From Gemmatimonadales bacterium (GTDB lineage: Bacteria > Gemmatimonadota > Gemmatimonadetes > Gemmatimonadales > GWC2-71-9), in contig DAINRR010000010.1 in the NCBI GenBank assembly GCA_036741715.1, forward strand, positions 136-64,135: DNA of 64,000 nucleotides. Reading direction: 5' to 3'. Positions 1-64,000 of this stretch are shown one piece after another. How positions within the stretch are numbered: the first letter of the stretch is position 1; every line of letters begins with the position of its first letter. The notes under the pieces are model-generated. The model did not search any database and had not been told where the DNA came from. It worked only from the letters and a program-made list of their open reading frames with translations. The position numbers and the translations under genes were made by a program.

Positions 1-1173
1 TTCGGGTATGACCAGAAGCGCGTTCGCGCGGACCATCGAGGTGAGGATGCCGGAGCCCTGCGGTCCGGTCAGGCGCGCGGTGCGCTCGCCCTCCGGACCG
101 GAGACTACGGCGCGCAGGAAGTGCTGCAGCTTCGGCCTGAGCGAGATGCGCTCCGCTGCCCGGGCCACGACGGCCTGCCGAAAGGGGAGCTGGTGGCCCG
201 CCATCCGGCGGATGGCGGGGCGCACGAAGAGCTCGAAGGTCACCATGGTGCTGACCGGATTCCCGGGGAGTCCGATCCACGGGATCCCGCCGAGCAGCCC
301 GAAGCCCACCGGGGCTCCAGGCCGCATGCGCAGCTTCCAGAACTTCTGTTCGGCGCCCATGGCGGCGAGCACGTCCCGGAGATGGTCGTGCTCGCCGACG
401 CTGATTCCCGCTGTCGTGACGATGAGGTCGCAGTCGAGGCCCCGTGCAAGGTGCGCGCGGACGCTCTCGGGCGTGTCCTTCGCGATGCCGAGGTTCACCG
501 GCTCTCCCCCGGCGCGGCGGACGAGCGCGACGAGAGTGTGCGAGTTGCTGCTCGCGACCTTGCGCCCCGACAGGATCTCCTCGGGCTGGTCGATGTCTAC
601 GATCTCGTCCCCGCCGCCGAGGATGGCCACCCGCGGGCGCCGGTACACCAGTGGGTGCGCCAGGGCGATGGATGCGAGCACGCCGAGCTCGGCCGGGCCG
701 AGCGGCGTGCCGTCGCGCAGGACGACGTCTCCGCGCCGGAGATCTTCGCCCGCCTGCCGGATGTTGACCCGGGCGTCACGGTCGTCGTAGAGTGAGACCA
801 CCGCGGTGCCTTCGTCCGTGTCCTCCTGCCTCACGACGGTGTCGGCCCCCTCGGGAAGCGGCGCACCGGTGAAGATCCGCGCCGCTTCGCCCGCGCCGAT
901 GGGGCGCGTGGGGAACTGTCCGGCAGGAATGGTTTCGACGACTCGCAGGAGAACCGGTGCCGCGCGGCGGGCCCCGCCGATGTCCGCCGCGCGAACCGCG
1001 TACCCGTCCATGGCCGAGTTGGTCCAGGCGGGGAGGTCGACCGGGCTCGTCACCTCCTGCGCGAGCACCGAATCGAGGGCATCGTCGAGCGGCACGCGAA
1101 GCGAGGGCTGGCGGGAGACGTGCTCGAGAATCACGAGTGCGGCGTCGCGCGCGGCGAGCGGCGGCGCGCTCAT
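1..1173 (-). CDS. moeA: Molybdopterin molybdenumtransferase MoeA (3' end runs off the left edge)
   Basis: Manual translation from ATG 1173 gives MSAPPLAARDAAL...DLPAWTNSAMDGYAVR...ARIFTGAPLPEGADTVVRQED and ends ...NALLVIPE at position 1. ATGA overlap with the mobB stop. Not in the ORF track because it is unclosed. Confidence 0.95.
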   Translation of the reverse strand, partial: MSAPPLAARDAALVILEHVSRQPSLRVPLDDALDSVLAQEVTSPVDLPAWTNSAMDGYAVRAADIGGARRAAPVLLRVVETIPAGQFPTRPIGAGEAARIFTGAPLPEGADTVVRQEDTDEGTAVVSLYDDRDARVNIRQAGEDLRRGDVVLRDGTPLGPAELGVLASIALAHPLVYRRPRVAILGGGDEIVDIDQPEEILSGRKVASSNSHTLVALVRRAGGEPVNLGIAKDTPESVRAHLARGLDCDLIVTTAGISVGEHDHLRDVLAAMGAEQKFWKLRMRPGAPVGFGLLGGIPWIGLPGNPVSTMVTFELFVRPAIRRMAGHQLPFRQAVVARAAERISLRPKLQHFLRAVVSGPEGERTARLTGPQGSGILTSMVRANALLVIPE

Positions 1174-1700
1174 TCCGGGATCTCGAGCGCGCCGCTCCAC
1201 ACGAGGCTGGCCATCGTCGAGAGCCAGGCGGTGTCGCCGAACCGGAGCACGGGGCAGCCGGCGCGGAACGACGGATCGTCGGTGACGATGGCCAGCCACT
1301 CATCGCTGCGCGGGTCCGCCGGGTCGTAGTGCGGCGTGGGCGCCACCGACGGCCGGAAGACCTCGATCTTCGGCAGCGGCGCGCGGCTGAACCCTTCGGC
1401 GATGATGATGTCCGCGCCCGTGAGATACCGCCGCGCGAGCCCGACCGGGTCGTAGTCGTCGGGCGCGCGCTCGAAGAGGACCCGCAGGTCGGGTGAGGCG
1501 ATGAGCGTGCGCTCGGCGGGCCCTTCGTGGAAATGGCGCCAGGTATCCGTGCCCTGCCGGTCCGCCAGCGCGGGGTGGTGCCCGTGCTTCAGCGACATCA
1601 CCCGCTTGTGCCGCCGGACGAACTCGGAGATGAGCGCCACGGCGAGCGTGGTTTTCCCGGCGTTCTTGCGGCCGATTATCGAGACGATACGCGACGCCAC
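1170..1700 (-). CDS. mobB: Molybdopterin-guanine dinucleotide biosynthesis protein B
   Basis: IVSIIGRKNAGKTT P-loop, LKHGHH, DTWRH and IIAEGF motifs; GTG start at 1700. Confidence 0.9.
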   Translation of the reverse strand: MASRIVSIIGRKNAGKTTLAVALISEFVRRHKRVMSLKHGHHPALADRQGTDTWRHFHEGPAERTLIASPDLRVLFERAPDDYDPVGLARRYLTGADIIIAEGFSRAPLPKIEVFRPSVAPTPHYDPADPRSDEWLAIVTDDPSFRAGCPVLRFGDTAWLSTMASLVWSGALEIPE

Positions 1701-2287
1701 AGCAGCTCCGCCCGGGTGAGGTCCTGCGCCGTATTGACGTTGAAGAAGAGCTCCGCGGGATCGCCGATCTCGGCGACCTGCGCTGCGGGCAGCGTGGCCA
1801 CCCGGACGCTCGAGTGAAACCCGATCGCGCGCAGGTCTCCGGCCGCGATGGACTGCTCGATCGGCCCGACGCATCCCGGACCGTAGGCCGCGCAGAGGGG
1901 CTCGACGCCCCGGCGGTTCCCGCTTTCCGGAATGCACACGTCCGCATCGGCGAGTCCGGCGGCGAGCCTCAGGACCAGCGCCTCCGTGACAAAGGGCATG
2001 TCCCACGCCACGCACACCACCGGGGCCGGCGCCTCGGCCACCGCAGTGAGGATGCCCCCCAGCGATCCAGCACCCGGCACCCGGTCGGTCACCACCCGCA
2101 GGCCGGGAACCCAGGCGGCGGCATCGGGCGCATTGGCCACGAGAAGCGGCGCGTTTCCGAGCGCCCGGTCGAGCAGCGCAACGAGTCGATCGATGATGCG
2201 CGCGCCGCCGACGACCTCGAGCCCCTTCGGCGCCCCGCCGAAACGCGTGGCGCCACCACCGGCGAGAATGGCGCCGGCCACGCTCAA
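1676..2287 (-). CDS. mobA: Molybdenum cofactor guanylyltransferase
   Basis: AILAGGGATRFGGAPKGL, VAWDMPF, VEPLCAAY and FFNVNT motifs; TTG start overlaps the upstream stop. Confidence 0.92.
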   Translation of the reverse strand: MSVAGAILAGGGATRFGGAPKGLEVVGGARIIDRLVALLDRALGNAPLLVANAPDAAAWVPGLRVVTDRVPGAGSLGGILTAVAEAPAPVVCVAWDMPFVTEALVLRLAAGLADADVCIPESGNRRGVEPLCAAYGPGCVGPIEQSIAAGDLRAIGFHSSVRVATLPAAQVAEIGDPAELFFNVNTAQDLTRAELLWRRVSSR

Positions 2288-3096
2288 TAGCGGCGCCCCC
2301 GCTCCCGTTCGAGCACGACGTCGAAGCCGATCTGAAAGCCGAAGAGGTGGCGGTACCGCAGCGACGTCGGCGGCGGCACGCCATCCTGCACGGTGGGCCC
2401 CGTGACCCCGCGCACGCCGACGATCCGGTCGGTCACCTCCCAGCGCACCTGGTAGCCCCGACCGATCACCGCCGTGAATCCGAGTGCGAGCGTGGCGGCA
2501 CCGGTCAGCCGCGTATTCACGTCGTCCGGATAGAGCTCGACCTCGACCGGCTCGCCCTCGGGATTGGGAAAGCGACCGATCATCTCGATCGAGCTCTGCG
2601 TGCTGATCACCCCGCCGAGCCCGACGCGGGCAAAGGGCGAGACCGTGCTCCGGCTGTTGATGCGATAGATGGCGCCCGCGCCGACGAGAACGGCCGATCC
2701 GGACGACTCCGCATTGTCGATGTTGCCGCACACCGACGTGTTGCGCGAGGAGGCCGTGGCGAACGTCCGTGTGCACGAATCCCGGAACCCGAGGCCGATG
2801 AGCTGCGCCTCGCCGAGGAACCCGAGGTTGTCGCTGGCGAAGTAGATGGCCTGCGCCCCGAACGAGAGCGAGGGGCGGATCCGGCGATTGATCGTCAGCG
2901 AGTCGATCTGAGCCGGGTCGGGGAATTGATCGTCGTAAAGCGGCTGGCCGCTCACGCGCCAGCCGGACGTCCCCGGGATGTAGCCGGCGTTCACGCTGAG
3001 CACGAGGCGCGCCTGGTCGGCCGTGGCCTGCGCGGAAAGAGTGCCGCTGCTCGCGAGCACGATCGCGAAGAAGGAGAGGAGCCGGCGCGAGTGCAT
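2284..3096 (-). CDS. Secreted, probable outer-membrane beta-barrel protein
   Basis: Signal peptide MHSRRLLSFFAIVLASSGTLSAQ; alternating hydrophobic beta-strand pattern; start and stop overlap both neighbours. Confidence 0.7.
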   Translation of the reverse strand: MHSRRLLSFFAIVLASSGTLSAQATADQARLVLSVNAGYIPGTSGWRVSGQPLYDDQFPDPAQIDSLTINRRIRPSLSFGAQAIYFASDNLGFLGEAQLIGLGFRDSCTRTFATASSRNTSVCGNIDNAESSGSAVLVGAGAIYRINSRSTVSPFARVGLGGVISTQSSIEMIGRFPNPEGEPVEVELYPDDVNTRLTGAATLALGFTAVIGRGYQVRWEVTDRIVGVRGVTGPTVQDGVPPPTSLRYRHLFGFQIGFDVVLERERGRRY

Positions 3097-3512
3097 CAGA
3101 GGCCCATGAGTTGATGGTCGACGGCGAGGCAGCGATTCTGGACCGCGGGGATGCCGGCCGCTTCGAGCTCGGCCAGCGCCGCATCGTGCCGTATTCCTAC
3201 CTGTAGCCAGACGAGCAGCGGGCGCACGGCGACACATTCCGGCACGAGGGCAGGGATCGCCTCCGACCGGCGGAACACGTCGACGATGTCGATCGGCCCG
3301 GCGGCGGCGGCCGTCTCGAGATCGGCGTACCCCTGCTCGCCGAGCACGACCTCGGCTCGCGGATGGATGGGGATGATGGTATAGCCGGCGCGCTGCAGGT
3401 AGCCGGCCACGCCGTACGCCGGCCGCATCGGGTTGTTCCGGAGCCCGACGACGGCTATTCGCCGGGCGGCACCGAGGATGGAGCGGAGATCGGGTTCGGA
3501 GGGTGCCATCAT
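3096..3512 (-). CDS. CoA-binding protein (YccU-like)
   Basis: RIAVVGLRNNPMRPAYGVAGYLQRAGY, IDIVDVFRRSE, VWLQVGI and QNRCL are typical of this family. Confidence 0.9.
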   Translation of the reverse strand: MMAPSEPDLRSILGAARRIAVVGLRNNPMRPAYGVAGYLQRAGYTIIPIHPRAEVVLGEQGYADLETAAAAGPIDIVDVFRRSEAIPALVPECVAVRPLLVWLQVGIRHDAALAELEAAGIPAVQNRCLAVDHQLMGL

Positions 3513-4282
3513 TCTGCCTCGACCGGAGGGCCGTGCCGGTGGGGATGCCCGCTGACCGCCCGGCCGACGAGGACCATCCCCGAGCGGCGGGCGATCTCCA
3601 CCGCGAGCGTCGAGGGAACCGAGGGTGTGGCCACCCACGCGAGCCCTGCCCGTGACGCCTTGAACGCGAGCTCTCCCGAGATCCGTCCGGTCACGAGCAT
3701 CCCGAGCCCCAGGACACGGCGGCGCGCGAGGAGTGCGATCCCGATCGCCTTGTCCACGGCGTTGTGGCGGCCGATGTCTTCCGCGTGCGCGATCAGCTCG
3801 GCGCCGTCCGTGAGTGCGGCGGCATGGATCCCGCCGGTATCCCGATAGCGCTCGCCGCGCCCGAACAGGTCCTTGAAGCGGGCGCGGAGCACATCGACGC
3901 CGGGAGGCTCGCCGCGCGCGGGCTCGGCCTCCACGGTGACCGGATCCGCCAGGAAAGTCGTGACGGCCCCGCAGCCCGACGCAAGCACCGGTCGGCGCCG
4001 CTCGGCGTCGACCCGGCTCACCCGTTCCGGGTCCACTTCGGCCCAGAAGCCGAGGTCGCTCGCACACGGGCGGAGCCGCACACCCGCGGCATCGTCGATG
4101 AATCCCTCGCCATGCAGCCAGCCGATGGCGAGCTCCTCGAGCAGGTCGGGCGTGCACATCCACGTGACCACCGGCCGGCCATTCACCTCGAGCCAGACCG
4201 GCACTTCCTCGACCGCCGCCGACTCCGCCATGGCGCCACCGCGCTTCGGCGGCCGGTCAGGCGGAACGGCCGGATCGGGCAT
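3509..4282 (-). CDS. fdhD: Formate dehydrogenase accessory sulfurtransferase FdhD
   Basis: EEVPVWLEVNG, TWMCTP..LEELAIGWL..EG, SGCG, TGGIHAAAL, EDIGRHNAVDKAIG and TGRISGE; start is 4282 or 4231. Confidence 0.92.
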   Translation of the reverse strand: MPDPAVPPDRPPKRGGAMAESAAVEEVPVWLEVNGRPVVTWMCTPDLLEELAIGWLHGEGFIDDAAGVRLRPCASDLGFWAEVDPERVSRVDAERRRPVLASGCGAVTTFLADPVTVEAEPARGEPPGVDVLRARFKDLFGRGERYRDTGGIHAAALTDGAELIAHAEDIGRHNAVDKAIGIALLARRRVLGLGMLVTGRISGELAFKASRAGLAWVATPSVPSTLAVEIARRSGMVLVGRAVSGHPHRHGPPVEAE

Positions 4283-4284
4283 CG

Positions 4285-5010
4285 TCAGAACCTGACCATG
4301 TACCCGATGCCCACCTGGAACCATGGGTTGATCGTCCATTCATCGAGCTTCCCATCGGGGATCACGGCATTCGGCGCTTCGGGCGTGCCGGGCTCCTCCG
4401 GCGGCTCGATCCCGAAGGACGTCGGGTAGTTCACCTTCCAGAAGATGCCGCGAACTTCGGCCCGCAGGTGGAGGTTCCGGGTCAGGAAGAACCGCGTACC
4501 GAGCTGAGGGCCCACATAGAACTTGCTGCCGAAATCATAGCCGCTGGTATCGGCCGCGAGGTCCTCGCCGAACGCGACACCGAGCGTCACCCCCGTGAAC
4601 GGCGCCAGGCCGTGCCACGTCTTCGCGCCGGTGACGTTGAACTGGACCGTGGCATCGAGGAAGGTCGTCGTCTGGTCGAACGGTCCGCTGCGGCGCCGGG
4701 CCAGCGCAACGAACGGGTCCACGATGAACCGGTCGAGGGCACCGCGGGCAGCGCTGAACCCGAACTGCACCGTCTTTCCGGCGCGCAGGTCGTAGCGCAG
4801 GCCGTAGGTATACCCGTTGTGCGCGCCGATGCCGAACTTGCCGCCGCCCCCCGCGAAGTAGCCGGCGACGGGCGTGAAGCTGTGGGCGTCGACGATGTCC
4901 TCGTACGGGCTCGCGGCCGGCGCGTGCCCGACCTGGGCAGTGGCCGGGGCGGGTAGCGCGAGCATGCAGAGCATGGCGCCGATCGGCAGTGTCCGCATGT
5001 GCCTCGTCAT
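4285..5010 (-). CDS. Secreted outer-membrane beta-barrel protein
   Basis: Signal peptide ending ATAQ; C-terminal beta-signal-like WFQVGIGYMVRF. Confidence 0.7.
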   Translation of the reverse strand: MTRHMRTLPIGAMLCMLALPAPATAQVGHAPAASPYEDIVDAHSFTPVAGYFAGGGGKFGIGAHNGYTYGLRYDLRAGKTVQFGFSAARGALDRFIVDPFVALARRRSGPFDQTTTFLDATVQFNVTGAKTWHGLAPFTGVTLGVAFGEDLAADTSGYDFGSKFYVGPQLGTRFFLTRNLHLRAEVRGIFWKVNYPTSFGIEPPEEPGTPEAPNAVIPDGKLDEWTINPWFQVGIGYMVRF

Positions 5011-6560
5011 GGTTCGCGCAGGTCCCTTCCGGTCATCTCGGGTGGCGGCTCGATGCCGAGCAGCCGAAGCACCGTCGGGCCGACGTCACAGAGCGCGCCG
5101 CCGGAGCGGAGGCGCGAGGTGCCGGCCCGTAGGGCCACGAGCGGCACGGGATTGGTCGTATGGGCCGTGTGCGGTCCGCCACTCACGGGGTCGATCATCA
5201 TTTCGCAGTTGCCGTGGTCGGCAGTGACCAGCACGGTCGCATCCGCCGATTCGGCTGCCGCGAGGACGCGGCCGAGGCACGTGTCCACCGTCTCGACGGC
5301 GCGGATCACGGCGGGAATCACGCCCGTATGCCCGACCATGTCGGCATTGGCGAAGTTGCAGAGGAAGAAGTCGTGCGCTCCCTCGGCCAGCCCGCTGCAC
5401 AGTGTCTCGGTGATCCCGGCCGCGCTCATCTCCGGCGCGAGATCGTACGTCGCGACTTTCTGCGAGGGGACCAGCCGCCGGTCTTCACCCCGGAACGGCG
5501 GCTCGTGCCCGCCGTTGAAGAAGTAGGTCACGTGCGGGTACTTCTCCGTCTCGGCGGTCCGCAGCTGCGTCCGCCCGTGCGCCTCGAGCACCTCGGCGAC
5601 GATGCGCGCCATGCTGAACGGCGGAAATGCCTGCGGCAGGGTGAACGTCTGGTCGTACTGCGTCATCGTGACGGCGGCGAGCGCAGGACGATCCGACACG
5701 TCGAACCCGGTGAATCCATCGACGGTGAGTGCCGAAACGATCTGCCGCATCCGGTCACTCCGGTAATTGACGCAGATCATGGCGTCACCGTCCTGCATCG
5801 GCGCCACCGGGAGGCCGTCGCGATGGACCACGAGCGGGCGGATGAATTCGTCGGTCTCGCCGCGCGCGTAGCACGCCTCGACGGCGCCGGCGGGATCGGC
5901 GATGGACTCGCCGGACCCGTGCACGAGCGCGTCGTAGGCGGTGCGCGTGCGCTCCCACCGGCGGTCGCGATCCATACCGTAGTACCGCCCCGTGAGCGAA
6001 GCGATCACCCCGCGCGCTCCCGCGGCCCGGGCAAGATCCCGGTCCAGCCGGCGAACGACGTCCGCGCCGAGCGTCGGCGAGGCATCCCGCCCGTCGAGGA
6101 AGCCCTGGATCGCGATGCGCGGCACCCCGAGGCGCGTGCCCAGCTCGATGCACGCGAGCCAGTGTGAGTCGATGGCGTGCACCCCACCGGGGCCGAGCAG
6201 CCCGACGAGATGGAGCGTGCCGCCGGTGCGCCGCAGGTGCGTCCCGAGCGACAGGAACGGCTCGAGCGCGAAGAAGTCGCCCCGCTCGATGCTCTGGTTG
6301 ATGCGGACGAGATCCTGCGGCACCACCCGGCCGGCGCCGAGGTTGAGGTGCCCGACTTCGCTGTTGCCCATCTGCCCGGGCGGAAGGCCCACCGCGAGAC
6401 CGCTCGCCTCGAGGAGCGTCCGTGTCTCGGAAGCCCAGAGCCGCTGCCAGACCGGCGCACGGGCGAGCTCGATCGCGTTTCCTTCGCGTTCGCTGCGGTA
6501 ACCCCACCCGTCGAGCACGACCAGCACGACCGGCGCTCGGCGCGCGGTGCCGTTTGACAT
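5007..6560 (-). CDS. gpmI: 2,3-bisphosphoglycerate-independent phosphoglycerate mutase
   Basis: LVVLDGWG, GQMGNSEVGH, GRYYGMDRD, AETEKYPHVTYFFNGG, NADMVGHTG, TADHGN and HTAHTTNPVP. Confidence 0.98.
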   Translation of the reverse strand: MSNGTARRAPVVLVVLDGWGYRSEREGNAIELARAPVWQRLWASETRTLLEASGLAVGLPPGQMGNSEVGHLNLGAGRVVPQDLVRINQSIERGDFFALEPFLSLGTHLRRTGGTLHLVGLLGPGGVHAIDSHWLACIELGTRLGVPRIAIQGFLDGRDASPTLGADVVRRLDRDLARAAGARGVIASLTGRYYGMDRDRRWERTRTAYDALVHGSGESIADPAGAVEACYARGETDEFIRPLVVHRDGLPVAPMQDGDAMICVNYRSDRMRQIVSALTVDGFTGFDVSDRPALAAVTMTQYDQTFTLPQAFPPFSMARIVAEVLEAHGRTQLRTAETEKYPHVTYFFNGGHEPPFRGEDRRLVPSQKVATYDLAPEMSAAGITETLCSGLAEGAHDFFLCNFANADMVGHTGVIPAVIRAVETVDTCLGRVLAAAESADATVLVTADHGNCEMMIDPVSGGPHTAHTTNPVPLVALRAGTSRLRSGGALCDVGPTVLRLLGIEPPPEMTGRDLREP

Positions 6561-6582
6561 GATTCTCCGCGTGTTCTACAAT
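6554..6582 (+). promoter_or_regulatory. Sigma70-type promoter TTGACA-N17-TACAAT, 8 nt before ATG 6591
   Basis: TTGACA at 6554-6559, TACAAT at 6577-6582, 17-nt spacer; the -35 overlaps the start codon of divergent gpmI. Confidence 0.75.
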
Positions 6583-6590
6583 GCCGAACG

Positions 6591-7727
6591 ATGACTTACG
6601 CGCCGCAATCTAGTCCGCCCCGAACCCGGCTACCAGCCTGTATCGCCGCCGTCCTCGCGGTGTTGCTCGTCGCGAGTGCACCCCTCGCCGCGCAACAGCG
6701 CCGGGGCGTCGCTCCCACGTCGATCCATGCCGCGCCGAGCGGCGTGGTGCTCGCGCGCCTCCCGGATCGCACCACGCTCGCGACCGGCTCGTCGCGGAGC
6801 GGCTGGCGCGAGGTGACGCTCGACGGCTGGGTCGCGACGTCACTCCTCAGGGCCGATCGCCGGAACGGATTCGACGTCTCGGTGACGGGCACCGATGTCC
6901 GTCTGCGCGCGGCGCCGGATGGCGCGCAGATCGCGCTGCTCGAGAAGGGCATGCTCCTCGATCGCGTCGGCACGCGCGGGCGCTGGACCCACGTGCGCCG
7001 CAGGGGCTGGGTGCGCGGCAGCGCGATCGCAGCCCCAGCCCCGGCCACCGCCGCCCGGCAGTCTCCCCGCACCACGGCGCCGCGGCCGGCCGATTCGGCG
7101 CGCGCGACCGCGACACGCGACACGCAGCCCGACAGCGCGGCGGCGTATCGGCCGATGCAGGCACCGGCACCGGCGGGCACCACCCCGGCCACCACGCCCG
7201 CCGACACGGAGATCATGGAGGCGGCGCGCGCCGCATCGCTTCACGCGGTTCCCGAGGGCCCCCGGAGCGGGAGCTTCGTTCCCGGCACGCCGGTCACGAT
7301 CGTCGGCCGGGCGGGGGAGTGGGTGCGGGTGCGGGCCGAGGGGTGGGTCCGCGAATCCGAATTGAAGCCCGCCACCGGTGGGCCCCTGGTGGGTGTGACT
7401 GCCGCCGAGGTGCGCGCCAATCCGGAACGCTACGTCGGGCAGACCGTCGAGTGGCGCCTGCAGTACGTCTCTACCGCGGTGGCGGACGAGCTGCGTCCGG
7501 AAATGCCGCCCGGCCAGCCGTACATCCTGGCGCGGGGTCCGCTGCCTGAGCCGGGGTTCGTCTACCTCATGGTCACGCCGCAGGAGCTCGCCCAGATCAG
7601 CGCCTTTCCCGCGCTCACCGAGCTCACGGTCAGGGCCTCCGTCCGCGCGGCGCGCACCCGCTTCCTCGCCACGCCAGTCATTCAGCTGCGGACGCTCGTA
7701 TCGCCCGCGGCGCGCGCCGGCAACTGA
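6591..7727 (+). CDS. Secreted protein with several SH3b-like repeats
   Basis: Signal peptide ending LAAQ; three segments with G-W-x-x-V...GWV pattern (SGWREVTLDGWV, GRWTHVRRRGWV, GEWVRVRAEGWV); Pro/Ala linker. Confidence 0.7.
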   Translation: MTYAPQSSPPRTRLPACIAAVLAVLLVASAPLAAQQRRGVAPTSIHAAPSGVVLARLPDRTTLATGSSRSGWREVTLDGWVATSLLRADRRNGFDVSVTGTDVRLRAAPDGAQIALLEKGMLLDRVGTRGRWTHVRRRGWVRGSAIAAPAPATAARQSPRTTAPRPADSARATATRDTQPDSAAAYRPMQAPAPAGTTPATTPADTEIMEAARAASLHAVPEGPRSGSFVPGTPVTIVGRAGEWVRVRAEGWVRESELKPATGGPLVGVTAAEVRANPERYVGQTVEWRLQYVSTAVADELRPEMPPGQPYILARGPLPEPGFVYLMVTPQELAQISAFPALTELTVRASVRAARTRFLATPVIQLRTLVSPAARAGN

Positions 7728-8962
7728 TGCTGCTCGCGGTGCCGTCGGATGCCGTGCTTTCGATTCCGGCCATCCTCCTCGTGCTCGCGGCGACACTCGC
7801 CGGCGCCAAGCTCGTCGGCGAGCTCGCCGAGCGCATCGGCCAGCCCGCGGTCCTTGGCGAGCTGATCGCCGGGGTCATTCTCGGTCCATCCATCCTCGCG
7901 ATCGTCGATCCCGGTGTCCCGGTCATCCACATCCTCGCCGAGATCGGTGTCGTCATCCTGCTCTTCCAGATCGGGCTCGAGACCGACATCCGGAAGCTGA
8001 TGTCGGTCGGCGGCACGGCGGCGATGGTGGCGCTCGTGGGTGTGGCCCTTCCCTTCGGGCTCGGGTACGGCATCGGTGCGGCGCTCGGATTCGGCCACCT
8101 CGAAACGCTCGTGATGGCAGCGGCGCTGACGGCGACGTCGGTCGGCATCACCGCGCGCGTCCTGTCCGATCTTGGCCGCCTGAACGACACCGAAAGCCAG
8201 GTGGTGCTCGGCGCGGCCGTCATCGACGACATCATCGGCCTCATCATTCTCGCGGTCGTCTCGAAGCTGGTTGCGGGCGGGGAGCTCACGCCGCTCGGCG
8301 TCACCGTCACCACGCTCACCGCGTTCGGGTTCGTCGTGGTCGCCCTGGTGATCGGGCGCTTCGCGGTCCCGCCGCTCTTCGGACTCCTCGAGCGCCTGAG
8401 CACCGAGCAGACGGTGGCGATCATGGGCCTCGTCGTCGCCTTCCTGGTGGCAGTGCTGGCCGACGCAGTCGGCTCGGCCCTGATCATCGGCGCGTTCACG
8501 GCAGGCCTCGTCTTCGCCCCCACCCGCCATGCGCACACGATCGAGCTGGGCGTCGTGAGGCTGGGGCATTTCTTCGTGCCGATCTTCTTCATCTGGGTCG
8601 GCGCGTCGGTCGACGTGCGTACGTTCGCCGATCCGCGCGTGCTGATGGTCGGCGGGCTGCTCATCGTCGCCGCGATCGTCGGCAAGCTCGCGGCCGGGTA
8701 CGCGCCATTCTGGTTCAAGGGGCGGAAGCTCGTGGTCGGTGTCGGCATGATTCCGCGCGGCGAAGTCGGGCTGATTTTCGCCCAGACCGGCCTGAGCGCC
8801 GGGGTGCTGACCGCAGGAGACTTCTCGGCGGTCACGCTCATGGTGATCGTGACGACTTTCATTGCACCGCCCCTGCTCAAGCGCCTGCTTGGCCCCGGTA
8901 CCGGAGCGAGAACGACGGGCGACGATGCCGAGCGTCCCGGCAGCCTCGTGCACGAGGCATGA
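7727..8962 (+). CDS. Cation:proton antiporter (CPA2 family)
   Basis: IGQPAVLGELIAGVILGP, LFQIGLE, ATSVGIT, LGAAVIDDIIG and GMIPRGEVGLI; about 12 TM segments. Confidence 0.92.
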   Translation: MLLAVPSDAVLSIPAILLVLAATLAGAKLVGELAERIGQPAVLGELIAGVILGPSILAIVDPGVPVIHILAEIGVVILLFQIGLETDIRKLMSVGGTAAMVALVGVALPFGLGYGIGAALGFGHLETLVMAAALTATSVGITARVLSDLGRLNDTESQVVLGAAVIDDIIGLIILAVVSKLVAGGELTPLGVTVTTLTAFGFVVVALVIGRFAVPPLFGLLERLSTEQTVAIMGLVVAFLVAVLADAVGSALIIGAFTAGLVFAPTRHAHTIELGVVRLGHFFVPIFFIWVGASVDVRTFADPRVLMVGGLLIVAAIVGKLAAGYAPFWFKGRKLVVGVGMIPRGEVGLIFAQTGLSAGVLTAGDFSAVTLMVIVTTFIAPPLLKRLLGPGTGARTTGDDAERPGSLVHEA

Positions 8963-9058
8963 CCCGCTGGAGTAGCGTCCCGGCCGGCGGCGTGTCACCT
9001 TTCAGGATGTAACGCGGCCGGCCCCCGCCGGCCGCCGATCCGTGCGCCGGGAGCAGGC

Positions 9059-9430
9059 ATGAATGACCTTCTGAAGCAGCGCATCCTTCGCGCGCTCGAA
9101 ACCCTGAGCGACGACAGAGCGTATCAGGTCCTCGATTACGTCGAATTTCTCGAGAGCAAGTATGCCGAGCGGCAGCGGCCGAGCGGGATCCTGGCCCGGC
9201 TGACCGAGACGGTCGAGGACACGATGCGGGCGGGCAAACTGCCCGTGAAGGCGATCAGCGGGACGATGGGCATCATGGACAGTGCGGCCAAGGTCATGAA
9301 AGGCCTCGCCGCGGCGGGCCAGTCCGTCGTGGAAGAGGCGGTCAAGGTCGTCGAGCCTCCGCGACCGGCTTCCCCGGCGGCCTCGGAGCCGGCGCCGCCC
9401 CGACCGCCGGCCGAGGGAACGGGAAGCTGA
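9059..9430 (+). CDS. Hypothetical protein (N-terminus resembles DUF2281)
   Basis: GGAG RBS; LETLSDDRAYQVLDYVEFLESKY pattern; coding-like codon usage. Confidence 0.65.
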   Translation: MNDLLKQRILRALETLSDDRAYQVLDYVEFLESKYAERQRPSGILARLTETVEDTMRAGKLPVKAISGTMGIMDSAAKVMKGLAAAGQSVVEEAVKVVEPPRPASPAASEPAPPRPPAEGTGS

Positions 9431-11032
<1,602 letters not shown>

Positions 11033-11121
11033 CGTTTCTCGCTTCACATCCGAAGTGTCATGGGGTCCGGCGGTCTCCGCCGCCGGCCTTGCCGTGCCTG
11101 ATCCCCCGTCCCGGGAACCTG

Positions 11122-12756
11122 ATGCCACGCTTCCTCATGCTCGTTGCCAGGCTCGCGCTCGTCCTCGTCATGCTCGCGCCCGGCATCTCCGCAGGATTGG
11201 CCGCGCAGGATCCGGTGCCGGCGCCGGCGATGCCGGGCGTGGCCGATACGTCGCCGTCGATCCCCATCGAGGGCCAGCAGCCCGCCGCGGCGGAGGCGTC
11301 GCCGACCGGCTTCATGGCGACGGCGGACCGCTACATGGGCGTGCTGAACGGGTGGCTCGGCGCCGTGATCTTCTGGGACGTGATGTTCTGGGACCCGGAC
11401 CACACCTTTCCGCTCGTGGTGCTCTGGCTGATTCTCGGCGCCACGTACCTGACACTCAGGATGGGGTTCATCAACCTCCGCGGCTTCCGCCACGCGATCA
11501 ACGTGACGCGCGGTCGGTACAGCGATCCGTCCGATGCGGGTGAAGTCAGCCACTTCCAGGCACTCTCGGCGGCGCTCTCGGCGACGGTCGGCCTCGGCAA
11601 CATCGCGGGTGTCGCGATCGCGGTTTCCATCGGCGGGCCGGGCGCGACGTTCTGGATGATCATCGCGGGGCTCCTGGGGATGTCGTCGAAGTTCGCCGAA
11701 TGCACGCTCGGGCAGAAATACCGGCAGATCCGCCCGGACGGGCGCCTCATGGGCGGGGCGATGTACTACCTCTCGAACGGCCTGGGCGAGCTGGGCATGC
11801 CGAAGTTCGGGAAGGTGCTCGCGATCGTCTTCGCGATCATGTGCATCGGGGGGTCGCTCGGCGGCGGGAACATGTTCCAGGTGAACCAGTCGATGAACGC
11901 GCTGCAGGAGAACGTGCCGCTCCTGACGCCGTATCCCTGGGTATACGGCCTCATCATGGTGCTGCTCACCGGGATCGTGATCATCGGCGGCATCCGCCGG
12001 ATCGCATCGGTGGCGGACAAGATCGTGCCGTTCATGTGCGGGCTCTACGTCGTCGCCTGTATCGTGGTCATCCTCACGAACGTCCCGGCCATCCCCGCGG
12101 CCTTCGGCGCCATCATCGACGGCGCCTTCAGCCCCGGTGCGGCCTACGGCGGGTTCATCGGCGTGCTGGTGCAGGGCTTCCGCCGGGCGGCCTTCTCGAA
12201 CGAGGCCGGCGCCGGCTCGGCGGCGATCGCGCATTCGGCGGCGCGGACGCCCTATCCGGTCCGCGAGGGCATCGTCGCCCTGCTGGAGCCGTTCATCGAC
12301 ACGGTGGTGGTCTGTACCATGACGGCGCTCGTCATCGTCATTACGGGGGCGTACGCCAATCCGGACTATGCGCAGATCATCGCCGACAACCAGGGTGCGG
12401 CGCTCACGTCGCGGGCCTTCGGCGAGCACATCACCTGGTTCCCGCTCGTGCTCTCGCTCGCCGTGATGCTCTTCGCCTATTCCACGATGATCAGCTGGTC
12501 GTATTATGGAGAGCGCTGCTGGGTCTATCTCTTCGGGGACGGGCACACGCGCGTCTACCAGGTGCTCTTCCTCGTCTTCACGTTCCTCGGCTCGATCATC
12601 ACCGCCGCGAACGTGCTCGACTTCGGGGACTACATGATCCTCGGCATGGCGTTCCCGAACCTGCTCGGCGTCTTCCTGCTGAGCGGCAAGGTGCGTCGCG
12701 ATCTCGACGCGTACTGGTCGAAATACAAGGCCGGGGAGTTCCCGGTCTACAAGTAG
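11122..12756 (+). CDS. Alanine/glycine:cation symporter (AGCS family)
   Basis: SHFQALSAALSATVGLGNIAGVA, GGPGATFWM, GGAMYY, FSNEAGAGSA and EPFIDTVVVCTMT. Confidence 0.93.
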   Translation: MPRFLMLVARLALVLVMLAPGISAGLAAQDPVPAPAMPGVADTSPSIPIEGQQPAAAEASPTGFMATADRYMGVLNGWLGAVIFWDVMFWDPDHTFPLVVLWLILGATYLTLRMGFINLRGFRHAINVTRGRYSDPSDAGEVSHFQALSAALSATVGLGNIAGVAIAVSIGGPGATFWMIIAGLLGMSSKFAECTLGQKYRQIRPDGRLMGGAMYYLSNGLGELGMPKFGKVLAIVFAIMCIGGSLGGGNMFQVNQSMNALQENVPLLTPYPWVYGLIMVLLTGIVIIGGIRRIASVADKIVPFMCGLYVVACIVVILTNVPAIPAAFGAIIDGAFSPGAAYGGFIGVLVQGFRRAAFSNEAGAGSAAIAHSAARTPYPVREGIVALLEPFIDTVVVCTMTALVIVITGAYANPDYAQIIADNQGAALTSRAFGEHITWFPLVLSLAVMLFAYSTMISWSYYGERCWVYLFGDGHTRVYQVLFLVFTFLGSIITAANVLDFGDYMILGMAFPNLLGVFLLSGKVRRDLDAYWSKYKAGEFPVYK

Positions 12757-12792
12757 CCGTCGTCACCGTTCACCCCTTTTCCCGGAGCCCTT

Positions 12793-14385
12793 GTGGCTGA
12801 TGAAGTCGTTCACCGCGAGCAGTGGGGCTCGCGCATCGGGCTGATCCTTGCCATGGCCGGCAACGCCGTCGGCCTCGGCAATTTCCTTCGCTTCCCCCGC
12901 CAGGCGGTCGAGAACGGCGGCGGCACGTTCATGGTTCCGTACTTCATCGCGCTCATTCTCGTGGGCATCCCGCTCATGTGGATCGAGTGGGGCGTGGGGC
13001 GGCACGGGGGGCTCCGCGGCCACGGCTCGACGCCGGGCATGTTCGAGGCGCTCTGGAAGCATCCGGTGGCGAAGTACCTGGGCGTGCTCGGCCTCTTCAT
13101 GCCGATCATCGTGCTCATCTATTACTGCTACATCGAGTCGTGGACGCTCGCCTGGACCTGGTTCTCCCTCACCGGGGCGACGCAGGGGCTCGACCAGGCG
13201 GGGATGCAGGCATTCTTCGGCTCGTACGTGAACCTGCAGAACGGGACGGTGCACGGCTTCTGGGTGCCGTTCATCTTCTTCTTCATCACGATCACGGTCA
13301 ACTTCTGGGTGGTGAGCAAGGGGCTCACGGCGGGCATCGAGCGGCTGGCGAAGATCGGCATGCCGATCCTCTTCGTCTTCGCCGCGATCCTCGTGATCCG
13401 CGTGCTCACGCTCGATCCGCAGCCGGAGCTCGTCGACGGGGTCGCGACCGGGCGCATGGTGGGGCCGATGGACGGGCTCAACTTCATGTTCAATCCCGAC
13501 TGGTCGCGGATCACGGAGCCGTCGGTCTGGCTCGCCGCCACCGGACAGATCTTCTTCACGCTCTCGGTCGGCATGGGCTCGCTGCAGGCCTATGCGTCCT
13601 ATCTCAAGAAGACCGACGACATCGCGCTGTCCGGCATCGCGACGGCGGCCACCAACGAGACGGCGGAAGTCGTCCTCGGCGGCTCGCTCGCGATCCCCGC
13701 CATCGTGACGTTCTTCGGGGTGGCCGGCGCGATGCAGATCGCGTCGCAGGGAAGCTTCGACCTCGGCTTCATCGCCATGCCGCTGGTCTTCAACCAGCTG
13801 CCGGGCGGCGCGATCATGACGACGCTCGCGGGCGTGATGTGGTTCGGGCTGCTGTTCTTCGCCGGCATCACCTCGTCGGTGGCCATGGCGACCCCGGCGC
13901 TCTCCTTCGTCGAGGAGAATTTCGGCTGGACGCGGAAGCGCACGGCGTGGAGCCTGGCCGCGATCGCCGTGGCGATCGGGATCCTGCACATCGTCTACAA
14001 CACGCGGGGGTTCCTCGACGAGTGGGACTACTGGGCGGGCACGTTCGGCCTGGTGATCCTCGCGCTGGTGGAGACGGTCCTCTTCGTCTGGGTGCTCGGG
14101 CCGAACCGCATGTGGGAGGAGCTGCATGATGGCGCGGCCATCCGCCTGCCGCGGATCTACAAGTTCATCCTGACCTTCATCACGCCGACATTCCTCATCA
14201 TCATGATGGGATGGTGGTTCGTGCAGGATGCGCTGCCGATCCTGCTGATGGAGGACGAAACGCCCGAGCGCCAGACGGTGCGGTGGGCCTCCCGTGCCAT
14301 CATGCTGGCCATCCTCGTGCTGCAGCTCTTCCTCATCCGCGCGGCCTGGAAGCGTCGCCGCGCCGCTGGAAAGGAGACCGCCTGA
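12793..14385 (+). CDS. Sodium-dependent transporter (NSS/SNF family)
   Basis: REQWGSRIGLILAMAGNAVGLGNFLRFP and GQIFFTLSVGMG; GTG start. Confidence 0.95.
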   Translation: MADEVVHREQWGSRIGLILAMAGNAVGLGNFLRFPRQAVENGGGTFMVPYFIALILVGIPLMWIEWGVGRHGGLRGHGSTPGMFEALWKHPVAKYLGVLGLFMPIIVLIYYCYIESWTLAWTWFSLTGATQGLDQAGMQAFFGSYVNLQNGTVHGFWVPFIFFFITITVNFWVVSKGLTAGIERLAKIGMPILFVFAAILVIRVLTLDPQPELVDGVATGRMVGPMDGLNFMFNPDWSRITEPSVWLAATGQIFFTLSVGMGSLQAYASYLKKTDDIALSGIATAATNETAEVVLGGSLAIPAIVTFFGVAGAMQIASQGSFDLGFIAMPLVFNQLPGGAIMTTLAGVMWFGLLFFAGITSSVAMATPALSFVEENFGWTRKRTAWSLAAIAVAIGILHIVYNTRGFLDEWDYWAGTFGLVILALVETVLFVWVLGPNRMWEELHDGAAIRLPRIYKFILTFITPTFLIIMMGWWFVQDALPILLMEDETPERQTVRWASRAIMLAILVLQLFLIRAAWKRRRAAGKETA

Positions 14386-14519
14386 TGACCACCGGCGCCC
14401 TGATCTTCCTCATCCTGGCCTGGACGTTTGTCCTCGGCCTCACGATCTGGTCGTTCCGCCGGCTCATGAAGACCGAGCCGTCGAAGGAGCCGCTGCCGCC
14501 ACCGGGTACGTCGCTCTGA
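14385..14519 (+). CDS. 44-aa single-TM protein, probable MetS-like small subunit of the NSS transporter
   Basis: MTTGALIFLILAWTFVLGLTIWSFRRLMKTEPSKEPLPPPGTSL; TGATG coupling to the NSS gene with AAGGAG upstream. Confidence 0.75.
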   Translation: MTTGALIFLILAWTFVLGLTIWSFRRLMKTEPSKEPLPPPGTSL

Positions 14520-14533
14520 TCCCTGACCTCCGG

Positions 14534-14561
14534 GCGGCGTCACGCATCTGCGTGGCGCCGC
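14534..14561 (+). other. 12-bp stem-loop between transporter genes
   Basis: GCGGCGTCACGC-ATCT-GCGTGGCGCCGC with one G.U pair; no U-tract. Confidence 0.45.
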
Positions 14562-14603
14562 TCGCGGCATCGAGGCAGTACTTACACCCACTCCGAGCCA
14601 CCC

Positions 14604-16061
14604 ATGGACCTGTTCCGCCGGAAGAGCGTCACCGCACTGCAGGCCGAAGCCGAAGGGGACCATAGTCTCGCGCGGACGCTGGGCCCGTTCGCCCTCACGA
14701 TGCTCGGCATCGGGGCCATCATCGGCACGGGCATCTTCGTGCTCACCGGCACGGTGGCGGCGCAGAACGCCGGCCCCGCCGTCGTGCTGTCGTTCGTGCT
14801 CGCCGGGCTCGCGTCGGTCTTCGCGGCGCTCTGCTACTCGGAGTTCGCGTCGCTCGTGCCGATGGCGGGGAGCGCGTACACGTACGGGTATGCCACGCTG
14901 GGCGAGTTCATCGCGTGGATCATCGGGTGGGACCTCGTCCTGGAATACGCGCTGAGCGCGACGACGGTCGCGATCGGGTGGTCGGGTTACGTGGTCTCCT
15001 TCCTCGCCGACCTCGGGATCCACGTCCCGCCGGCGTTCTCCGCGGCGCGGGGGACGATGGTCACCGCTCCGGACGGCTCCCAGGTCACGGCGCTCTTCAA
15101 CCTGCCGGCCGTCGTCATCGTCGCGCTCGTCACGGCCCTGCTCGTGGTCGGTATCCGGGAATCGGCGAACGTCAACAACGTCATCGTGTTCATCAAGGTG
15201 GCGGTGGTCGTCATCTTCATCGCCCTCGCTGCTCAGGCGATCGATCCGGACAACTGGCGCCCGTTCATTCCCGAGAACACGGGCCACCGCGAGAACTTCG
15301 GCTTCAGCGGCATCGTGGCGGGCGCCGGCGTCGTCTTCTTCGCCTACATCGGGTTCGATGCCGTGTCCACCGCGGCGCAGGAGGCGAAGAATCCGCAGCG
15401 GGACATGCCGATCGGCATCATCGGCTCGCTCCTCATCTGTACCGTCCTCTACATCATCGTGGCCGGCATCGCGACGGGCGTCATGCACTACAGCCAGCTG
15501 GACGTGCCGGACCCGATCGCCAAGGTGGCCGACGCCGCGGGCCTCGGCTGGATCGCCTCGCTGATCAAGCTCGGAGCCATCGCGGGACTCAGCTCCGTCA
15601 TCCTGGTGCAGCTGCTCGGCCAGTCCCGGGTGTTCTACAGCATGTCGCGCGACGGGCTCCTGCCGCCGTTCGTGAACCGGGTTCACCCGAAGTTCCGGAC
15701 GCCCTGGATCACGTCGATCGTCACCGGCATCGCGGTGGCGATCCCGGCCGGGTTCCTGACGGTGCGCGAGGCCGGGAGCCTCGTCTCGATCGGCACGCTG
15801 CTCGCCTTCACGATCGTATCGATCGGGGTGCTCGTGCTGCGCGTGCGGGAGCCGGGCCTCAAGCGGCCGTTCAGGGTTCCCGCCATCTGGTTCGTCGCGC
15901 CGATGGGCGCGATCTCTGCGCTCTACCTCATGTATTACCTCCCATGGAGGACCTGGGAGCGGCTGCTCATCTGGCTCGCCCTCGGCATGATCGTCTACTT
16001 CGCCTATGGCTACCGGCACTCGAAGCTCAATCGTGGAGCGCCGCCGGCTCCGGGCGCCTGA
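14604..16061 (+). CDS. Amino acid permease (APC superfamily, cationic amino acid transporter-like)
   Basis: LGIGAIIGTGIFVLTG, LCYSEFAS, GSAYTYGY, FFAYIGFDAVSTAAQEAKNPQRD and HPKFRTP. Confidence 0.95.
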   Translation: MDLFRRKSVTALQAEAEGDHSLARTLGPFALTMLGIGAIIGTGIFVLTGTVAAQNAGPAVVLSFVLAGLASVFAALCYSEFASLVPMAGSAYTYGYATLGEFIAWIIGWDLVLEYALSATTVAIGWSGYVVSFLADLGIHVPPAFSAARGTMVTAPDGSQVTALFNLPAVVIVALVTALLVVGIRESANVNNVIVFIKVAVVVIFIALAAQAIDPDNWRPFIPENTGHRENFGFSGIVAGAGVVFFAYIGFDAVSTAAQEAKNPQRDMPIGIIGSLLICTVLYIIVAGIATGVMHYSQLDVPDPIAKVADAAGLGWIASLIKLGAIAGLSSVILVQLLGQSRVFYSMSRDGLLPPFVNRVHPKFRTPWITSIVTGIAVAIPAGFLTVREAGSLVSIGTLLAFTIVSIGVLVLRVREPGLKRPFRVPAIWFVAPMGAISALYLMYYLPWRTWERLLIWLALGMIVYFAYGYRHSKLNRGAPPAPGA

Positions 16062-16095
16062 CCGAACGCGTTTCGAAGGCGGAAGGAAGCGGATC

Positions 16096-16135
16096 GGAGC
16101 GGCCCGGGAATCACTTCCCGGGCCGCATTCGCTCC
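16096..16135. other. Perfect 12-bp hairpin inside a nested inverted repeat
   Basis: GCGGCCCGGGAA-TCAC-TTCCCGGGCCGC at 16099-16126, enclosed by GGAGCG/CGCTCC. Confidence 0.55.
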
Positions 16136-16184
16136 ATGCCGGTTCGGCTTGCCGCCGTTCCCCATGCCGCCCATCTTCCCGCCC

Positions 16185-17198
16185 ATGCCGCATACCCTCA
16201 CGGAAGACAAGATCGCCGCTGCGCGGGACATCGCGAACATCGTGCAGCCCGGGCAGCGCATCTGCCTCACGACGCACGTGAATCCCGATGGCGACGGCCT
16301 GGGCAGCGAGGTCGCGACCGTCGATCTCCTCCGCGCCCTCGGCGCCGACTGCATCATCACGAACCCGACGCCGACGCCGAGTCGGTTCGGCTTCCTCTTC
16401 GAGTCCCTCGACGGGGCCGATCGGACGGCCGAGGCCGTGAAGGAGCTCCGCCGGGCGGACCTCATCATGGTGCTCGACATCTCCGATCTCGGACGGCTCG
16501 GCATGCTGTCGGAGACCGTGCGGACGCGCGGGGTTCCGGTGGTCTGCATCGATCATCACGTGAGCGACGGCATCCTGCCCGAGGGCCCGCGCTACCTCGA
16601 TCCCGCCGCCTCCGCGACGGGCGAGCTCATCTACGAGATCGCGCTTGCCAACGGCTGGGGTCTGTCGGCCCCGGCGGCGCGCGGCCTCTATGTGGCGCTC
16701 CTCACCGATACCGGGGGGTTTCGCTTCAGCAACACGCGCCCTCGCACGCTCAGGATCGCGGCCGATCTGCTCGAGAAGGGCCTCGATCCCGAGCAGATCT
16801 ATCTCGACGTCTATGCCAGCTCGCCGGAAGGGCGCCCGCGCCTGATCGCCGAGGCGCTGCAGACGCTGGTGGTGGAGCCGGAGCACCAGCTGGCGTGGGT
16901 CACGATTCCGCCCGGGGCGCTCGAGCGCCACAACGTGTCGACCGACGATCTCGACGGGGTCGTCGAGTTCGCGCGGGCCATCGAGGGCGTGCGGATGGCC
17001 ATCCTCTTCCGCGAGGCGTCGCAGGGCCGCATCAAGGTCTCGCTCCGCTCGGTGGGCGGCGTCGACGTGGCGGCATTCGCGAGGCGTTTCGGCGGCGGCG
17101 GGCACGTCAAGGCGGCGGGGCTCGCACTCCCGGGGACGCTGGCCGAGGTGCAGGCCACCGTCCTCGCTGCGGCGCGCGAGTATATTCCGGCATCATGA
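16185..17198 (+). CDS. nrnA: Bifunctional oligoribonuclease/PAP phosphatase (DHH family)
   Basis: THVNPDGDGLGS, VLD, IDHH, TDTGGFRFSNT, SLRS and GGGGHVKAAG. Confidence 0.93.
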   Translation: MPHTLTEDKIAAARDIANIVQPGQRICLTTHVNPDGDGLGSEVATVDLLRALGADCIITNPTPTPSRFGFLFESLDGADRTAEAVKELRRADLIMVLDISDLGRLGMLSETVRTRGVPVVCIDHHVSDGILPEGPRYLDPAASATGELIYEIALANGWGLSAPAARGLYVALLTDTGGFRFSNTRPRTLRIAADLLEKGLDPEQIYLDVYASSPEGRPRLIAEALQTLVVEPEHQLAWVTIPPGALERHNVSTDDLDGVVEFARAIEGVRMAILFREASQGRIKVSLRSVGGVDVAAFARRFGGGGHVKAAGLALPGTLAEVQATVLAAAREYIPAS

Positions 17199-17431
17199 CG
17201 ACCGATATTCTCGACCGCATCGAACGTACGATCGACACGCTCCGCCCCTACATCGCATCGCATCGCGGCAGCGTCGAGGTCATCGATTTCGACGCTGCCG
17301 ACGGCGTGCTCCTGGTCCGCATGGGGGGTACCTGCCACGGCTGCGCCGCTTCCACCGTGACCCTCAAGCAGGGGCTCGAGGCGCGGCTCCGGCAGATGGT
17401 TCCCGAAGTGCGCCACGTCGAGGCCGTATGA
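17195..17431 (+). CDS. NifU/Nfu C-terminal domain Fe-S carrier protein
   Basis: LRPYIASHRGSVEV and MGGTCHGCAASTVTLKQGLE (CxxC); ATGA overlaps on both sides. Confidence 0.92.
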   Translation: MTTDILDRIERTIDTLRPYIASHRGSVEVIDFDAADGVLLVRMGGTCHGCAASTVTLKQGLEARLRQMVPEVRHVEAV

Positions 17432-18543
17432 CGCACCCCGTGGAAGGGCGCGTCTTCGAGGCGCTCTCGCGCATCCGGAACGAGCGGATCGGCAACGATC
17501 TCATCTCCGCCGGCATGGTTCGCGACCTCGCCGTGGACGACTCCGGCCGCGTCACCTTCACCTTTCTCCTCGGGAATGACGATCCGGGGACGTTGGTGCG
17601 CGCCGCCCGGAAGGCTGTCGAGGGGCTCGAGGGCGTCGCCGAGGTCCGGATCAACGTGACCAACCCGTCGGGCCCGGCGCGCGCCACCCATGCGCCACCG
17701 GGCGCGCAGCCCGCCGCGCAACCGCCGGCGGCCCCGCCGGTACCCGAGGCGATTCCGGGCCTGGGGCACGTCGTCGCGATCTCGTCGGGCAAGGGCGGGG
17801 TAGGGAAGTCGACCGTGGCGGCCAACCTCGCCGTGGCGCTCGCCCAGGCAGGCCATCGTGTCGGCGTGATGGACGCCGACGTCTACGGTCCCAACATGCC
17901 GCGAATGTTCGGCATTTCGGATCGTCCGATGGTGGACCCGGTCACCCGGAAGATCCAGCCGCTCCAGGCGTACGGGGTGCGCATCATGTCGCTCGGGCTC
18001 CTCGTGGAGCGCGACGCTCCGGCCATCTGGCGCGGCCCGATCATCATGAAGATCATCCAGCAGTTCCTGCGTGACGTGGACTGGGGCGAGCTCGACTACT
18101 TCATCGTCGACCTGCCGCCCGGCACCGGCGACGCGCAGCTCTCGCTCGTGCAGGCCACGAGCGTCGGGGGCGCCATCATCGTCACCACGCCCCAGGAAAT
18201 GGCCGTGGGTGACGCGCTCCGCGGCGCGAAGATGTTCGAGAAGGTCGGTGTGCCCGTGCTCGGCATCGTCGAGAACATGAGCGGGTTCACCGACCCGGAG
18301 ACGGGCCGGTACTGGCAGCTCTTCTCCTCAGGCGGGGGGCAGCGCCTGGCCGATGAGCTCGGCGTGCCGCTGCTCGGATCGATTCCCCTGCAGCCCCGCC
18401 TCGCCGAGGCGGCCGACGAAGGCAGGCCGGTGATCGTGGCCGAGCCGGCGTCGCCTGCCGCCGGCGTGTTGCAGGCGATCGCCGCACGCGTACACGACAC
18501 GGCGGCCCGCCAGGCCATCACCCTCCCTATTCTCCGCGGGTAA
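17428..18543 (+). CDS. mrp: Mrp/NBP35 (ApbC) Fe-S carrier ATPase
   Basis: N-terminal FeS-assembly-like domain; SSGKGGVGKST, DADVYGP, WRGP, DLPPGTGDAQL, VTTPQ and ENMS. Confidence 0.95.
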   Translation: MTHPVEGRVFEALSRIRNERIGNDLISAGMVRDLAVDDSGRVTFTFLLGNDDPGTLVRAARKAVEGLEGVAEVRINVTNPSGPARATHAPPGAQPAAQPPAAPPVPEAIPGLGHVVAISSGKGGVGKSTVAANLAVALAQAGHRVGVMDADVYGPNMPRMFGISDRPMVDPVTRKIQPLQAYGVRIMSLGLLVERDAPAIWRGPIIMKIIQQFLRDVDWGELDYFIVDLPPGTGDAQLSLVQATSVGGAIIVTTPQEMAVGDALRGAKMFEKVGVPVLGIVENMSGFTDPETGRYWQLFSSGGGQRLADELGVPLLGSIPLQPRLAEAADEGRPVIVAEPASPAAGVLQAIAARVHDTAARQAITLPILRG

Positions 18544-18616
18544 CCCCTCGGCCGATCCGGCATCGCCCCCGCCCCCGCCGACGCTCTACGCCGAGCAGCA
18601 CGACGTCGCGCCGGCG

Positions 18617-19960
18617 ATGGCGCCGCCAGCGCATGCGGCGAAGATCCGCGCCATCACGGCGGGCCCGCTCGACCGCGCGATCCTGATGCTGGCCGGCCCC
18701 GCGGTCGGCACCACGCTCTTCCAGATCCTCTTCAACATCACCGATACCTTCTGGGTCGGCCGCACGCTCGGCGCCGTGGCGCTCGCGGGCGTCAGCATCG
18801 CGAGCTACAGCGTCTGGGTCATCGTGTCGATCGGCGAGCTCGTGGGGGTCGGGCTGACGGCGGTGTCCGCCCGCCGGCACGGCGAAGGCGATCCGCGCGC
18901 CGCCGCGCGCGCGGCCGGCACAGGGCTGGCCCTCGCTGCTGCACTTGGCGTGACCGTCGGCGTGGGCGGCGTCTTCCTCCTGTCGCCGCTGCTCGACGTG
19001 ATGAATGCGACGCCCGAGGTGGGGCAGGTCGCGCGCGAGTTTCTCGTCGTGCAGTTCGCCGGGGCGTTCCTCATCTACGGCTACTTCGTGGTGGCCGCCG
19101 CCTTCCGGAGCTCCGGCGACACGCGCACCCCGTTCTTCCTCCTTGGCGCGTCGGTTCTGCTCAACGTCGTGCTCGATCCGCTCCTCATCCTCGGGATCGG
19201 CCCCTTTCCCGAGCTCGGGGTCTATGGTGCCGCGCTTGCGACGGTCCTCACACGCGCGCTCGCATTCATCGTGGGCCTAGGACTCCTCGTCAGGCGCGGG
19301 ATGATCCTTCCCGACTGGAGCGGACGCACGGCGCGCACCATCGCGCGGGTCGGGACGCCGACGATGCTCACGGGCGTGCTCTTCAGCCTCATCTACATCT
19401 GGCTCGCGCGCGTCACCGCCTCCTTCGGAACGCCCGCACTCGCGGCGCTCGGCCTGGGCCACAAGATCGAGGGGGTGAACTACATGATCTGCATCGGGTT
19501 CGCGATCGCGGCCGAGACGGTGGTGGGCCAGAACCTCGGGGCGCGGCAGCCGGAGCGCGCGCGGACCGCGGGGTGGATGACCGCGCGGTACGCGCTCGTC
19601 CCGGCGACGCTCATCGCGGTCGTGTTCCTCGTGATCCCCGAATCGCTCGTGCGCATCTTCACGGACGATCCCCCTACGATCGCGGCAGCCGCGCTGTATC
19701 TTCGTGCGGTCGCTATCGCCCAGCTTGCGCTCCCGTTCGAGGCCGTGCTCGAGGGCGCGCTGGCCGGTGCCGGATTCACGCTCTGGCCGATGACCGCCGT
19801 GGTCGCGCTGAATGCGCTCCGCATTCCGCTCGCACCGCTCGCGGCCGCGGAGTGGGGACTCGCCGGGGTCTGGTGGCTCCTGTCGGTCACGGCGATCGCG
19901 CGCGCGCTCGCGCTCGTGGCATTCTGGCGCTGGAGCCGCTGGGCGCAGTCGCGCGTGTGA
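18617..19960 (+). CDS. MATE family efflux transporter
   Basis: NITDTFWVGRTLG, SGDTRTP, NVVLDPLLI and FPELGVYGAALAT; about 12 TM segments. Confidence 0.92.
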   Translation: MAPPAHAAKIRAITAGPLDRAILMLAGPAVGTTLFQILFNITDTFWVGRTLGAVALAGVSIASYSVWVIVSIGELVGVGLTAVSARRHGEGDPRAAARAAGTGLALAAALGVTVGVGGVFLLSPLLDVMNATPEVGQVAREFLVVQFAGAFLIYGYFVVAAAFRSSGDTRTPFFLLGASVLLNVVLDPLLILGIGPFPELGVYGAALATVLTRALAFIVGLGLLVRRGMILPDWSGRTARTIARVGTPTMLTGVLFSLIYIWLARVTASFGTPALAALGLGHKIEGVNYMICIGFAIAAETVVGQNLGARQPERARTAGWMTARYALVPATLIAVVFLVIPESLVRIFTDDPPTIAAAALYLRAVAIAQLALPFEAVLEGALAGAGFTLWPMTAVVALNALRIPLAPLAAAEWGLAGVWWLLSVTAIARALALVAFWRWSRWAQSRV

Positions 19961-20009
19961 GCGCGACGCGTCCGCACGTCCCGAGCCGAGAGGTCACCGT
20001 ACGCCTTCC

Positions 20010-20768
20010 ATGACGCTGATCACGCTCCTCACCGATTTCGGCACCACCGATGCGTATGTCGCGGAGATGAAGGGGCGGCTCCTCTCCCTCGCGCCGGAGG
20101 CGCGACTGGTCGACGTCTCGCACACGCTCGCGCCCGGGGACGTCCGCGCTGCCGCCTACGTCATCGGCCGCGTCTGGCGGCAGTTTCCGGATGGGACCGT
20201 GCACCTGGCGGTGGTGGACCCGGGAGTCGGCACCGACCGGAAGGCGCTCGCGGTGGCGGCTCACGGCCATTTCTTCATCGGGCCCGACAACGGCATCCTG
20301 AGCTCGGTGATCCGCGACGCGAAGGTGAGCGTCGTCGCGCTTCCGATTCCGGACGGCGTCTCGTCCACGTTTCACGGGCGTGACGTCTTCGCGCCGGCCG
20401 CGGCCGCACTTGCCGGCGGCGCGGCGCTCGGGCAAATCGGCGAGGTCTTCGGCGGGGTCCCGGTGCGCATCTCGACGCGCGAGCCGTATCACGAGGGAAA
20501 GACGCTGATCGGGGAAGTGATCTACGTCGACCGCTTCGGCACGCTGGTGACGAACTTCAACGCCGACAACCTTCCCGACTATGCGCGCGTGGAGATCGAG
20601 GGCGTCGAGGTCGGAAGGCTCCGCCGAACCTACGGCGACGTCGCCACCGGAGGCCTCGTCGCGTACCTGGGCTCGGGAGGTGACGTCGAGATCGCGGTCC
20701 GCGACGGCTCGGCGGCGCGCCGCTTCGGCATCGGCGTCGGCGGAAAGGTCCGGGCGAGGCTGGGCTGA
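20010..20768 (+). CDS. SAM hydroxide adenosyltransferase family protein (DUF62)
   Basis: ITLLTDFGTTDAYVAEMKG, HLAVVDPGVGT, GPDNG, STFHGRDVFAP and YVDRFGTLVTN. Confidence 0.93.
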   Translation: MTLITLLTDFGTTDAYVAEMKGRLLSLAPEARLVDVSHTLAPGDVRAAAYVIGRVWRQFPDGTVHLAVVDPGVGTDRKALAVAAHGHFFIGPDNGILSSVIRDAKVSVVALPIPDGVSSTFHGRDVFAPAAAALAGGAALGQIGEVFGGVPVRISTREPYHEGKTLIGEVIYVDRFGTLVTNFNADNLPDYARVEIEGVEVGRLRRTYGDVATGGLVAYLGSGGDVEIAVRDGSAARRFGIGVGGKVRARLG

Positions 20769-20840
20769 ATGCCGGCGTTGATGATTCGGGGCTCGTGAGC
20801 GGATGCCGGCATCGCCGTGCGGTGGGCAAACGGCAGCTGA

Positions 20841-21470
20841 CTATCCCGATCCCGCCCCCGTCGTCGCCGCCACGGCGCGCTGGTAGCCGTCCCGGACCTT
20901 GGCGATCGCACGGCGGAAGAAGCCGTACAGCTTCCAGATGATGAACCCGGCGATCAGGACCAGGACGAGGACGATGCCTGCGGTGAGCACCGGATGGGTC
21001 GCCGCGAGCCAGCTGAGGGCGACGGCAATGGCGTCCTCGAGGAAGCTCAGGAACCAGTTGCTGAACGGCTCCGGGCTCGCGTTGGCCGCGGCGCGGGCGG
21101 ATGCCTTCGCGCCGTGCGAGGTGAGCGCCACGCTCCCGCCGAGGAGGCCCGCGCCGAGTTTCCAGATTTCCGGAACGTCACCCCCGAAGGAGGCGTAGGC
21201 GAGCACCATCGCGGCCGGCGGCCGGATGAAGGTATGCACCGCGTCCCATGCGCTGTCGACGAGGGGGATCTTGTCGGCGATGAACTCGATGAGGAACAGC
21301 GTCACTGCGATCCCCATGACCGCGGGATGCGCGAGGATCTGCAGCGACGCCGGAAGCTCGACGATACCCAGCCGCTGGAAGAGCCCGGCGGTGGCCATCG
21401 TGAGGTAGAGATTGAGCCCCGAGGCGAACGAGGTCCCGAGGGCAAAGCCGAGCGTCTGCAGTGGATCCAC
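20841..21470 (-). CDS. DUF4126-like membrane protein
   Basis: SFASGLNLYLT, EFIADKIPLVDSAWDAVHTFIRP and PEPFSNWFLSFLED; GTG start. Confidence 0.85.
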   Translation of the reverse strand: MDPLQTLGFALGTSFASGLNLYLTMATAGLFQRLGIVELPASLQILAHPAVMGIAVTLFLIEFIADKIPLVDSAWDAVHTFIRPPAAMVLAYASFGGDVPEIWKLGAGLLGGSVALTSHGAKASARAAANASPEPFSNWFLSFLEDAIAVALSWLAATHPVLTAGIVLVLVLIAGFIIWKLYGFFRRAIAKVRDGYQRAVAATTGAGSG

Positions 21471-21597
21471 GTCGCACCTCGCTTCGAGCGGTGACGATGC
21501 GGTAATCATACGGGCGCGAGCGCCAGGATGGTACCGGGGGACGATCGGGCAGTCGTGCCTCGACGCAGAAGTCACCGGACAAACGGCATTCGACTGC

Positions 21598-21750
21598 GCA
21601 CACGAAAACACGAAAGAACGAAGGCATGAATGGCTACGGCTTCGGGCCCCGCTGCAAAAAAACAGCTCCGGACCCGCCCGGGATCCGAAGCCGACCGTGG
21701 ACATACGTCCACAATGCCTTCTTTTCTTTCGCGTTTTCGCGCTTTCGCGA
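21598..21750. repeat. Inverted-arm element with 8-nt units (ACACGAAA subtype)
   Basis: Left arm GCACACGAAAACACGAAAGAACGAAGGCAT; right arm ATGCCTTCTTTTCTTTCGCGTTTTCGCG; internal stems. The first 18 nt are identical to 28743-28760. Confidence 0.85.
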
Positions 21751-21852
21751 TTCTACCAGCCCCCCACCCGCATCACCCTCAACCGCCCGCACGCCACAAC
21801 GGCCCCCGTTCACCGCCGCCCTCTTTCGCCCCCGCGCGGCACGGTCGACTGT

Positions 21853-22701
21853 CTAGCGCAGCCACTCCACGTTCACGTTCCCGATCGTCGTCGACAGCGA
21901 GATCTCGACCTTGCGCTCCGATGCTGCGTAGCCCGGCGAGAGATAGATGTTGCCCTCGCGCGTCCAGCCGGCGTCGGCGAAGCTCGCGAGGAACTTCGCC
22001 ATCTCCACACGTACGCCGACATTCCTCGGCAGCCGCAGGGTCAGTTCGCCCATCGTCATCGAGACGTCGAGCTTCGCATCCGAGGCCCACACGCCGCTCA
22101 GGTCGAGGAGGGCCGTGCCGACGCCGCCGCTGAAGGTGATGCGGTCGCAGCGGCTGTTGCCGAGCCCGGTCAGGATCACTTCCGCCGCGCCCGCCTCGAT
22201 GACCGCGGCGCTGCACGGTGCCAGGTTCGGCGTCGAGAAGCGAATGGCCGATCGGCTCGCGCCGGTGCCGATCCGGAGCGTGGTGACCCGCAGGCCGCCC
22301 AGCTCGATGTCCGCATCCACCGCGCCGAGTGCCACGTCGAGCGCGAGCGAAACCGACGGCGAGAGGTGTACGACCGCCGTCTGCTCGAGATGCTCGCGCG
22401 ACGAGACGCGAATCCCCGACCGGCCCGTGCTTTCGAGCCCGAGGTGGACCGAGCCGGCGACAGGATCGAAGCGGCTGATCGGCCGGAAGCGTTCGGTATC
22501 GTACGCGAGCTGGAGACCGTAGAGGCGGCTGGGCGGTCCGGGGGCGAGCCGGAGAGACCCGGCACCGAAATCGAGGCGGGTCGAGAGGCGGCTTTCACCG
22601 TGCCGCTGACGCGCGGAACTGAACTCCCGCATCTGCTGCGCCGCACCGGCTGCCGGGACGAGCAGCAGGGCGGCAGCCATCGCGAGGACCCCGCGCGTCA
22701 C
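21853..22701 (-). CDS. Secreted beta-rich protein (LiaF/DUF2154-like)
   Basis: Signal peptide ending GAAQ; repeated beta motifs (LDVALGAVDADIELGG, LDVSMTMGELTLRLP); GTGA coupling. Confidence 0.7.
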   Translation of the reverse strand: MTRGVLAMAAALLLVPAAGAAQQMREFSSARQRHGESRLSTRLDFGAGSLRLAPGPPSRLYGLQLAYDTERFRPISRFDPVAGSVHLGLESTGRSGIRVSSREHLEQTAVVHLSPSVSLALDVALGAVDADIELGGLRVTTLRIGTGASRSAIRFSTPNLAPCSAAVIEAGAAEVILTGLGNSRCDRITFSGGVGTALLDLSGVWASDAKLDVSMTMGELTLRLPRNVGVRVEMAKFLASFADAGWTREGNIYLSPGYAASERKVEISLSTTIGNVNVEWLR

Positions 22702-23993
22702 GCGCCGGGTCCGGTGGTGCGACTGCCCGCGCCCGGCCGCTTGACGGCGGGGACGCCGAACTGCGGGGTGGCCCAGAGGTACTCGTCCGTCAGCGCTTCG
22801 GGGGGGATGATGCGGCCGGCAAAATTCTCCCGGATCCCCGCCCGGCTCAGCAGGGCGGCGCCGAGGCCGGCGGTCGCGAGGAGCCAGGTGACGAGCACCG
22901 CCGCTCCGCGGATCAGGGCGCCCGCGACAGGCACCCACCCGAACAGGGCCCACGCGAGCCAGAGCGCGGTCGTCGCAACGAGGCCGACGAGGAGGAACTG
23001 ATAGCTTCCCGGCGCGCCGACCAGGATCCCCTGGGCGAGCCGGCGGCGCGTGTAGGTCTCTCCCATTGCATGCGCCACGGCGAGGTAACCACCCACGACG
23101 CCGATGATAACCAGGAGCAGGTAGACCGCGACGGCGAACGGCAGCAGCAGAATCCCGGCGACGCTCAGCACGAGCCCGACCACGAGCATCCCGAATGTCG
23201 GGAGGATGAGGATCTGCCCGACGAGTCCGGTGACGAAGGAGCGACCGAAGCTGTGGGAGACGGTATCCGAGACCACCTGCAGGTTCTGCCGGCCGAACGC
23301 GGCGAGACCACAGCCCAGCGCCGCCAGCGCCAGGAAGACGCCCACCACGCCGGCGAGCCGCCGAAGCGTGGCCGCTCCCGCGGACAGCGGCGGATCGGCG
23401 GCGGCTACCTGGGTGGTCGATGCACTCAGCGTCCGCGCCTCGCCGCCGATCTCGCCGCCCCGATCGTGCACGGCGCCGTGGATCGCGACGACGTCGCCCG
23501 AGATGACCGCGCCCGGGTGGACGACGATGTCGCCGTCGTAGGTGACGAGGTTCCCCTGCAGGCGGCCGAAGATCTGCGCGTCGCCGCGGACCACGAGCAG
23601 GTGACCGGCGATCGACTGATCCGAGCCGACGCTGTACGCCCCCAGACGGGCCGTGCCGTTGGGGATCGTGACCCGCATTTCGCTTTCGGGCAATGCGGCG
23701 AGGCGGTTCAGGTGCTCTTCGAGGGCGAGGGGGTTCGAGAGATCGGAGAGGTCGAGCGAAAGGCCCTGCGGCGGCGCCTCGGGAATGGCCTGCGGCTGCG
23801 CGGCCTGCGGACGGGACCGCACCGTGCGGACCGAATCGCTTCCTTCGCCCCGGATCTGCTGCAGGAACTGCCAGATATCCCGTGCGGCTCCGGCGGCGAC
23901 ATCGGCCGCATCCCCGGGATCCGCCTGGACGGGCCGGGCCGAGCCGCCGCCGACCAGCAGCGCAAGCGCGAGGGCGACGCTAGGCGTGCGCAT
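22698..23993 (-). CDS. Membrane protein with polymer-forming/bactofilin-like N-domain and C-terminal TM bundle
   Basis: Signal peptide; beta-repeat GDAQIFGRLQGNLVTYDGDIVVHPGAVISGDVVAIHG; four TM helices. Confidence 0.7.
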   Translation of the reverse strand: MRTPSVALALALLVGGGSARPVQADPGDAADVAAGAARDIWQFLQQIRGEGSDSVRTVRSRPQAAQPQAIPEAPPQGLSLDLSDLSNPLALEEHLNRLAALPESEMRVTIPNGTARLGAYSVGSDQSIAGHLLVVRGDAQIFGRLQGNLVTYDGDIVVHPGAVISGDVVAIHGAVHDRGGEIGGEARTLSASTTQVAAADPPLSAGAATLRRLAGVVGVFLALAALGCGLAAFGRQNLQVVSDTVSHSFGRSFVTGLVGQILILPTFGMLVVGLVLSVAGILLLPFAVAVYLLLVIIGVVGGYLAVAHAMGETYTRRRLAQGILVGAPGSYQFLLVGLVATTALWLAWALFGWVPVAGALIRGAAVLVTWLLATAGLGAALLSRAGIRENFAGRIIPPEALTDEYLWATPQFGVPAVKRPGAGSRTTGPGA

Positions 23994-24588
23994 GCGCCCC
24001 TCCCTGTGGAGGAAGGGCCATCAGCTTCCGCAGCGCGAAGACACCGCCGAGATAGACCGTCGAGATCACCGCGGAGAGAATGGCGAGGCGGGTCGGTGAG
24101 CCGAGGAAGCCGCGCGCCGCGGCATACCACGGCTGCTCCATCAGGTTGGCCGCACCGCCACGGACGGCGATCCAGAGCCAGCCGACGGCCTCGCCGCCGA
24201 GCCACGAGCCGGCCGCCGCGAGGGTCTCGCGATTGCCGAGCGTCCAGATGATGCTTGCCGCCATCGCGCCGACCACGATGATGGCGACCGAAGCCGCTGC
24301 GGCAAGCGAGCGCCGCGTGGCGAACATCCTGCGCCGCGCGGTGCCGAACGAGTGGAGCGCGAACGGGTCGGGCAGTACCACGCGCGCCATGACCTGCTCG
24401 GGGAATTCCGCCGAAGGGGCAAAGCGTGAGAGCGACTCCAGTCGCGTGACGAGCGTGCGATCCGCGGCGACCTGCTCGCGGCACGAGGCGCATTCGTCGA
24501 GGTGCCGGTGCGCGTCCTGGCTCGCGGCGCCCTCGAGGAGGGCGTCGAAATCGTCGGACGACAGGTGCGGATTCGCGGACCGGGTCAT
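23980..24588 (-). CDS. Zinc-binding anti-sigma factor (zf-HC2/ZAS)
   Basis: N-terminal His plus HLDECASC (HxxxCxxC), followed by TM segments; directly downstream of the ECF sigma gene. Confidence 0.85.
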   Translation of the reverse strand: MTRSANPHLSSDDFDALLEGAASQDAHRHLDECASCREQVAADRTLVTRLESLSRFAPSAEFPEQVMARVVLPDPFALHSFGTARRRMFATRRSLAAAASVAIIVVGAMAASIIWTLGNRETLAAAGSWLGGEAVGWLWIAVRGGAANLMEQPWYAAARGFLGSPTRLAILSAVISTVYLGGVFALRKLMALPPQGGAHAHA

Positions 24589-24625
24589 AAGTGAACCCTC
24601 CTACGGCAGGTATTCATCGAAGGTT

Positions 24626-25231
24626 TCATTCGCGGAGGTGGGCGAGCGACTGTCGCAACTCGTTACGCGCCCGGTGGATGTACGTCTTCACCGTACCGAG
24701 GGGAAGATTGAGGATTTCGGCGATTTCCTCGTACGCGCGGCCCTCGACGTGGCGGAGGAGAATGCAGGAGCGGTACTCGGGCCGGAGCCGGCCGATGGCC
24801 GCCTCGATGGCGCCGCCGAGCTCCTTCGCTTCGACGGCATCGAGAGGGGACTCGAGCCGGTTCCCGATCTGCAGCGCCGTCGCCTCCATCGCCTCGGGCG
24901 TCTCGGCGTGCGGCGAGCCGTCGAGCGAGAGGGTATCGAGCTCGCGCCGGCGGAGGTGATCGATCGCCGCGTTGTTGGCGATCTTGAAGATCCAGGAGGA
25001 GAACTTGAACTCGGGACGGTACGACTCGATGGCGTTGAGCGCCTTGACGAACGTCTCCTGGGCGAGGTCCTCGGCGAGCTCGCGATCGCGCACCATGCGG
25101 AAGACCAGCGAGAAGATCGGCCGCTCGTAGCGGCGGATCAGCTCGCGGTACGCCGGCTCGTGGCCCGTGCGTGCGAGGGCCACGACTTCCTGGTCCGTCG
25201 CGGCGGCGAGCGCGGCGCGCCGATCGGTCAC
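24626..25231 (-). CDS. ECF RNA polymerase sigma-70 factor
   Basis: AEDLAQETFVKA, FSSWIFKIANNAAIDHLRR and GTVKTYIHRARNELR; regions 2 and 4 only. Confidence 0.95.
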   Translation of the reverse strand: MTDRRAALAAATDQEVVALARTGHEPAYRELIRRYERPIFSLVFRMVRDRELAEDLAQETFVKALNAIESYRPEFKFSSWIFKIANNAAIDHLRRRELDTLSLDGSPHAETPEAMEATALQIGNRLESPLDAVEAKELGGAIEAAIGRLRPEYRSCILLRHVEGRAYEEIAEILNLPLGTVKTYIHRARNELRQSLAHLRE

Positions 25232-25285
25232 AGGCCGTGCCCGCTGCTTGCGGCGGGGCTCCGCAGGGGACTACATTCTGCGCCT

Positions 25286-26017
25286 ATGTTCGCCTCGGAT
25301 CGTGAGTTACCAGTCTCGGGCGGGGCGGAGAAGCGGGCCTACGTCCGCCAGATGTTCACCGCCGTCGCGCCCACGTACGACCGGCTCAACCGCATCATCA
25401 GCATGCGGCTGGATCTGTACTGGAGACGCAAATCGGTCGAGCAGCTCGACTGGGAGCGGGCTCCGGCCGGCCGCTATCTCGATCTCTGCGCCGGCACGCT
25501 CGATTTCGCCGCCATCCTCTCGCGCCAGCCGGGATTCCGCGGCCGGATCATCGGCGCGGATTTCGTACAGCCGATGCTCGAGCTCGGACGGCACAAGTCG
25601 GCTCGCGTCGATCCGGTCACGGCCGACGCCCTCGAGCTGCCCTTTCCTGATGCCGCGTTCGACGGCGCCGTGGTAGGATGGGGCGTCCGGAACCTGGCCG
25701 ACCTCGATGCCGGGCTCCGGGAAGCGGCGCGCGTCCTGAGGCCGGGAGCGCGGCTCGTCGTGCTCGAAATGAGCACGCCGCCGCACCAGCCGCTGCGCGG
25801 GCTGTATCTGGCCTACTTCGAGCACGTGCTGCCGCGCATCGGACGGTTGATCTCGAAACATACGACGGCGTATGACTGGCTTCCAGAGTCCGCCCGCGTC
25901 TTTCCCGATCCGCCGGAGCTCGCGCGCCGTCTGGAAGCCGCCGGATTCGCCGACGTCCGCTACACCCGCTTTCTTGGCGGGGTCACGGCAATGCACGTGG
26001 GAATTCGAAAGGAATGA
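25286..26017 (+). CDS. ubiE: UbiE/MenG family methyltransferase (demethylmenaquinone methyltransferase)
   Basis: VRQMFTAVAPTYDRLNRIIS, LDLCAGTLD, GVRNLADLDAGLREAARVLRPGA and YDWLPES. Confidence 0.9.
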   Translation: MFASDRELPVSGGAEKRAYVRQMFTAVAPTYDRLNRIISMRLDLYWRRKSVEQLDWERAPAGRYLDLCAGTLDFAAILSRQPGFRGRIIGADFVQPMLELGRHKSARVDPVTADALELPFPDAAFDGAVVGWGVRNLADLDAGLREAARVLRPGARLVVLEMSTPPHQPLRGLYLAYFEHVLPRIGRLISKHTTAYDWLPESARVFPDPPELARRLEAAGFADVRYTRFLGGVTAMHVGIRKE

Positions 26018-26031
26018 TCTGTTCTTGATCT

Positions 26032-26267
26032 TGAACCGCGGAGGCGCGGAGGCGCGGAGACACCACGGAGGGCTCCTGGTTGGGGTGGCTCCGTGAACAG
26101 TGTGAGGTTCCGTGAGGATTTTTGTGGGCTCGCCCACCGGCTCCGCGCGCCGGAGGAAGCCGGAGCCTTCAGAAAAATCAAAGCCGGATGGCTGCCCGGT
26201 GCACGGCGCTCTTCAATTCACGGAGCCCCTCCGCGTTCCCTCCGCGCTTCCGCGCCTCCGCGGTTCA
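26032..26267. repeat. Inverted-arm element with 8-nt units (GCGGAGGC subtype)
   Basis: Perfect 19-bp IR TGAACCGCGGAGGCGCGGA (26032-26050) / TCCGCGCCTCCGCGGTTCA (26249-26267), extending imperfectly to about 45 bp. Confidence 0.9.
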
Positions 26268-26294
26268 CAATGAAGCTTTCAACAAGTTCAATCA

Positions 26295-27773
26295 ATGGCG
26301 ATTGACAGTCTGCGGGACTTCATCACGGAAATCGACGCGATCGGCGAGCTGGTCCGGGTCACCGAACCGGTCCGGGCTCGGCTCGAGGTGGCCGAGATCG
26401 CGGATCGGTGCATGAAGAGCCCGGGCGGAGGGCCGGCGCTGCTGTTCGAGCAGGTGATCCTCGACAACGGCGAGCGCAGCGCGCACCCGGTGGCCATCAA
26501 TCTCTTCGGCTCGATGCGCCGGATGTGCCTGGCACTCGGGGTGCAGTCGCTCGATGAGGTGGGCGGGCGGATCTCGCAGCTTCTCGACCTCAAGGTGCCC
26601 GACGGACTGTTCGGGAAGCTCTCGATGCTCCCGAGGCTCGCGGAAGTCGCGAAGTTCCCGCCGAGAACCCGGAGCGGTCGGGCACCCTGCCAGGACGTGG
26701 TGCTTCAGGGACGCGAGGTGGATCTCGATGCGATCCCGTTCCTCACCACCTGGCCCGGCGATGGCGGCCGCTACATCACCCTGCCCATGGTGATCACCAC
26801 CGACCCCGCGCGCGGAACGCGCAACGTCGGGATGTATCGCATTCAGGTGCTCGGCCGGGACACGCTCGCCATGCACTGGCAGCGGCACAAGGTCGGTGCC
26901 GCGCACTGGCGCGACATGGCGGCGCGCGGCGAGCGGATGCCCGTGGTGATCGCGCTCGGCGGCGATCCGGCGAGCATCTACTCGGGCTCGGCGCCACTGC
27001 CTCCGAACATCGACGAGTTCATTTTCGCCGGCTTCCTCCGGAGAGCACCGGTCGAGCTCGCCAGGGCGATCACGTGCGATCTCGAGGTGCCCGCCGAGGC
27101 GGAAATGGTGATCGAGGGCTACATCGATCCGGCCGAGGAGCTCGTGCTGGAGGGACCCTTCGGCGACCACACGGGATTCTACTCGCTCGCCGACTACTAC
27201 CCGAAGGTGCACGTCACGGCGATCACCATGCGCCGGAACCCGATCTATCCGGCGACGCTCGTCGGGAAGCCGCCGATGGAAGACTACTATCTCGGCCATG
27301 CCACCGAGCGCATCTTCCTGCCGCTGCTCCGGCTCACGGTTCCCGAGATCGTGGACTACCACATGCCCGCGGCCGGGATCTTCCACAATCTCGTCTTCGT
27401 GTCCATCGACAAGCAGTATCCGGGGCAGGCCTACAAGGTCATGAACGCCCTCTGGGGCCAGGGACTGATGTCCCTGGCGAAGGTCCTGGTGATCGTGGAT
27501 CGCGAGATCGATGTCCGCAACCCCGATGAGGCGTGGTGGGCCGCCCTCAACAACATCGATCCGGAGCGCGACGTGCGCTTCACGATGGGACCGGTGGACG
27601 TCCTCGACCATGCGAGCCGCGCCTTCACCTACGGCAGCAAGATGGGCATCGACGGTACGCGGAAGTGGCCGGAAGAGGGGTTCGCACGCGAGTGGCCGGA
27701 CGTGATCGAGATGGATCCGGCGACGAAGGCGCGCGTCGATGAGCTGTGGCCGAAGCTGGGCATCACCTTGTGA
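26295..27773 (+). CDS. ubiD: UbiD family prFMN decarboxylase (MqnL-like)
   Basis: GGGPALLF, INLFGS, RNVGMYRIQV, MHWQRHK, EGPFGDHTGFYS and GKPPMED. Confidence 0.95.
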   Translation: MAIDSLRDFITEIDAIGELVRVTEPVRARLEVAEIADRCMKSPGGGPALLFEQVILDNGERSAHPVAINLFGSMRRMCLALGVQSLDEVGGRISQLLDLKVPDGLFGKLSMLPRLAEVAKFPPRTRSGRAPCQDVVLQGREVDLDAIPFLTTWPGDGGRYITLPMVITTDPARGTRNVGMYRIQVLGRDTLAMHWQRHKVGAAHWRDMAARGERMPVVIALGGDPASIYSGSAPLPPNIDEFIFAGFLRRAPVELARAITCDLEVPAEAEMVIEGYIDPAEELVLEGPFGDHTGFYSLADYYPKVHVTAITMRRNPIYPATLVGKPPMEDYYLGHATERIFLPLLRLTVPEIVDYHMPAAGIFHNLVFVSIDKQYPGQAYKVMNALWGQGLMSLAKVLVIVDREIDVRNPDEAWWAALNNIDPERDVRFTMGPVDVLDHASRAFTYGSKMGIDGTRKWPEEGFAREWPDVIEMDPATKARVDELWPKLGITL

Positions 27774-28690
27774 GCCACGGAGGCGCGGCCACGCGGAGGA
27801 CGCAGGAAGGACAGACGTTCGGCGGCGACTCGCTGCTGATCCGGTACGTCAACTTCGTGAAGCTGCCGCATACCCTCTTTGCGCTGCCGTTCGCGCTGCT
27901 CGGCGTTCTGGCGGCCTCGCGCGTCGCGCCGGTCGAGTGGCGGACGGTCCTCTGGGTCGTCGTCGCATTCTCCGCGGCGCGCTGGGTCGCGATGGGGTTC
28001 AATCGCATCGCGGACCGCGCCTACGATGCGCGCAATCCCCGGACGATGAACCGCGAGCTGCCGAAGGGGACGCTCTCGCTCGGGCAGGCCTGGACGTCGG
28101 TTGCCCTGGCGTCGGCGCTGTTCGTCGTCGCGGCATGGTCGCTCAACCCGCTTTGTGCCCTGCTGAGCCCTGTCGCGCTCGCGTGGATCGTCGCCTACAG
28201 CTTCGCGAAGCGGTTCACGTCCTGGCCGCATCTCTGGCTCGGGATGAGCCTCGCGATCGCGCCCGTGGGCGGTTATATCGCCGTGACGGGCGCGTGGAGC
28301 CGGCCGGCGTGGCTGCTCGTCGCGATCACGATCGGCGTCGCGACGTGGGTGGCCGGATTCGACATCTTCTATGCGCTCCCCGACGAGTCGTTCGACCGAT
28401 CGGAAGGTCTCCGGAGCGCCGTGGTCCGCCTCGGCCAGCGCCGCGCGATCCTCGCGGCCAAGCTCCTGCACGGCGCCACGATCCCGGCACTCGCGCTGTT
28501 CGGGTGGGGTGCGGGGTTCGGGATCTGGTACTACGCCGGCCTTCTCGTGGCCGCAGGCATTCTCGCCTACGAACACCGGCTTGTGACGCCCGGCAACCTC
28601 TCGCGTCTCGACGCCGCGTTCTTCACGATGAACGGCGTGATGAGCGTGACGGTCTTCATCTTCGCGCTGGCGGACAGGCTCGTTCGATAG
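27770..28690 (+). CDS. ubiA: UbiA family prenyltransferase (MqnP-like)
   Basis: KLPHTLFALPFA, AMGFNRIADRAYDARNPRTMNRELP, YSFAKRFT and GFDIFYALPD. Confidence 0.93.
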   Translation: MSHGGAATRRTQEGQTFGGDSLLIRYVNFVKLPHTLFALPFALLGVLAASRVAPVEWRTVLWVVVAFSAARWVAMGFNRIADRAYDARNPRTMNRELPKGTLSLGQAWTSVALASALFVVAAWSLNPLCALLSPVALAWIVAYSFAKRFTSWPHLWLGMSLAIAPVGGYIAVTGAWSRPAWLLVAITIGVATWVAGFDIFYALPDESFDRSEGLRSAVVRLGQRRAILAAKLLHGATIPALALFGWGAGFGIWYYAGLLVAAGILAYEHRLVTPGNLSRLDAAFFTMNGVMSVTVFIFALADRLVR

Positions 28691-28742
28691 AACCGTCGAA
28701 GGCGGCGGGAGCGACCATCGGGGACAGGGAACCGTTTCAAAA

Positions 28743-28867
28743 GCACACGAAAACACGAAAGCGCGAAGGGGCCCGATTTCGGGCGAGGCTCCCAGCTCCG
28801 CCCCAGCTCAAAGTCTTTCGTAGTGTTCGTGTTTTCGCAGTTTCCCTGTTTTCGTGTTTTCGTGTGC
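28743..28867. repeat. Inverted-arm element with 8-nt units (ACACGAAA subtype)
   Basis: Perfect 18-bp IR GCACACGAAAACACGAAA (28743-28760) / TTTCGTGTTTTCGTGTGC (28850-28867). Confidence 0.9.
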
Positions 28868-28921
28868 GGCAGTTTACTACTCCCGGGCTGATTCTCACCT
28901 CGCACGCCGATCCGAGGTCCG

Positions 28922-29509
28922 ATGACCCGACAGCTTCCAACGGTACTTGCGATCACGGGTGCGAGCGGGGCGCCGTATGCGGTGCGGCTCCTCGAGGTGC
29001 TCACGCGGGCTCGAGTGCCGGTCTGGCTCATCGTCTCCGGCCACGGCATGCGACTCCTGCAGGAGGAGTGCGGAATCGGCAGTCTCGAGGCACTCGAGGG
29101 GGCCGTGGCCGCAGAGGGGTCCGATGTGCGGACCTTCACCGACTCGGATCGCGGCGCGAAGCCGGCCTCGGGATCGCAGCCGACGGCGGGGATGGTGATC
29201 TGTCCCTGCTCGATGGGCACACTGTCGGCCGTTGCCCACGGCTCGAGCCGCTCGCTCATCGAGCGCGCGGCCGACGTGACGCTCAAGGAGGGGCGGAAGC
29301 TGGTGCTCGTGCCGAGGGAGACACCACTCTCGCTGGTCCACCTGCGGAACATGGCCGCCTGCGTCGAGGCGGGCGCCACCGTGCTGCCGGCGGCGCCCGG
29401 CTTCTATCACCGGCCGACGCGGGTCGCGGAGCTCGTGGATTTCGTCGTGCAGCGGATCGTGGACCAGCTCGGACTCGGCCTCGACATCACGCGCCGCTGG
29501 GAGGGGTGA
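28922..29509 (+). CDS. ubiX: Flavin prenyltransferase UbiX
   Basis: AITGASGAPY, ASGS, PCSMGTL, RAADVTLKEGRKLVLVPRETP and PAAPGFYHRP. Confidence 0.96.
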   Translation: MTRQLPTVLAITGASGAPYAVRLLEVLTRARVPVWLIVSGHGMRLLQEECGIGSLEALEGAVAAEGSDVRTFTDSDRGAKPASGSQPTAGMVICPCSMGTLSAVAHGSSRSLIERAADVTLKEGRKLVLVPRETPLSLVHLRNMAACVEAGATVLPAAPGFYHRPTRVAELVDFVVQRIVDQLGLGLDITRRWEG

Positions 29510-29510
29510 G

Positions 29511-29993
29511 GTGCGGCTCGGCATCATTTCCGATACCCACAATCTGCTGCGGCCGGAAGTCTTCGACATCTTCCGCGAGGTGGACCACATCATCCACGCC
29601 GGGGACATCGGCGAGCCGGATATCCTGACGTCGCTCGAGGCGATTGCGCCGGTCACGGCGGTGTACGGCAACACCGACGGCTGGGAAATTCGGAGCCGGG
29701 TGCCGCAGGTGGCGAAGGTCCGGCTCGACGGCTTCGACTTCGTGGTGACCCATGGCGATCAGCTCGGGCGGCCGACGCCGGAGACGCTGCATGCGGCATT
29801 CCCCGAGGCGGAAATTCTCGTCTACGGTCACACCCACCGGCCGCTCATCGAAACGGTGGACCTCGTGGTGACCGTGATGAATCCCGGCGGCGCCGGTCCG
29901 GCACGCTTCGACATTCTCCCGTCGGTCGGCATCATGGAGCTCGAGCCAGGCATCCCGCCGCGGGCCCGGCTGGTTCCGCTCACGGACGACTGA
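29511..29993 (+). CDS. Metallophosphoesterase (YfcE/MJ0936 family)
   Basis: ISDTH, IHAGD, GNTD, THGD, GHTH and NPG motifs. Confidence 0.92.
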   Translation: MRLGIISDTHNLLRPEVFDIFREVDHIIHAGDIGEPDILTSLEAIAPVTAVYGNTDGWEIRSRVPQVAKVRLDGFDFVVTHGDQLGRPTPETLHAAFPEAEILVYGHTHRPLIETVDLVVTVMNPGGAGPARFDILPSVGIMELEPGIPPRARLVPLTDD

Positions 29994-30002
29994 GGGCGTC
30001 TC

Positions 30003-31235
30003 GTGCCGGCATCGATTCGAATCCCGCGCCGCAATATCGCGTTGCTGCTGGCGGCAGCGGCGTGCGCCCCATCGGAGCCGGCATCCGCCCCGGTATCCGT
30101 TCGAGACAGCAGCGGCATCCGCATCGTCGAACACGACATGGCGCAGCTCACCGCGACCTGCAGGGCGGATTCGGTTCCGTCACTCACGATCGGGGTGGCG
30201 GAGGGTCCGGAGGAGTACCAGTTCCATCGCATGTTCGGCGCGACGCAGTTGTCCGATGGCCGAATCGTGATCGTCAACCAGGGCAGTGAGGAAATCCGCT
30301 ACTACGCCCCCGACGGAGCGTTCCTGCGGCGGGCTGGGCGTGCAGGGCAGGGCCCCGGCGAGTTCTCCAACGCCTTCTACCTCTGGCCCGCGCGCGGCGA
30401 CACGGTCTTTGTCGGCGACTACGATCCGTGGCAGTTCGAGGTCTTCGCGCCCGACGGAACATGGCTCCGCAGCGTGCAGCCATCACCGGCGTACGTGAAT
30501 TCGCCCGGCGTCATCGTCGTGCTCGCAGACGGCAGGTCCGTGCTCGCCGAGGATCCTTTCCCCCTGTCGCGGGGACCCGGATTCGAGATGCAGGAGTACG
30601 TGCTCGTCGTCCACGCCGCCGACGGCACGCTGCTCGACACGCTGTTGCACCTTCCGAACGCCAGACTCGGCACGCTCGATGGGAGGCCGGAGAGCGTGCG
30701 GATCTATCCGCTGTTCGAGTCCTTCGCCGAGGTGGCGGGACGCGGCGCGCGGCTGGCCGTGGGCCACGGTTCCCGGCCGGAGCTGCAGCTGTATGCCGGC
30801 GAGACCGGGCTCACGCTCGAATCGATCATCAGGTGGTCCGGCGACGATCGTTCGATCACGCCGGACGCCATCGATGCCGCACGGGCGAGCCTTGCCGTGA
30901 TGTATCCCGATATGAGGGAGGATGAGCGAAAGCATTTCGTCGGGCCCCTGATCGACCCGGCACGGCCCGTAGCCGACAGCTTTCCGGCGTTCCAGGAAGT
31001 GATGATCGGGAGCGACGGCCGGATCTGGGTGCAGCAGTACCGTCGGCCGGGCGACGAGATCGAGCAGCGGTGGATGGCGTTCGACCCTCGGGGTCGTTTT
31101 GCCTGCAGGACGGCCGTGCCGGTGGGCGAAGAGGTGCTCGAGTTCGGCGACGACTTAATCCTGGTCGAGGATCCGGACCCGGATGGCGTGGAACGGGTAT
31201 CGCGGCTCAGGCTGGGATCACTTCAGTCGGAGTGA
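30003..31235 (+). CDS. Putative lipoprotein, beta-propeller-like
   Basis: Lipobox AAAC; GRAGQGPGEF motif typical of 6-bladed propeller proteins. Confidence 0.7.
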   Translation: MPASIRIPRRNIALLLAAAACAPSEPASAPVSVRDSSGIRIVEHDMAQLTATCRADSVPSLTIGVAEGPEEYQFHRMFGATQLSDGRIVIVNQGSEEIRYYAPDGAFLRRAGRAGQGPGEFSNAFYLWPARGDTVFVGDYDPWQFEVFAPDGTWLRSVQPSPAYVNSPGVIVVLADGRSVLAEDPFPLSRGPGFEMQEYVLVVHAADGTLLDTLLHLPNARLGTLDGRPESVRIYPLFESFAEVAGRGARLAVGHGSRPELQLYAGETGLTLESIIRWSGDDRSITPDAIDAARASLAVMYPDMREDERKHFVGPLIDPARPVADSFPAFQEVMIGSDGRIWVQQYRRPGDEIEQRWMAFDPRGRFACRTAVPVGEEVLEFGDDLILVEDPDPDGVERVSRLRLGSLQSE

Positions 31236-31247
31236 GGGAGCGCGCGC

Positions 31248-31613
31248 TCAGGCGTCGGTCGGCGCCGTCAGTGTCTCGTGAACGACGTTCCCGGTGTTCC
31301 GCACGCCGAGCGGCTCGAAGAGGAGGAGGGTCACTTCCTCCTCCGCGACCGGCCGGTGCTCGACCCCGTGCCCCACGATGAGGAACTCCCCCGGTCCGAT
31401 CTCCCGCGCGCCCTCCCTGAATTCGATCCGGAGCCGCCCCGAGATCACGAGGAAGAGCTCGTCCTCGGCTTCGTGATGGTGCCAGACGAATTCGCCCTTC
31501 ACTCGCACGAGCTTGACCGCCTGTCCGTTCAACTCCCCGACGAGCCTGGGCCGCCAGTGCTCGGTGATCGCTCCGAGGGCCGCCTCGAGGTTCACGACAT
31601 CCGGCAGGCTCAT
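31248..31613 (-). CDS. Cupin domain protein
   Basis: GEFVWHHHEAEDELFLV...GVEHRP cupin motifs. Confidence 0.92.
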   Translation of the reverse strand: MSLPDVVNLEAALGAITEHWRPRLVGELNGQAVKLVRVKGEFVWHHHEAEDELFLVISGRLRIEFREGAREIGPGEFLIVGHGVEHRPVAEEEVTLLLFEPLGVRNTGNVVHETLTAPTDA

Positions 31614-32182
31614 CCCGCCGCCTCGTACGCCGCCGCGATCCAGCGGAGGAGCTCATCGTCCACCTGGGAGGGCTCGATCACTCTCACCTTGTAGTTGCAC
31701 ATCTGCCCGGCCGGCAGCGCTTCGAGTCGCGCGGTTCCGGTCAGCCCCTTCACGTTGAGTCCGACCTCGATTCGCGAATTGGTGGCTGGTCCGATCGTCG
31801 CGAACTGCTTTCTGCGCCGGTAGCTGATGTAGGCCTTCTTCGGCGCTTCCTCGAATTCGCCGAAGGTCCGAATCGCCTTCAGCAGGGCCTCGTGAATCGG
31901 GCGGAGCGTGGCTTTCGGACCGGCATAGAGGTCATCGAGCGCCTGCGCGGGAGTCGGGTCACCCACGCCGGCGCCCGAGGCTTCCGCCTTGCGGATCGAG
32001 TGCACCAGCGTGTTGGCATCGCCGTGTCCCATCCCGAGCTGCGACTTGAGCATGGCGACGATCTCGCCATGCTTCGTCAGCCGGCTCTGCTGCACGACCT
32101 CCGTGAGCTCGGCGAGGGACTTCCCGGTGCGTTTTTCGATGTTGGCGAGCTGGGTGGCGACCGCCTTGTCGAGATCGGCCAT
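31610..32182 (-). CDS. DUF4287/DUF5655-like protein
   Basis: NIEKRTGKSLAE...LKSQLGMGHGDANTLV then PKKAYISYRRRKQFA; GGAG RBS. Confidence 0.8.
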   Translation of the reverse strand: MADLDKAVATQLANIEKRTGKSLAELTEVVQQSRLTKHGEIVAMLKSQLGMGHGDANTLVHSIRKAEASGAGVGDPTPAQALDDLYAGPKATLRPIHEALLKAIRTFGEFEEAPKKAYISYRRRKQFATIGPATNSRIEVGLNVKGLTGTARLEALPAGQMCNYKVRVIEPSQVDDELLRWIAAAYEAAG

Positions 32183-32263
32183 GAGGCGACTCCGTCTGGA
32201 AGGTGATGCGGTCCGGTCCGTGGCCTTACGGTGGTTTCGGCCGATTGGTGACCGCGCCGGGCC

Positions 32264-33373
32264 TCAGGCGGGAGCCCAGTCGGCGAGCGGGCTCGTGCGC
32301 TTGAGCGCCTCCGGGTGTGCCCGGAACCACGACTGCATCAGCAGGATCTCGTCGATCGACTCGAGCGGGAGGGCTCCGGTGGGCGGCGCGGGGCGGTCGA
32401 GCTCGGCCTGGACCACGGCACGGAAGGCCTCTTCCTCGATCGGTGTCGCCGGCCAGGGATACGAGGCACGCACGACACCCTGGCGCAGGACGTAGGCGCG
32501 GTCGTCGCCCCGGTCGCCCGGATCTCGATAGACGAAAGTGAGGAGGTCGATCGCCGAGCGTGCGCGGCTCGTCGCGGCGAGGAGCCATTCGAGCTGCTCG
32601 AAACGCTCGCGCCACCGACCTGCCAGCTCGAATTCCGCCTCTTCGGCCGCCCGGCTCATCTCCGTCACGACGCGGTCGATCGGCTTGATCGTCCGCCCCT
32701 CGAGAAACGCCGCGGCTGTCTCCACCCGTTGACGGTAGGCCCACTCCGCGATGAATCCGGCGCACGGCGCACCGCACGAGCCGAACTCGTGGCGGGGGCA
32801 CGCGGCGCGGCGGTCGGCGCCGAACAGGTCGGCCTGACCGGAAAACACCATGGGCATGTTCGCCGCGCAGTCCCGCAGACCGAGGAGGTCGTTGAGCGTG
32901 CGCACCGCCTCCTGCGTGCGCTCCATCGAGCGGAACGGCCCGTAGACACGCTCATCGCCTGCCGCGACCGCACTCCCTGCGTGGACCCGCGGCGCAGGGC
33001 CGCCGGAGATCTTGATGAGGACGGAGCGCCGGGTGCGGTTGAGCTTGAAGTTGAAGTGCGGGCGGTACTCGCGGATCTGGCGGAGCTCGGTAAGGAGCGC
33101 GGCGAACTCGCTCGGGACATAGGTCCACCGGATCTCGTGCGCCGCATAGAGGATGCGCGCCGCCTTGTCCGCGGGATACTCGGCCCGAAAGTAGCAGAGC
33201 AGCCGTGTCCGGAGCCGTTTCGCCTTTCCGACGTAGAGGATCTTTCCCGTCCCATCGATCATCTGGTACACCGCGGGCCGGTTCTCGGCCAGCGCGCGCA
33301 CCCGCGTGCGAAGGTGGTCGAGATCGGTCGCCGGCAGCGCCAGCAGGCGGGTGCGGCGCTTCAGTGCTGGCAT
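32264..33373 (-). CDS. GIY-YIG endonuclease, truncated UvrC/Cho-like
   Basis: PAVYQM...ILYVGKAKRLRTRLLCYF, ELRQIREYRPHFN, YGPF, four-Cys cluster and UVR coiled coil; no RNase H or HhH C-terminus. Confidence 0.85.
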   Translation of the reverse strand: MPALKRRTRLLALPATDLDHLRTRVRALAENRPAVYQMIDGTGKILYVGKAKRLRTRLLCYFRAEYPADKAARILYAAHEIRWTYVPSEFAALLTELRQIREYRPHFNFKLNRTRRSVLIKISGGPAPRVHAGSAVAAGDERVYGPFRSMERTQEAVRTLNDLLGLRDCAANMPMVFSGQADLFGADRRAACPRHEFGSCGAPCAGFIAEWAYRQRVETAAAFLEGRTIKPIDRVVTEMSRAAEEAEFELAGRWRERFEQLEWLLAATSRARSAIDLLTFVYRDPGDRGDDRAYVLRQGVVRASYPWPATPIEEEAFRAVVQAELDRPAPPTGALPLESIDEILLMQSWFRAHPEALKRTSPLADWAPA

Positions 33374-34188
33374 CGATGGCAGAACACGGTGGACCGCCCG
33401 TCGATGAGGTGTGTCAGCGTGAGCCGGGTGCCGCACCGGCGGCACGGCTCGCCTTCCCGGCCGTAGACCAGGAGCTCGAACTGGAAGTTTCCCTTCTCGC
33501 CGGTGCCGGTGCGGTAGTCGCGGAAGGTGGTGCCCTTCGATCGGATCGCCGCCGTGAGGATCCGGCGGACTTCGGCGTGGAGTGCGGCGTATTCGGCCGC
33601 CGTCACGCCTTTGGCAGGGCGCGACGGATCGATCCGCGCCGCGAACAGCGCTTCGTTCGCATAGATGTTCCCCACGCCCACCACGTATCGCTGGTCCATC
33701 AGCACCTTCTTGATCGCCTGGCGGGAGCGGCCGAGTCGTCCGGCGAAATCGTCTGCGGTGAATTCGGGGTCGAGCGGCTCGGGGCCGAGCGCCTCGTCGT
33801 ACTGCCGCCATGCCGCGTCACTCAGGAGGAGGAGTGTTCCGAGCCGCCGCACGTCCCGGTAGACGAGCTCCCGCCCGTCGTCGAGCGCCGCCCGGAGCAC
33901 GGCGTACCTGGCGTCCGCACCTGCCAGCGGCTCCTCCGCGATGAAGAGCACTCCGCTCATGCCCGGCTGGATCACGAGGCGGCGACCGGTGTCGAGCGCG
34001 AGGACGGCGTGCTTCGCGCGGCGCGACAGATCGACGACCTCGGCGCCCCGGAGCCCGGCGAGGAGGCGGCGGCGAGTGACATCCCGCAGGACATCGTCGT
34101 GAGAGAGGGCAGCCCGGAGAATCGTACGGCCCAAGAGCGCCGGGCGCAGGTCGCGCACGATCGTCTCGACTTCGGGGAGCTCGGGCAT
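33361..34188 (-). CDS. mutM: Formamidopyrimidine-DNA glycosylase
   Basis: MPELPEVET, RRAKH, DVRRLG, LGPEPL, GVGNIYANEALF and zinc finger CRRC...CHRCQ. Confidence 0.97.
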   Translation of the reverse strand: MPELPEVETIVRDLRPALLGRTILRAALSHDDVLRDVTRRRLLAGLRGAEVVDLSRRAKHAVLALDTGRRLVIQPGMSGVLFIAEEPLAGADARYAVLRAALDDGRELVYRDVRRLGTLLLLSDAAWRQYDEALGPEPLDPEFTADDFAGRLGRSRQAIKKVLMDQRYVVGVGNIYANEALFAARIDPSRPAKGVTAAEYAALHAEVRRILTAAIRSKGTTFRDYRTGTGEKGNFQFELLVYGREGEPCRRCGTRLTLTHLIDGRSTVFCHRCQH

Positions 34189-34214
34189 TCTTGATTGAAG
34201 ATAGGATGGGAGGG

Positions 34215-34254
34215 CGGAAGGACGGAAGGACGGAAAGACGGACAGACGGAAGGA
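34215..34254. repeat. Solo arm of 8-nt units (ACGGAAGG subtype)
   Basis: CGGAAGGACGGAAGGACGGAAAGACGGA (34215-34242) is an exact 28-nt reverse-complement match to 63552-63579. Confidence 0.85.
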
Positions 34255-34299
34255 TGCGTGGTCCGCCGGACGTGCGGCGAGCGTGTTCGCAGTGTTCGA

Positions 34300-35031
34300 T
34301 CAGTTCTGCGGGATCGTTTCGGCGGCAGCCTGCTGGTTGCGGTGAATGGACGGCCCCCGATCGCGGACGATCAGCGAGTAGCCGAGCCAGATGAGCAGAA
34401 GTCCGAGGAGCTCCGTGACGTAGAGGACCTCGGTGTATCCCATGCGGGTGTACATCCCGCCGATGCCCGGCAGGATCGCGCCGATGGCAATGGCGATGTT
34501 TCCCCACATGCGGTTCTCCGCGCCGATCTGGCGGAGGTACCTGCCGGCGGACCAGAAGGCGCCGCCGATGAGGAGGATCACGGCGTACAGGTTCACGAAG
34601 GGAGACACGAGCCGCACCCGGGGCCAGGCGAATACCTTGCCGCTCAACCGGAACGGCTCGACCAGCTCGTAGCTGATCGGCGAGGCGAGCACGAGCGCGG
34701 CTCCGAAGCCGATGACGAGGAGCAGGGCGATCGTGAGCCCGTCGGCGACGCGCCGCGGAAGGAGGAGGTACGCGGTTCCCTGCGCCAGCGGGGCGCCGCC
34801 GAGCAGGGCGCCCGTGATGTACCATGCGCGAAACACCGGCTCCTGCCATCCGAGCAAGGTGGTGAGGCTCTCGGTGAGCGTACCCGCGCCGTAGGCCACC
34901 AGCCCGAGGAACCACCAGAAGAGATATCTCGCGCCGGGCCGCCGCCGCCAATGCCGCCACAGCTGGACGGCAAAGACCGCCGACAGGATCGTCGTCAGGA
35001 TCGGGATGTAACTGATCAGCGAGAGGCGCAT
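34300..35031 (-). CDS. Hypothetical integral membrane protein (about 7 TM)
   Basis: Hydrophobic segments with AWYITGALLGGAPLAQGTAY; coding-like codon usage. Confidence 0.75.
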   Translation of the reverse strand: MRLSLISYIPILTTILSAVFAVQLWRHWRRRPGARYLFWWFLGLVAYGAGTLTESLTTLLGWQEPVFRAWYITGALLGGAPLAQGTAYLLLPRRVADGLTIALLLVIGFGAALVLASPISYELVEPFRLSGKVFAWPRVRLVSPFVNLYAVILLIGGAFWSAGRYLRQIGAENRMWGNIAIAIGAILPGIGGMYTRMGYTEVLYVTELLGLLLIWLGYSLIVRDRGPSIHRNQQAAAETIPQN

Positions 35032-35093
35032 GGTTCCGGGGCTCGAGGCACCCCGAACTTCGCCCGTCACCGCCCGCCTGTCACTCCGGAAGA

Positions 35094-36368
35094 TTACCGA
35101 GCGAGCCGCGCACTCTCCCGCCATCCGATATCCGGACGGAACTGCTTTCCCTCGAACTCGATGCGGGCGGCCGCTTCCCGGCTCAGACGCTGGGCATCGG
35201 TGAAGCGGTCCGCCACTGCGGTCACGTTGAGCACTCGCCCGCCATTGACGCGCAATGTTCCCTCGTCGTCGAGGCGCGTGCCGGCATGATAGACGGTCAC
35301 CTCGGCCGGGAGATCGTCCGGGATGCGGATGACCGCACCCTTCGCCGGCGCATCCGGATAACCAGCCGCGGCGAGCACCGTCGTCACCGCCGCGCGGGAG
35401 CCGGTGCGGAGCGGCCGGATCCCACCCCCGGAAGCGATCGACTCGAGGCACTCGGTGAGGCCTGCCTCGACGAGGGGGAGGACGACCTGGGCCTCCGGGT
35501 CCCCGAGGCGGCAGTTGAATTCCACTACCGAGGGCTCACCGCGGTCGATCATGAGGCCGGCATACAGGACACCCTGGAACGGCGTGCCCTGCCGGCGCAT
35601 TTCCGCGAGCGTCGGAAGCAGGATCCGGCCGGCGACGCGATCGAGCAGCTCGCGTGTCGCGATCGAGACCGGCGCATAGGCGCCCATGCCCCCGGTATTG
35701 GGACCGCGATCTCCTTCGAGGAGCCGCTTGTGGTCCTGCGATGGCGGCAGGAGCTCCACATCCTCACCATCGGTGAGCGCGAGGACCGACAGCTCCTCCC
35801 CGGCGAGGAACGCCTCGATCACCACCACCCGGCCCGCGTCGCCGAATGCGCCCGCACCCAGCATCGACTGCACGACGTCCCTCGCCTCACCGCGCGTGGC
35901 GCAGACGACGGCCCCCTTGCCGGCGGCAAGACCCGAGGCCTTCACCACGAGCGGCTCGTCCTGCCGGTCCACGAAAGCGAGCGCCTCGTGCAGGTCGGAG
36001 AACGTGCCGCTCGCCGCGGTGGGCACGCCCGCGGCGCGCATGACCTCCTTCGAGAACGCCTTGCTCGCCTCGAGCTGGGCCGCCGCTGCCGACGGACCGA
36101 ACACCGCGCGGCCCTCGGCGCGGAGTCGGTCGGCGAGGCCACGCGCGAGCGGGGCCTCCGGCCCGATGATCGTGAGCCCGATGCCGTACATGTCCGCGGC
36201 ATCGGCGATGCGGTCGATGTCGTCGGCCGCGATGGGGAGATTGGTGGCGACGGATGCGGTGCCGGGATTTCCCGGCGCGCAGTAGATCTCGGCGTCGGGG
36301 TTCTCGCGGCGAAGGGCGAGACAGAGCGCATGCTCCCGCCCCCCGCCCCCGACCACGAGCACCCTCAC
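35094..36368 (-). CDS. purD: Phosphoribosylamine--glycine ligase
   Basis: LVVGGGGREHAL, APGNPG, IGPEAPL, VKASGLAAGKG, QDHKR, NTGGMGAY, EFNCRLGDPE and GGRVL. Confidence 0.98.
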   Translation of the reverse strand: MRVLVVGGGGREHALCLALRRENPDAEIYCAPGNPGTASVATNLPIAADDIDRIADAADMYGIGLTIIGPEAPLARGLADRLRAEGRAVFGPSAAAAQLEASKAFSKEVMRAAGVPTAASGTFSDLHEALAFVDRQDEPLVVKASGLAAGKGAVVCATRGEARDVVQSMLGAGAFGDAGRVVVIEAFLAGEELSVLALTDGEDVELLPPSQDHKRLLEGDRGPNTGGMGAYAPVSIATRELLDRVAGRILLPTLAEMRRQGTPFQGVLYAGLMIDRGEPSVVEFNCRLGDPEAQVVLPLVEAGLTECLESIASGGGIRPLRTGSRAAVTTVLAAAGYPDAPAKGAVIRIPDDLPAEVTVYHAGTRLDDEGTLRVNGGRVLNVTAVADRFTDAQRLSREAAARIEFEGKQFRPDIGWRESARLAR

Positions 36369-37381
36369 TTCTGCTGGGCGTTCCGGAAGGCGTCCCGGGC
36401 TGCGCCGGCTGCGCGTCTGGCCGCGCCGGCCACCTCGCGGGCGAGCTCCTTCGCCTCGGTGGAGTAGTAGTCCTTCGCGGCCGTCATGTCGTCGCGGAAG
36501 GGACGGTCCTTTGCTTCCGCGCCCCGGCGCGTGTACTCGCCACGAAGAATGCGGTCGTATTCACCCGCGGCCACCCAGCGCTGGAGCTCGGCCGCGCGCA
36601 CGGTGTGCATCGGGTGTGTGAGTGCCAGCGTGTTGAGGATCTTGTAGACGATGTCGAGTCCTTCGTGCGCGTAGGCATATTCGTGCGCCTGCGTCATGAA
36701 CGCGTCGACGTTCATCTGGCCCGCGAACGCATCCCCCCGCCCGCCGCCGGCCATCTTCATGTCGAGCCGCTGGGCCATGACGATGTCCTGGCAGCCGAGG
36801 AGGCCGGCGCGATCGGAAGACAGTTCGGATTTCCTCGACCATTCGAGGAACGCGAGCCGGACCGGCAGGACCGCGAGCGCCGCCAGGGAGGGGAGGACGC
36901 CGAGACTCACGAGCGCGAGGATCGCGGCGATCGTGGTGTAGAGCGCGTGCCCGCTCATGACGTGTCCGAGCTCGTGCGCGAGGAGCGCGCGAAGCTCACC
37001 TTCGTCGAGGACCTCGAGCGCGGCCGAATGGAGCACGATGAACGGATCGTCCACGCCATACGCGCCGGCGTTGAAGAACGGCGTCTGGGAGACGTAGAGC
37101 TCCGGCACCTTCGGCCAGTCGAACGTCGTGCAGGTCTCGATGTGCAGCGTCCAGATGTGTGGAAACTGGTCGGGCCCCACCCGGACGGCGTTCCCCTGGA
37201 ACAGGAGCCGGATCCCGCGCTCGCCGCCGAGGAGCGCGATGACCTTCCGGATCACTTCATCCACCCCCGGGACGGCCCGAAGTGCCTGCAGCGCTGCACG
37301 ATCGGCCGGGTGTTCCCAGCTCACGGCCGCGATCTCCGGAAAGGTCTGGCGGGGTCGAGGTGCGGGTATGGATCCGCTCAT
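36365..37381 (-). CDS. M48 family zinc metallopeptidase
   Basis: WEHPADRAAL, HELGH zinc motif, ELSSDRAGLL and THPMHTVRA. Confidence 0.92.
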   Translation of the reverse strand: MSGSIPAPRPRQTFPEIAAVSWEHPADRAALQALRAVPGVDEVIRKVIALLGGERGIRLLFQGNAVRVGPDQFPHIWTLHIETCTTFDWPKVPELYVSQTPFFNAGAYGVDDPFIVLHSAALEVLDEGELRALLAHELGHVMSGHALYTTIAAILALVSLGVLPSLAALAVLPVRLAFLEWSRKSELSSDRAGLLGCQDIVMAQRLDMKMAGGGRGDAFAGQMNVDAFMTQAHEYAYAHEGLDIVYKILNTLALTHPMHTVRAAELQRWVAAGEYDRILRGEYTRRGAEAKDRPFRDDMTAAKDYYSTEAKELAREVAGAARRAAGAARDAFRNAQQK

Positions 37382-37450
37382 GGAATGCTCACGGGGTTCA
37401 GGATTCCGGCCCTACGAACGAACGGCCCGATTGTTTCATTGTGAACCAAT

Positions 37451-38623
37451 CTATCGCGATGCAGAAAATGCCTGGTCGAGGTCTGCGATCAGGTCGTCCG
37501 CGTCTTCGATTCCGCAGCTCAGGCGGATGAGGCTGTCCGTGAGCCCCATCGCCTCGCGCATCGGCTTCGGGACGGACGCATGCGTCATCGACGCAGGGTG
37601 ACCGATGAGGCTCTCGACGCCGCCGAGCGACTCGGCGAGAGCGAAGACCCTGGTCTTCTCCACGAACCGCCGTGCGCGGTCCGCGTTCCCCAGGTCGAGC
37701 GAGATCATCCCGCCGAAGCCGCGCATCTGCCGCTTCGCGAGCTCGTGCTGCGGGTGGTCGGCAAGCCCCGGATAATAGAGCTTCGTCGCCACCTTCGAGC
37801 TGGCGCACCACTCCGCCACGCGCCGGCCGTTCGCATCGTGCTGGCGCATGCGGAGCGGCAGGGTCTTCACGCCGCGCAGGGCGAGCCAGCAGTCCATGGG
37901 CCCGGGCACGCCGCCCGCGGCATTCTGGATGAAGCCGAGCCGCTCCGCCAGGTCGTCGCGCGAGGTGACGAGCATCCCGCCGACCATGTCGCTGTGACCG
38001 TTCAGGTACTTCGTCGTCGAATGGAGGACGATGTCGGCGCCGTGGCGGAGGGGCTGCTGGAAGTACGGCGTGGCGAACGTATTGTCCACGACGTACAGGT
38101 ATCCGTGCGCCTGCGTGAGGTCGCCCACCGCGGCGAGGTCGGCGAGCGCCATCATCGGATTGGTCGGCGTCTCGCAGTAGACCATCCGCGTGGCGGGAGT
38201 GAGGGCGCGCTCGACGTTCGCGATGTCCCGCATGTCGACGAACGTGAAGGTGAGGCCGAACTTCGTGTAGATCTGCTCCATCAGCCGGTGCGACCCGCCG
38301 TAGACGTTCTCTCCCGACACGACGTGATCGCCGGCCTTGAGCAGCTTGAGCGTCGCGTCGAGGGAAGCGAGGCCCGACGCAAAGGCGAATCCATGCTCGG
38401 CCCCCTCCAGGCTCGCGACGCACCGCTCCCATGCCTCCCGGGTCGGGTTCTGGGTGCGGGCGTACTCGTATCCCTTGTGCTTGCCGAGCCCCTCCTGCAC
38501 GTAGGTGGAGGTCTGGTAGATGGGAGTCATCACGGCGCCGGAAAGCGGCTCGCGGACCTGTCCGGCGTGGACGGCGCGGGTGCCGAAGGCGTGCTCGTGG
38601 TCGGTGGGGAGGATGCGCGTCAT
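37451..38623 (-). CDS. Cystathionine gamma-synthase/lyase (Cys/Met metabolism PLP enzyme)
   Basis: TRAVHAG, YEYARTQNPT, ETPTNP, DNTFATP, PLP lysine motif HSTTKYLNGHSD and AESLGGVESL. Confidence 0.95.
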   Translation of the reverse strand: MTRILPTDHEHAFGTRAVHAGQVREPLSGAVMTPIYQTSTYVQEGLGKHKGYEYARTQNPTREAWERCVASLEGAEHGFAFASGLASLDATLKLLKAGDHVVSGENVYGGSHRLMEQIYTKFGLTFTFVDMRDIANVERALTPATRMVYCETPTNPMMALADLAAVGDLTQAHGYLYVVDNTFATPYFQQPLRHGADIVLHSTTKYLNGHSDMVGGMLVTSRDDLAERLGFIQNAAGGVPGPMDCWLALRGVKTLPLRMRQHDANGRRVAEWCASSKVATKLYYPGLADHPQHELAKRQMRGFGGMISLDLGNADRARRFVEKTRVFALAESLGGVESLIGHPASMTHASVPKPMREAMGLTDSLIRLSCGIEDADDLIADLDQAFSASR

Positions 38624-38746
38624 CACATTGCTCGGCAAAGGGATGCGGAAGCGTAAGGACGCTTTCGGCGCGCGGCAAGCGCGTGTCTGGCGCCGTTGCC
38701 CCTGAACGCGGTGCCGGATAGCTTCGCAGGCGTGACAAAGGCTCTC

Positions 38747-39781
38747 ATGCCGGCTCCGGCCGCCGCCCGCTGCCTCCTGGTGGACGACGATGCGCAGGTG
38801 CGGTCCGTCCTCACGCGCCTCATCGAAGGCCAGGGGCTCCAGTGCCTGCAGGCGCCGAACGGCGCCGAGGCGCTCCGCATCCTCGAGGAGCAGGGGGAAG
38901 TCCCCCTCTGCATCACCGACATCTACATGCCGGTGCTCGATGGCGTCGGCTTCCTGCGGGAAGCGCGCCAGCGCTATCCCGACATGGCGGTCATCATGCT
39001 GACCGGCGTCGCCGAGGTCGCCACCGCCGTCGAGTGCCTGCAGATCGGCGCGATGGACTACATCTCGAAGCCGGTGATGCTCGACGAGGTCCGGATGCGG
39101 GTGGCCAACGCGCTCGAGAGGCGGGACCTCGTCCTCCAGAACCGGTTCTACCAGCAGTCGCTCGAGTCGCGCGTGCGGGAGCTCGACCTGCGCAACAAGC
39201 AGTCGCTCCTCAACGGCGTGGAGATGCTCGTGTTCGCGCTCGAGGCGAAGGACGCCTACACGAGCGGCCATTCGCTGCGGGTCAAGGAATTCGCGACGCG
39301 CACCGCCGTGCAGCTCGGCTTCACGGGCGAGCTGCTCGCCCAGATCGAGCTCGGGAGCAAGCTGCACGACATCGGCAAGATCGGCATCCGCGAAACGATC
39401 CTGAACAAGCCCGGGATCCTCTCGCCCGAGGAGTTCGAGCACGTGAAGCTCCACACCGTGCTCGGCGAGCGGATCCTGCAGCCGTTTCTGGCGGAGCAGC
39501 CGCCGGTGCTCCGGATCGTCCGGAGCCACCACGAGCGGCTCGACGGAACCGGGTTTCCCGACGGCACTGCCGGTGAGAAGATCCCCATCGAGGCCCGGAT
39601 CGTGGCGGTGGCGGATGCCTACGATGCCATGACGACGAACCGGGCGTACCGTCCGCCGAGGGATCCTGCGGGAGCGGTCGAGGAACTGCGGCGCGGAGCA
39701 GGGACGCATTTCGATCCGGACGTCGTCACGGCCTTTCTCCGGACCTATCCCGACCTGGCAACCCACCCGCTTCACGCCTGA
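38747..39781 (+). CDS. Response regulator with HD-GYP phosphodiesterase domain
   Basis: REC (LVDDD, TDIYMP, KP) followed by YTSGHS, LHDIGK, HHERLDGTGFP and ADAYDAMT. Confidence 0.93.
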   Translation: MPAPAAARCLLVDDDAQVRSVLTRLIEGQGLQCLQAPNGAEALRILEEQGEVPLCITDIYMPVLDGVGFLREARQRYPDMAVIMLTGVAEVATAVECLQIGAMDYISKPVMLDEVRMRVANALERRDLVLQNRFYQQSLESRVRELDLRNKQSLLNGVEMLVFALEAKDAYTSGHSLRVKEFATRTAVQLGFTGELLAQIELGSKLHDIGKIGIRETILNKPGILSPEEFEHVKLHTVLGERILQPFLAEQPPVLRIVRSHHERLDGTGFPDGTAGEKIPIEARIVAVADAYDAMTTNRAYRPPRDPAGAVEELRRGAGTHFDPDVVTAFLRTYPDLATHPLHA

Positions 39782-39804
39782 GCGCCCCACCGGAGCACGT
39801 CTCG

Positions 39805-41184
39805 ATGTCCGACACACTGATGATCAGCGTCTCCGGGATGCGCGGCCACGTGGGGACCGACCTCACGCCGGAGCTCGTCGCGCGCCATGCGGCGGCGCTC
39901 GGCGCGTGGGCGCGCTCGGCGGGACGGCCCCTGGTGGTGCTCGGACGGGATGCGCGCACGAGCGGGGCGATGTTCTCCCAGGCCGCCGCCGCCGGCCTCA
40001 TGAGCGTCGGCTGCGATGTCATCGACCTCGGGATCGTGCCCACCCCGACCGTCCAGCTCGCCGTGGAACATCACCTCGCCGGTGCAGGACTCATCCTGAC
40101 GGCGAGCCATAACCCGATCGAGTGGAACGCGCTCAAGTTCGTCGGCCCCGACGGGATCTTCCTCGATGCGGAGGCCGGGGCGGCGGTCCGCGAGCTGGCG
40201 TCGCACGGGCCGGCGCGCGCGCGGTGGGATGGGATCGGCGCACTCCGGCAGGATGCCGGGGCGCTGCAGCGCCACCTGGACCTCGTCCTCGCGCTCCCCG
40301 AGATCGATGTGGACGCCATCCGCCGGCGAAGGTTCCATGTCGCACTCGACTGCGTCCACGGCGCTGGCGGCGGCTCGATCCCGCCGCTCCTCGAGCGCCT
40401 CGGCTGCCGCATCACGGGCATCGGGCTCGAGATGGACGGGCGATTTCCCCGGGCGCCCGAGCCCGTTCCCGAGAACCTCGGTGACCTGGCTCGCAGTGTG
40501 CGCGAGAGCGGGGCGGATATTGGGATGGCGGTCGATCCGGACGTGGACCGCCTTGCGCTCGTGGATGAGAGCGGCCGGCCGATCGGCGAGGACTATACGC
40601 TCGCCCTTGCCGTACGCGCGGTGTTGGACGCGCACCGCGGTGCCGGCTCGCCAGCCACGGTCGTCGTGAATCTGTCCACGAGCCTCGTGGTCGAGGACGC
40701 CGCGCGCGACTTCGGCGCGCGGTTCGTCCGCGCGCCCGTCGGAGAGGCGAACGTCGCTCGCGCCATGCGGGAAGAAGGCGCGCTGGTGGGTGGGGAGGGA
40801 AACGGCGGCGTGATCTTTCCGGCGCTCCATATCGGCCGGGATGCGCCGCTGGGGGTGGCCTTGATCTTGCACTACCTCGCGAGATCGGGAGGAACGGTCT
40901 CGGACCTCGTCGCCGCCTCCCCGCGGTATGCGATCGTGAAGGCGAAAGGCCCTCGCGGGCCGGAGCTCCGCCCCGTGTACGACCGGCTCACAGCGCACTT
41001 TCGCGACGCAGTGACCGACGAGCAGGACGGGCTGAGACTCGCCTGGCCGGACCGATGGCTGCACGTCCGGCCATCCGGCACCGAGCCGATCGTCCGTATG
41101 ATTGCGGAGGCACCGACCGCCGCCGACGCCGAGGCACTCGTGGCGGCCGCGCGAGAACTACTGAGCCAGGGGATCCATTCATAG
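39805..41184 (+). CDS. glmM: Phosphoglucosamine mutase (alpha-D-phosphohexomutase)
   Basis: SVSGMRG, TASHNP, DPDVDR, GGEGNGG and RPSGTEP; abuts glmS. Confidence 0.85.
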   Translation: MSDTLMISVSGMRGHVGTDLTPELVARHAAALGAWARSAGRPLVVLGRDARTSGAMFSQAAAAGLMSVGCDVIDLGIVPTPTVQLAVEHHLAGAGLILTASHNPIEWNALKFVGPDGIFLDAEAGAAVRELASHGPARARWDGIGALRQDAGALQRHLDLVLALPEIDVDAIRRRRFHVALDCVHGAGGGSIPPLLERLGCRITGIGLEMDGRFPRAPEPVPENLGDLARSVRESGADIGMAVDPDVDRLALVDESGRPIGEDYTLALAVRAVLDAHRGAGSPATVVVNLSTSLVVEDAARDFGARFVRAPVGEANVARAMREEGALVGGEGNGGVIFPALHIGRDAPLGVALILHYLARSGGTVSDLVAASPRYAIVKAKGPRGPELRPVYDRLTAHFRDAVTDEQDGLRLAWPDRWLHVRPSGTEPIVRMIAEAPTAADAEALVAAARELLSQGIHS

Positions 41185-43011
41185 ATGTGTGGTATCGTCG
41201 GATATACGGGACCCAGGCAGGCCGCCTCGCTCCTCATCGAAGGACTTCGCCGGCTCGAGTACCGCGGATACGACTCCGCCGGGATCGCCGTCGTCAATGG
41301 CCGGGGCCTCGAGATCATGAAGGCCGCCGGGAAGCTGAGCGCGCTCGAGCAGCAGCTCGCCGGCAACCTGCCGCAGGGCACGGTCGGCATCGGGCATACC
41401 CGCTGGGCCACGCACGGGGCGCCGACCACGCCGAACGCCCATCCCCATACCGACCAGTCCGGGGACATCGCCGTCATCCATAACGGCATCATCGAGAACG
41501 CCGGCGCCATCCGGAAGATGCTCGAGGGGCGCGGCCATACCTTCACGTCCGAGACCGACACCGAAGTCCTGGCCCACCTCGTAGGCGAGCTCTACAACGG
41601 GAGTCTCGAGGAAGCCGTCGCTGCCGCGCTGCGGGACGTGGACGGCGCCTACGGCCTCGCCTTCATTTCCGAGCGCGAGCCGGGCGTCGTCGTCGCGGCG
41701 CGAAAGGGGTCGCCGCTGCTCGTCGGCGTCGGCGAAGACGAGTACTTCATCGCGTCGGACGCATCGCCGCTCCTCGAGCATACCCGCTCGGTCGTGTATC
41801 TCGACGACGGCGAGATGGCGATCCTGACGCCCGACGGGTACCGGATCCGGAACCTGGAAGCCACGCAGATCGACAAGCCGGTCAACCAGATCGAATGGGA
41901 CCTGGCCACGATCGAGCGCGGCGGCTACCAGCACTTCATGCTGAAGGAAATCTGCGAGCAGCGGGAGAGCGTCACCAACACGCTCCGCGGCCACCTCCTC
42001 GAGGAGGAGGGCACGGCCCGCGTCACCGGCCTCAACCTCTCCGACGAACAGCTCAAGCGGATCGAGCGGATCGTGATCACGGCCTGCGGCACCTCCTGGC
42101 ACGCCGGACTCATCGGCGAGTACATGCTGGAGGAGATGGCGCGGGTTCCGGTCGAGGTGGAATACGCCTCCGAGTTCCGTTACCGCAATCCCGTCGTGGA
42201 CGAGCGGACGCTCGTGATCGCGATCTCGCAGAGCGGCGAGACCGCGGACACGCTCGCCGCCGTGCGCGAAGCGAAGCTGCGGGGCGCGCGGACCATCGGC
42301 CTCGTGAACGTGGTGGGCTCGACGATCGCGCGCGAAGTGGACGGCGGCATCTACCTGCACGCGGGTCCCGAGGTCGGTGTCGCGAGCACGAAGGCGTTCA
42401 CCAGCCAGGTGGCGGCGCTCGCGCTCGTCTCGCTGCGCATCGCGCGGCTCCGGAACCTCAGCATCCTCCAGGGGCGGGACTTCATCCAGCACCTGCAGGC
42501 GCTCCCCGACAAGATCCAGGAGATCCTCGACCGCTCCGCCGAGATCGAGCAGCTCGCCGAGCGCTTCGTGCGCGCGTCGAATGCCCTCTACCTCGGCCGT
42601 GGCGTCAATTTCCCGGTGGCGCTCGAGGGTGCGCTCAAGCTGAAGGAGATCTCCTACATCCACGCCGAAGGGTATCCGGCGGCGGAGATGAAGCACGGCC
42701 CGATCGCGCTGATCGACGAGATGATGCCGGTGGTGTTCATCGCGCCGAAGGACGCGGTTTACCAGAAGATCCTCTCGAACATGGAAGAGGTGAAGGCGCG
42801 CGGCGGCAAGGTCATCGCGCTCGTCAACGAGTGCGACGCCCAGGTGGATCGCCTGGCCGATGCGTGCATCGAGATCCCGGAGACGCACGAGCTGCTCTCG
42901 CCGATCCTCACGATCATTCCGCTCCAGCTCTTCTCCTACTACGTGGCCGTGCGCCGCGGGTGCAACGTGGACCAGCCGCGCAACCTGGCCAAGTCGGTGA
43001 CGGTGGAGTAG
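41185..43011 (+). CDS. glmS: Glutamine--fructose-6-phosphate transaminase
   Basis: MCGIVG, LEYRGYDSAG, HTRWATHG, SQSGETADT, ALKLKEISY, EMKHGP and PRNLAKSVTVE. Confidence 0.99.
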   Translation: MCGIVGYTGPRQAASLLIEGLRRLEYRGYDSAGIAVVNGRGLEIMKAAGKLSALEQQLAGNLPQGTVGIGHTRWATHGAPTTPNAHPHTDQSGDIAVIHNGIIENAGAIRKMLEGRGHTFTSETDTEVLAHLVGELYNGSLEEAVAAALRDVDGAYGLAFISEREPGVVVAARKGSPLLVGVGEDEYFIASDASPLLEHTRSVVYLDDGEMAILTPDGYRIRNLEATQIDKPVNQIEWDLATIERGGYQHFMLKEICEQRESVTNTLRGHLLEEEGTARVTGLNLSDEQLKRIERIVITACGTSWHAGLIGEYMLEEMARVPVEVEYASEFRYRNPVVDERTLVIAISQSGETADTLAAVREAKLRGARTIGLVNVVGSTIAREVDGGIYLHAGPEVGVASTKAFTSQVAALALVSLRIARLRNLSILQGRDFIQHLQALPDKIQEILDRSAEIEQLAERFVRASNALYLGRGVNFPVALEGALKLKEISYIHAEGYPAAEMKHGPIALIDEMMPVVFIAPKDAVYQKILSNMEEVKARGGKVIALVNECDAQVDRLADACIEIPETHELLSPILTIIPLQLFSYYVAVRRGCNVDQPRNLAKSVTVE

Positions 43012-43041
43012 CCGGCGACCTGATAACGCCGCCCCACCAGC

Positions 43042-43068
43042 AACGCCCCCGGGAAACCGGGGGCGTTT
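43042..43068 (+). terminator. Probable intrinsic terminator after glmS
   Basis: AACGCCCCCGG-GAAA-CCGGGGGCGTT, an 11-bp stem with GNRA loop; short T tail. Confidence 0.65.
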
Positions 43069-43160
43069 GCGTGAAGTGATCTTCATGACGGCTTCGCGTT
43101 CCCGTGCATCGTCACGGCGCAGTTTGCCCCCGGGAGGGCTCCTCGAGCGGGAGGCGTCGC

Positions 43161-44579
43161 ATGGGATATCGCGGGTGGGCGCGCGGGGCGGGAGCCTTGC
43201 TCGCCGTGTGCATGGTGACGGGAGCGGCCGAGGCTCAGCGCGGGATCACCGCGGGCGCCTCGCTGCGCACCCGCGCCGAGGCATGGGACTGGTTCGACGC
43301 CGGACCAGAGGGGCGATACGCCTTCTCGGGCACGCTGCTGCGCGGCTCGGCGCTCTGGCGCGGCGGCGCCACCTCGGCGCGCATCGAGGTCGCGGCGCCG
43401 ATCCTCCTCGGCCTTCCCGACGATGCCAATGCTCCCGCGCCTGCCGGCGCCCTCGGCCTCGGCGCGAACTACTTCGCGGCCGGCTCCGGCGACCGTCACG
43501 CGGCGCACCTCTTCCCGAAGGAAATCTGGCTTCAGTTCGGGGGCGCCACCGGCCATCGCCTGCGCGTTGGCCGCATGGAGTTCGCGGACGGGGCCGAACT
43601 CGCTCCCGCATCGCCTGCGCTCGCGGCGCTCAAGGCCCAGCGCATCGCGCAACGGCTCATCGGGCCGTTCGGATGGTCCCACGTGGGTCGCAGCTTCGAT
43701 GGTCTGCTCTACGGGTGGGGGCGGGGCGGGTGGAGCGCGACCGTGCTTGCCGCGCGCCCGACCCGCGGGGCGTTCGACGTGAACGGCTGGGATCGCCTCG
43801 ACCTCGATCTCGGCTATGCGGCCCTTGCCGCCGCCGGAAAGCACGGCGATGCGCGCGTGTTCGCGCTCTTGTACGACGACGACCGCCGCCTGCCGAGAAG
43901 CGACAACCGCCCGGCGGCAGTGCGCCTCGCGGACAGCGCAGGCGCCGAGATCGTCATGGCCGGCGCGCACGTGCTCCGGGAGATTCCGACCGCCGCTGGC
44001 GCCATCGACCTGCTCGCATGGGGGGCGCTCCAGTTCGGCGACTGGGGGAACGACCCGCATCGCGCCGGCGCGCTCGCGCTCGAAGCAGGGATCCAGCCGA
44101 AGGGCGTGCCGCTCCGCCCCTGGCTTCGCGGCGGAGTCTTCCGCGCCACCGGCGATGACGACCCGGGCGATGCGCGGCACGAGACCTTCTTCCCGGCGCT
44201 GCCCACGCCACGCATCTATGCGCGCATGCCGTTCTTCACCACGATGAATGTCGAGGAGGCGTTCGGGAGCCTCGCGCTTCGCCCGGGGCAGCTGGCGGTG
44301 CGCGCCGACGTGCGGTGGCTGCGGCTCGCGCAGGCGGCGGACCTCTGGTATGCGGGTGGCGGGGCCTTCGAGGCGGAATCGTTCGGGTATGCCGGCCGGC
44401 CGGCCGCCGGCCGGGCGCTCGCGACACTGACCGACCTGAGCCTGGAGTGGCGGCCGCGTCCGGCCGTCGCGGTCACGCTCTACGTCGCGCGCGCGGGCGG
44501 GGGAGAGGTGATCGAGGCGATCCACGGAGACGGCGCCGCCGGGTTGTTCGGATACCTGGAGGTCGAGCTCCGGCGCTGA
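43161..44579 (+). CDS. Alginate-export-family outer-membrane porin
   Basis: Signal peptide ending AEAQ; LRTRAEAWDWF, GRMEFADG, ATGDDDPGD..HETFF and beta-barrel C-terminus FGYLEVELRR; family assigned from recalled motifs. Confidence 0.7.
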   Translation: MGYRGWARGAGALLAVCMVTGAAEAQRGITAGASLRTRAEAWDWFDAGPEGRYAFSGTLLRGSALWRGGATSARIEVAAPILLGLPDDANAPAPAGALGLGANYFAAGSGDRHAAHLFPKEIWLQFGGATGHRLRVGRMEFADGAELAPASPALAALKAQRIAQRLIGPFGWSHVGRSFDGLLYGWGRGGWSATVLAARPTRGAFDVNGWDRLDLDLGYAALAAAGKHGDARVFALLYDDDRRLPRSDNRPAAVRLADSAGAEIVMAGAHVLREIPTAAGAIDLLAWGALQFGDWGNDPHRAGALALEAGIQPKGVPLRPWLRGGVFRATGDDDPGDARHETFFPALPTPRIYARMPFFTTMNVEEAFGSLALRPGQLAVRADVRWLRLAQAADLWYAGGGAFEAESFGYAGRPAAGRALATLTDLSLEWRPRPAVAVTLYVARAGGGEVIEAIHGDGAAGLFGYLEVELRR

Positions 44580-44643
44580 GGGTGGACTCGGATGCCCGTC
44601 GCGGGCATGATGCAGGGCAGGGTGACATCGGCGCGGAGGGGGC

Positions 44644-45174
44644 ATGCGGGCTGGGCGGCTCATGATCATCGCGGCGGTGCTCGCCGGCATCACGCTCGGG
44701 CTCGGGGCGTACACCTTCGGGTATGCGAAGGGCGCGTCCTACCTGACCACCGATCCGGCGGCATGCGCGAACTGCCACATCATGGCGGAGCACTACGCCG
44801 CGTGGCAGCGCTCGAGCCACCGTGCCGTGGCCACCTGCAGCGACTGCCACATGCCGCACGACCTGATCGGGAAGTACGCCGCGAAAGGAGTCAACGGTTT
44901 CCTCCATTCGCTCGCCTTCACCACCGGCCGCTTTCCCGACCCGCTGCAGATCCGGGAGGCCAACCGCTCCATCACCGAAGGCACCTGCCGCCACTGCCAT
45001 GAGCCGATCGTCGCAGCCATCGAGGCGGGATCCACGGGCCGTGACGTCGTCGTGCCGCCGGGTACCTTGCGCGACCCGGACGGTCGCCGCCAGATCCACG
45101 ACGGGGTCGTCCGCAACGACGATCGCGCTTCCTGCATTCGCTGTCACGTGTATGTCGGCCATCAGGTCCGCTGA
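44644..45174 (+). CDS. nrfH: Cytochrome c nitrite reductase small subunit (tetraheme NapC/NrfH)
   Basis: N-terminal TM; SYLTTDPAACANCHIM, CSDCHMP, CRHCH and CIRCH; directly upstream of nrfA. Confidence 0.93.
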   Translation: MRAGRLMIIAAVLAGITLGLGAYTFGYAKGASYLTTDPAACANCHIMAEHYAAWQRSSHRAVATCSDCHMPHDLIGKYAAKGVNGFLHSLAFTTGRFPDPLQIREANRSITEGTCRHCHEPIVAAIEAGSTGRDVVVPPGTLRDPDGRRQIHDGVVRNDDRASCIRCHVYVGHQVR

Positions 45175-45202
45175 TGCGGGCCCCAACGTCCGGGAGACTT
45201 GA

Positions 45203-46654
45203 ATGACCGATCCGGCCCCCGCTCGCGCGAGCCGCAACCGCTGGCTGATCCCGATCGTGCTGGCCTCGGCACTCGGCGCGGTGGCGATCGCGGCACTGCT
45301 GACGAACATCTTCGCGCGGCAGCAGGAGGCGCGGAACCCGTTCTACCGCGTCGTCACGCTCACCGACACGACGAGCGACCCTGCGGAATGGGGGAAGAAC
45401 TTTCCGCAGCAGTACGACTCGTATCGCCGGACGGTGGACATGGTGTACACCCGCTACGGCGGCAGCGAGGCCACGCCACGGACGCCGACGGCCATCGATC
45501 CGCGCGCGGTCGTGTCGCAGTCGCGCCTCACGGAGGATCCCCGGCTGCGCGAAATGTGGGCGGGCTACGCCTTTGCCCAGGATTTCCGCGAGGAGCGCGG
45601 GCATGCCTACATGCTGGACGACCAGGTCTTCACCGAGCGCCAGCAGGTCGCGAAGCAGCCCGGGACATGCCTGCACTGCCACGCCAGCATGTACGTCCCC
45701 TACATGCGCGCTGGCAACGGCGACCTGATCAAGGGGTTCGAAGCGCTCAATCCGCTCCCGTACGCGGAGGCGCGCAAGCACGTCCAGCACCCGGTGGCGT
45801 GCATCGACTGTCACGATCCGGAATCGATGCAGCTGCGGGTGACACGGCCCGGATTCCTGGAGGGCATCCGCGCGCTCAAGGCATCGGAGGGGATCCGGGA
45901 TTACGACGTCAATTCCATGGCGACACGCCAGGAAATGCGGACGTTCGTCTGCGGACAATGCCACGTCGAGTACTACTTCAAGGGCGCGGAGAAGCGCCTC
46001 ACCTATCCCTGGAGCCGCGGGCTCAGGGTGGACAGCATGCTGGCCTATTACGAAGCGGACGGCCACGCCGACTGGACGCATGCGCGGAGCGGCGCGCGCG
46101 TGCTCAAGGCGCAGCACCCCGAATTCGAGATGTACAGCCAGGGGATCCACGCCCGCTCGGGCGTGGCCTGCGCCGACTGCCACATGCCGTACGAACGCAC
46201 CGGCGCCCTCAAGGTCAGCGACCATCACGTCCGGAGCCCGCTCCTCAACATCAACCGCGCCTGCCAGACCTGCCACAAGATGAGCGAGGACGAGCTGCGG
46301 CAGCGGGTCCACACCATCCAGGACCGCACGTTCGAGATGCGGAACATCGCGATCGACGCGTTGCTCGACCTGGTGCGCGGGATCGAGGCGGCGGGCGCCC
46401 GGGACAGCGCGAGCCCGGCGGTGGCGAAGGCACGCCGTTACCAGAAGGCCGCGCAGTTCTATGCCGATTTCGTCGAGGCGGAAAACTCGATGGGCTTCCA
46501 TGCCGATCAGGAGGCGGTCCGGATCCTCGGCAACTCGGTCAATTTCTCGCGGCTCGGCGCGGCCGCCCTGCGCGGCGAGCCGGTGCCCGACGCACCGCTG
46601 GAGGCGGCGGCAGCCTCCGCGCTTCGGCCGAAGCAGGCCGCCGCGGCGCGCTGA
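45203..46654 (+). CDS. nrfA: Ammonia-forming pentaheme nitrite reductase, CXXCH-type
   Basis: WGKNFPQQYDSY, MWAGYAF, EERGH; hemes CLHCH, CIDCH, CGQCHVEYYF, CADCHMP and CQTCH; KAQHPEFE; ENSMGFHA. Confidence 0.95.
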   Translation: MTDPAPARASRNRWLIPIVLASALGAVAIAALLTNIFARQQEARNPFYRVVTLTDTTSDPAEWGKNFPQQYDSYRRTVDMVYTRYGGSEATPRTPTAIDPRAVVSQSRLTEDPRLREMWAGYAFAQDFREERGHAYMLDDQVFTERQQVAKQPGTCLHCHASMYVPYMRAGNGDLIKGFEALNPLPYAEARKHVQHPVACIDCHDPESMQLRVTRPGFLEGIRALKASEGIRDYDVNSMATRQEMRTFVCGQCHVEYYFKGAEKRLTYPWSRGLRVDSMLAYYEADGHADWTHARSGARVLKAQHPEFEMYSQGIHARSGVACADCHMPYERTGALKVSDHHVRSPLLNINRACQTCHKMSEDELRQRVHTIQDRTFEMRNIAIDALLDLVRGIEAAGARDSASPAVAKARRYQKAAQFYADFVEAENSMGFHADQEAVRILGNSVNFSRLGAAALRGEPVPDAPLEAAAASALRPKQAAAAR

Positions 46655-46666
46655 CCATGCCGGCCA

Positions 46667-46710
46667 GCGCCATCCGGCCCGGCCCATGTTGTGGCCGCGC
46701 CGGATGGCGC
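46667..46710 (+). terminator. Stem-loop after nrfA (possible terminator or stabiliser)
   Basis: Perfect 12-bp IR GCGCCATCCGGC / GCCGGATGGCGC; no U-tract. Confidence 0.45.
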
Positions 46711-46765
46711 ATAGCTTGAGGTCGAGAAGCTCCCCGCTGCCGCCGGCCAGGTTCCCGGACCGTAT

Positions 46766-49453
46766 CTGACCTCGATCCAGACGCTCACGACCCCTTCGAC
46801 GCGCCCGCCGCACCTCGCCGGAGATGCCGCGCTGGAGTTTCTCGCGCGCGCGAGCGGCGCGCTCGGCGCTTCGCTCGATTACGAGACGACACTCGGGACC
46901 GTCGCGCGGCTGATGGTGCCGACGCTCGCCGACTGGTGTGCGGTGGACATCGCGGACGGGAGAGGCGGGCTGCGACGTCTCGCCGTCACGCATGTCGATC
47001 CCGCGCGCGAGTCGCACGCGCGGGCCATCGGAGAGCGGTATCCTCCGTCGCCCGATGACCGGTCCGGCGCACTGCAGGTATTCCGGACGGGCCAGCCGGA
47101 GCTCATCGAGCACATTTCCGACGACATGCTCGTCGCCGGCGCGCATGACGCCGAGCACCTTGCGCTCCTGCAGGCGCTGCAGCTGCGGTCGTACCTCGCC
47201 GTGCCGCTCACGGCACACGGGAGGACCCTCGGGGTGCTGACCCTCGCGACCGATGCAGAATCCGGCCGGCGCTACGGACCGGGAGATCTCGCGCTGGCGA
47301 TGGAGGTCGCCTCGCGGGCAGGGCTCGCGGTGGACCACGCGCTCGTGCACCAGGCGGAGCGCTCGGCGCGGGCGTCGGCGGAGCGGGCTGCGCTTCGGGC
47401 CACGCGGCTTCAGGCTGTGAGTCTCGCGCTCGGTACCGCGATCACGGAGGCCGAGGTCGGGGCGGTGGCACTCGATGCGATCGTCGCTGCCCTGGAGCCG
47501 TCGGGGGCAGCGCTCGTTCTGCGCGACGATGACGCCGACACGGTCTCGATCAGGCAGGCGCGCGGTTACCACGCCGAGATCGTCGAGCGCTACCGTACGA
47601 TCCCGCTCGCCGCGGATCTGCCGGTCTGCCTTGCGATCCGCACCGGGGAGGCGGTCTTCCTCGAGTCCCGGGCGGAGCGGAGCGCCGCGTATCCCGCGCT
47701 CGATCCCGAGCTCGCGCAGACGCGGTCCGGAACGCTGGCCTCGCTGCCCCTGGCCGTGCACGATCGGGTTCTGGGCGCACTGGCGCTGAGCTTCTCCGAT
47801 GAGCGCCGGCTGAGTGAGGGCGAGCGCTCGTTCATGCTCACGCTCGCCTCCCAGTGCGCCCAGGCGGTGGAGCGCGCCCGGCTCTTCGATGCCGAGCGCC
47901 ACGCGCGCGATGCGGCGGAGCGGTCGCTCGAGGCGCTGAGGGTGAGCGAGGAGCGGTTTCGCAGCATTTTCGAGTCGCGCATGCTCGGCATCGCCTTCTG
48001 GAACGGGGCGTGCGTCAGCGATGCGAACGACGCGTTCCTCGAGATGCTCGGCTATTCGCGCGCGGACATGCTGGCGGGCGAGGTGCGGGCTGGCCGCCTC
48101 TCGCCTCCCGAGTACCGGGGCGCGGACGAGCGGGCGACGCGGGAGTGCCTGGCCCATGGGAGCTGCACGCCGTACGAAAAGGAGTTCTTCCGGAAGGACG
48201 GCAGCCGCGTCCCGGCGCTGGTGGGCGGGACGGTCTTCGAGGCGGGTACCGGCGTCTTCTTCGTGCTCGACATGAGCGAGCATCGCCAGGCGCTCGAGCA
48301 GCTGCAGGCGGCACAGCGCATGGAGGCCGTCGGCCGGCTGGCCGGTGGCGTGGCGCACGAGATCAACAACGCGCTGCAGGGCGTGCTCGGCTTCAGCCGC
48401 TTCGCTCTCAAGGCGCTGCAGCCGGGTGACCCGGTGCGCGCCGACGTCGAGCAGATCGAACAGTCGGCCTATCGCGCGGCGGGGATCACGCAGCAGCTGC
48501 TCGCGTACGGCCGCCGGCAGCTGCTGCGCCCGGCGGCGCACGACCTGGCCGCCGTGCTGACCAGCTTCGAGCCGATGCTGCGGCAGGCGCTCGGGCCGGA
48601 GCGCCACCTCGAGATCGTCGCGCCGACCCGGCCCGCGAGGATCCTGGCCGACCGCGGCCAGGTCGAGCAGGTCCTCCTCAACCTCACGCTCAATGCCCGC
48701 GATGCGATGGCGCCGGGTGGACGGCTCCGGATCGATGTCGGCCGAACGGAGACGCCGCGCGGCGCGGATGGTCGTGCGGGACGGTACGTCGCCCTCACGG
48801 TGTCCGACGACGGGCACGGCATGGACAGCGCCACGCTGGCGCAGATCTTCGATCCATTCTTCACCACCAAGCCGCCGGGGGAGGGCACCGGCCTCGGGCT
48901 CGCCGTAGTGCAGGGGATCATCCGGCAGAGTGGCGGCCAGATCTTCGCGACGAGCGAGCCGGGGCGTGGCGCCACGTTCCGCGTCCTGCTCCCCGAGGCC
49001 GATGCAGGGCCTTCGACCGAGGCGTCCCCGATGGCGGCGCCGCTGCATCGGGGCACGGAGACGATCCTCCTGGTGGACGACGAGGACGCGGTCCGCGCCT
49101 ACATCAGCCGGCTCCTGGGCGAGCTCGGCTACCGGGTTCTCGAGACCGGCACACCGACGGACGCCCTTGCCGAGCTCGCCGCCGCCGCCGGCCGTGGCGA
49201 GCCGGTAGCACTCGTCGTTTCGGACATCATCATGCCGGCGGGTGGCGGCGAAGCGATCGGCCGAGGGGTGGAGGCGTGGCGGGCGCGGCACCCGGGCCCG
49301 CCAATTCCCGTCCTCTACATTTCCGGCCACAGCGACGAGCAGATAGCACACCGGACGCTCGAGGGACGCGCGGCGTTCATCCAGAAGCCGTTCGACGCGC
49401 CGCTCCTGGCGCGGACGGTGCGAGCGCTGCTGGACGCGCGCCAGGATCGGTGA
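46766..49453 (+). CDS. Hybrid sensor histidine kinase (GAF-GAF-PAS-HisKA-HATPase-REC); start uncertain
   Basis: LAGGVAHEINN, NLTLNARDAM, DDGHGM, FDPFFTTK, GTGLGL and REC SDIIMP. The frame is open from 46715 and LEFLARASGALGASLDYETTL lies upstream of the first ATG (46913). Confidence 0.85.
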   Translation: MTSIQTLTTPSTRPPHLAGDAALEFLARASGALGASLDYETTLGTVARLMVPTLADWCAVDIADGRGGLRRLAVTHVDPARESHARAIGERYPPSPDDRSGALQVFRTGQPELIEHISDDMLVAGAHDAEHLALLQALQLRSYLAVPLTAHGRTLGVLTLATDAESGRRYGPGDLALAMEVASRAGLAVDHALVHQAERSARASAERAALRATRLQAVSLALGTAITEAEVGAVALDAIVAALEPSGAALVLRDDDADTVSIRQARGYHAEIVERYRTIPLAADLPVCLAIRTGEAVFLESRAERSAAYPALDPELAQTRSGTLASLPLAVHDRVLGALALSFSDERRLSEGERSFMLTLASQCAQAVERARLFDAERHARDAAERSLEALRVSEERFRSIFESRMLGIAFWNGACVSDANDAFLEMLGYSRADMLAGEVRAGRLSPPEYRGADERATRECLAHGSCTPYEKEFFRKDGSRVPALVGGTVFEAGTGVFFVLDMSEHRQALEQLQAAQRMEAVGRLAGGVAHEINNALQGVLGFSRFALKALQPGDPVRADVEQIEQSAYRAAGITQQLLAYGRRQLLRPAAHDLAAVLTSFEPMLRQALGPERHLEIVAPTRPARILADRGQVEQVLLNLTLNARDAMAPGGRLRIDVGRTETPRGADGRAGRYVALTVSDDGHGMDSATLAQIFDPFFTTKPPGEGTGLGLAVVQGIIRQSGGQIFATSEPGRGATFRVLLPEADAGPSTEASPMAAPLHRGTETILLVDDEDAVRAYISRLLGELGYRVLETGTPTDALAELAAAAGRGEPVALVVSDIIMPAGGGEAIGRGVEAWRARHPGPPIPVLYISGHSDEQIAHRTLEGRAAFIQKPFDAPLLARTVRALLDARQDR

Positions 49454-49462
49454 GTCGCCATC

Positions 49463-49909
49463 ATGCGAGTCGTGCTCCAGCGGGTCTCCCGGGCCTGCGT
49501 GACGATCGACGGAGTGCTGCGCGGAAGCATCGCGCGGGGCTTCTGCATCCTCGTCGCCTTCGCGCACGCGGATACGCTGCGCGAAGCGGAGTGGATGGCG
49601 GAGAAGGTCGGCGGGCTCCGTCTCTTCGCCGACGACGAAGGGAAGATGAACCGGTCGCTCGATGAGGTGGGCGGCGGCGTGCTCGTGATCTCGCAATTCA
49701 CGCTCTACGGGAATGCGGAAAAGGGGCGCCGGCCGTCGTTCATCGGTGCCGCGCCGCCTGCCGTCGCCATCCCGCTGTACGAGGGCTTCATCGCGGCGCT
49801 GCGCTCCCGAGGCCTTTCCGTCGCCACCGGGGAATTCGGGGCGCACATGGAGGTGGAGATCCACAACGACGGGCCGGTGACACTGGTGCTCGAGCGCGGG
49901 CCCGAGTGA
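49463..49909 (+). CDS. dtd: D-aminoacyl-tRNA deacylase
   Basis: MRVVLQRVSRA, SQFTL, KGRRPSF, TGEFGAHM and NDGPVT. Confidence 0.97.
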   Translation: MRVVLQRVSRACVTIDGVLRGSIARGFCILVAFAHADTLREAEWMAEKVGGLRLFADDEGKMNRSLDEVGGGVLVISQFTLYGNAEKGRRPSFIGAAPPAVAIPLYEGFIAALRSRGLSVATGEFGAHMEVEIHNDGPVTLVLERGPE

Positions 49910-50481
49910 CCGCCCGCGTCCTCACGCTCGCATCGGCGAGCCCGCGGCGGCGCCAGCTGCTCGACATGCTGGGCATCCCGGTCGTCGTGAAGCCTTCGCA
50001 CATCCCCGAAATTCACGAGCCGGGTGAGTCACCGGAGGCGTACACCGTGCGCCTTGCCCGCGCCAAGGCGGCGAGCGTGCCCGGCGACTGGGTTCTCGGA
50101 GCCGACACCACCGTCGTGCTCGACGGCCGGCTGCTGGAAAAGCCGAGCGACCCGGCGGATGCGGTGCGGATGCTGTCGATGCTGCAGGGGCGCACGCACG
50201 ACGTCGTGACTGCGGTGGCGCTGGTGGCGGGGGGCGCTCTGCGCGAGCGCGTGGATGTCACGCGGGTGACCTTCCGGCCGATGGACGAACGGTTCCTCCG
50301 CGCCTATGTCGCCACCGGCGAGCCGATGGACAAGGCCGGCGCATACGGCATTCAGGGATACGGGGCGGCGCTCGTCGAGCGGATCGACGGCGATTTCTTC
50401 AGCGTGATGGGCCTGCCGGTGCGGCTCGTGATCGAGCTGCTGGGCGCGGCGGGGTGGGCGTACGAGTTCGCGGAGCGGTGA
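49906..50481 (+). CDS. maf: Maf family nucleoside triphosphate pyrophosphatase
   Basis: LASASPRRRQLL, GADTTV, LEKP and MDKAGAYGIQG. Confidence 0.95.
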   Translation: MTARVLTLASASPRRRQLLDMLGIPVVVKPSHIPEIHEPGESPEAYTVRLARAKAASVPGDWVLGADTTVVLDGRLLEKPSDPADAVRMLSMLQGRTHDVVTAVALVAGGALRERVDVTRVTFRPMDERFLRAYVATGEPMDKAGAYGIQGYGAALVERIDGDFFSVMGLPVRLVIELLGAAGWAYEFAER

Positions 50482-50539
50482 TCGCCGTCCCGCGCCTCCG
50501 ATTTCCCGCGCTTCCGGTTTTCCGCTACTTTCTCCCGAT

Positions 50540-52138
50540 ATGACCGCGTACCGCCTCGTCGCCGCCGAAGGCACCCAGAGTTTCGACCTGCCCAGTGGTC
50601 GGAGCGTGGTCGTGGGCCGCGGCGTGACGAGCGATATCGCGCTGTACGATCCCACGATCAGCCGGCGCCACGCGGAGCTCACCGCCGGCCCCGACGGTGT
50701 CCAGGTACGGGACCTCGGCAGCTCGAACGGCACCTGCGTGAACGGCGCGCGGATTGCGATCGGGCTCATGCAGCCCGACGACTCGATCGCCTTCGGCAAG
50801 GTGCGGTTCCAGCTCGAGCAGCTCGCCGAGCCGGGCTACGACCGCCGCCGCTCGAGCGGCGGGCTGACGCCCCACGGCACGATCGTGCGGCAGCTGCACG
50901 TGCGCGGCGGAATCGTGCCGGTCGAGATCACGATGAGCGGTCCGGTCGCCGTCGGGCAGCTCCGGCTCGGCGGGCCGAACGATGCCGAGCGCACCACCCG
51001 CAAGCTCTCCCTCCTCCTCGAGATCTCGCAGAAGCTCTCCGGCGAGTTCGATCTCGACCGCCTCCTCGGCACCGTGGTGGACGTGACGTTCGAGATCATG
51101 AACGTGGATCGCGTCTCGATCCTCCTGCGCAACGAGGAGACCGGCGAGCTCGTCCCCCGGATCTCGCGCAGCCGCCTCGGCGACACGCAGTTCAAGCACG
51201 TGCCCAAGTCCATCGCGCAGAAGGTCGTCGAAGAGCGCGTCGCGGTGCTCTCCCACGATGCGGCGGCCGATACGCGCTTTCAGGGGCAGTCCATCGCGCT
51301 CCAGAGCGTCCGGAGCGCCATGTGCTCGCCTCTCATGGCGGAGGGGGACCGGGTGCTGGGCCTGCTGTACGTGGACAACCTCACGTCGGCGAATTCCTTC
51401 TCCGACGAAGACCTGCAGTTCCTGGTGGCCTTCAGCGGACTCGCGGCCGTCGGCATCCGGAACAGCCTCTACGCCGTGCAGCTCCAGCGCGAGGCGATGG
51501 TGCGCTCGAATTTCGAGCGGTACTTCGCCCCGAACGTGGCCGCGGAGATCGTCCAGCAGAACGAGGCCGTGAAGCTCGGCGGCGAGCGGCGGCCGCTGAC
51601 CATCCTCTTCAGCGACATCCGCGGCTTCACCACGCTGTCCGAATCGATGCCGCCCGAGGACATCGCGGGCCTCCTCACCGACTACTTCTCCGAAATGGTC
51701 GAGATCGTCTTCGAGCATGGCGGAACGCTCGACAAGTTCATCGGCGACGCGATCATGGCGCTCTGGGGCGCGCCCATCGCGCACGAGGACGATCCCGATC
51801 GCGCGCTCCGGGCGGCCATCGCCATGCAGAAGGCGGTGACGCAGCTCAACGCCAAGTGGAGCGCCGCGGGGCGTCCACAGATCGGCGTCGGCATCGGGAT
51901 CAACTACGGGGAGGCGTTCGCGGGAAACATCGGCAGCCACCGCCGGCTCGAGTACACCGTCATCGGGGATGCCGTGAATACGGCGGCGCGCCTCTGCAAG
52001 GATGCGGAGGCGGGAGAGATCGTGGTGGGAGCGCCGTTCCGCGCGGTCGTCAGGGAACAGCAGCTCTTCGAGCCCGCCGTCGAGATGTCCCTTCGGGGGA
52101 AGTCGGCCGCCGTCGAAGTCTGGCGGGTCCGGCGCTGA
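50540..52138 (+). CDS. FHA-GAF-class III adenylate cyclase
   Basis: FHA (GR, SRRHA, DLGSSNGT), GAF, then LFSDIRGFT, DKFIGDA and YTVIGDAVNTAARL. Confidence 0.92.
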   Translation: MTAYRLVAAEGTQSFDLPSGRSVVVGRGVTSDIALYDPTISRRHAELTAGPDGVQVRDLGSSNGTCVNGARIAIGLMQPDDSIAFGKVRFQLEQLAEPGYDRRRSSGGLTPHGTIVRQLHVRGGIVPVEITMSGPVAVGQLRLGGPNDAERTTRKLSLLLEISQKLSGEFDLDRLLGTVVDVTFEIMNVDRVSILLRNEETGELVPRISRSRLGDTQFKHVPKSIAQKVVEERVAVLSHDAAADTRFQGQSIALQSVRSAMCSPLMAEGDRVLGLLYVDNLTSANSFSDEDLQFLVAFSGLAAVGIRNSLYAVQLQREAMVRSNFERYFAPNVAAEIVQQNEAVKLGGERRPLTILFSDIRGFTTLSESMPPEDIAGLLTDYFSEMVEIVFEHGGTLDKFIGDAIMALWGAPIAHEDDPDRALRAAIAMQKAVTQLNAKWSAAGRPQIGVGIGINYGEAFAGNIGSHRRLEYTVIGDAVNTAARLCKDAEAGEIVVGAPFRAVVREQQLFEPAVEMSLRGKSAAVEVWRVRR

Positions 52139-52141
52139 TGC

Positions 52142-52774
52142 TCACGGGGCCGGCGGCGGCGCCGCGTCCCGAGGCGCACTCACGATATACGAGCCGGGAC
52201 CGGGAAGCGTGGCGCCGAGGTTGTCGGTGGCGGGTCGTGCCGAGGGGAGGAACGTGACCCGGTCTCCCTGCAGCGCCCCGACGAAGAGCTGTCGCTCGAA
52301 GGCGATGTCGCTGCCGTAGCGGGCCCGCGCATCCGCCGGCGCGAGGAAGTGCACGGCGTACTTGAACGTCACGCGCGCCTGCCGCAGGCCGCTTCCCGAT
52401 TCGAGATCGATGCCGTAGACGCCCGGGCGGGGCCGGATCGTGACCTGCGCCTCGCCCCCTCCCGCGGCGAACGAGGCACTGTCGAACGCCACTTCCGCGA
52501 ACATGGCGTGGTCCGGCGCCGGGTGCCGCACCACCACGACGCGCGGCGTGCCGGCGGTGAACGTCACCGTGGTATCGGCGGGCGGGCCGCCGTCCGCTTC
52601 GAGGACATACACCTCGCCGATCGCGCGCGGCGCCGGCACTCGCGCCTCCGGCGGTACCTCCGCGGTGCCGGCCGCTCCGCCGCCGCACGCCGTCGCCGCC
52701 ACCGCGAGCGCAAGCGCGAGCGCGACGAGCGTTCCGCTTGCCCTGCCTTGCCATGCCCGGGATATTCCGCCCAA
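52142..52774 (-). CDS. Putative lipoprotein; start uncertain
   Basis: Hydrophobic leader LVALALALAVAATAC followed by a globular region; nearest canonical in-frame start is TTG 52774. Confidence 0.6.
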   Translation of the reverse strand: MGGISRAWQGRASGTLVALALALAVAATACGGGAAGTAEVPPEARVPAPRAIGEVYVLEADGGPPADTTVTFTAGTPRVVVVRHPAPDHAMFAEVAFDSASFAAGGGEAQVTIRPRPGVYGIDLESGSGLRQARVTFKYAVHFLAPADARARYGSDIAFERQLFVGALQGDRVTFLPSARPATDNLGATLPGPGSYIVSAPRDAAPPPAP

Positions 52775-54828
52775 TGTCCGCCCGCTTTCCTCTGATGGTT
52801 GCCGCCGCAGTGCTGCTCGCCGCTCCGATGCCGGCCCGTGCGCAGCAGTGGAACACGCCCGAAGCACTCGCACTCGCCGCGGCGGGGAGCGCGCGCCGGC
52901 AGGAAGCGCAGGCCGATTCGAGCCTCGCGAGCTACCGTACGCGCGCACACGGGTTCGTCTTCTTCCTGGCGCAGGTCGGCGAGGAAGGGCTCGCCCAGCC
53001 CCCGCGACTCGTGAAGGCGGACGAGCTGCAGGTGGAAGTGTATTGGCGGGCGCCGAACCGGAGCAAGCAGGTGATCCTCGGCTGGCGCGACGGCACCTTC
53101 CTTCCCACCGACATCAACTACCATCGCGACCACCTCGGCATCGTCACCAACAACTTCGGCGACCTGATCCGGATCGGCGAGGGGGACGAGGTGCGCGACG
53201 TGCCGCACCCGTTCTCGCCTGGGGGGCTCGAGGCGTACGATTTCGCGATCACCGACTCCGTCGTCGTGGAGGGTGTCGAGGGGTCGGTGAGCCTTCTGGC
53301 GCTCGCGGTGCGGCCGAAGGATTTCCGCCGGCCCCTCGTCGTGGGAACGCTCTATCTCGACGCCGCGAGCGCCCAGCTCGTCCGCTTCCGGTTCAGCTTC
53401 ACCCCCGCCGCCTATCTCGACCGCCAGCTCGAGGACATCACGATCACCCTGCAGAGCTCGCTCTGGGAGGGCCGGTACTGGCTGCCGTATCGCCAGGAAG
53501 TCGAGATCAGGCGGCGGTTCAGCTGGCTCGAATTTCCCGCGCGCGGAATCATCCAGGGCCGCTGGGAAATCGAGGACTACGAGGTCAATGCCGAGTTTCC
53601 CGATGCGATCTTCGCCGGCCCCGCGATCGGCGGGCTTCGGCGCACGGGTGGACCCGATTCCCTCTTCGCGGAGCCGCTCTCCGAGGCGATTGCGGCAGTT
53701 GCCCGCCCGCTGGACGAGCGCGAGATGGCCCAGATCCGCGCCGACATCGAGCGGCTCGCGGGCAACAACCTGCTGAGCGGGCTCCCGACGGCGCGCATCG
53801 GCGGGTCAGGGATCAGCGACTTCGTGCGGGTGAATCGGGTGCAGGGGCTCGCACTCGGAGGCCGAGCGGTGCTCGGGCTGCGGCGGAACCGGGTCCAGAT
53901 CATTCCGTCCCTCGGTATCGGTACGGCCGATGGCCGGGCGACGGGTGGCGTGGCGGCGCGGGTCGGTGCGGGGGCCACCGAGCTCTCGGCGTCGGTCGGC
54001 CGGCAGGTGCGGGACTTCGGCGAGGAGGCGGTCATCGCGCCGGTGCTCAATTCGATCGCCGCGCAGGAGTTCGGCGAGGACTACGGCGACTACCTCCTCC
54101 TCGACGCCGCCATGGCCGGGATCGGCTACCGGGTCGATGCACGTCATCTGGTCTCGGTCGAGGGCGCCATCGAGCGCAGCCGGTCTCTCGCCGTGGAGGC
54201 ATCGCCAGCGAACGGCACGTATCGCCCGAATCCGGCGCTCGGCGCCGGGATCTACCGGATCGGCCGGCTGAGGCTGGAGCGCGGTGCGGGCTCGTCGGTC
54301 GCGCAGGTGAGTGATCTCCGGGGCACCGTCTCGCTCGAGGCGGGAAATGGCCCCACCGATTACCTGCGCGCCGCAGCGACCGCCCGCTGGCTCCGGCCGA
54401 TCGGCGCGAGCCAACTGCTGCTCCACGCCTCGGGCGGCGTTGCGAGCCGCGGGGTGCCGGCCTACCGCGCCTTCGCGATCGGCGGCCGAGGCACCCTGGT
54501 CGGCGAGCCGTTTCGTGCCTTCGGCGGGCGCCGGTCGCTGCTGGGCCACGTCGAATGGCGCTTCGATGCCCCCGCACCGGCGATTCCGCTCGGCTCCTTT
54601 GCCTCGACCGGGAGCACGATGGTCCTGGCGCCGTTCGCGGCAGTCGGCTGGACGGGTGGGGCGATGGACGGAGGCGTCGGAGGCGGCAGCGACGGGGCCC
54701 GGCCCGTCCTCGGCCTCGCCGCCGAGCTCTTCATGCGTCTCATCCGGATCGAGGCCGGCGTGGCGCTTCGCTCCGGCGAGGTCGGGGTCACGATCGATAT
54801 CGGCCGGGATTGGTGGGGTGCCCTGTAG
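52774..54828 (+). CDS. Large secreted, probable outer-membrane protein with C-terminal beta-barrel
   Basis: Signal peptide ending ARAQ; beta-strand-rich C-terminal half ending IDIGRDWWGAL. Confidence 0.7.
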   Translation: MSARFPLMVAAAVLLAAPMPARAQQWNTPEALALAAAGSARRQEAQADSSLASYRTRAHGFVFFLAQVGEEGLAQPPRLVKADELQVEVYWRAPNRSKQVILGWRDGTFLPTDINYHRDHLGIVTNNFGDLIRIGEGDEVRDVPHPFSPGGLEAYDFAITDSVVVEGVEGSVSLLALAVRPKDFRRPLVVGTLYLDAASAQLVRFRFSFTPAAYLDRQLEDITITLQSSLWEGRYWLPYRQEVEIRRRFSWLEFPARGIIQGRWEIEDYEVNAEFPDAIFAGPAIGGLRRTGGPDSLFAEPLSEAIAAVARPLDEREMAQIRADIERLAGNNLLSGLPTARIGGSGISDFVRVNRVQGLALGGRAVLGLRRNRVQIIPSLGIGTADGRATGGVAARVGAGATELSASVGRQVRDFGEEAVIAPVLNSIAAQEFGEDYGDYLLLDAAMAGIGYRVDARHLVSVEGAIERSRSLAVEASPANGTYRPNPALGAGIYRIGRLRLERGAGSSVAQVSDLRGTVSLEAGNGPTDYLRAAATARWLRPIGASQLLLHASGGVASRGVPAYRAFAIGGRGTLVGEPFRAFGGRRSLLGHVEWRFDAPAPAIPLGSFASTGSTMVLAPFAAVGWTGGAMDGGVGGGSDGARPVLGLAAELFMRLIRIEAGVALRSGEVGVTIDIGRDWWGAL

Positions 54829-54855
54829 GGCGGCATGCTGCCGCCCTCGGCGGGG

Positions 54856-54906
54856 CCCCTCATCCCCGATTGACCCCCCCCCCCAGTCCGTTTTCCCCAC
54901 CCCCCC
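54856..54906. repeat. C-run cluster (C4, C4, C11, C4, C7); G-runs on the minus strand
   Basis: Read directly; intergenic, upstream of the GspE/PilB gene. Confidence 0.8.
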
Positions 54907-54956
54907 GCTATCGTTTACGTTCCCCTTTTTCATCCCGCAGCCCAAGAAGCCGTCGC

Positions 54957-57182
54957 ATGCAATTCACCGACGAATGGCTGGTCCCGACCATCGAACCGCT
55001 GCTGCCCGCCGGCAGCATCGCAACCATCCGCACCGAAGCGGGGGGCCGCCCGACCTCGCTCTGGGACATCGTCGTGCAGCGGAAGCTGCTCGCCGACGAC
55101 AAGGTGGTCGCGGCCCTCGCCGGCCGCTTCCGGATACCGGTCGTGCCCTCGGTTTCGGCCGATCATGCGGTCAAGGAGGCCGTGAGCGAGGCCGTCATCC
55201 GCCGCTTCAACGTCCTCCCCTTCCGGCTCACCGACAGCCACCTCGACGTGGCCACCTCGGCGCCGTTCGACATCGACGCCGAGAAGGTGCTCGCGTTCAC
55301 GACCGGGCGGGAAGTGCGGTTCTTCCTGGCTTCCCCGTCGCGGATTCGCGACGGGATCTCCGAGCTTTTTCCGTCGGAGGATGCGGTGGCCAAGCTCCTG
55401 GGGGGCCTCGATCACGGCGCGGACGTCCAGCAGCTGGATGACGACTCGGACGATCTCGGCACGTCGGCGGAGGAGGCGAGCCACGCCCCGATCGTTCGCC
55501 TCGTGGACATGATGCTCGCCGACGGCATCGCGAGCCGCGCGAGCGACATCCACGTGGAGCCGGTGGACGGCGGTGTAGCGGTGCGCTACCGCATCGACGG
55601 CGTGCTCCGCCAGGTGATGAAGGTGCCGCGGAGCGCGGGAATCCCGCTCATCTCCCGCGTCAAGATCATGTCCGGGCTCGACATCGCCGACCGCCGGCGC
55701 CCGCAGGACGGCCGGGCCCGCGTGTCGGTGAACGGCAATCCGATCGACCTGCGCGTCTCGACGCTGCCGGCTGCGGGCGGGGAGAAGGTGGTGATCCGCG
55801 TGCTCAACACGCGCGCCACGCTCCTCTCCCTCGAGGCACTCGGCATGTTCGAGGACGAGCGCGAGCGGATCGCGTCGCTGCTCGATCACAAGGAGGGCAT
55901 CCTCCTCGTGACCGGGCCCACCGGGTCGGGCAAGACCACGACGCTCTATTCGGCGCTCCGCCTGGTGCAGGGCGAGGGGATCAACATCGTCACGGTCGAG
56001 GATCCCGTCGAGTACAAGTTCGGCGAGAACATCGTGCAGGTGCAGGTGCAGGAGAAGGCGGGCCTCACGTTTGCCTCGGCGCTCCGCTCGATCCTGCGCC
56101 AGGACCCCGACGTCGTGCTCGTCGGCGAAATCCGCGACCATGAGACGGCGCAGATCGCCGTGCAGGCCTCGCTCACCGGCCACCTGGTGCTGTCGACGCT
56201 GCATACCAACGATGCGGCGAACGCCGTCACCCGCCTCGTGGACATGGGCATCGAGCCGTACAAGCTCGCCTCGGCGCTCCGCGGCGTCGTGGCGCAGCGG
56301 CTCATGCGGCGACTCTGCATGGCGTGCCGCACGCAGATGACGAGCTCCCTCGGCCCGAAGCTGCGCCGGCACGTTCCGGAGGGCGTGACGCTCTATCAGG
56401 CGGTCGGCTGCCCGGAGTGCGCGATGACCGGGTACCGCGGCCGCTTCAGCATCGTCGAGGTGATGGCCGTGACGCCGGAGATCGAGCGACTGATCGGGGC
56501 CGGCGCCACGGCGGACAAGCTCGCCGATTCGGCCCGCGCGGCCGGAATGCGCGCGCTCTGGGAAAGCGGGCTCAGGCATGTGCTGGCCGGGGAGACGTCC
56601 ACCGAGGAACTGCTGCGCGTCACCGACGTGCCCGCCGAGCGGCGGGCCAGCCCCGCTCCGGCGGCCGAGCCTCCCCGCAGCGCCGCGGCGGCGACACCGG
56701 CCGCCCCCTCGGCGCCGGCGCCGAGCGGCTACGCTGCGGCCGACCTGAGCGGCAGCTTCGACCTGCTCGACGAGCTCGAGCCACCGGCCGCCGGCGCCGC
56801 CCCACGGCGCGCCACGGTCCTGCTCGTCGAGGATGAGGACTCGCTGCGCAAGGTGATGAGGGACCTGCTCGAGCGCGACGGCTATGCCGTCGCGGAAGCC
56901 GCGGATGGCATCTCGGCGCTCGACCAGGTGGACCGCGTGGCGCCGGACGTCATCATGCTCGACCTCAACCTCCCCGGCCTCGACGGCTATCACGTCCTCC
57001 AGCAGCTGCGCTCCCGCGCCGCCACGAGCCGCATTCCGGTGATCGTGCTGACGGCCAAGGGTGACGAAGACAACGAGGTGCGCGTCTTCCAGCTCGGCGC
57101 CGACGACTTCCTCACCAAGCCCTTCCGGGCGAAGGCGCTCTCCGCCCGCCTCGAGGCAGTGCTCGGTCGCCGGCGCGCCTGA
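54957..57182 (+). CDS. GspE/PilB-family secretion ATPase fused to a C-terminal receiver domain
   Basis: ASDIHVEP, RRRPQDGR, GPTGSGKTT, TVEDPVE, LRQDPDVVLVGEIRD, HLVLSTLH, CMAC...CPEC; REC with MLDLNLP, LTA and KPF. Confidence 0.93.
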   Translation: MQFTDEWLVPTIEPLLPAGSIATIRTEAGGRPTSLWDIVVQRKLLADDKVVAALAGRFRIPVVPSVSADHAVKEAVSEAVIRRFNVLPFRLTDSHLDVATSAPFDIDAEKVLAFTTGREVRFFLASPSRIRDGISELFPSEDAVAKLLGGLDHGADVQQLDDDSDDLGTSAEEASHAPIVRLVDMMLADGIASRASDIHVEPVDGGVAVRYRIDGVLRQVMKVPRSAGIPLISRVKIMSGLDIADRRRPQDGRARVSVNGNPIDLRVSTLPAAGGEKVVIRVLNTRATLLSLEALGMFEDERERIASLLDHKEGILLVTGPTGSGKTTTLYSALRLVQGEGINIVTVEDPVEYKFGENIVQVQVQEKAGLTFASALRSILRQDPDVVLVGEIRDHETAQIAVQASLTGHLVLSTLHTNDAANAVTRLVDMGIEPYKLASALRGVVAQRLMRRLCMACRTQMTSSLGPKLRRHVPEGVTLYQAVGCPECAMTGYRGRFSIVEVMAVTPEIERLIGAGATADKLADSARAAGMRALWESGLRHVLAGETSTEELLRVTDVPAERRASPAPAAEPPRSAAAATPAAPSAPAPSGYAAADLSGSFDLLDELEPPAAGAAPRRATVLLVEDEDSLRKVMRDLLERDGYAVAEAADGISALDQVDRVAPDVIMLDLNLPGLDGYHVLQQLRSRAATSRIPVIVLTAKGDEDNEVRVFQLGADDFLTKPFRAKALSARLEAVLGRRRA

Positions 57183-57189
57183 GCCTGCC

Positions 57190-57678
57190 GTGCACGCCCC
57201 TGGCGCCGCTCCGCCCGCAGGGGTGCGTGTCTCCCTGATCGATCTCTACGTGCTGCGTGGCGCGGGGCCGGACCTCCGGTGCCTCGTGCTTCGCCGCGCG
57301 CGCGGAACCCGGTGTACGGGCGCCTGGGAGGTGGTGCACGGTCACATCGAGCCGGGGGAGACACCGGTCGAAGCCGCGCGGCGCGAGATGCTGGAGGAGA
57401 CCGGCCTCACGCCGTCACGGCTCTTCAACGTGAGCCGCGTCGAGGTGTTCTACCAGCATCGCAGCAACGAAGTCGCCCTCGTTCCGGTGTTCGCCGCCTT
57501 CGTGGATCCCGGCTCCGAGCCCGCGCTCGGCAACGAGCACGACCGCGCGGAATGGCTGACGCCCGAGGATGCGCGGGCGCGCGTTGCCTGGCCGCGCGAG
57601 GCACGCGCCATCGAGGACATCGTCCGGATGTTCGGCACGGGCGACGCAGGTGTGATCGGGGACGTGCTGGAGATCTGA
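57190..57678 (+). CDS. NUDIX hydrolase
   Basis: Nudix box GHIEPGETPVEAARREMLEETGL; EHDRAEW. Confidence 0.9.
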   Translation: MHAPGAAPPAGVRVSLIDLYVLRGAGPDLRCLVLRRARGTRCTGAWEVVHGHIEPGETPVEAARREMLEETGLTPSRLFNVSRVEVFYQHRSNEVALVPVFAAFVDPGSEPALGNEHDRAEWLTPEDARARVAWPREARAIEDIVRMFGTGDAGVIGDVLEI

Positions 57679-57758
57679 CGGATGTGGCCGCGCCGCGCAC
57701 TCGCGCGTCTCATACCGCAGGCCACCCCAACCGCAGCCGCAAAGGACCGATTTCTTCC

Positions 57759-59201
57759 GTGACTCGCCCCACGCCATACGTCGCCCTGCTCGCCGGCGCA
57801 GCCCTGCTGCTTCCCCTCGAGCGTTCGGGCGGAGCACCCTGCATTCGTCCGACGCGCGCCGGCACCCAGGTCCAGGGGGAGGTGCAGATCTGCCCCGGGC
57901 GTTACCGGGTGCCGGATCCGGCCGGCCGCGGCGTGATCGTGGCGGCGAGCAGCGGCACCCGGATCGACCTCACCGGCGTCACGCTCCTGAGCGGCGATAC
58001 GCTCGCCGAGCGCTTCACCGGGCGCGGCGTCCTGGCGACGAACGTGGACCACGTCACCATCATCGGCGGGACGATCCGCGGGTACCAGTACGGCGTCCGC
58101 ATCGAGGGGGGGCGGGGCCACCGGATCAGCGGCGTGGATGTCTCGGGCTCCCGCGCGCAGCGACTGCATTCGACCCCGGAACGCTACGACGAGCGGGACT
58201 GGCTGGACATCTTCCGGCCCGACACCTTCGAGCAGTACGGGAGCGGGATCTACCTGCGCGGCACCGACGGGGCCTCGGTCACGAACATCGTCTCGCGCGG
58301 GGCGCAGAACGGGATCGGGCTCTTCGCGGCGCGCGCGTCCTATCTGGCCGACAACGACGTCTCGGGGAACTCGGGCTGGGGCATCCATCTCTGGCGCTCG
58401 TCGCAGAACATCATCGTCCGGAACCGCGCGCATCACAACGTGCGCTGCGAGAGCGAGCGCTACCGGCGCGGCTGCGACTCGGCGGGCATCCTGCTCCGCG
58501 AGCAGAGTGACTCCAACACGATCGCGCACAACGATCTCTCCCGCTCGGGCGACGGCTTCTTCCTGAGCGGGCACCGACCGCTCGTGAAGCCGTCGGTGGG
58601 GAACCTCGTGATCCGGAACGATGCGACGGGCGCCTGGCACAACGCCTTCGAATCGACGTTCAGCTGGGGCAACACCTTCATCGAGAACCGCGCCGACAGC
58701 TCCGATTACGGCTTCTGGCTCGGCTACTCGAGCGGGAACATCGTCCGGGGAAACACGATCGTCGGGTCACGCACGGCGGGGATCGCGATCGAGCACGGCA
58801 GCGACAACACGCTCGCCGCGAACGTCGTGATCGGCGGGCCGACCGGCATCCGCCTCTTCGCGCCGAGTGCCGGCGCGGAGCCGAGCCGGGGGTACGCGGT
58901 GGACGACAACGTCCTGGCCCGGCTCGAGCGCGCCATCGTGCTCGAGAACACGACGCGCGCGCGCATCCGGGGCAACCTGTTCGACGGAGTCGGGAGCGGG
59001 CTCGTGGTGGATTCGGCCGGCCACGATGCGGCCGTGAGCGGAAATATCTTTCTGCGCGCGAGCGGACGCTTCATCGACGCGGCCGCACTCGAGGCGGGGG
59101 GAAACTTCTGGGGCGGGGCCAGCGAGGCGGACGCGAAGGCGCAGGTCGCGCCCGGCGTTACGATCGCACCGTGGCGTCCGGCACGGGCGGCGGGGTACTG
59201 A
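57759..59201 (+). CDS. Secreted right-handed parallel beta-helix protein
   Basis: Signal peptide; repeated N-x-x-x-x-N and GI-x-L-x-x-S-x-x-N motifs (SGNSGWGIHLWRSSQNIIVRN). Confidence 0.8.
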   Translation: MTRPTPYVALLAGAALLLPLERSGGAPCIRPTRAGTQVQGEVQICPGRYRVPDPAGRGVIVAASSGTRIDLTGVTLLSGDTLAERFTGRGVLATNVDHVTIIGGTIRGYQYGVRIEGGRGHRISGVDVSGSRAQRLHSTPERYDERDWLDIFRPDTFEQYGSGIYLRGTDGASVTNIVSRGAQNGIGLFAARASYLADNDVSGNSGWGIHLWRSSQNIIVRNRAHHNVRCESERYRRGCDSAGILLREQSDSNTIAHNDLSRSGDGFFLSGHRPLVKPSVGNLVIRNDATGAWHNAFESTFSWGNTFIENRADSSDYGFWLGYSSGNIVRGNTIVGSRTAGIAIEHGSDNTLAANVVIGGPTGIRLFAPSAGAEPSRGYAVDDNVLARLERAIVLENTTRARIRGNLFDGVGSGLVVDSAGHDAAVSGNIFLRASGRFIDAAALEAGGNFWGGASEADAKAQVAPGVTIAPWRPARAAGY

Positions 59202-61335
59202 CGGCGCCACCCGAGAGGATCTCGTCGGCGAGCGCGCGCAGCCGGCGAAGGTCGAAGGGCTTGCTCACGCGCCGCTCCTCGTTCCCGCTCCCCACGACCA
59301 CGAGCCGCTCCGCCCAGCGCGGGTCGGACTCCCGCAGCTCCTGAACGAAGGGCCGCCCCGACGGTGCAGCGATCGTCGCATCGACGATGACGAGGTCGTA
59401 GTCGGTGGCCGCCGCCATCGCCATCCCTTCCGCACCGTTCCGCGCGCTTTCCACCCGGAACCGATCGGTCGAGAACAGGGCGGACACCACGCGATGCGCC
59501 GTCGGGTCGTCGTCGACGATGAGGATCCGGCGCTTCCGGGCCACCGGCGCCGCTGCCGCCCCGGCCTTCGGCGGCTCGGCCGCCGGCAGCTCGATGGTGA
59601 ACTCCGCGCCGCCATCCACGCCTTCCTCGTACGCCAGCGTGCCGCCGTGCGACTGGATCAGCCCGTAGCTCAGCGAGAGCCCGAGCCCGGTTCCCTGACC
59701 GGCGGGCTTCGTCGTGAAGAAGGGGGTGAACAGGTTCGCCACCAGCTCGGGCGGCACACCGTCGCCCGTGTCGTGCACGCCGAGGATCACGCGGTTCTCG
59801 TTACGCGCGGTCTCGATCGTGATCCGGCGCTGCCGCCCGGGCGGGAGGTCGGCGAGCGCGTGCACCGCGTTGGTCAGGAGGTTGAGCAGGACCTGCTGCA
59901 GCTCGTGCGGGTCACCCATGACGATCGCCGGATGCGGATGCAGGCGCGTCACGAGTTCGATCGCGCGCAGGTCGATCTCGTACTTCACGAGCATCGTCGT
60001 GCGCTCGACGACGTCGTTGATGTCCACCGGGGTCTGCTCGGTCGTGCCCTTGCGCACGAACGTCAGGAGGTTCCGCACGATGCGGCCGGCGCGCCCCGCC
60101 TGCTCGTGGATGATCCTGAGGTGCTGCCTCGGTGTGTCGCCACCCACATCCCGCTCGAGCAGGAGCTCGGTGAGTCCCGCGATCGAGGTGAGGGGATTGT
60201 TCAGCTCGTGCGCCACGCCCGAGACGAGCTGGCCGATCGCGGCCATCTTCTCGTTCTGGAAGAGCTGGGCCTCCATGGAGCGCTGCTCGGTCACGTCCTC
60301 GACGAGCGCCACCATGGAGCCGCCCGCGGCGCCCGCGCGCTCGCCGGCGCTCTCGAGGGGCGCGATGGTGAGGCGGAGGAAGCGGTCCCGTCCCTCGGGG
60401 CGCAGCACGACGGGCGGCGGGCTGTCTCCCTCGTGCGCGGCCGCGATGAGCGCCGCCGCGGCCTCCGTGTCGCCGAAAATCAGCTCGCGGAAATTCCGCC
60501 CGATCAGCTCCTCCTCGGTGAGCCCGGCCAGGCGCGCGAGCGAGGAGTTGGCGCGCTGGATCGTGCCCGCGGGCGCGATGACGGCGATGCCTTCCCGCAG
60601 CGCGTTGAACGCCGTCTCCCATTCCCGCCGCCCCTGCTCGACGATGGCGAAGAGGCGGCTGTTGGCGAGCGCCACCGACGCGTTGGTGGCCACCGTGGAG
60701 AGGAGCCAGAGGTCCTCGGTGGTGAACGGGCCCTCCTGCCGCTCGGTCACGGCGATCGCGCCGATCCGCTCGCCATGGAGCCGGAGCGGCACCACGGCGG
60801 CGGAGCGGGCCCGGATCGTCCCGAACACGAGCACGTCGCGACCCTCGGCCTGCTGCGCCACTTCGATGCGACCCCGCTCGATGGCGGTGGCGACGAGCGA
60901 GCCCGTCGCGGTGCTCGCGGCCGCGCGGTGACCGGAGAGCGTGCCTTCCGCTGCGACGATCTCGAGCATCGTGCCCCCCGGCTCGCCCAGGACGACGATC
61001 GATCCCTCCGCCTGGAGGAACCGGGCGGCGTACCGCGCCACCTGTTCCACGATGTGCTCGAGCTGGAGTGACTCGCTGAGGACGTAGCTCAGCTCGCGGA
61101 GGGAGAAGAGCTCGCTGATGCGGCGGTCGAGCTGCGCGGCCGTGTCGTCGCGCTGGCGCGAGAGGTCGACGAGTGTGCGACGGAGCCTGCGCGTCTCGAG
61201 GACGAGCCCGCCGAACGCCGTGACGACCGGCAGCACCAGGAGCCACCAGGCGGAGAGGCCGAGGGCGCGAAGCACGAGCCACCCCGAGAGCGCGATCAGC
61301 AGACCGAGCCCCGTCGCCGCGAGCGCCGGCGGCAC
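59158..61335 (-). CDS. Hybrid sensor histidine kinase (TM-GAF-PAS-HisKA-HATPase-REC)
   Basis: EKMAAIGQLVSGVAHELNNPL, NLLTNA, FTPFFTTK, GTGLGLS and a short REC domain. Confidence 0.9.
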   Translation of the reverse strand: MPPALAATGLGLLIALSGWLVLRALGLSAWWLLVLPVVTAFGGLVLETRRLRRTLVDLSRQRDDTAAQLDRRISELFSLRELSYVLSESLQLEHIVEQVARYAARFLQAEGSIVVLGEPGGTMLEIVAAEGTLSGHRAAASTATGSLVATAIERGRIEVAQQAEGRDVLVFGTIRARSAAVVPLRLHGERIGAIAVTERQEGPFTTEDLWLLSTVATNASVALANSRLFAIVEQGRREWETAFNALREGIAVIAPAGTIQRANSSLARLAGLTEEELIGRNFRELIFGDTEAAAALIAAAHEGDSPPPVVLRPEGRDRFLRLTIAPLESAGERAGAAGGSMVALVEDVTEQRSMEAQLFQNEKMAAIGQLVSGVAHELNNPLTSIAGLTELLLERDVGGDTPRQHLRIIHEQAGRAGRIVRNLLTFVRKGTTEQTPVDINDVVERTTMLVKYEIDLRAIELVTRLHPHPAIVMGDPHELQQVLLNLLTNAVHALADLPPGRQRRITIETARNENRVILGVHDTGDGVPPELVANLFTPFFTTKPAGQGTGLGLSLSYGLIQSHGGTLAYEEGVDGGAEFTIELPAAEPPKAGAAAAPVARKRRILIVDDDPTAHRVVSALFSTDRFRVESARNGAEGMAMAAATDYDLVIVDATIAAPSGRPFVQELRESDPRWAERLVVVGSGNEERRVSKPFDLRRLRALADEILSGGAVSTPPPVPDATVRS

Positions 61336-61355
61336 CGTGCGGCGGGGCGTGCCGT

Positions 61356-62201
61356 TCAGCTGGACGACTCTCCCGGCCGGCGGCTCACCCGCTCGGTCAC
61401 GTAGCTGTCGGGCGGAGCATTCGGCTTGACCCGCACCGACTTGGCGGGAATGCCGACGTTCACGTGATATGGCCGGACGTCCTTGGTCGCGAGCGCCGAG
61501 GCGCCCACCATCCCGTTCCGGCCCACCCGGACGCCGGCGAGCACGGTCGCGTGATAGGTGATCCGCACGTCGTCCTCGAGCACGGTGCGGACGCTCGTCA
61601 CGTCCTTCTGCTCGACGATGCTGTGCGTGTGGCTGTAGATGTTGGCGTAGTCGGAGATGCTGACGCGGTCGCCGAGCGTGATGCCGCCGCGGTCGTCGAG
61701 GAGCACGTGCCGGTGGACCACGACGTCGTCACCGACCTCCATGTTGTACCCGAAGGAGAATTCGGTGTGCTGGAAGCATTTGAAGTTCTTCCCGCAGCGC
61801 GCGAAGATCCGTGGCGCGAGGATCCGGCGGAGGCGCACGCCGAGGTCCACGTTCTGGGCCCCGGCGGCGGTGCGGTCGAAGCTGTACCACAGCCAGAGCA
61901 GCGGCTTCACGCGGGCGAACCGCTCGCGGTCCACGTCGCCGTAGTACTCGGGCTCGAGCGTGACGTTGCGGGGATCGAGCGTCGCCAGCATGGCCTTCGT
62001 CGCGGCGGGCACCGCCGGATCGGCGAGCCGCTCGGCGAGGTCGGCACCGGGAGCGCAGAGATCGACCAGGGTCTGCCGGCAGATCGCGTACCAGTCAGCA
62101 TCCTTCGCGCCGAGCTTGTCGTCGAGCTCGCCGAGCCAGGCGGCATAGATCCGCTCGGCGGCATCGGGCAGGGCGACGGGGCGGAGGGGCAGGTTCACCA
62201 T
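61356..62201 (-). CDS. Hexapeptide-repeat acyltransferase
   Basis: MEVGDDVVVH, ITLGDRVSIS, NIYSHTH, VRVGRNGMVGASALATKD and GIPAK. Confidence 0.88.
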   Translation of the reverse strand: MVNLPLRPVALPDAAERIYAAWLGELDDKLGAKDADWYAICRQTLVDLCAPGADLAERLADPAVPAATKAMLATLDPRNVTLEPEYYGDVDRERFARVKPLLWLWYSFDRTAAGAQNVDLGVRLRRILAPRIFARCGKNFKCFQHTEFSFGYNMEVGDDVVVHRHVLLDDRGGITLGDRVSISDYANIYSHTHSIVEQKDVTSVRTVLEDDVRITYHATVLAGVRVGRNGMVGASALATKDVRPYHVNVGIPAKSVRVKPNAPPDSYVTERVSRRPGESSS

Positions 62202-62252
62202 GGGATCTCCTGGTGCCGGGGCTGGTGCTCGCCGACGGTCGGGCGGCGCGGA

Positions 62253-62885
62253 CTACCTCGGCGTGGCCGCCAGCCGGTCGCGCTCCCGCTGCAGCTGCGG
62301 CAGCCGCCGCTCCCACTCGCGGGATGCGAGCGTCTCGTAGTTCACGGTGAACGGCTCCCACACCGGCAGCAGCTCCTCGAAGATGTAGACCGCCATCGCA
62401 CTCTCACGTGAGTTGAGCTGGGCGGCGCCGAAGCGGGGGCTCAGCGGCACGATGGCCATGGGCCGGAGGAACTGGTTGCGGGCGGTGAGCGTGAGGAGCT
62501 CGGGGTCGAACCGGGCCCCGGGCTGCAGCGCGAAGAAGGTGACGAGCGCGAGGCCCGGCTCGGAGACACCGGCCGCGCGCCCTGCGGAATCGATGGCCGG
62601 CCGGTTCCGCTCGACGAGCCGCTGGAGCGACTCCGCGCCGTCGCGCGCGAGGAGGGTCGTGATCCGGATGTCGAGCGGCACGAAGCGGATCTCGAGCTCG
62701 TCGGTGCGGAGCCGGATGGCGATCTCGTTCTGGCTGAGCGTGCCGTAGACCCCGGCCGGGACCACGACAGAATCGGAGGCGCCGGCCGGTGCCGTCGCCG
62801 CAGGAGGCGTCTGCGCCCGCGCGCAGGCGGCCGCGGTGGCGACCGAAACGAGGACCATCGCCAGCGAAGCGACCGTGCGTCTCAT
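62253..62885 (-). CDS. Hypothetical secreted protein or lipoprotein
   Basis: Leader [21 protein letters not shown]; ATGA coupling to engB. Confidence 0.65.
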   Translation of the reverse strand: MRRTVASLAMVLVSVATAAACARAQTPPAATAPAGASDSVVVPAGVYGTLSQNEIAIRLRTDELEIRFVPLDIRITTLLARDGAESLQRLVERNRPAIDSAGRAAGVSEPGLALVTFFALQPGARFDPELLTLTARNQFLRPMAIVPLSPRFGAAQLNSRESAMAVYIFEELLPVWEPFTVNYETLASREWERRLPQLQRERDRLAATPR

Positions 62886-63592
62886 GCCGTCTCCGGGTTC
62901 AATGCCGCGAGGATGCTCGCGCCGAGGTCGGCGATCCCCTGGCCCGTCTCGCTGCTCACGAGCTGCGTCTGGCTCTCGTCGAGCCCGAGGGCGCGGGCGA
63001 TGGCCCGGCTCTGTGTGACCTGTGCCTGCCGCCCGAGCTTGTCCGCCTTGGTGAACACCGCGAGCACCGATGTTCCCGACTCGATCAGGAGCTCCTGCAT
63101 CGCGATGTCGTCCTTCGAGGGCATGTGGCGCACGTCGAGCAGCCATACGACGCCCATCAGCCGCTCGCGCCGGCGCAGATAGCCGTCGACGAGCGTGCGA
63201 TAGCTCTCGCGCACGGACTTGCTCGCCCGCGCAAATCCGTAGCCCGGAAGGTCCACCAGGTAGAACTCCGGCAGCCGGAAGACGTTGATGTGAGCTGTCT
63301 TTCCCGGCGTGCCGCTGACGCGCGCGAGGCCCGCCCGGCCCGTGAGGGCGTTGAGCAGGCTCGACTTGCCGACGTTCGATCGGCCGACGAAGGCGATTTC
63401 CGGGAGGCTGGGAGAGAGCCGGACGGCCGGATCGGGGAAGCTGCCGATGAAGTCGACGGGGAGGTCGTAGAAGGGGCGGACGAAAGGACGGAAAGACGGA
63501 AGGACGGAAGGCGTCGCCGCGCGGCGGAGATCCTGCAGTTCCTTCGACCTTTCCGTCTTTCCGTCCTTCCGTCCTTCCGTCTCCCGGCTCAC
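62882..63592 (-). CDS. engB: Ribosome biogenesis GTPase EngB/YihA/YsxC with repeat-derived N-terminal extension
   Basis: [33 protein letters not shown] and TKADKL; GTG start overlaps the clpX stop. Confidence 0.95.
63479..63583. repeat. Inverted-arm element with 8-nt units (ACGGAAGG subtype) inside the engB 5' coding region
   Basis: Perfect 18-bp IR AGACGGAAGGACGGAAGG (63494-63511) / CCTTCCGTCCTTCCGTCT (63565-63582) with further units on both arms. Confidence 0.9.
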
Positions 63593-64000
63593 GCCTCCCG
63601 CTTGGCCCTGGGCCGCTCGGTCACGATGAGCGGCTGCTTGCCGTCCGTGACCGACTCCTTCGTGATCACCACTTCGCGCACGTCATCGCGGCTCGGGAGG
63701 TCGAACATCATGTCGGTCATGAGCATCTCGAGGATGGAGCGGAGGCCGCGCGCACCGGTGCCGCGCTTGAGCGCCTTCTCCGCCACCGCCCGGAGCGCCT
63801 CGGCATCGAACGTGAGGCCGACGTTCTCGAGCTCGAAGAGCTTCTTGTACTGCTTGGTGAGCGCATTCTTCGGCTCGAGCAGGATGCGGACGAGCGCATC
63901 CTCGTCGAGCGCCTCGAGGGAGACCACGACCGGGAGCCGGCCCACGAGCTCGGGGATCAGGCCGAAGCGGAGCAGGTCGTCCGGCTCCACCTCGGCGTAG
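63589..64000 (-). CDS. clpX: ATP-dependent Clp protease ATP-binding subunit ClpX (3' part only)
   Basis: [29 protein letters not shown] and [11 protein letters not shown]. Confidence 0.97.

Follow-up and report, generated by a model that had tools for sequence, protein, structure and literature searches.

Inverted arms of tandem octamers at six loci of a Gemmatimonadales chromosome share the architecture of cassettes that bracket GxxExxY and four-helix-bundle genes

The intervening sequence (IVS) in the 23S rRNA of Coxiella is the only experimentally studied element of the present class that we found. It has a 28-bp terminal stem, in which RNase III cuts, and two to three tandem copies of the heptamer GACAGAT, varying in number between strains, precede the ATG of S23p (PMC4990558). 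Rickettsia palindromic elements (RPE) are about 100-150 bp long, lie in frame in protein-coding genes and are translated, while the terminal repeats of Correia elements are an RNase III substrate once transcribed (PMC10969869). REP/BIME and REPIN-RAYT elements are extragenic palindromes at operon junctions and make no target duplication. To our knowledge, tandem-unit arms are no feature of RPE. The short tandemly repeated repetitive (STRR) sequences of cyanobacteria, intergenic tandem arrays of 7-nt units, were reportedly described by Mazel et al. in 1990. They have been presented as tandem arrays for fingerprinting, and we know of no description of them as inverted pairs bracketing genes.

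We analysed a 64-kb stretch of DNA (the window), all of it ordinary Gemmatimonadales chromosome, in which an initial annotation had reported inverted arms built from tandem octamers; all of the reported features were recovered in their places. A lag scan of the window found nine period-8 tracts, all of which are arms named in that annotation, whereas lags 7, 10 and 11 gave one, one and three tracts, respectively, in the same scan. The pattern CGRAR-N3-CGRAR-N3-CGRAR had ten matches in the window, against 0.04 expected from shuffles. The elements occupy six loci, about one per 10 kb, as follows:

21598-21626, unstranded: E1 left arm, purine-rich, units ACACGAAA / GAACGAAG; lag-8 tract 21599-21624
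21627-21714, minus: E1 spacer, with a terminator-like hairpin and then T7 on the minus (gene) strand, 21693 to 21663
21715-21749, unstranded: E1 right arm, pyrimidine-rich, units CTTTCGCG; lag-8 tract 21725-21753
26024-26275, unstranded: E2, whole element, between ubiE (end 26017) and ubiD (start 26295)
26032-26059 (three GCGGAGGC units) and 26227-26267, unstranded: E2 arms; lag-8 tracts 26032-26064 and 26238-26266
28743-28867, unstranded: E3, between ubiA (end 28690) and ubiX (start 28922)
28743-28769 and 28815-28867, unstranded: E3 arms, units ACACGAAA / TTTCGTGT; lag-8 tracts 28744-28769 and 28838-28866
34212-34254, plus: solo purine-rich arm, five to six GGACGGAA units; lag-8 tract 34207-34254
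50488-50525, plus: solo pyrimidine-rich arm, CCG every 8 nt; called as period 16 by Tandem Repeats Finder (TRF)
63473-63587, minus: E4, a 115-nt element directly after the engB GTG start
63478-63511 and 63541-63585, minus: E4 arms, units GGACGGAA; lag-8 tracts 63477-63513 and 63547-63585

The inverted arms can form stems of at least 18 bp. Three of the four pairs contain perfect inverted repeats of 18-19 bp, as had been claimed (19 nt in E2 and 18 nt each in E3 and E4), and the pairing of E1 is less perfect. Spacers measure 29-154 nt and elements 105-250 nt, with whole-element folds of -57 to -150 kcal/mol, and the hairpin of E2 extends into its 154-nt spacer. Unit sequences differ widely inside this one genome, and each unit family has two copies inside the window. 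The left arm of E1 equals that of E3 over exactly 19 nt at a distance of 7 kb, and the arm at 34212-34254 has a 28-nt exact inverted match in the right arm of E4, 29 kb away, which bears out the inter-locus matches first reported. The units are contiguous octamers and the arms inverted, unlike CRISPR, whose direct repeats of 24-48 nt are separated at regular distances by unique spacers; likewise the arm termini (GCACACG, TGAACCGC and GGGAGACGG) and the length of 105-250 nt separate the elements from GTAG-type REPs, palindromes of about 20-40 nt, so that both exclusions made by the initial annotation hold.

E1 lies between a LiaF-like gene (21853-22701, minus) and a DUF4126 gene (20841-21509, minus). 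Of the two arms described as solo, that at 50488-50525 lies between maf (stop 50481) and an FHA-GAF-cyclase gene (ATG 50540) and is related to the E2 arms (CCGCGCCTCC). The other precedes the fpg start (ATG 34188, minus strand) by 18-24 nt, and at about 34278-34296 it is weakly partnered on its right by units of another type. E4, by contrast, is not intergenic, because it falls within engB, at the 5' end of its reading frame. The engB GTG start (63592-63590) overlaps the clpX stop, and E4 substitutes 115 nt for 7 nt, a net gain of 108 nt in frame that, when translated, gives EngB 36 additional residues. The genes on either side of the element are co-oriented at all six loci, but so are those at 48 of 56 gaps in the window, which makes this uninformative.

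Pfam searches of the roughly 56 window genes gave no transposase, as had been stated, and no integrase, reverse transcriptase or HUH/Y1 transposase domain. No GxxExxY or four-helix-bundle gene was present among ORFs anywhere in the 64 kb, and the whole window was also free of Rfam 15 matches at the gathering score and of hits in a tRNA scan. Between 21000 and 35000 (E1-E3 and the fpg arm), promoter and terminator consensus counts were at shuffle level, with the inner spacer hairpin of E1 as the sole notable match; it alone qualified as an intrinsic terminator, and no arm stem was followed by a T run in this interval.

Comparison with relatives shows that the insertions are polymorphic. In relatives at 87-89% UbiD identity, the gaps are 0-33 nt, and thus empty, at every site covered, against filled gaps of 111-343 nt in the window. 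Over the wider range of 85-89% identity most sites are empty, with genes abutting or overlapping, while closer relatives have arms at the same sites, often made of other 7- or 8-nt units. L125, L126, L127 and L129 have an empty E3 site, where the genes overlap or are 7 nt apart; L126, at 85% UbiD identity, has 7 nt between ubiA and ubiX, yet carries period-7 inverted-arm elements in two other gaps. At the fpg site, L001 and L002 have orthologous tracts with other units and L125 has a 1-nt gap. At engB, filled alleles, with 115 nt replacing 7 nt, and empty alleles (GTGAGGGGGGCTTTCTAC) both occur among EngB proteins 98% identical to that of the window. This presence/absence variation, with the same unit family at several loci, argues against a mere handful of fixed copies. 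A constant period of 8 was not upheld, as units in relatives are 7, 8, 9 or 11 nt long. A protein identical to the window UbiD (P0001) is present on two contigs.

Pairing between the arms outlasts sequence divergence through compensatory and concerted unit changes. E2 is alignable over its whole length with a 96% orthologue in L130, and of 72 pairs none is broken and five show compensatory changes; spacers diverge by about 20% while pairing is conserved. E4 in L220 has an A-to-T difference at one position, repeated throughout the four units of the left arm, and a complementary T-to-A difference in each of the four right-arm units, converting four A-U into U-A pairs. We also considered strand asymmetry as support for selection at the RNA level and dropped it as uninformative. 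Wobble-compatible mismatches numbered 17 on the gene strand and 18 on the opposite strand, and the gene strand was the better-folding one in only 5 of 9 elements; nothing here shows selection on the sense RNA.

The orientation of the arms follows a strict rule. The G/purine-rich arm comes first in all four window pairs, as the initial annotation had noted, in 15 of 15 pairs in a genome scan, and in 11 of 11 pairs in 196 kb of Gemmatimonadota DNA that include three of the window pairs. A scan of the collection used four CGRAA units, and its taxonomic counts are a sample among the matches listed.

The same architecture brackets small genes elsewhere, as the initial annotation had suggested. A bracketing inverted repeat was found at 64 of 77 GxxExxY metagenome loci against 0 of 77 after shuffling; these came from the best 80 loci by similarity to the query, so that the 83% may not hold family-wide. 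The upstream arm had period 8 in 45 of the bracketed loci and period 9 in 12, and was purine-rich in 59 of 64. In L105, ATCA followed by four CGAAANNN units, and four NNNTTTCG units followed by TGAT, bracket a GxxExxY gene exactly. A 16-mer, CACGAAAACACGAAAG, is common to the E1/E3 arms and to GxxExxY cassette arms, and the ACACGAAA family is the one with a direct sequence counterpart among the sampled cargo-bearing arms. Four-helix-bundle genes at plasmid loci were bracketed in six of six cases, including one from Gemmatirosa (Gemmatimonadota) with an 8-nt unit, and the Nostoc and Geminocystis cassettes have heptamer arms. The cargo of these full-length relatives is about 130 aa long and is either GxxExxY (TIGR04256), which we take to have the PD-(D/E)xK nuclease fold, or four-helix-bundle (TIGR02436, 'S23p'); a GxxExxY profile gave no sequence match to PDB chains. 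Of 60 GxxExxY cassettes, 52 are co-oriented with the upstream gene, which fits expression by read-through. At 54 well-bounded cassettes, the length distribution of target-site duplications equalled that of the permuted control. The proposal of a mobile element gains from the presence/absence polymorphism and the cargo link, but not from target duplications. Full-text literature searches returned no match for the unit strings, and for GxxExxY, S23p and heptameric or octameric repeats only the Coxiella IVS study was relevant.

Against this background, the window copies resemble the Coxiella IVS in having terminal inverted repeats that give a long stem and a purine-rich tandem-unit 5' arm. The cassette class shares its four-helix-bundle cargo family with the IVS, which is likewise regarded as selfish and of unknown origin. 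Unlike the IVS, which sits in rRNA helix 45, they are gene-less, use mainly 8-nt units, occur about once per 10 kb and lie in mRNA operons, one of them in coding sequence. E4 in engB behaves like an RPE; the RPE review (PMC10969869), however, mentions no tandem-unit arms, no GxxExxY- or four-helix-bundle-bearing relatives of RPE are reported, and most window copies are intergenic. With Correia, ERIC and other MITEs they share small size, non-coding inverted repeats and a place in intergenic spacers, but MITEs have target-site duplications and IS-derived ends, whereas here no duplication was found and the ends are short-unit arrays that vary by copy. REP/BIME and REPIN-RAYT elements are similar in position and in leaving no target duplication; the present elements have no GTAG head, are longer, have periodic arms and are linked to other cargo, and no RAYT was seen in the window. 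STRR heptamers resemble the arms of the Nostoc and Geminocystis cassettes, but are from another phylum and have 7-nt rather than 8-nt units.

Taken together, we consider it fairly probable that all six loci represent a selfish class of small palindromic insertions with tandem-unit arms, in gene-less form (non-autonomous or decayed). The parent class is a widespread, almost undescribed set of hairpin-bracketed cassettes; since the window copies have no gene between their arms, we file them as gene-less derivatives rather than full members. In this class each arm would be an array of tandem 7-9-nt units, the 5' arm on either strand always being the purine/G-rich one, and full-length members would hold one small gene, GxxExxY or four-helix-bundle, between the arms. 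Elements would have inserted where genes meet in tight operons and, in one case, in frame at the 5' end of engB, and would be selfish or near-neutral in behaviour. Thereafter slippage may add units to the arms or remove them, and homogenisation would keep the two arms complementary; if transcribed, they could pair into a 25-50-bp stem. RNase III cuts this stem in the IVS and may cut it in the window copies. engB is essential in bacteria where tested, and a cut in E4 would sever its mRNA, so that processing is unlikely as a general role. A protein from cargo-bearing copies may mobilise the gene-less copies in trans. The polarity may be kept because a purine/G-rich arm placed first never exposes the C-rich Rho-loading strand and gives the cargo a Shine-Dalgarno (SD)-like leader. 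The diversity of units suggests that periodicity and fold, not sequence, could be what is recognised, as the initial annotation proposed. A bolder version, which we think somewhat unlikely, holds that arms plus a small GxxExxY or four-helix-bundle gene make up a new transposase-free mobile cassette that spreads through its periodic hairpin or cruciform and not its sequence, with the 23S IVS, the cyanobacterial heptamer arrays and the Gemmatimonadales inserts as faces of one system in many phyla. In such a cassette a structure-specific nuclease, for example, would trigger copying, and the arms might even grow by repeated unit addition at 3' ends.

Selection by the host for RNA structure would offer a different account, with the elements as operon-internal processing sites, stabilisers or attenuators (REP/BIME-like) that tune expression of the flanking genes. 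Conserved pairing with compensatory changes beside spacers about 20% diverged, the position of most copies between co-oriented genes, the terminator-like hairpin on the gene strand in the E1 spacer and the occupation of the same gaps in several relatives all speak for it. However, relatives at 87-89% UbiD identity have element-free operons with 0-19-nt gaps, G.U over A.C asymmetry towards the sense strand is missing, E4 lies in engB coding sequence and is polymorphic among proteins 98% identical, and in many phyla small genes of selfish appearance are bracketed by this architecture. We therefore hold this account to be unlikely. Repair of DNA breaks, in which a 7-9-nt unit is added repeatedly (templated or by slippage) to both 3' ends, telomere-like, before these are joined, and the arms are remade periodically, is very unlikely in our judgement, even though 3'-end addition predicts the strict polarity, with the G/purine-rich unit on the strand that runs 3' towards the centre, and agrees with the single base by which window and L220 differ in every one of the four units of each E4 arm, with the lack of target duplication and with the 7 nt replaced at engB. 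We know of no bacterial enzyme that adds units to break ends in this way; several unit families coexist in one genome, arms and spacers are inherited together, cargo genes lie inside the arms and not outside, and the concerted change is accounted for just as well by slippage with arm-to-arm conversion.

Classical MITEs, deletion derivatives of an IS moved by a DDE transposase with repeated binding sites in their terminal inverted repeats, would explain these repeats, the small size, the several copies and the presence/absence polymorphism, and repeated subterminal binding sites do occur in some transposons (Ac/Ds, Mu). Such an origin is nonetheless quite improbable: target-site duplications are not in excess at the 54 cassettes, 7 nt are replaced rather than duplicated at engB, the cargo of full-length relatives is no transposase, none occurs in the 64-kb window, and units differ widely in one genome. 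Least probable of all, we believe, is mobilisation of REP/REPIN-type elements by a RAYT (HUH, IS200/IS605-like) acting on single-stranded hairpins. It would fit palindromic, mostly extragenic elements with no target duplication and no transposase inside, but the conserved GTAG-type head is absent, the elements are 100-250 nt long with variable spacers and tandem-unit arms, the window has no HUH/Y1 transposase domain, and the cargo genes come from other families.

The names 'GxxExxY protein' and 'four helix bundle protein / S23p' are the sole annotation of two large unexplained families found in many bacterial phyla. Both families, and the long-puzzling rRNA intervening sequences, would be united by one genomic definition, namely a polar cassette with tandem-unit inverted arms. 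Because gene-less copies enter operons and an essential gene and disrupt short-read assemblies, they matter for annotation, where they can cause false long ORFs and shifted start codons, and for studies of operons and RNA processing. Concerted, compensatory evolution can also be studied in them as a tractable example, and their strict polarity and absent target duplications make the mode of movement directly testable.

A lag scan for self-similarity across the window (G+C, 69.5%) returned nine period-8 tracts, together with one tract at lag 7, one at lag 10 and three at lag 11. All nine coincide with arms that the initial annotation had described as tandems of 8-nt units. Dinucleotide-preserving shuffles predict 0.04 occurrences of the motif CGRAR-N3-CGRAR-N3-CGRAR; ten were observed. 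Inverted-repeat and exact-match searches further showed that the cores of E2, E3 and E4 are perfectly inverted over 18-19 bp. The period-8 tracts, the motif excess and the inverted cores confirm that a family of inverted-arm elements is present, with the following members.

21598-21749: E1, two-armed, flanked by minus-strand genes for a LiaF-like and a DUF4126 protein
26024-26275: E2, two-armed, between ubiE and ubiD
28743-28867: E3, two-armed, between ubiA and ubiX
34212-34254: solo purine-rich arm, 18-24 nt upstream of the fpg start
50488-50525: solo pyrimidine-rich arm, between maf and a cyclase gene
63473-63587, minus strand: E4, two-armed, within engB, net gain of 108 nt or 36 codons

By exact matching, the left arms of E1 and E3 are identical over 19 nt, and the arm at 34212-34254 shares 28 identical nt with the right arm of E4. 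The tract at 50488-50525 was assigned period 16 by TRF, yet CCG recurs in it at 8-nt spacing. Whole elements fold into long hairpins of -57 to -150 kcal/mol on either strand. The purine-rich arm is the left one in all four pairs and therefore, in an inverted repeat, the 5' arm on both strands.

Pfam scans of the approximately 56 window genes revealed an ordinary chromosomal set: molybdopterin genes, iPGM, IMPDH, transporters, NifU/Mrp, the menaquinone genes ubiE-ubiD-ubiA-ubiX, fpg, purD, glmM/glmS, nrfHA, sensor kinases, dtd-maf, clpX and engB. The proteins nearest to the window UbiD carry NCBI names from Gemmatimonadales MAGs. The same scans found no integrase, HUH enzyme or reverse transcriptase in the window and, as had been claimed from the sequence, no transposase. 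Local HMMs detected no GxxExxY or four-helix-bundle gene there, and Rfam and tRNA scans gave no Rfam match and no tRNA. Two other hairpins were seen. Within the E1 spacer (21663-21693, minus strand), a GC-rich hairpin of 13 pairs precedes TTTTTTT on the gene strand; it resembles an intrinsic terminator and lies downstream of the sigma-factor/LiaF-like operon. Directly 3' of the cytochrome c552 (nrfA-like) gene, an 18-nt hairpin (46667-46710; 94% complementary, 8-nt loop) lacks tandem units and probably serves as an ordinary terminator or stabiliser.

We compared these sites with contigs that carry UbiD homologues and are syntenic to the window. Three relatives with 87-89% UbiD identity (L125, L127 and L129) have tight operons at every covered site.

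Intergenic gaps in the window and in L125, L127 and L129, each compared only where the site was covered
ubiE to ubiD: window 277 nt; L125/L127/L129 0-19 nt
ubiA to ubiX: window 231 nt; L125/L127/L129 7 nt or overlapping
fpg to upstream neighbour: window 111 nt; L125 1 nt
DUF4126 to LiaF-like: window 343 nt; L127 33 nt

In relatives at 91-96% UbiD identity these gaps are occupied by tandem-unit tracts, often with different units: CTTCGCGN at ubiE|ubiD in L001, L002 and L003, and, in L002, the 7-nt GGTAGAC at ubiA|ubiX and GGATGGAA upstream of fpg. L002 and L003 encode identical UbiD but differ at ubiE|ubiD, where L003 has both arms and the spacer and L002 the right arm only. At 85% UbiD identity, L126 has period-7 inverted-arm elements in both gaps corresponding to those of E1 and E2 (5639-5713 and 9892-9987; 7-nt units GGTAAGA and GAGTCAC/CGCGACT). 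The filled and empty gaps and the differing units mark the elements as insertions within a sub-lineage, followed by rapid change in place. The window loci are thus insertions of a palindromic element family with fixed polarity, polymorphic among relatives and paralogous within the genome. In L127 the ubi and fpg sites are empty, yet the gap separating the genes for an alanine symporter and a DHH protein has a solo ACACGAAA-type arm (589-614), so the family is present there at other loci. In L005, nearly the same strain as the window, a run of N falls precisely at the expected left arm of E2 (approximately 4240-4250); short-read assemblies seem prone to breaks or gaps at the arms.

E4 lies inside a gene. 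EngB homologues fall into two length classes, 200 versus 236 residues, and 98% identity to the window EngB is found within both; public gene calls likewise give both lengths. The empty allele (L217, L218) reads ...GCGTGAGGGGGGCTTTCTACGAC..., with the GTG start of engB overlapping the TGA stop of clpX. In the filled allele (window, L219, L220), a 115-nt element stands in place of 7 nt after GTGAG. The 236-aa window ORF keeps the GTG overlapping the clpX stop and reads through the entire E4 hairpin (63473-63592, minus strand). Since no alternative start codon precedes the conserved EngB N-terminus, and frame and length are preserved in three diverged versions, the reading frame indicates that translation most likely runs through E4, giving EngB an extended N-terminus. 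A homologue with 81% identity (P0140) retains only a pyrimidine-arm-encoded piece.

In E4, one position per unit differs between the window and L220: the left arm goes from GGACGGAA to GGTCGGAA and the right arm from TTCCGTCC to TTCCGACC, matching changes that amount to four A-U to U-A compensatory pairs. E2 aligns across its whole length with its orthologue in L130 (96% UbiD identity); the arms are nearly identical, roughly one spacer position in five differs, none of the 72 consensus pairs is broken and five are changed on both sides, which indicates that arm pairing is maintained. The arms thus stay complementary while their units turn over. Pairing may be kept by selection on RNA, by selection on DNA hairpins or by arm-to-arm conversion. 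Neither mismatches nor fold energy carried a strand signal: an unbiased count over 11 elements gave 17 G.U-compatible mismatches on the gene strand versus 18 on the opposite strand, and the gene strand folded better in only five of nine elements.

The same architecture recurs widely. Scanning one genome per species for CGRAA-N3 x4 yielded at least 119 loci; the matches listed come from a wide range of phyla, with Planctomycetota, Gemmatimonadota and Bacteroidota frequent among them. At 15 of these loci an inverted partner arm lies within 30-170 nt, and the purine arm is first in all 15. In 196 kb of Gemmatimonadota DNA not selected by pattern, which includes three window pairs, inverted tandem-unit pairs had periods of 7 (three), 8 (six), 9 (one) and 11 (one), again with the G/purine-rich arm always first. 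One Oscillatoria sp. locus (L106, approximately 3090-3230) combines two unit families within a single hairpin: its left side has (GGGTGTR)n as the outer and (GCGGAAGA)x4 as the inner array, and its right side mirrors this with (CACACCCY)n.

Planctomycete and deltaproteobacterial copies are stereotyped as ATCA(CGAAANNN)x4 ... (NNNTTTCG)x4TGAT, and in L105 such arms exactly bracket a gene for GxxExxY, which we take to be a PD-(D/E)xK-fold protein, with 12 nt from arm to ATG and 21 nt from stop to arm. Four-helix-bundle genes adjoin such arrays in L076, L101 and L119. The initial annotation had proposed, for other bacteria, arms bracketing both kinds of gene, and both held. Among 77 evaluable metagenome loci, those kept being the most query-like, an inverted repeat scoring 15 or more bracketed the GxxExxY gene in 64 versus none of 77 shuffled. 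The upstream arm of these cassettes repeats every 8 nt in 45, every 9 nt in 12 and every 10 nt in one; 59 of 64 upstream arms are purine-rich, and the arms lie a median of 411 nt apart. All six four-helix-bundle loci sampled from plasmids (Gemmatirosa, Nostoc, Geminocystis, Riemerella, Azospirillum and Picosynechococcus) show the same layout. The arms of E1 and E3 share the 16-mer CACGAAAACACGAAAG with GxxExxY cassette arms. By architecture, the window elements fall into a class whose complete members have a gene for GxxExxY or for a four-helix-bundle protein. With cargo nearby at only four of the at least 119 loci, among the matches listed, most copies appear to lack it. Of 60 GxxExxY cassettes, 52 are oriented like the gene upstream, which suggests expression by read-through.

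Individual loci add detail. On Gemmatirosa plasmid 1 (L211; NZ_CP007129.1 1006983-1008530), a purine arm (GGGCAGGA)n has two alternative pyrimidine partners, the near one giving a gene-less hairpin and the second located past a four-helix-bundle gene; the arrangement may be intermediate between cargo-bearing and gene-less forms. On a Picosynechococcus sp. PCC 7003 plasmid (L216; NZ_CP016476.1 125976-127499), cas10 and cmr3 of a type III-B CRISPR operon have a tandem-unit-armed four-helix-bundle cassette between them, oriented as both genes. In Pirellulales (L027, 380-1100), a direct duplication of gene end plus purine arm flanks a GxxExxY gene, with a decayed pyrimidine arm between the duplicates, and looks like a tandem arrangement of cassettes.

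The known relatives in kind are palindromic insertion elements and the intervening sequence (IVS) of 23S rRNA. The Coxiella burnetii IVS, a selfish element of 428-444 nt with a 28-bp terminal stem and an origin stated as unclear, carries an S23p ORF of the four-helix-bundle family, directly preceded by two to three tandem GACAGAT heptamers in strain-variable number; RNase III cuts the stem, at the 5' side at the start of the first repeat (PMC4990558). Its layout is that of the tandem-unit-armed cassettes. A 2024 review of prokaryotic MITEs reports that Correia terminal repeats are cleaved by RNase III when transcribed and that Rickettsia palindromic elements insert in frame, and mentions neither tandem-unit arms nor Gemmatimonadota (PMC10969869). 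We found no description of the class as a whole, in a literature search that covered few subscription journals.

The initial annotation's reading of the elements as non-autonomous members of a little-described system thus proved largely right in kind, its mechanism standing as a proposal. The window elements would be gene-less derivatives surviving as selfish or near-neutral DNA, which is tolerated at gene boundaries and, as the insertion keeps the frame, in engB. At that site 7 nt were replaced, and 54 well-bounded cassettes showed no excess of target duplications over a permuted control. By analogy with the IVS, transcribed stems would be RNase III substrates; the position of E4 within engB argues against such cutting as the purpose of every copy. 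Polarity could be kept because the G/purine-rich arm, made first, provides a Shine-Dalgarno (SD)-like leader for cargo, and because the C-rich arm is then never single-stranded for Rho. For GxxExxY and four-helix-bundle proteins, two large uncharacterised families, the class provides a common genomic frame.

Follow-up and report, generated by a model that had tools for sequence, protein, structure and literature searches.

The clpX-engB junction

The window, by which is meant the whole 64,000-nucleotide stretch of DNA of a soil Gemmatimonadales bacterium that was analysed, carries on its minus strand the end of clpX and, overlapping it, a complete engB gene with a hairpin-forming repeat directly after its start codon. 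The features of this junction are as follows:

63589-64000, minus strand: 3' part of clpX (open reading frame; C-terminal 137 codons, the gene leaving the window), ending ...K-R-E-A-TGA
62882-63592, minus strand: engB/yihA/ysxC, open reading frame of 236 aa including the insert, with a GTG start
63590-63592, minus strand: GTG start codon of engB, overlapping the clpX TGA at 63589-63591 (together GTGA)
63473-63587, minus strand: inserted segment, 115 nt replacing 7 nt (GGGGGCT), net +108 nt or 36 codons, from allele alignments
63549-63582, minus strand: 5' arm on the mRNA, purine-rich, about four 8-nt units (GGACGGAA / AGACGGAA), from TRF, repeats and fold
63512-63548, minus strand: spacer or apical loop region, 37 nt, with an in-frame near-cognate CTG at 63536-63538
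63478-63511, minus strand: 3' arm on the mRNA, pyrimidine-rich, about four 8-nt units (TTCCGTCC), from TRF, repeats, fold and compensatory changes
63362-63385, minus strand: G1 motif (P-loop) GRSNVGKS of EngB, codons 70-77, invariant alignment columns

EngB is an essential ribosome-assembly GTPase. Judging from its sequence, the product of this engB gene is a GTPase of the EngB/YihA/YsxC type, on the basis of its P-loop, its homology to PDB entries, PF01926 and the core modelled by AlphaFold. Its best homologues in the protein search all carry PF01926, some of them under the names YihA or YsxC, and PDB structures of EngB/YsxC (1sul/1svi, YsxC) match it with a best E-value of 3.5e-38, the matches beginning at query residues 47-61. 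The EngB N-terminus ahead of the "(L)PV(D/E)F" strand is variable by nature. The gene at the equivalent position to clpX in related loci has the ClpX Pfam domains (zf-C4_ClpX, AAA_2 and ClpB_D2-small). The sequence-only reading of this DNA had described the engB start codon as overlapping the clpX stop, and the GTGA at 63589-63592 is indeed present. The junction AAGCGGGAGGCGTGA is common to the window and to the Gemmatimonadales loci read (L001, L008-L014 and L094-L100); that of L015 is slightly different, with the GTGA overlap retained. Purifying selection on the engB core is strong in the inserted alleles (dN/dS 0.05-0.17), and these alleles are thus working genes.

An in-frame insertion with empty counterparts

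Close relatives of this EngB fall into two length classes, a 236-aa form with an N-terminal extension and a 200-aa form without it. The 236-aa forms (P0001-P0007) are 84-98% identical to the window EngB and have the extension, and a form at 98% identity, from an independent assembly, is identical over its first 45 residues. The 200-aa forms (P0008-P0018) begin M-[RKST]-G-A-F-Y-D-L-P. At the DNA level, the empty site is GTGAGGGGGGCTTTCTAC in relatives with 92-96% identical engB DNA, and four empty alleles (L008-L011) read ...AAGCGGGAGGCGTGAGGGGGGCTTTCTACGAC..., with the same GTGA overlap as in the window. Identity to the window over the 576 nt of the engB core amounts to 95.8% for L011 and 94.3% for L008; with cores 94-96% identical, the difference in insertion is a recent polymorphism rather than an old divergence. 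The native sequence restarts at F-Y-D-L-P, and the preceding "RP" is thus part of the junction.

These empty alleles, which have the same flanks and give a net difference of +108 nt, bear out the earlier proposal that a palindromic repeat lies in frame after the engB start, and they provide the uninserted allele to be sought in close relatives (a 200-aa EngB with core DNA 92-96% identical). The element had been described as 105 nt or 35 codons long; the insertion itself stands, whereas its size has to be corrected to a net 108 nt or 36 codons, and the boundaries estimated earlier were one codon off. No clean direct target-site duplication was found between inserted and empty alleles (7 nt, GGGGGCT, become 115 nt), and the comparison of these alleles gave no microhomology or duplication at the junction that would polarize gain versus loss; the flank CGGGAGGCG resembles the element end CGGGAGACG. 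Because no target-site duplication was found, we infer an insertion from the polymorphism. Misassembly is ruled out by the existence of seven inserted variants in independent ENA and JGI assemblies; a scan of metagenome contigs yielded a single full relative, along with two copies of the element that are non-coding. The engB hairpin can be regarded as a real, polymorphic insertion, with near-identical relatives that lack it.

Anatomy and folding of the element

TRF detects arrays of 8-nt units at 63478-63511 (GGACGGAA x4.2) and 63549-63582 (CTTTCCGT x4.2), and the arms are inverted repeats of 31-34 nt that are 85-90% complementary. The interrupted palindrome spans codon 2 to codon 39 of engB; the hairpin element begins 5 nt past the GTG and its stem about 8 nt past it. 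The ends of the element read GGGAGACGG... and ...CGTCCGCCCC, and the stem consists of 33 bp of 8-nt units. With up to two mismatches, the 16-mer GGACGGAAGGACGGAA occurs nine times in the window (0.07 expected), all nine occurrences being confined to 34212-34243 or 63478-63582. The RNA of the element folds with -74.2 kcal/mol (z = -4.6, none of 200 shuffles as good) and that of the inserted alleles of relatives with -77 to -103 kcal/mol (z = -6 to -10), whereas no significant folding is seen for the 5' end of the empty allele (z = +0.75).

The unit GGACGGAA is read as G-R-K-D-G-R-T-E and TTCCGTCC as F-R-P-S-V-L-P-S. The 8-nt units are free of stop codons in all six frames and the element likewise lacks stops whatever the frame, so the absence of stops proves little and the real filter is a length that is a multiple of three. 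There are no intrinsic terminator-like sites in 63200-63900, the stem being followed by CCCCTTCTACGACC with no T-run, and a promoter scan around the engB junction found none. The whole window has no match in Rfam 15 at the gathering threshold; relaxed searching gave only sub-threshold generic miRNA-precursor hairpins at 63350-63700 and nothing in 21500-29000.

A dispersed family of octamer-arm hairpins

Five loci of this class are present in the 64-kb window, four of which are intergenic. In addition to the element in engB, they are:

34203-34254, plus strand: solo arm, (AGGACGGA) x6.5, with no partner arm, non-coding
21600-21749: intergenic hairpin upstream of a DUF4126 gene, with arms ACACGAAA / CTTTCGCG separated by a spacer of 85 nt (fold -86.7 kcal/mol, z = -6.2)
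26032-26267: hairpin with arms CGCGGAGG / TCCGCGCT around a spacer of 180 nt, closely followed by ubiD (26295-27773, plus strand) (fold -148.6 kcal/mol, z = -8.1)
28743-28867: hairpin with arms ACACGAAA / TTTCGTGT, between ubiA (27746-28690, plus strand) and a ubiX-like flavoprotein gene (28922-29509, plus strand) (fold -56.9 kcal/mol, z = -5.8)

Read on the minus strand, the solo arm is (TCCGTCCT)n, and 14 nt separate its end from the downstream fpg/mutM ATG at 34188; it corresponds to the non-coding copy of the arm noticed previously at 34215-34242; the Fpg Pfam domains begin at residue 1 of the open reading frame 33361-34188. The window has six period-8 runs and none of period 7 or 9-12. 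Other soil metagenomes contain non-coding copies that have arms of GGACGGAA and different spacers (L006, L007), and the copies share their arms and not their spacers (63512-63548 in the window compared with L006 and L007). Of the 15 strong inverted repeats in 168 kb of Gemmatimonadales DNA, 11 are built with period-8 arms, compared with only nine of 116 with period-7 or period-8 arms in 1.27 Mb from other phyla, the control for the repeat class, which came from a profile search of genome contigs with the EngB alignment (a search that returned only three Gemmatimonadota loci). Eight of these nine cases belong to Bacteroidota (Hymenobacter, Mucilaginibacter, Cytophagales and Maribacter), the ninth coming from an Acidobacteriota MAG. 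All the period-7/8-arm hairpins read purine-rich arm first. An apparent rule that the purine arm always faces the downstream gene was discarded as an artefact: a palindrome reads purine arm first on both strands, and the order is a property of the element.

Peptides translated from the element occurred, in the loci examined, only at two loci of the window and in the non-coding copies of L006, L007 and L014. A phmmer search with the 41-aa N-terminus, a query too short for power, gave no matches among 1.84 billion representatives. Octamer-arm hairpins in Gemmatimonadetes, or a 7/8-nt class in Bacteroidota, were not found in the literature, which is weak evidence given incomplete coverage.

At the L015 locus, the 5' arm of another hairpin of this class (GACGCTAC x4) forms the last 11 or so residues of EngB together with the stop codon, so this class can supply coding sequence at either end of a gene.

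Maintenance of the hairpin and drift of the peptide

Six inserted alleles could be aligned gap-free over 139 nt. RNAalifold and pair counting on this alignment gave a helix of 33 pairs that is 97% paired, with double-sided changes at 10 pairs: A-U to U-A (at the same position in each unit), A-U to C-G or G-C, and G-C to A-U. None of 500 shuffles reached the observed helix values, and sliding the partner by 1-3 columns lowered pairing to 38-52%. The insert itself has a dN/dS of about 1 (0.4-1.5) in the inserted alleles, and the encoded peptides, including EGSDGRKVGRSD... and RRSDGRAVGQSE..., differ between alleles. Compensatory change in the stem together with drift of the peptide indicates that what is maintained is the nucleic-acid hairpin and not the peptide, and the composition of the tail follows from the reading of 8-nt units in rotating frames. 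AlphaFold gives a pLDDT of 37-51 over residues 1-40, with a confident GTPase core, and the N-terminal tail is thus predicted to be disordered. The tail is a disordered passenger. The earlier suggestion that the element creates new protein sequence holds only in a weak sense, the peptide being neutral (dN/dS about 1) and predicted to be disordered.

Allele history and recurrence at the junction

The window and L001 have cores that are 83.5% identical (dS 0.56) and elements that are 93.3% identical, whereas the window and L012 have cores that are 93.1% identical (dS 0.23) and elements that are only 64% identical, with an unrelated-looking spacer; the core of L012 is 96.9% identical to that of the empty allele L008. 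These mismatches show that the history of the element is decoupled from that of the gene. Comparison in 50-nt blocks reveals a mosaic of tracts of 100% identity between the window and different partners, and in a neighbour-joining tree of 121 EngB cores the inserted alleles are basal in the clade, with the empty alleles nested among them. L097 is intermediate between arms of the "A-type" (GGACGGAA) and of the "T-type" (GGTCGGAA / GGTCGGAC). We read this pattern as one old insertion, from which the six alleles with the same 108-nt length would descend, followed by a reshuffling of A-type, T-type and empty alleles by homologous recombination; the empty allele could be either the ancestral state or the product of a precise deletion.

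The best 120 EngB clusters, apparently all from Gemmatimonadales, include 23 whose N-termini are 29-45 residues long and show a [G/R/K/D/E]...[P/S/F/R/T] pattern. Such extended N-termini form at least four separate groups on the EngB tree, one of which is deep, with about 65-75% aa identity in the core. The DNA of the junction was read for four extended loci:

L094: element of +126 nt, GGTCGGAA arms, -99 kcal/mol, in frame from GTGA
L095: element with GACGGTCA / CGACCGTC arms, -87 kcal/mol, in frame from GTGA
L096: long GC palindrome, -103 kcal/mol, in frame from GTGA
L100: 5' arm (AAGCGGGG x3) retained and 3' arm decayed, the extension being plain coding sequence

This recurrence, together with the decay in L100, indicates that the hairpin is long-lived at this junction but not indispensable.

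Start codon choice and probable translation through the element

The only in-frame ATG, GTG or TTG from codon 1 to the G1 motif at codon 70 is the GTG at 63590-63592, as the sequence-only reading had stated, so canonical initiation must read the element. The only near-cognates over the same codons are one CTG (codon 19, 63536-63538) and two ATC codons (49 and 66). In each of the Gemmatimonadales loci read, no stop interrupts the frame from GTGA into the EngB core, and this includes the loci annotated with an internal TTG (L012), GTG (L094) or ATG (L099). According to the alignment, a canonical internal start is missing from four of the six alleles with a 108-nt insert (the window, L001, L098 and L013); the spacers of L097, L012 and L094 contain an in-frame TTG or GTG, making internal initiation possible at these three loci. 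The shortest EngB calls (P0021 and P0023), considered as an out-of-frame counter-example, proved to have a plain GTGA start, overlapping or in frame, and no element.

A stem of -74 kcal/mol located 8 nt past the start codon is a severe obstacle to the translation of EngB. A parsimonious reading is that ribosomes terminating clpX at the TGA would start again at the GTG that overlaps it, opening the 33-bp stem as they translate the hairpin and producing an EngB with a disordered N-terminal tail of 36 residues. The element would be tolerated by virtue of being stop-free in any frame, of its net length (a multiple of three) and of the naturally variable N-terminus of EngB. Free 30S subunits, on the other hand, would be blocked by the stem about 8 nt past the GTG, and the expression of engB would then depend strictly on the translation of clpX and be lower than in the empty allele. 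At the base of the stem, the GGAGGCGUG region could pair with the nucleotides immediately 3' of the element; this pairing is helix 1 of the consensus fold, and its pairs are invariant and thus uninformative. An effect of the hairpin on clpX-engB coupling and on engB expression is plausible.

Competing explanations

We consider it probable that a copy of a dispersed hairpin repeat has been inserted in frame and tolerated, that translation from the coupled GTG turns it into a neutral disordered tail, and that the hairpin is kept as nucleic acid. A selected operon "punctuation" device at the clpX/engB junction (an RNase III site, an attenuator with no U-tract, or a stabiliser of the tig-clpP-clpX 3' end) is a possible but rather unlikely alternative; such a device would set a low EngB:ClpX ratio, and the gene overlap would force the hairpin into the engB frame. 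The presence of hairpins of differing sequence and length at the exact junction in at least four Gemmatimonadales clades is consistent with this idea, as are the upkeep of the stem by compensatory change while the peptide drifts, the location of other class members between co-directional operon genes (e.g. ubiA-ubiX) and the mean distance of 28 nt at which the Xanthomonas analogues follow the upstream ORF (PMC4692102). However, closely related genomes do without the hairpin, the 3' arm has decayed in L100 with the extension surviving as plain coding sequence, no T-run follows the stem, and cleavage by RNase III within the stem would sever the start codon from its gene; the same compensatory maintenance would, moreover, be expected of a selfish palindrome whose propagation requires the hairpin. 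A broader proposal, which we regard as unlikely, is that hairpins with 7/8-nt arms constitute an undescribed class, present in Gemmatimonadota, Bacteroidota and possibly Acidobacteriota, which would be made or maintained by a dedicated mechanism, serve as operon punctuation and have been forced repeatedly into the engB frame. If so, the dedicated mechanism would keep the purine arm first, with about four units per arm and a free unit sequence, the ribosome would have to translate stems of -75 to -100 kcal/mol, and engB would be strictly coupled to clpX.

The repeat, or at least its 5' arm, would lie outside the protein if initiation occurred internally, at CTG codon 19 or ATC codon 49. This seems improbable: the CTG lies in the apical spacer behind a purine-rich GAAGGAA, and annotation pipelines have picked the TTG or GTG in the spacers of other alleles (L012, L094), but the CTG is not conserved (the L013 spacer has no start-like codon and the TTG of L097 is elsewhere), the purine run belongs to the stem and is only 1-2 nt from the CTG, and the empty alleles use the same GTGA. 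All the inserted alleles combine a net length in multiples of three with an open GTGA frame, which is needed only if the GTGA is used, although this combination is also the only state that a gene caller would join. It is highly improbable that the 36-residue tail is itself functional, for example as a charged or proline-rich arm contacting the ribosome; its charged stretch followed by P/S-rich sequence, and the recurrence of similar [G/R/K/D/E]...[P/S/F/R/T] extensions in many lineages, would fit such a role, but the insert has a dN/dS of about 1 (0.4-1.5) against 0.05-0.17 for the core, its composition is that of 8-nt units translated in rotating frames, it is predicted to be disordered, and near-identical genomes lack it. 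Palindromes are prone to misassembly, yet the probability of an assembly artefact, or of an ancestral extension unrelated to repeats, is practically negligible, being contradicted by the seven inserted variants from independent ENA and JGI assemblies, by the arms shared with non-coding copies and by empty alleles that are 94-96% identical.

Relation to known repeats

The in-frame fusion of intragenic MITE-like repeats has been described as "not unusual", with the Rickettsia palindromic elements (RPEs) as the extreme case (PMC10969869). The engB element resembles RPEs, ERIC, BOX and QMITE1 (PMC10969869) as a dispersed hairpin repeat of about 100-150 nt present in frame in a housekeeping gene, and it shares with RPEs the addition of a peptide segment that the protein tolerates and the presence of the uninserted gene in close relatives. 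It differs from them in its host (Gemmatimonadales, for which no sequence relationship is expected), in its arms, which are tandem 8-nt units and which alone, without the spacer, are common to the copies, and in its position directly after a translationally coupled start codon. In addition, RPE families encode a conserved peptide, whereas that of the engB element drifts neutrally. The engB element thus works like an RPE but is not a member of this group, its encoded peptide not being conserved.

The GGGAATC heptamer arrays of Xanthomonas mostly have four units and usually occur as convergent pairs with the G-rich array first (Rehm et al. 2015, PMC4692102). Most of these arrays lie in intergenic regions flanked by co-directional genes, and 7-11% overlap ORFs; on average they follow the upstream ORF at 28 nt, and their position is poorly conserved between related species (PMC4692102). 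The engB element is likewise made of two convergent arrays of about four units, purine-rich array first, and is dispersed and capable of forming a stem-loop. Its unit is 8 nt long instead of 7, unit sequence and phylum differ, and several unrelated units coexist here in one genome (GGACGGAA, ACACGAAA, CGCGGAGG); G-quadruplex potential is not general in the octamer class, and the in-frame N-terminal case is absent from the Xanthomonas study (PMC4692102). In its architecture, the element appears to resemble these inverted GGGAATC pairs most.

The terminal inverted repeats that characterise MITEs are present (arms of 31-34 nt, 85-90% complementary). REP and REPIN sequences are palindromes of 20-40 bp with a GTAG or CGTC head and an association with RAYT transposases. 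The end sequences of the engB element and its 33-bp, octamer-built stem argue against assigning it to this group. Translational coupling by the unfolding of a structure that occludes the start codon operates in phage MS2 and in ribosomal-protein operons. The engB junction would be similar in that the downstream start may be reachable only by ribosomes coming from the upstream cistron; in these classical systems, however, the structures are located in or before the RBS and are not mobile repeats, whereas the engB hairpin would be a translated repeat. The coding palindromes of Nematomorpha mitochondria (PMC6649704) are also long, stable inverted repeats within coding sequence, with both arms translated, but their arms encode conserved regions under amino-acid selection, whereas those of engB form an unconstrained tail, a recent polymorphic addition. 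The TAACTGA heptamers of Beggiatoaceae, Cyanobacteria and Bacteroidetes (PMC4679880) lie a few nucleotides from start codons, like the solo arm at fpg; they differ in being direct repeats of another unit, with no complementary arm, that are not translated (PMC4679880). In terms of known kinds, the engB element is RPE-like in its consequence and Xanthomonas-like in its architecture, and the octamer-arm class to which it belongs is uncharacterised.

Significance

The engB element can be described as a structured, presumably translated repeat at the start of an essential, translationally coupled gene. It belongs to a family of octamer-arm hairpins that is abundant in this Gemmatimonadales lineage and absent from Rfam. 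It extends the Rickettsia precedent of repeat-derived peptide segments in conserved proteins to a free-living soil phylum, and L100 shows the decay of such segments into ordinary coding sequence. The inserted and empty alleles constitute a natural experiment, in which alleles of an essential GTPase, otherwise near-isogenic, are distinguished only by a GC-rich hairpin of 33 bp located 8 nt after a coupled start codon. If the hairpin sets the EngB:ClpX ratio or the coupling of the two genes, this would be a case of a mobile repeat rewiring the expression of an operon from within a reading frame.

Gene neighbourhood and flanks of the engB element

The gene order tig-clpP-clpX-engB, followed by genes for an uncharacterised 210-aa protein, a 281-aa hexapeptide-repeat protein and a GAF/PAS histidine kinase, is conserved across Gemmatimonadales, as judged from a comparison of window 61356-63592 with three related loci (L008, L094 and L100). 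The start of the gene for the 210-aa protein, for which no Pfam match was found, overlaps the engB stop. On the minus strand, at window 63585-63605 and 63460-63475, the native end of clpX, CGGGAGGCG, resembles the 5' end of the in-frame hairpin insert in engB, CGGGAGACG, which lies 14 nt downstream, and base pairing across this element is possible between its two flanks, GGAGGCGUGAG and CUUCUACGACCUCC. In the empty allele of close relatives, these same flanks form a weak hairpin. This resemblance and pairing may be relevant to the arrival of the element or to occlusion of the engB start codon.

Other period-8 repeats in the window

Six repeat runs with a period of 8 are present in the window, and none with a period of 7 or of 9-12. 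The repeats outside engB are as follows:

21600-21749, long hairpin with 8-nt-unit arms, intergenic, upstream of a DUF4126 gene
26032-26267, long hairpin with 8-nt-unit arms, intergenic, upstream of ubiD
28743-28867, long hairpin with 8-nt-unit arms, intergenic, between ubiA and a ubiX-like gene
34203-34254, non-paired array of engB-type units, 6.5 copies

The three hairpins have fold z values of -5.8 to -8.1, and unit sequences differ among their arms (e.g., ACACGAAA and CGCGGAGG). The solo array at 34203-34254 has no complementary arm; read on the minus strand, it is pyrimidine-rich, (TCCGTCCT)n, and ends 14 nt before the ATG of fpg/mutM (34188), a start codon fixed by the catalytic N-terminal Met-Pro of Fpg.

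Repeat-derived coding sequence in relatives

In another Gemmatimonadales MAG (L015, 4135-4222), a period-8 hairpin (GACGCTAC x4 / TAGCGTC...) lies across the 3' end of engB. The final ~11 residues of EngB (DATTLRRYDAT), together with the TAA stop, come from the 5' arm of this hairpin; the period-8 class can, therefore, supply C-terminal coding sequence too. At the clpX-engB junction of a distant Gemmatimonadales contig (L100, 10001-10140), the 5' arm (AAGCGGGG x3) is intact, the 3' arm has decayed and EngB retains a 40-residue N-terminal extension, in what looks like a repeat-derived segment becoming ordinary coding sequence.

Distribution beyond Gemmatimonadales

In a viral IMG/VR contig (IMGVR_UViG_3300037067_004600; 3000-3045), a small ATG-started ORF is directly preceded by a stand-alone (GGACGGAA)x4 array that closes with GGAAGGAGATG; the ~220 nt read past the array showed no complementary arm. 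This array may be a purine-rich ribosome-binding region, or a chance match.

No hairpins with 7- or 8-nt-periodic arms were detected among the Firmicutes or Actinobacteria loci examined. Such hairpins, with the G/purine-rich arm first, are present in Bacteroidota (Hymenobacter, Cytophagales, Mucilaginibacter and Maribacter) and in one Acidobacteriota MAG, which suggests that the class is wider than Gemmatimonadales. Periodic-arm hairpins, by comparison locus:

L072, 3401-3549, 11119-11205 and 15369-15489
L073, 3106-3224 and 18063-18255
L069, 9634-9888
L090, 10850-11012
L091, 4614-4737
L087, 1540-1615
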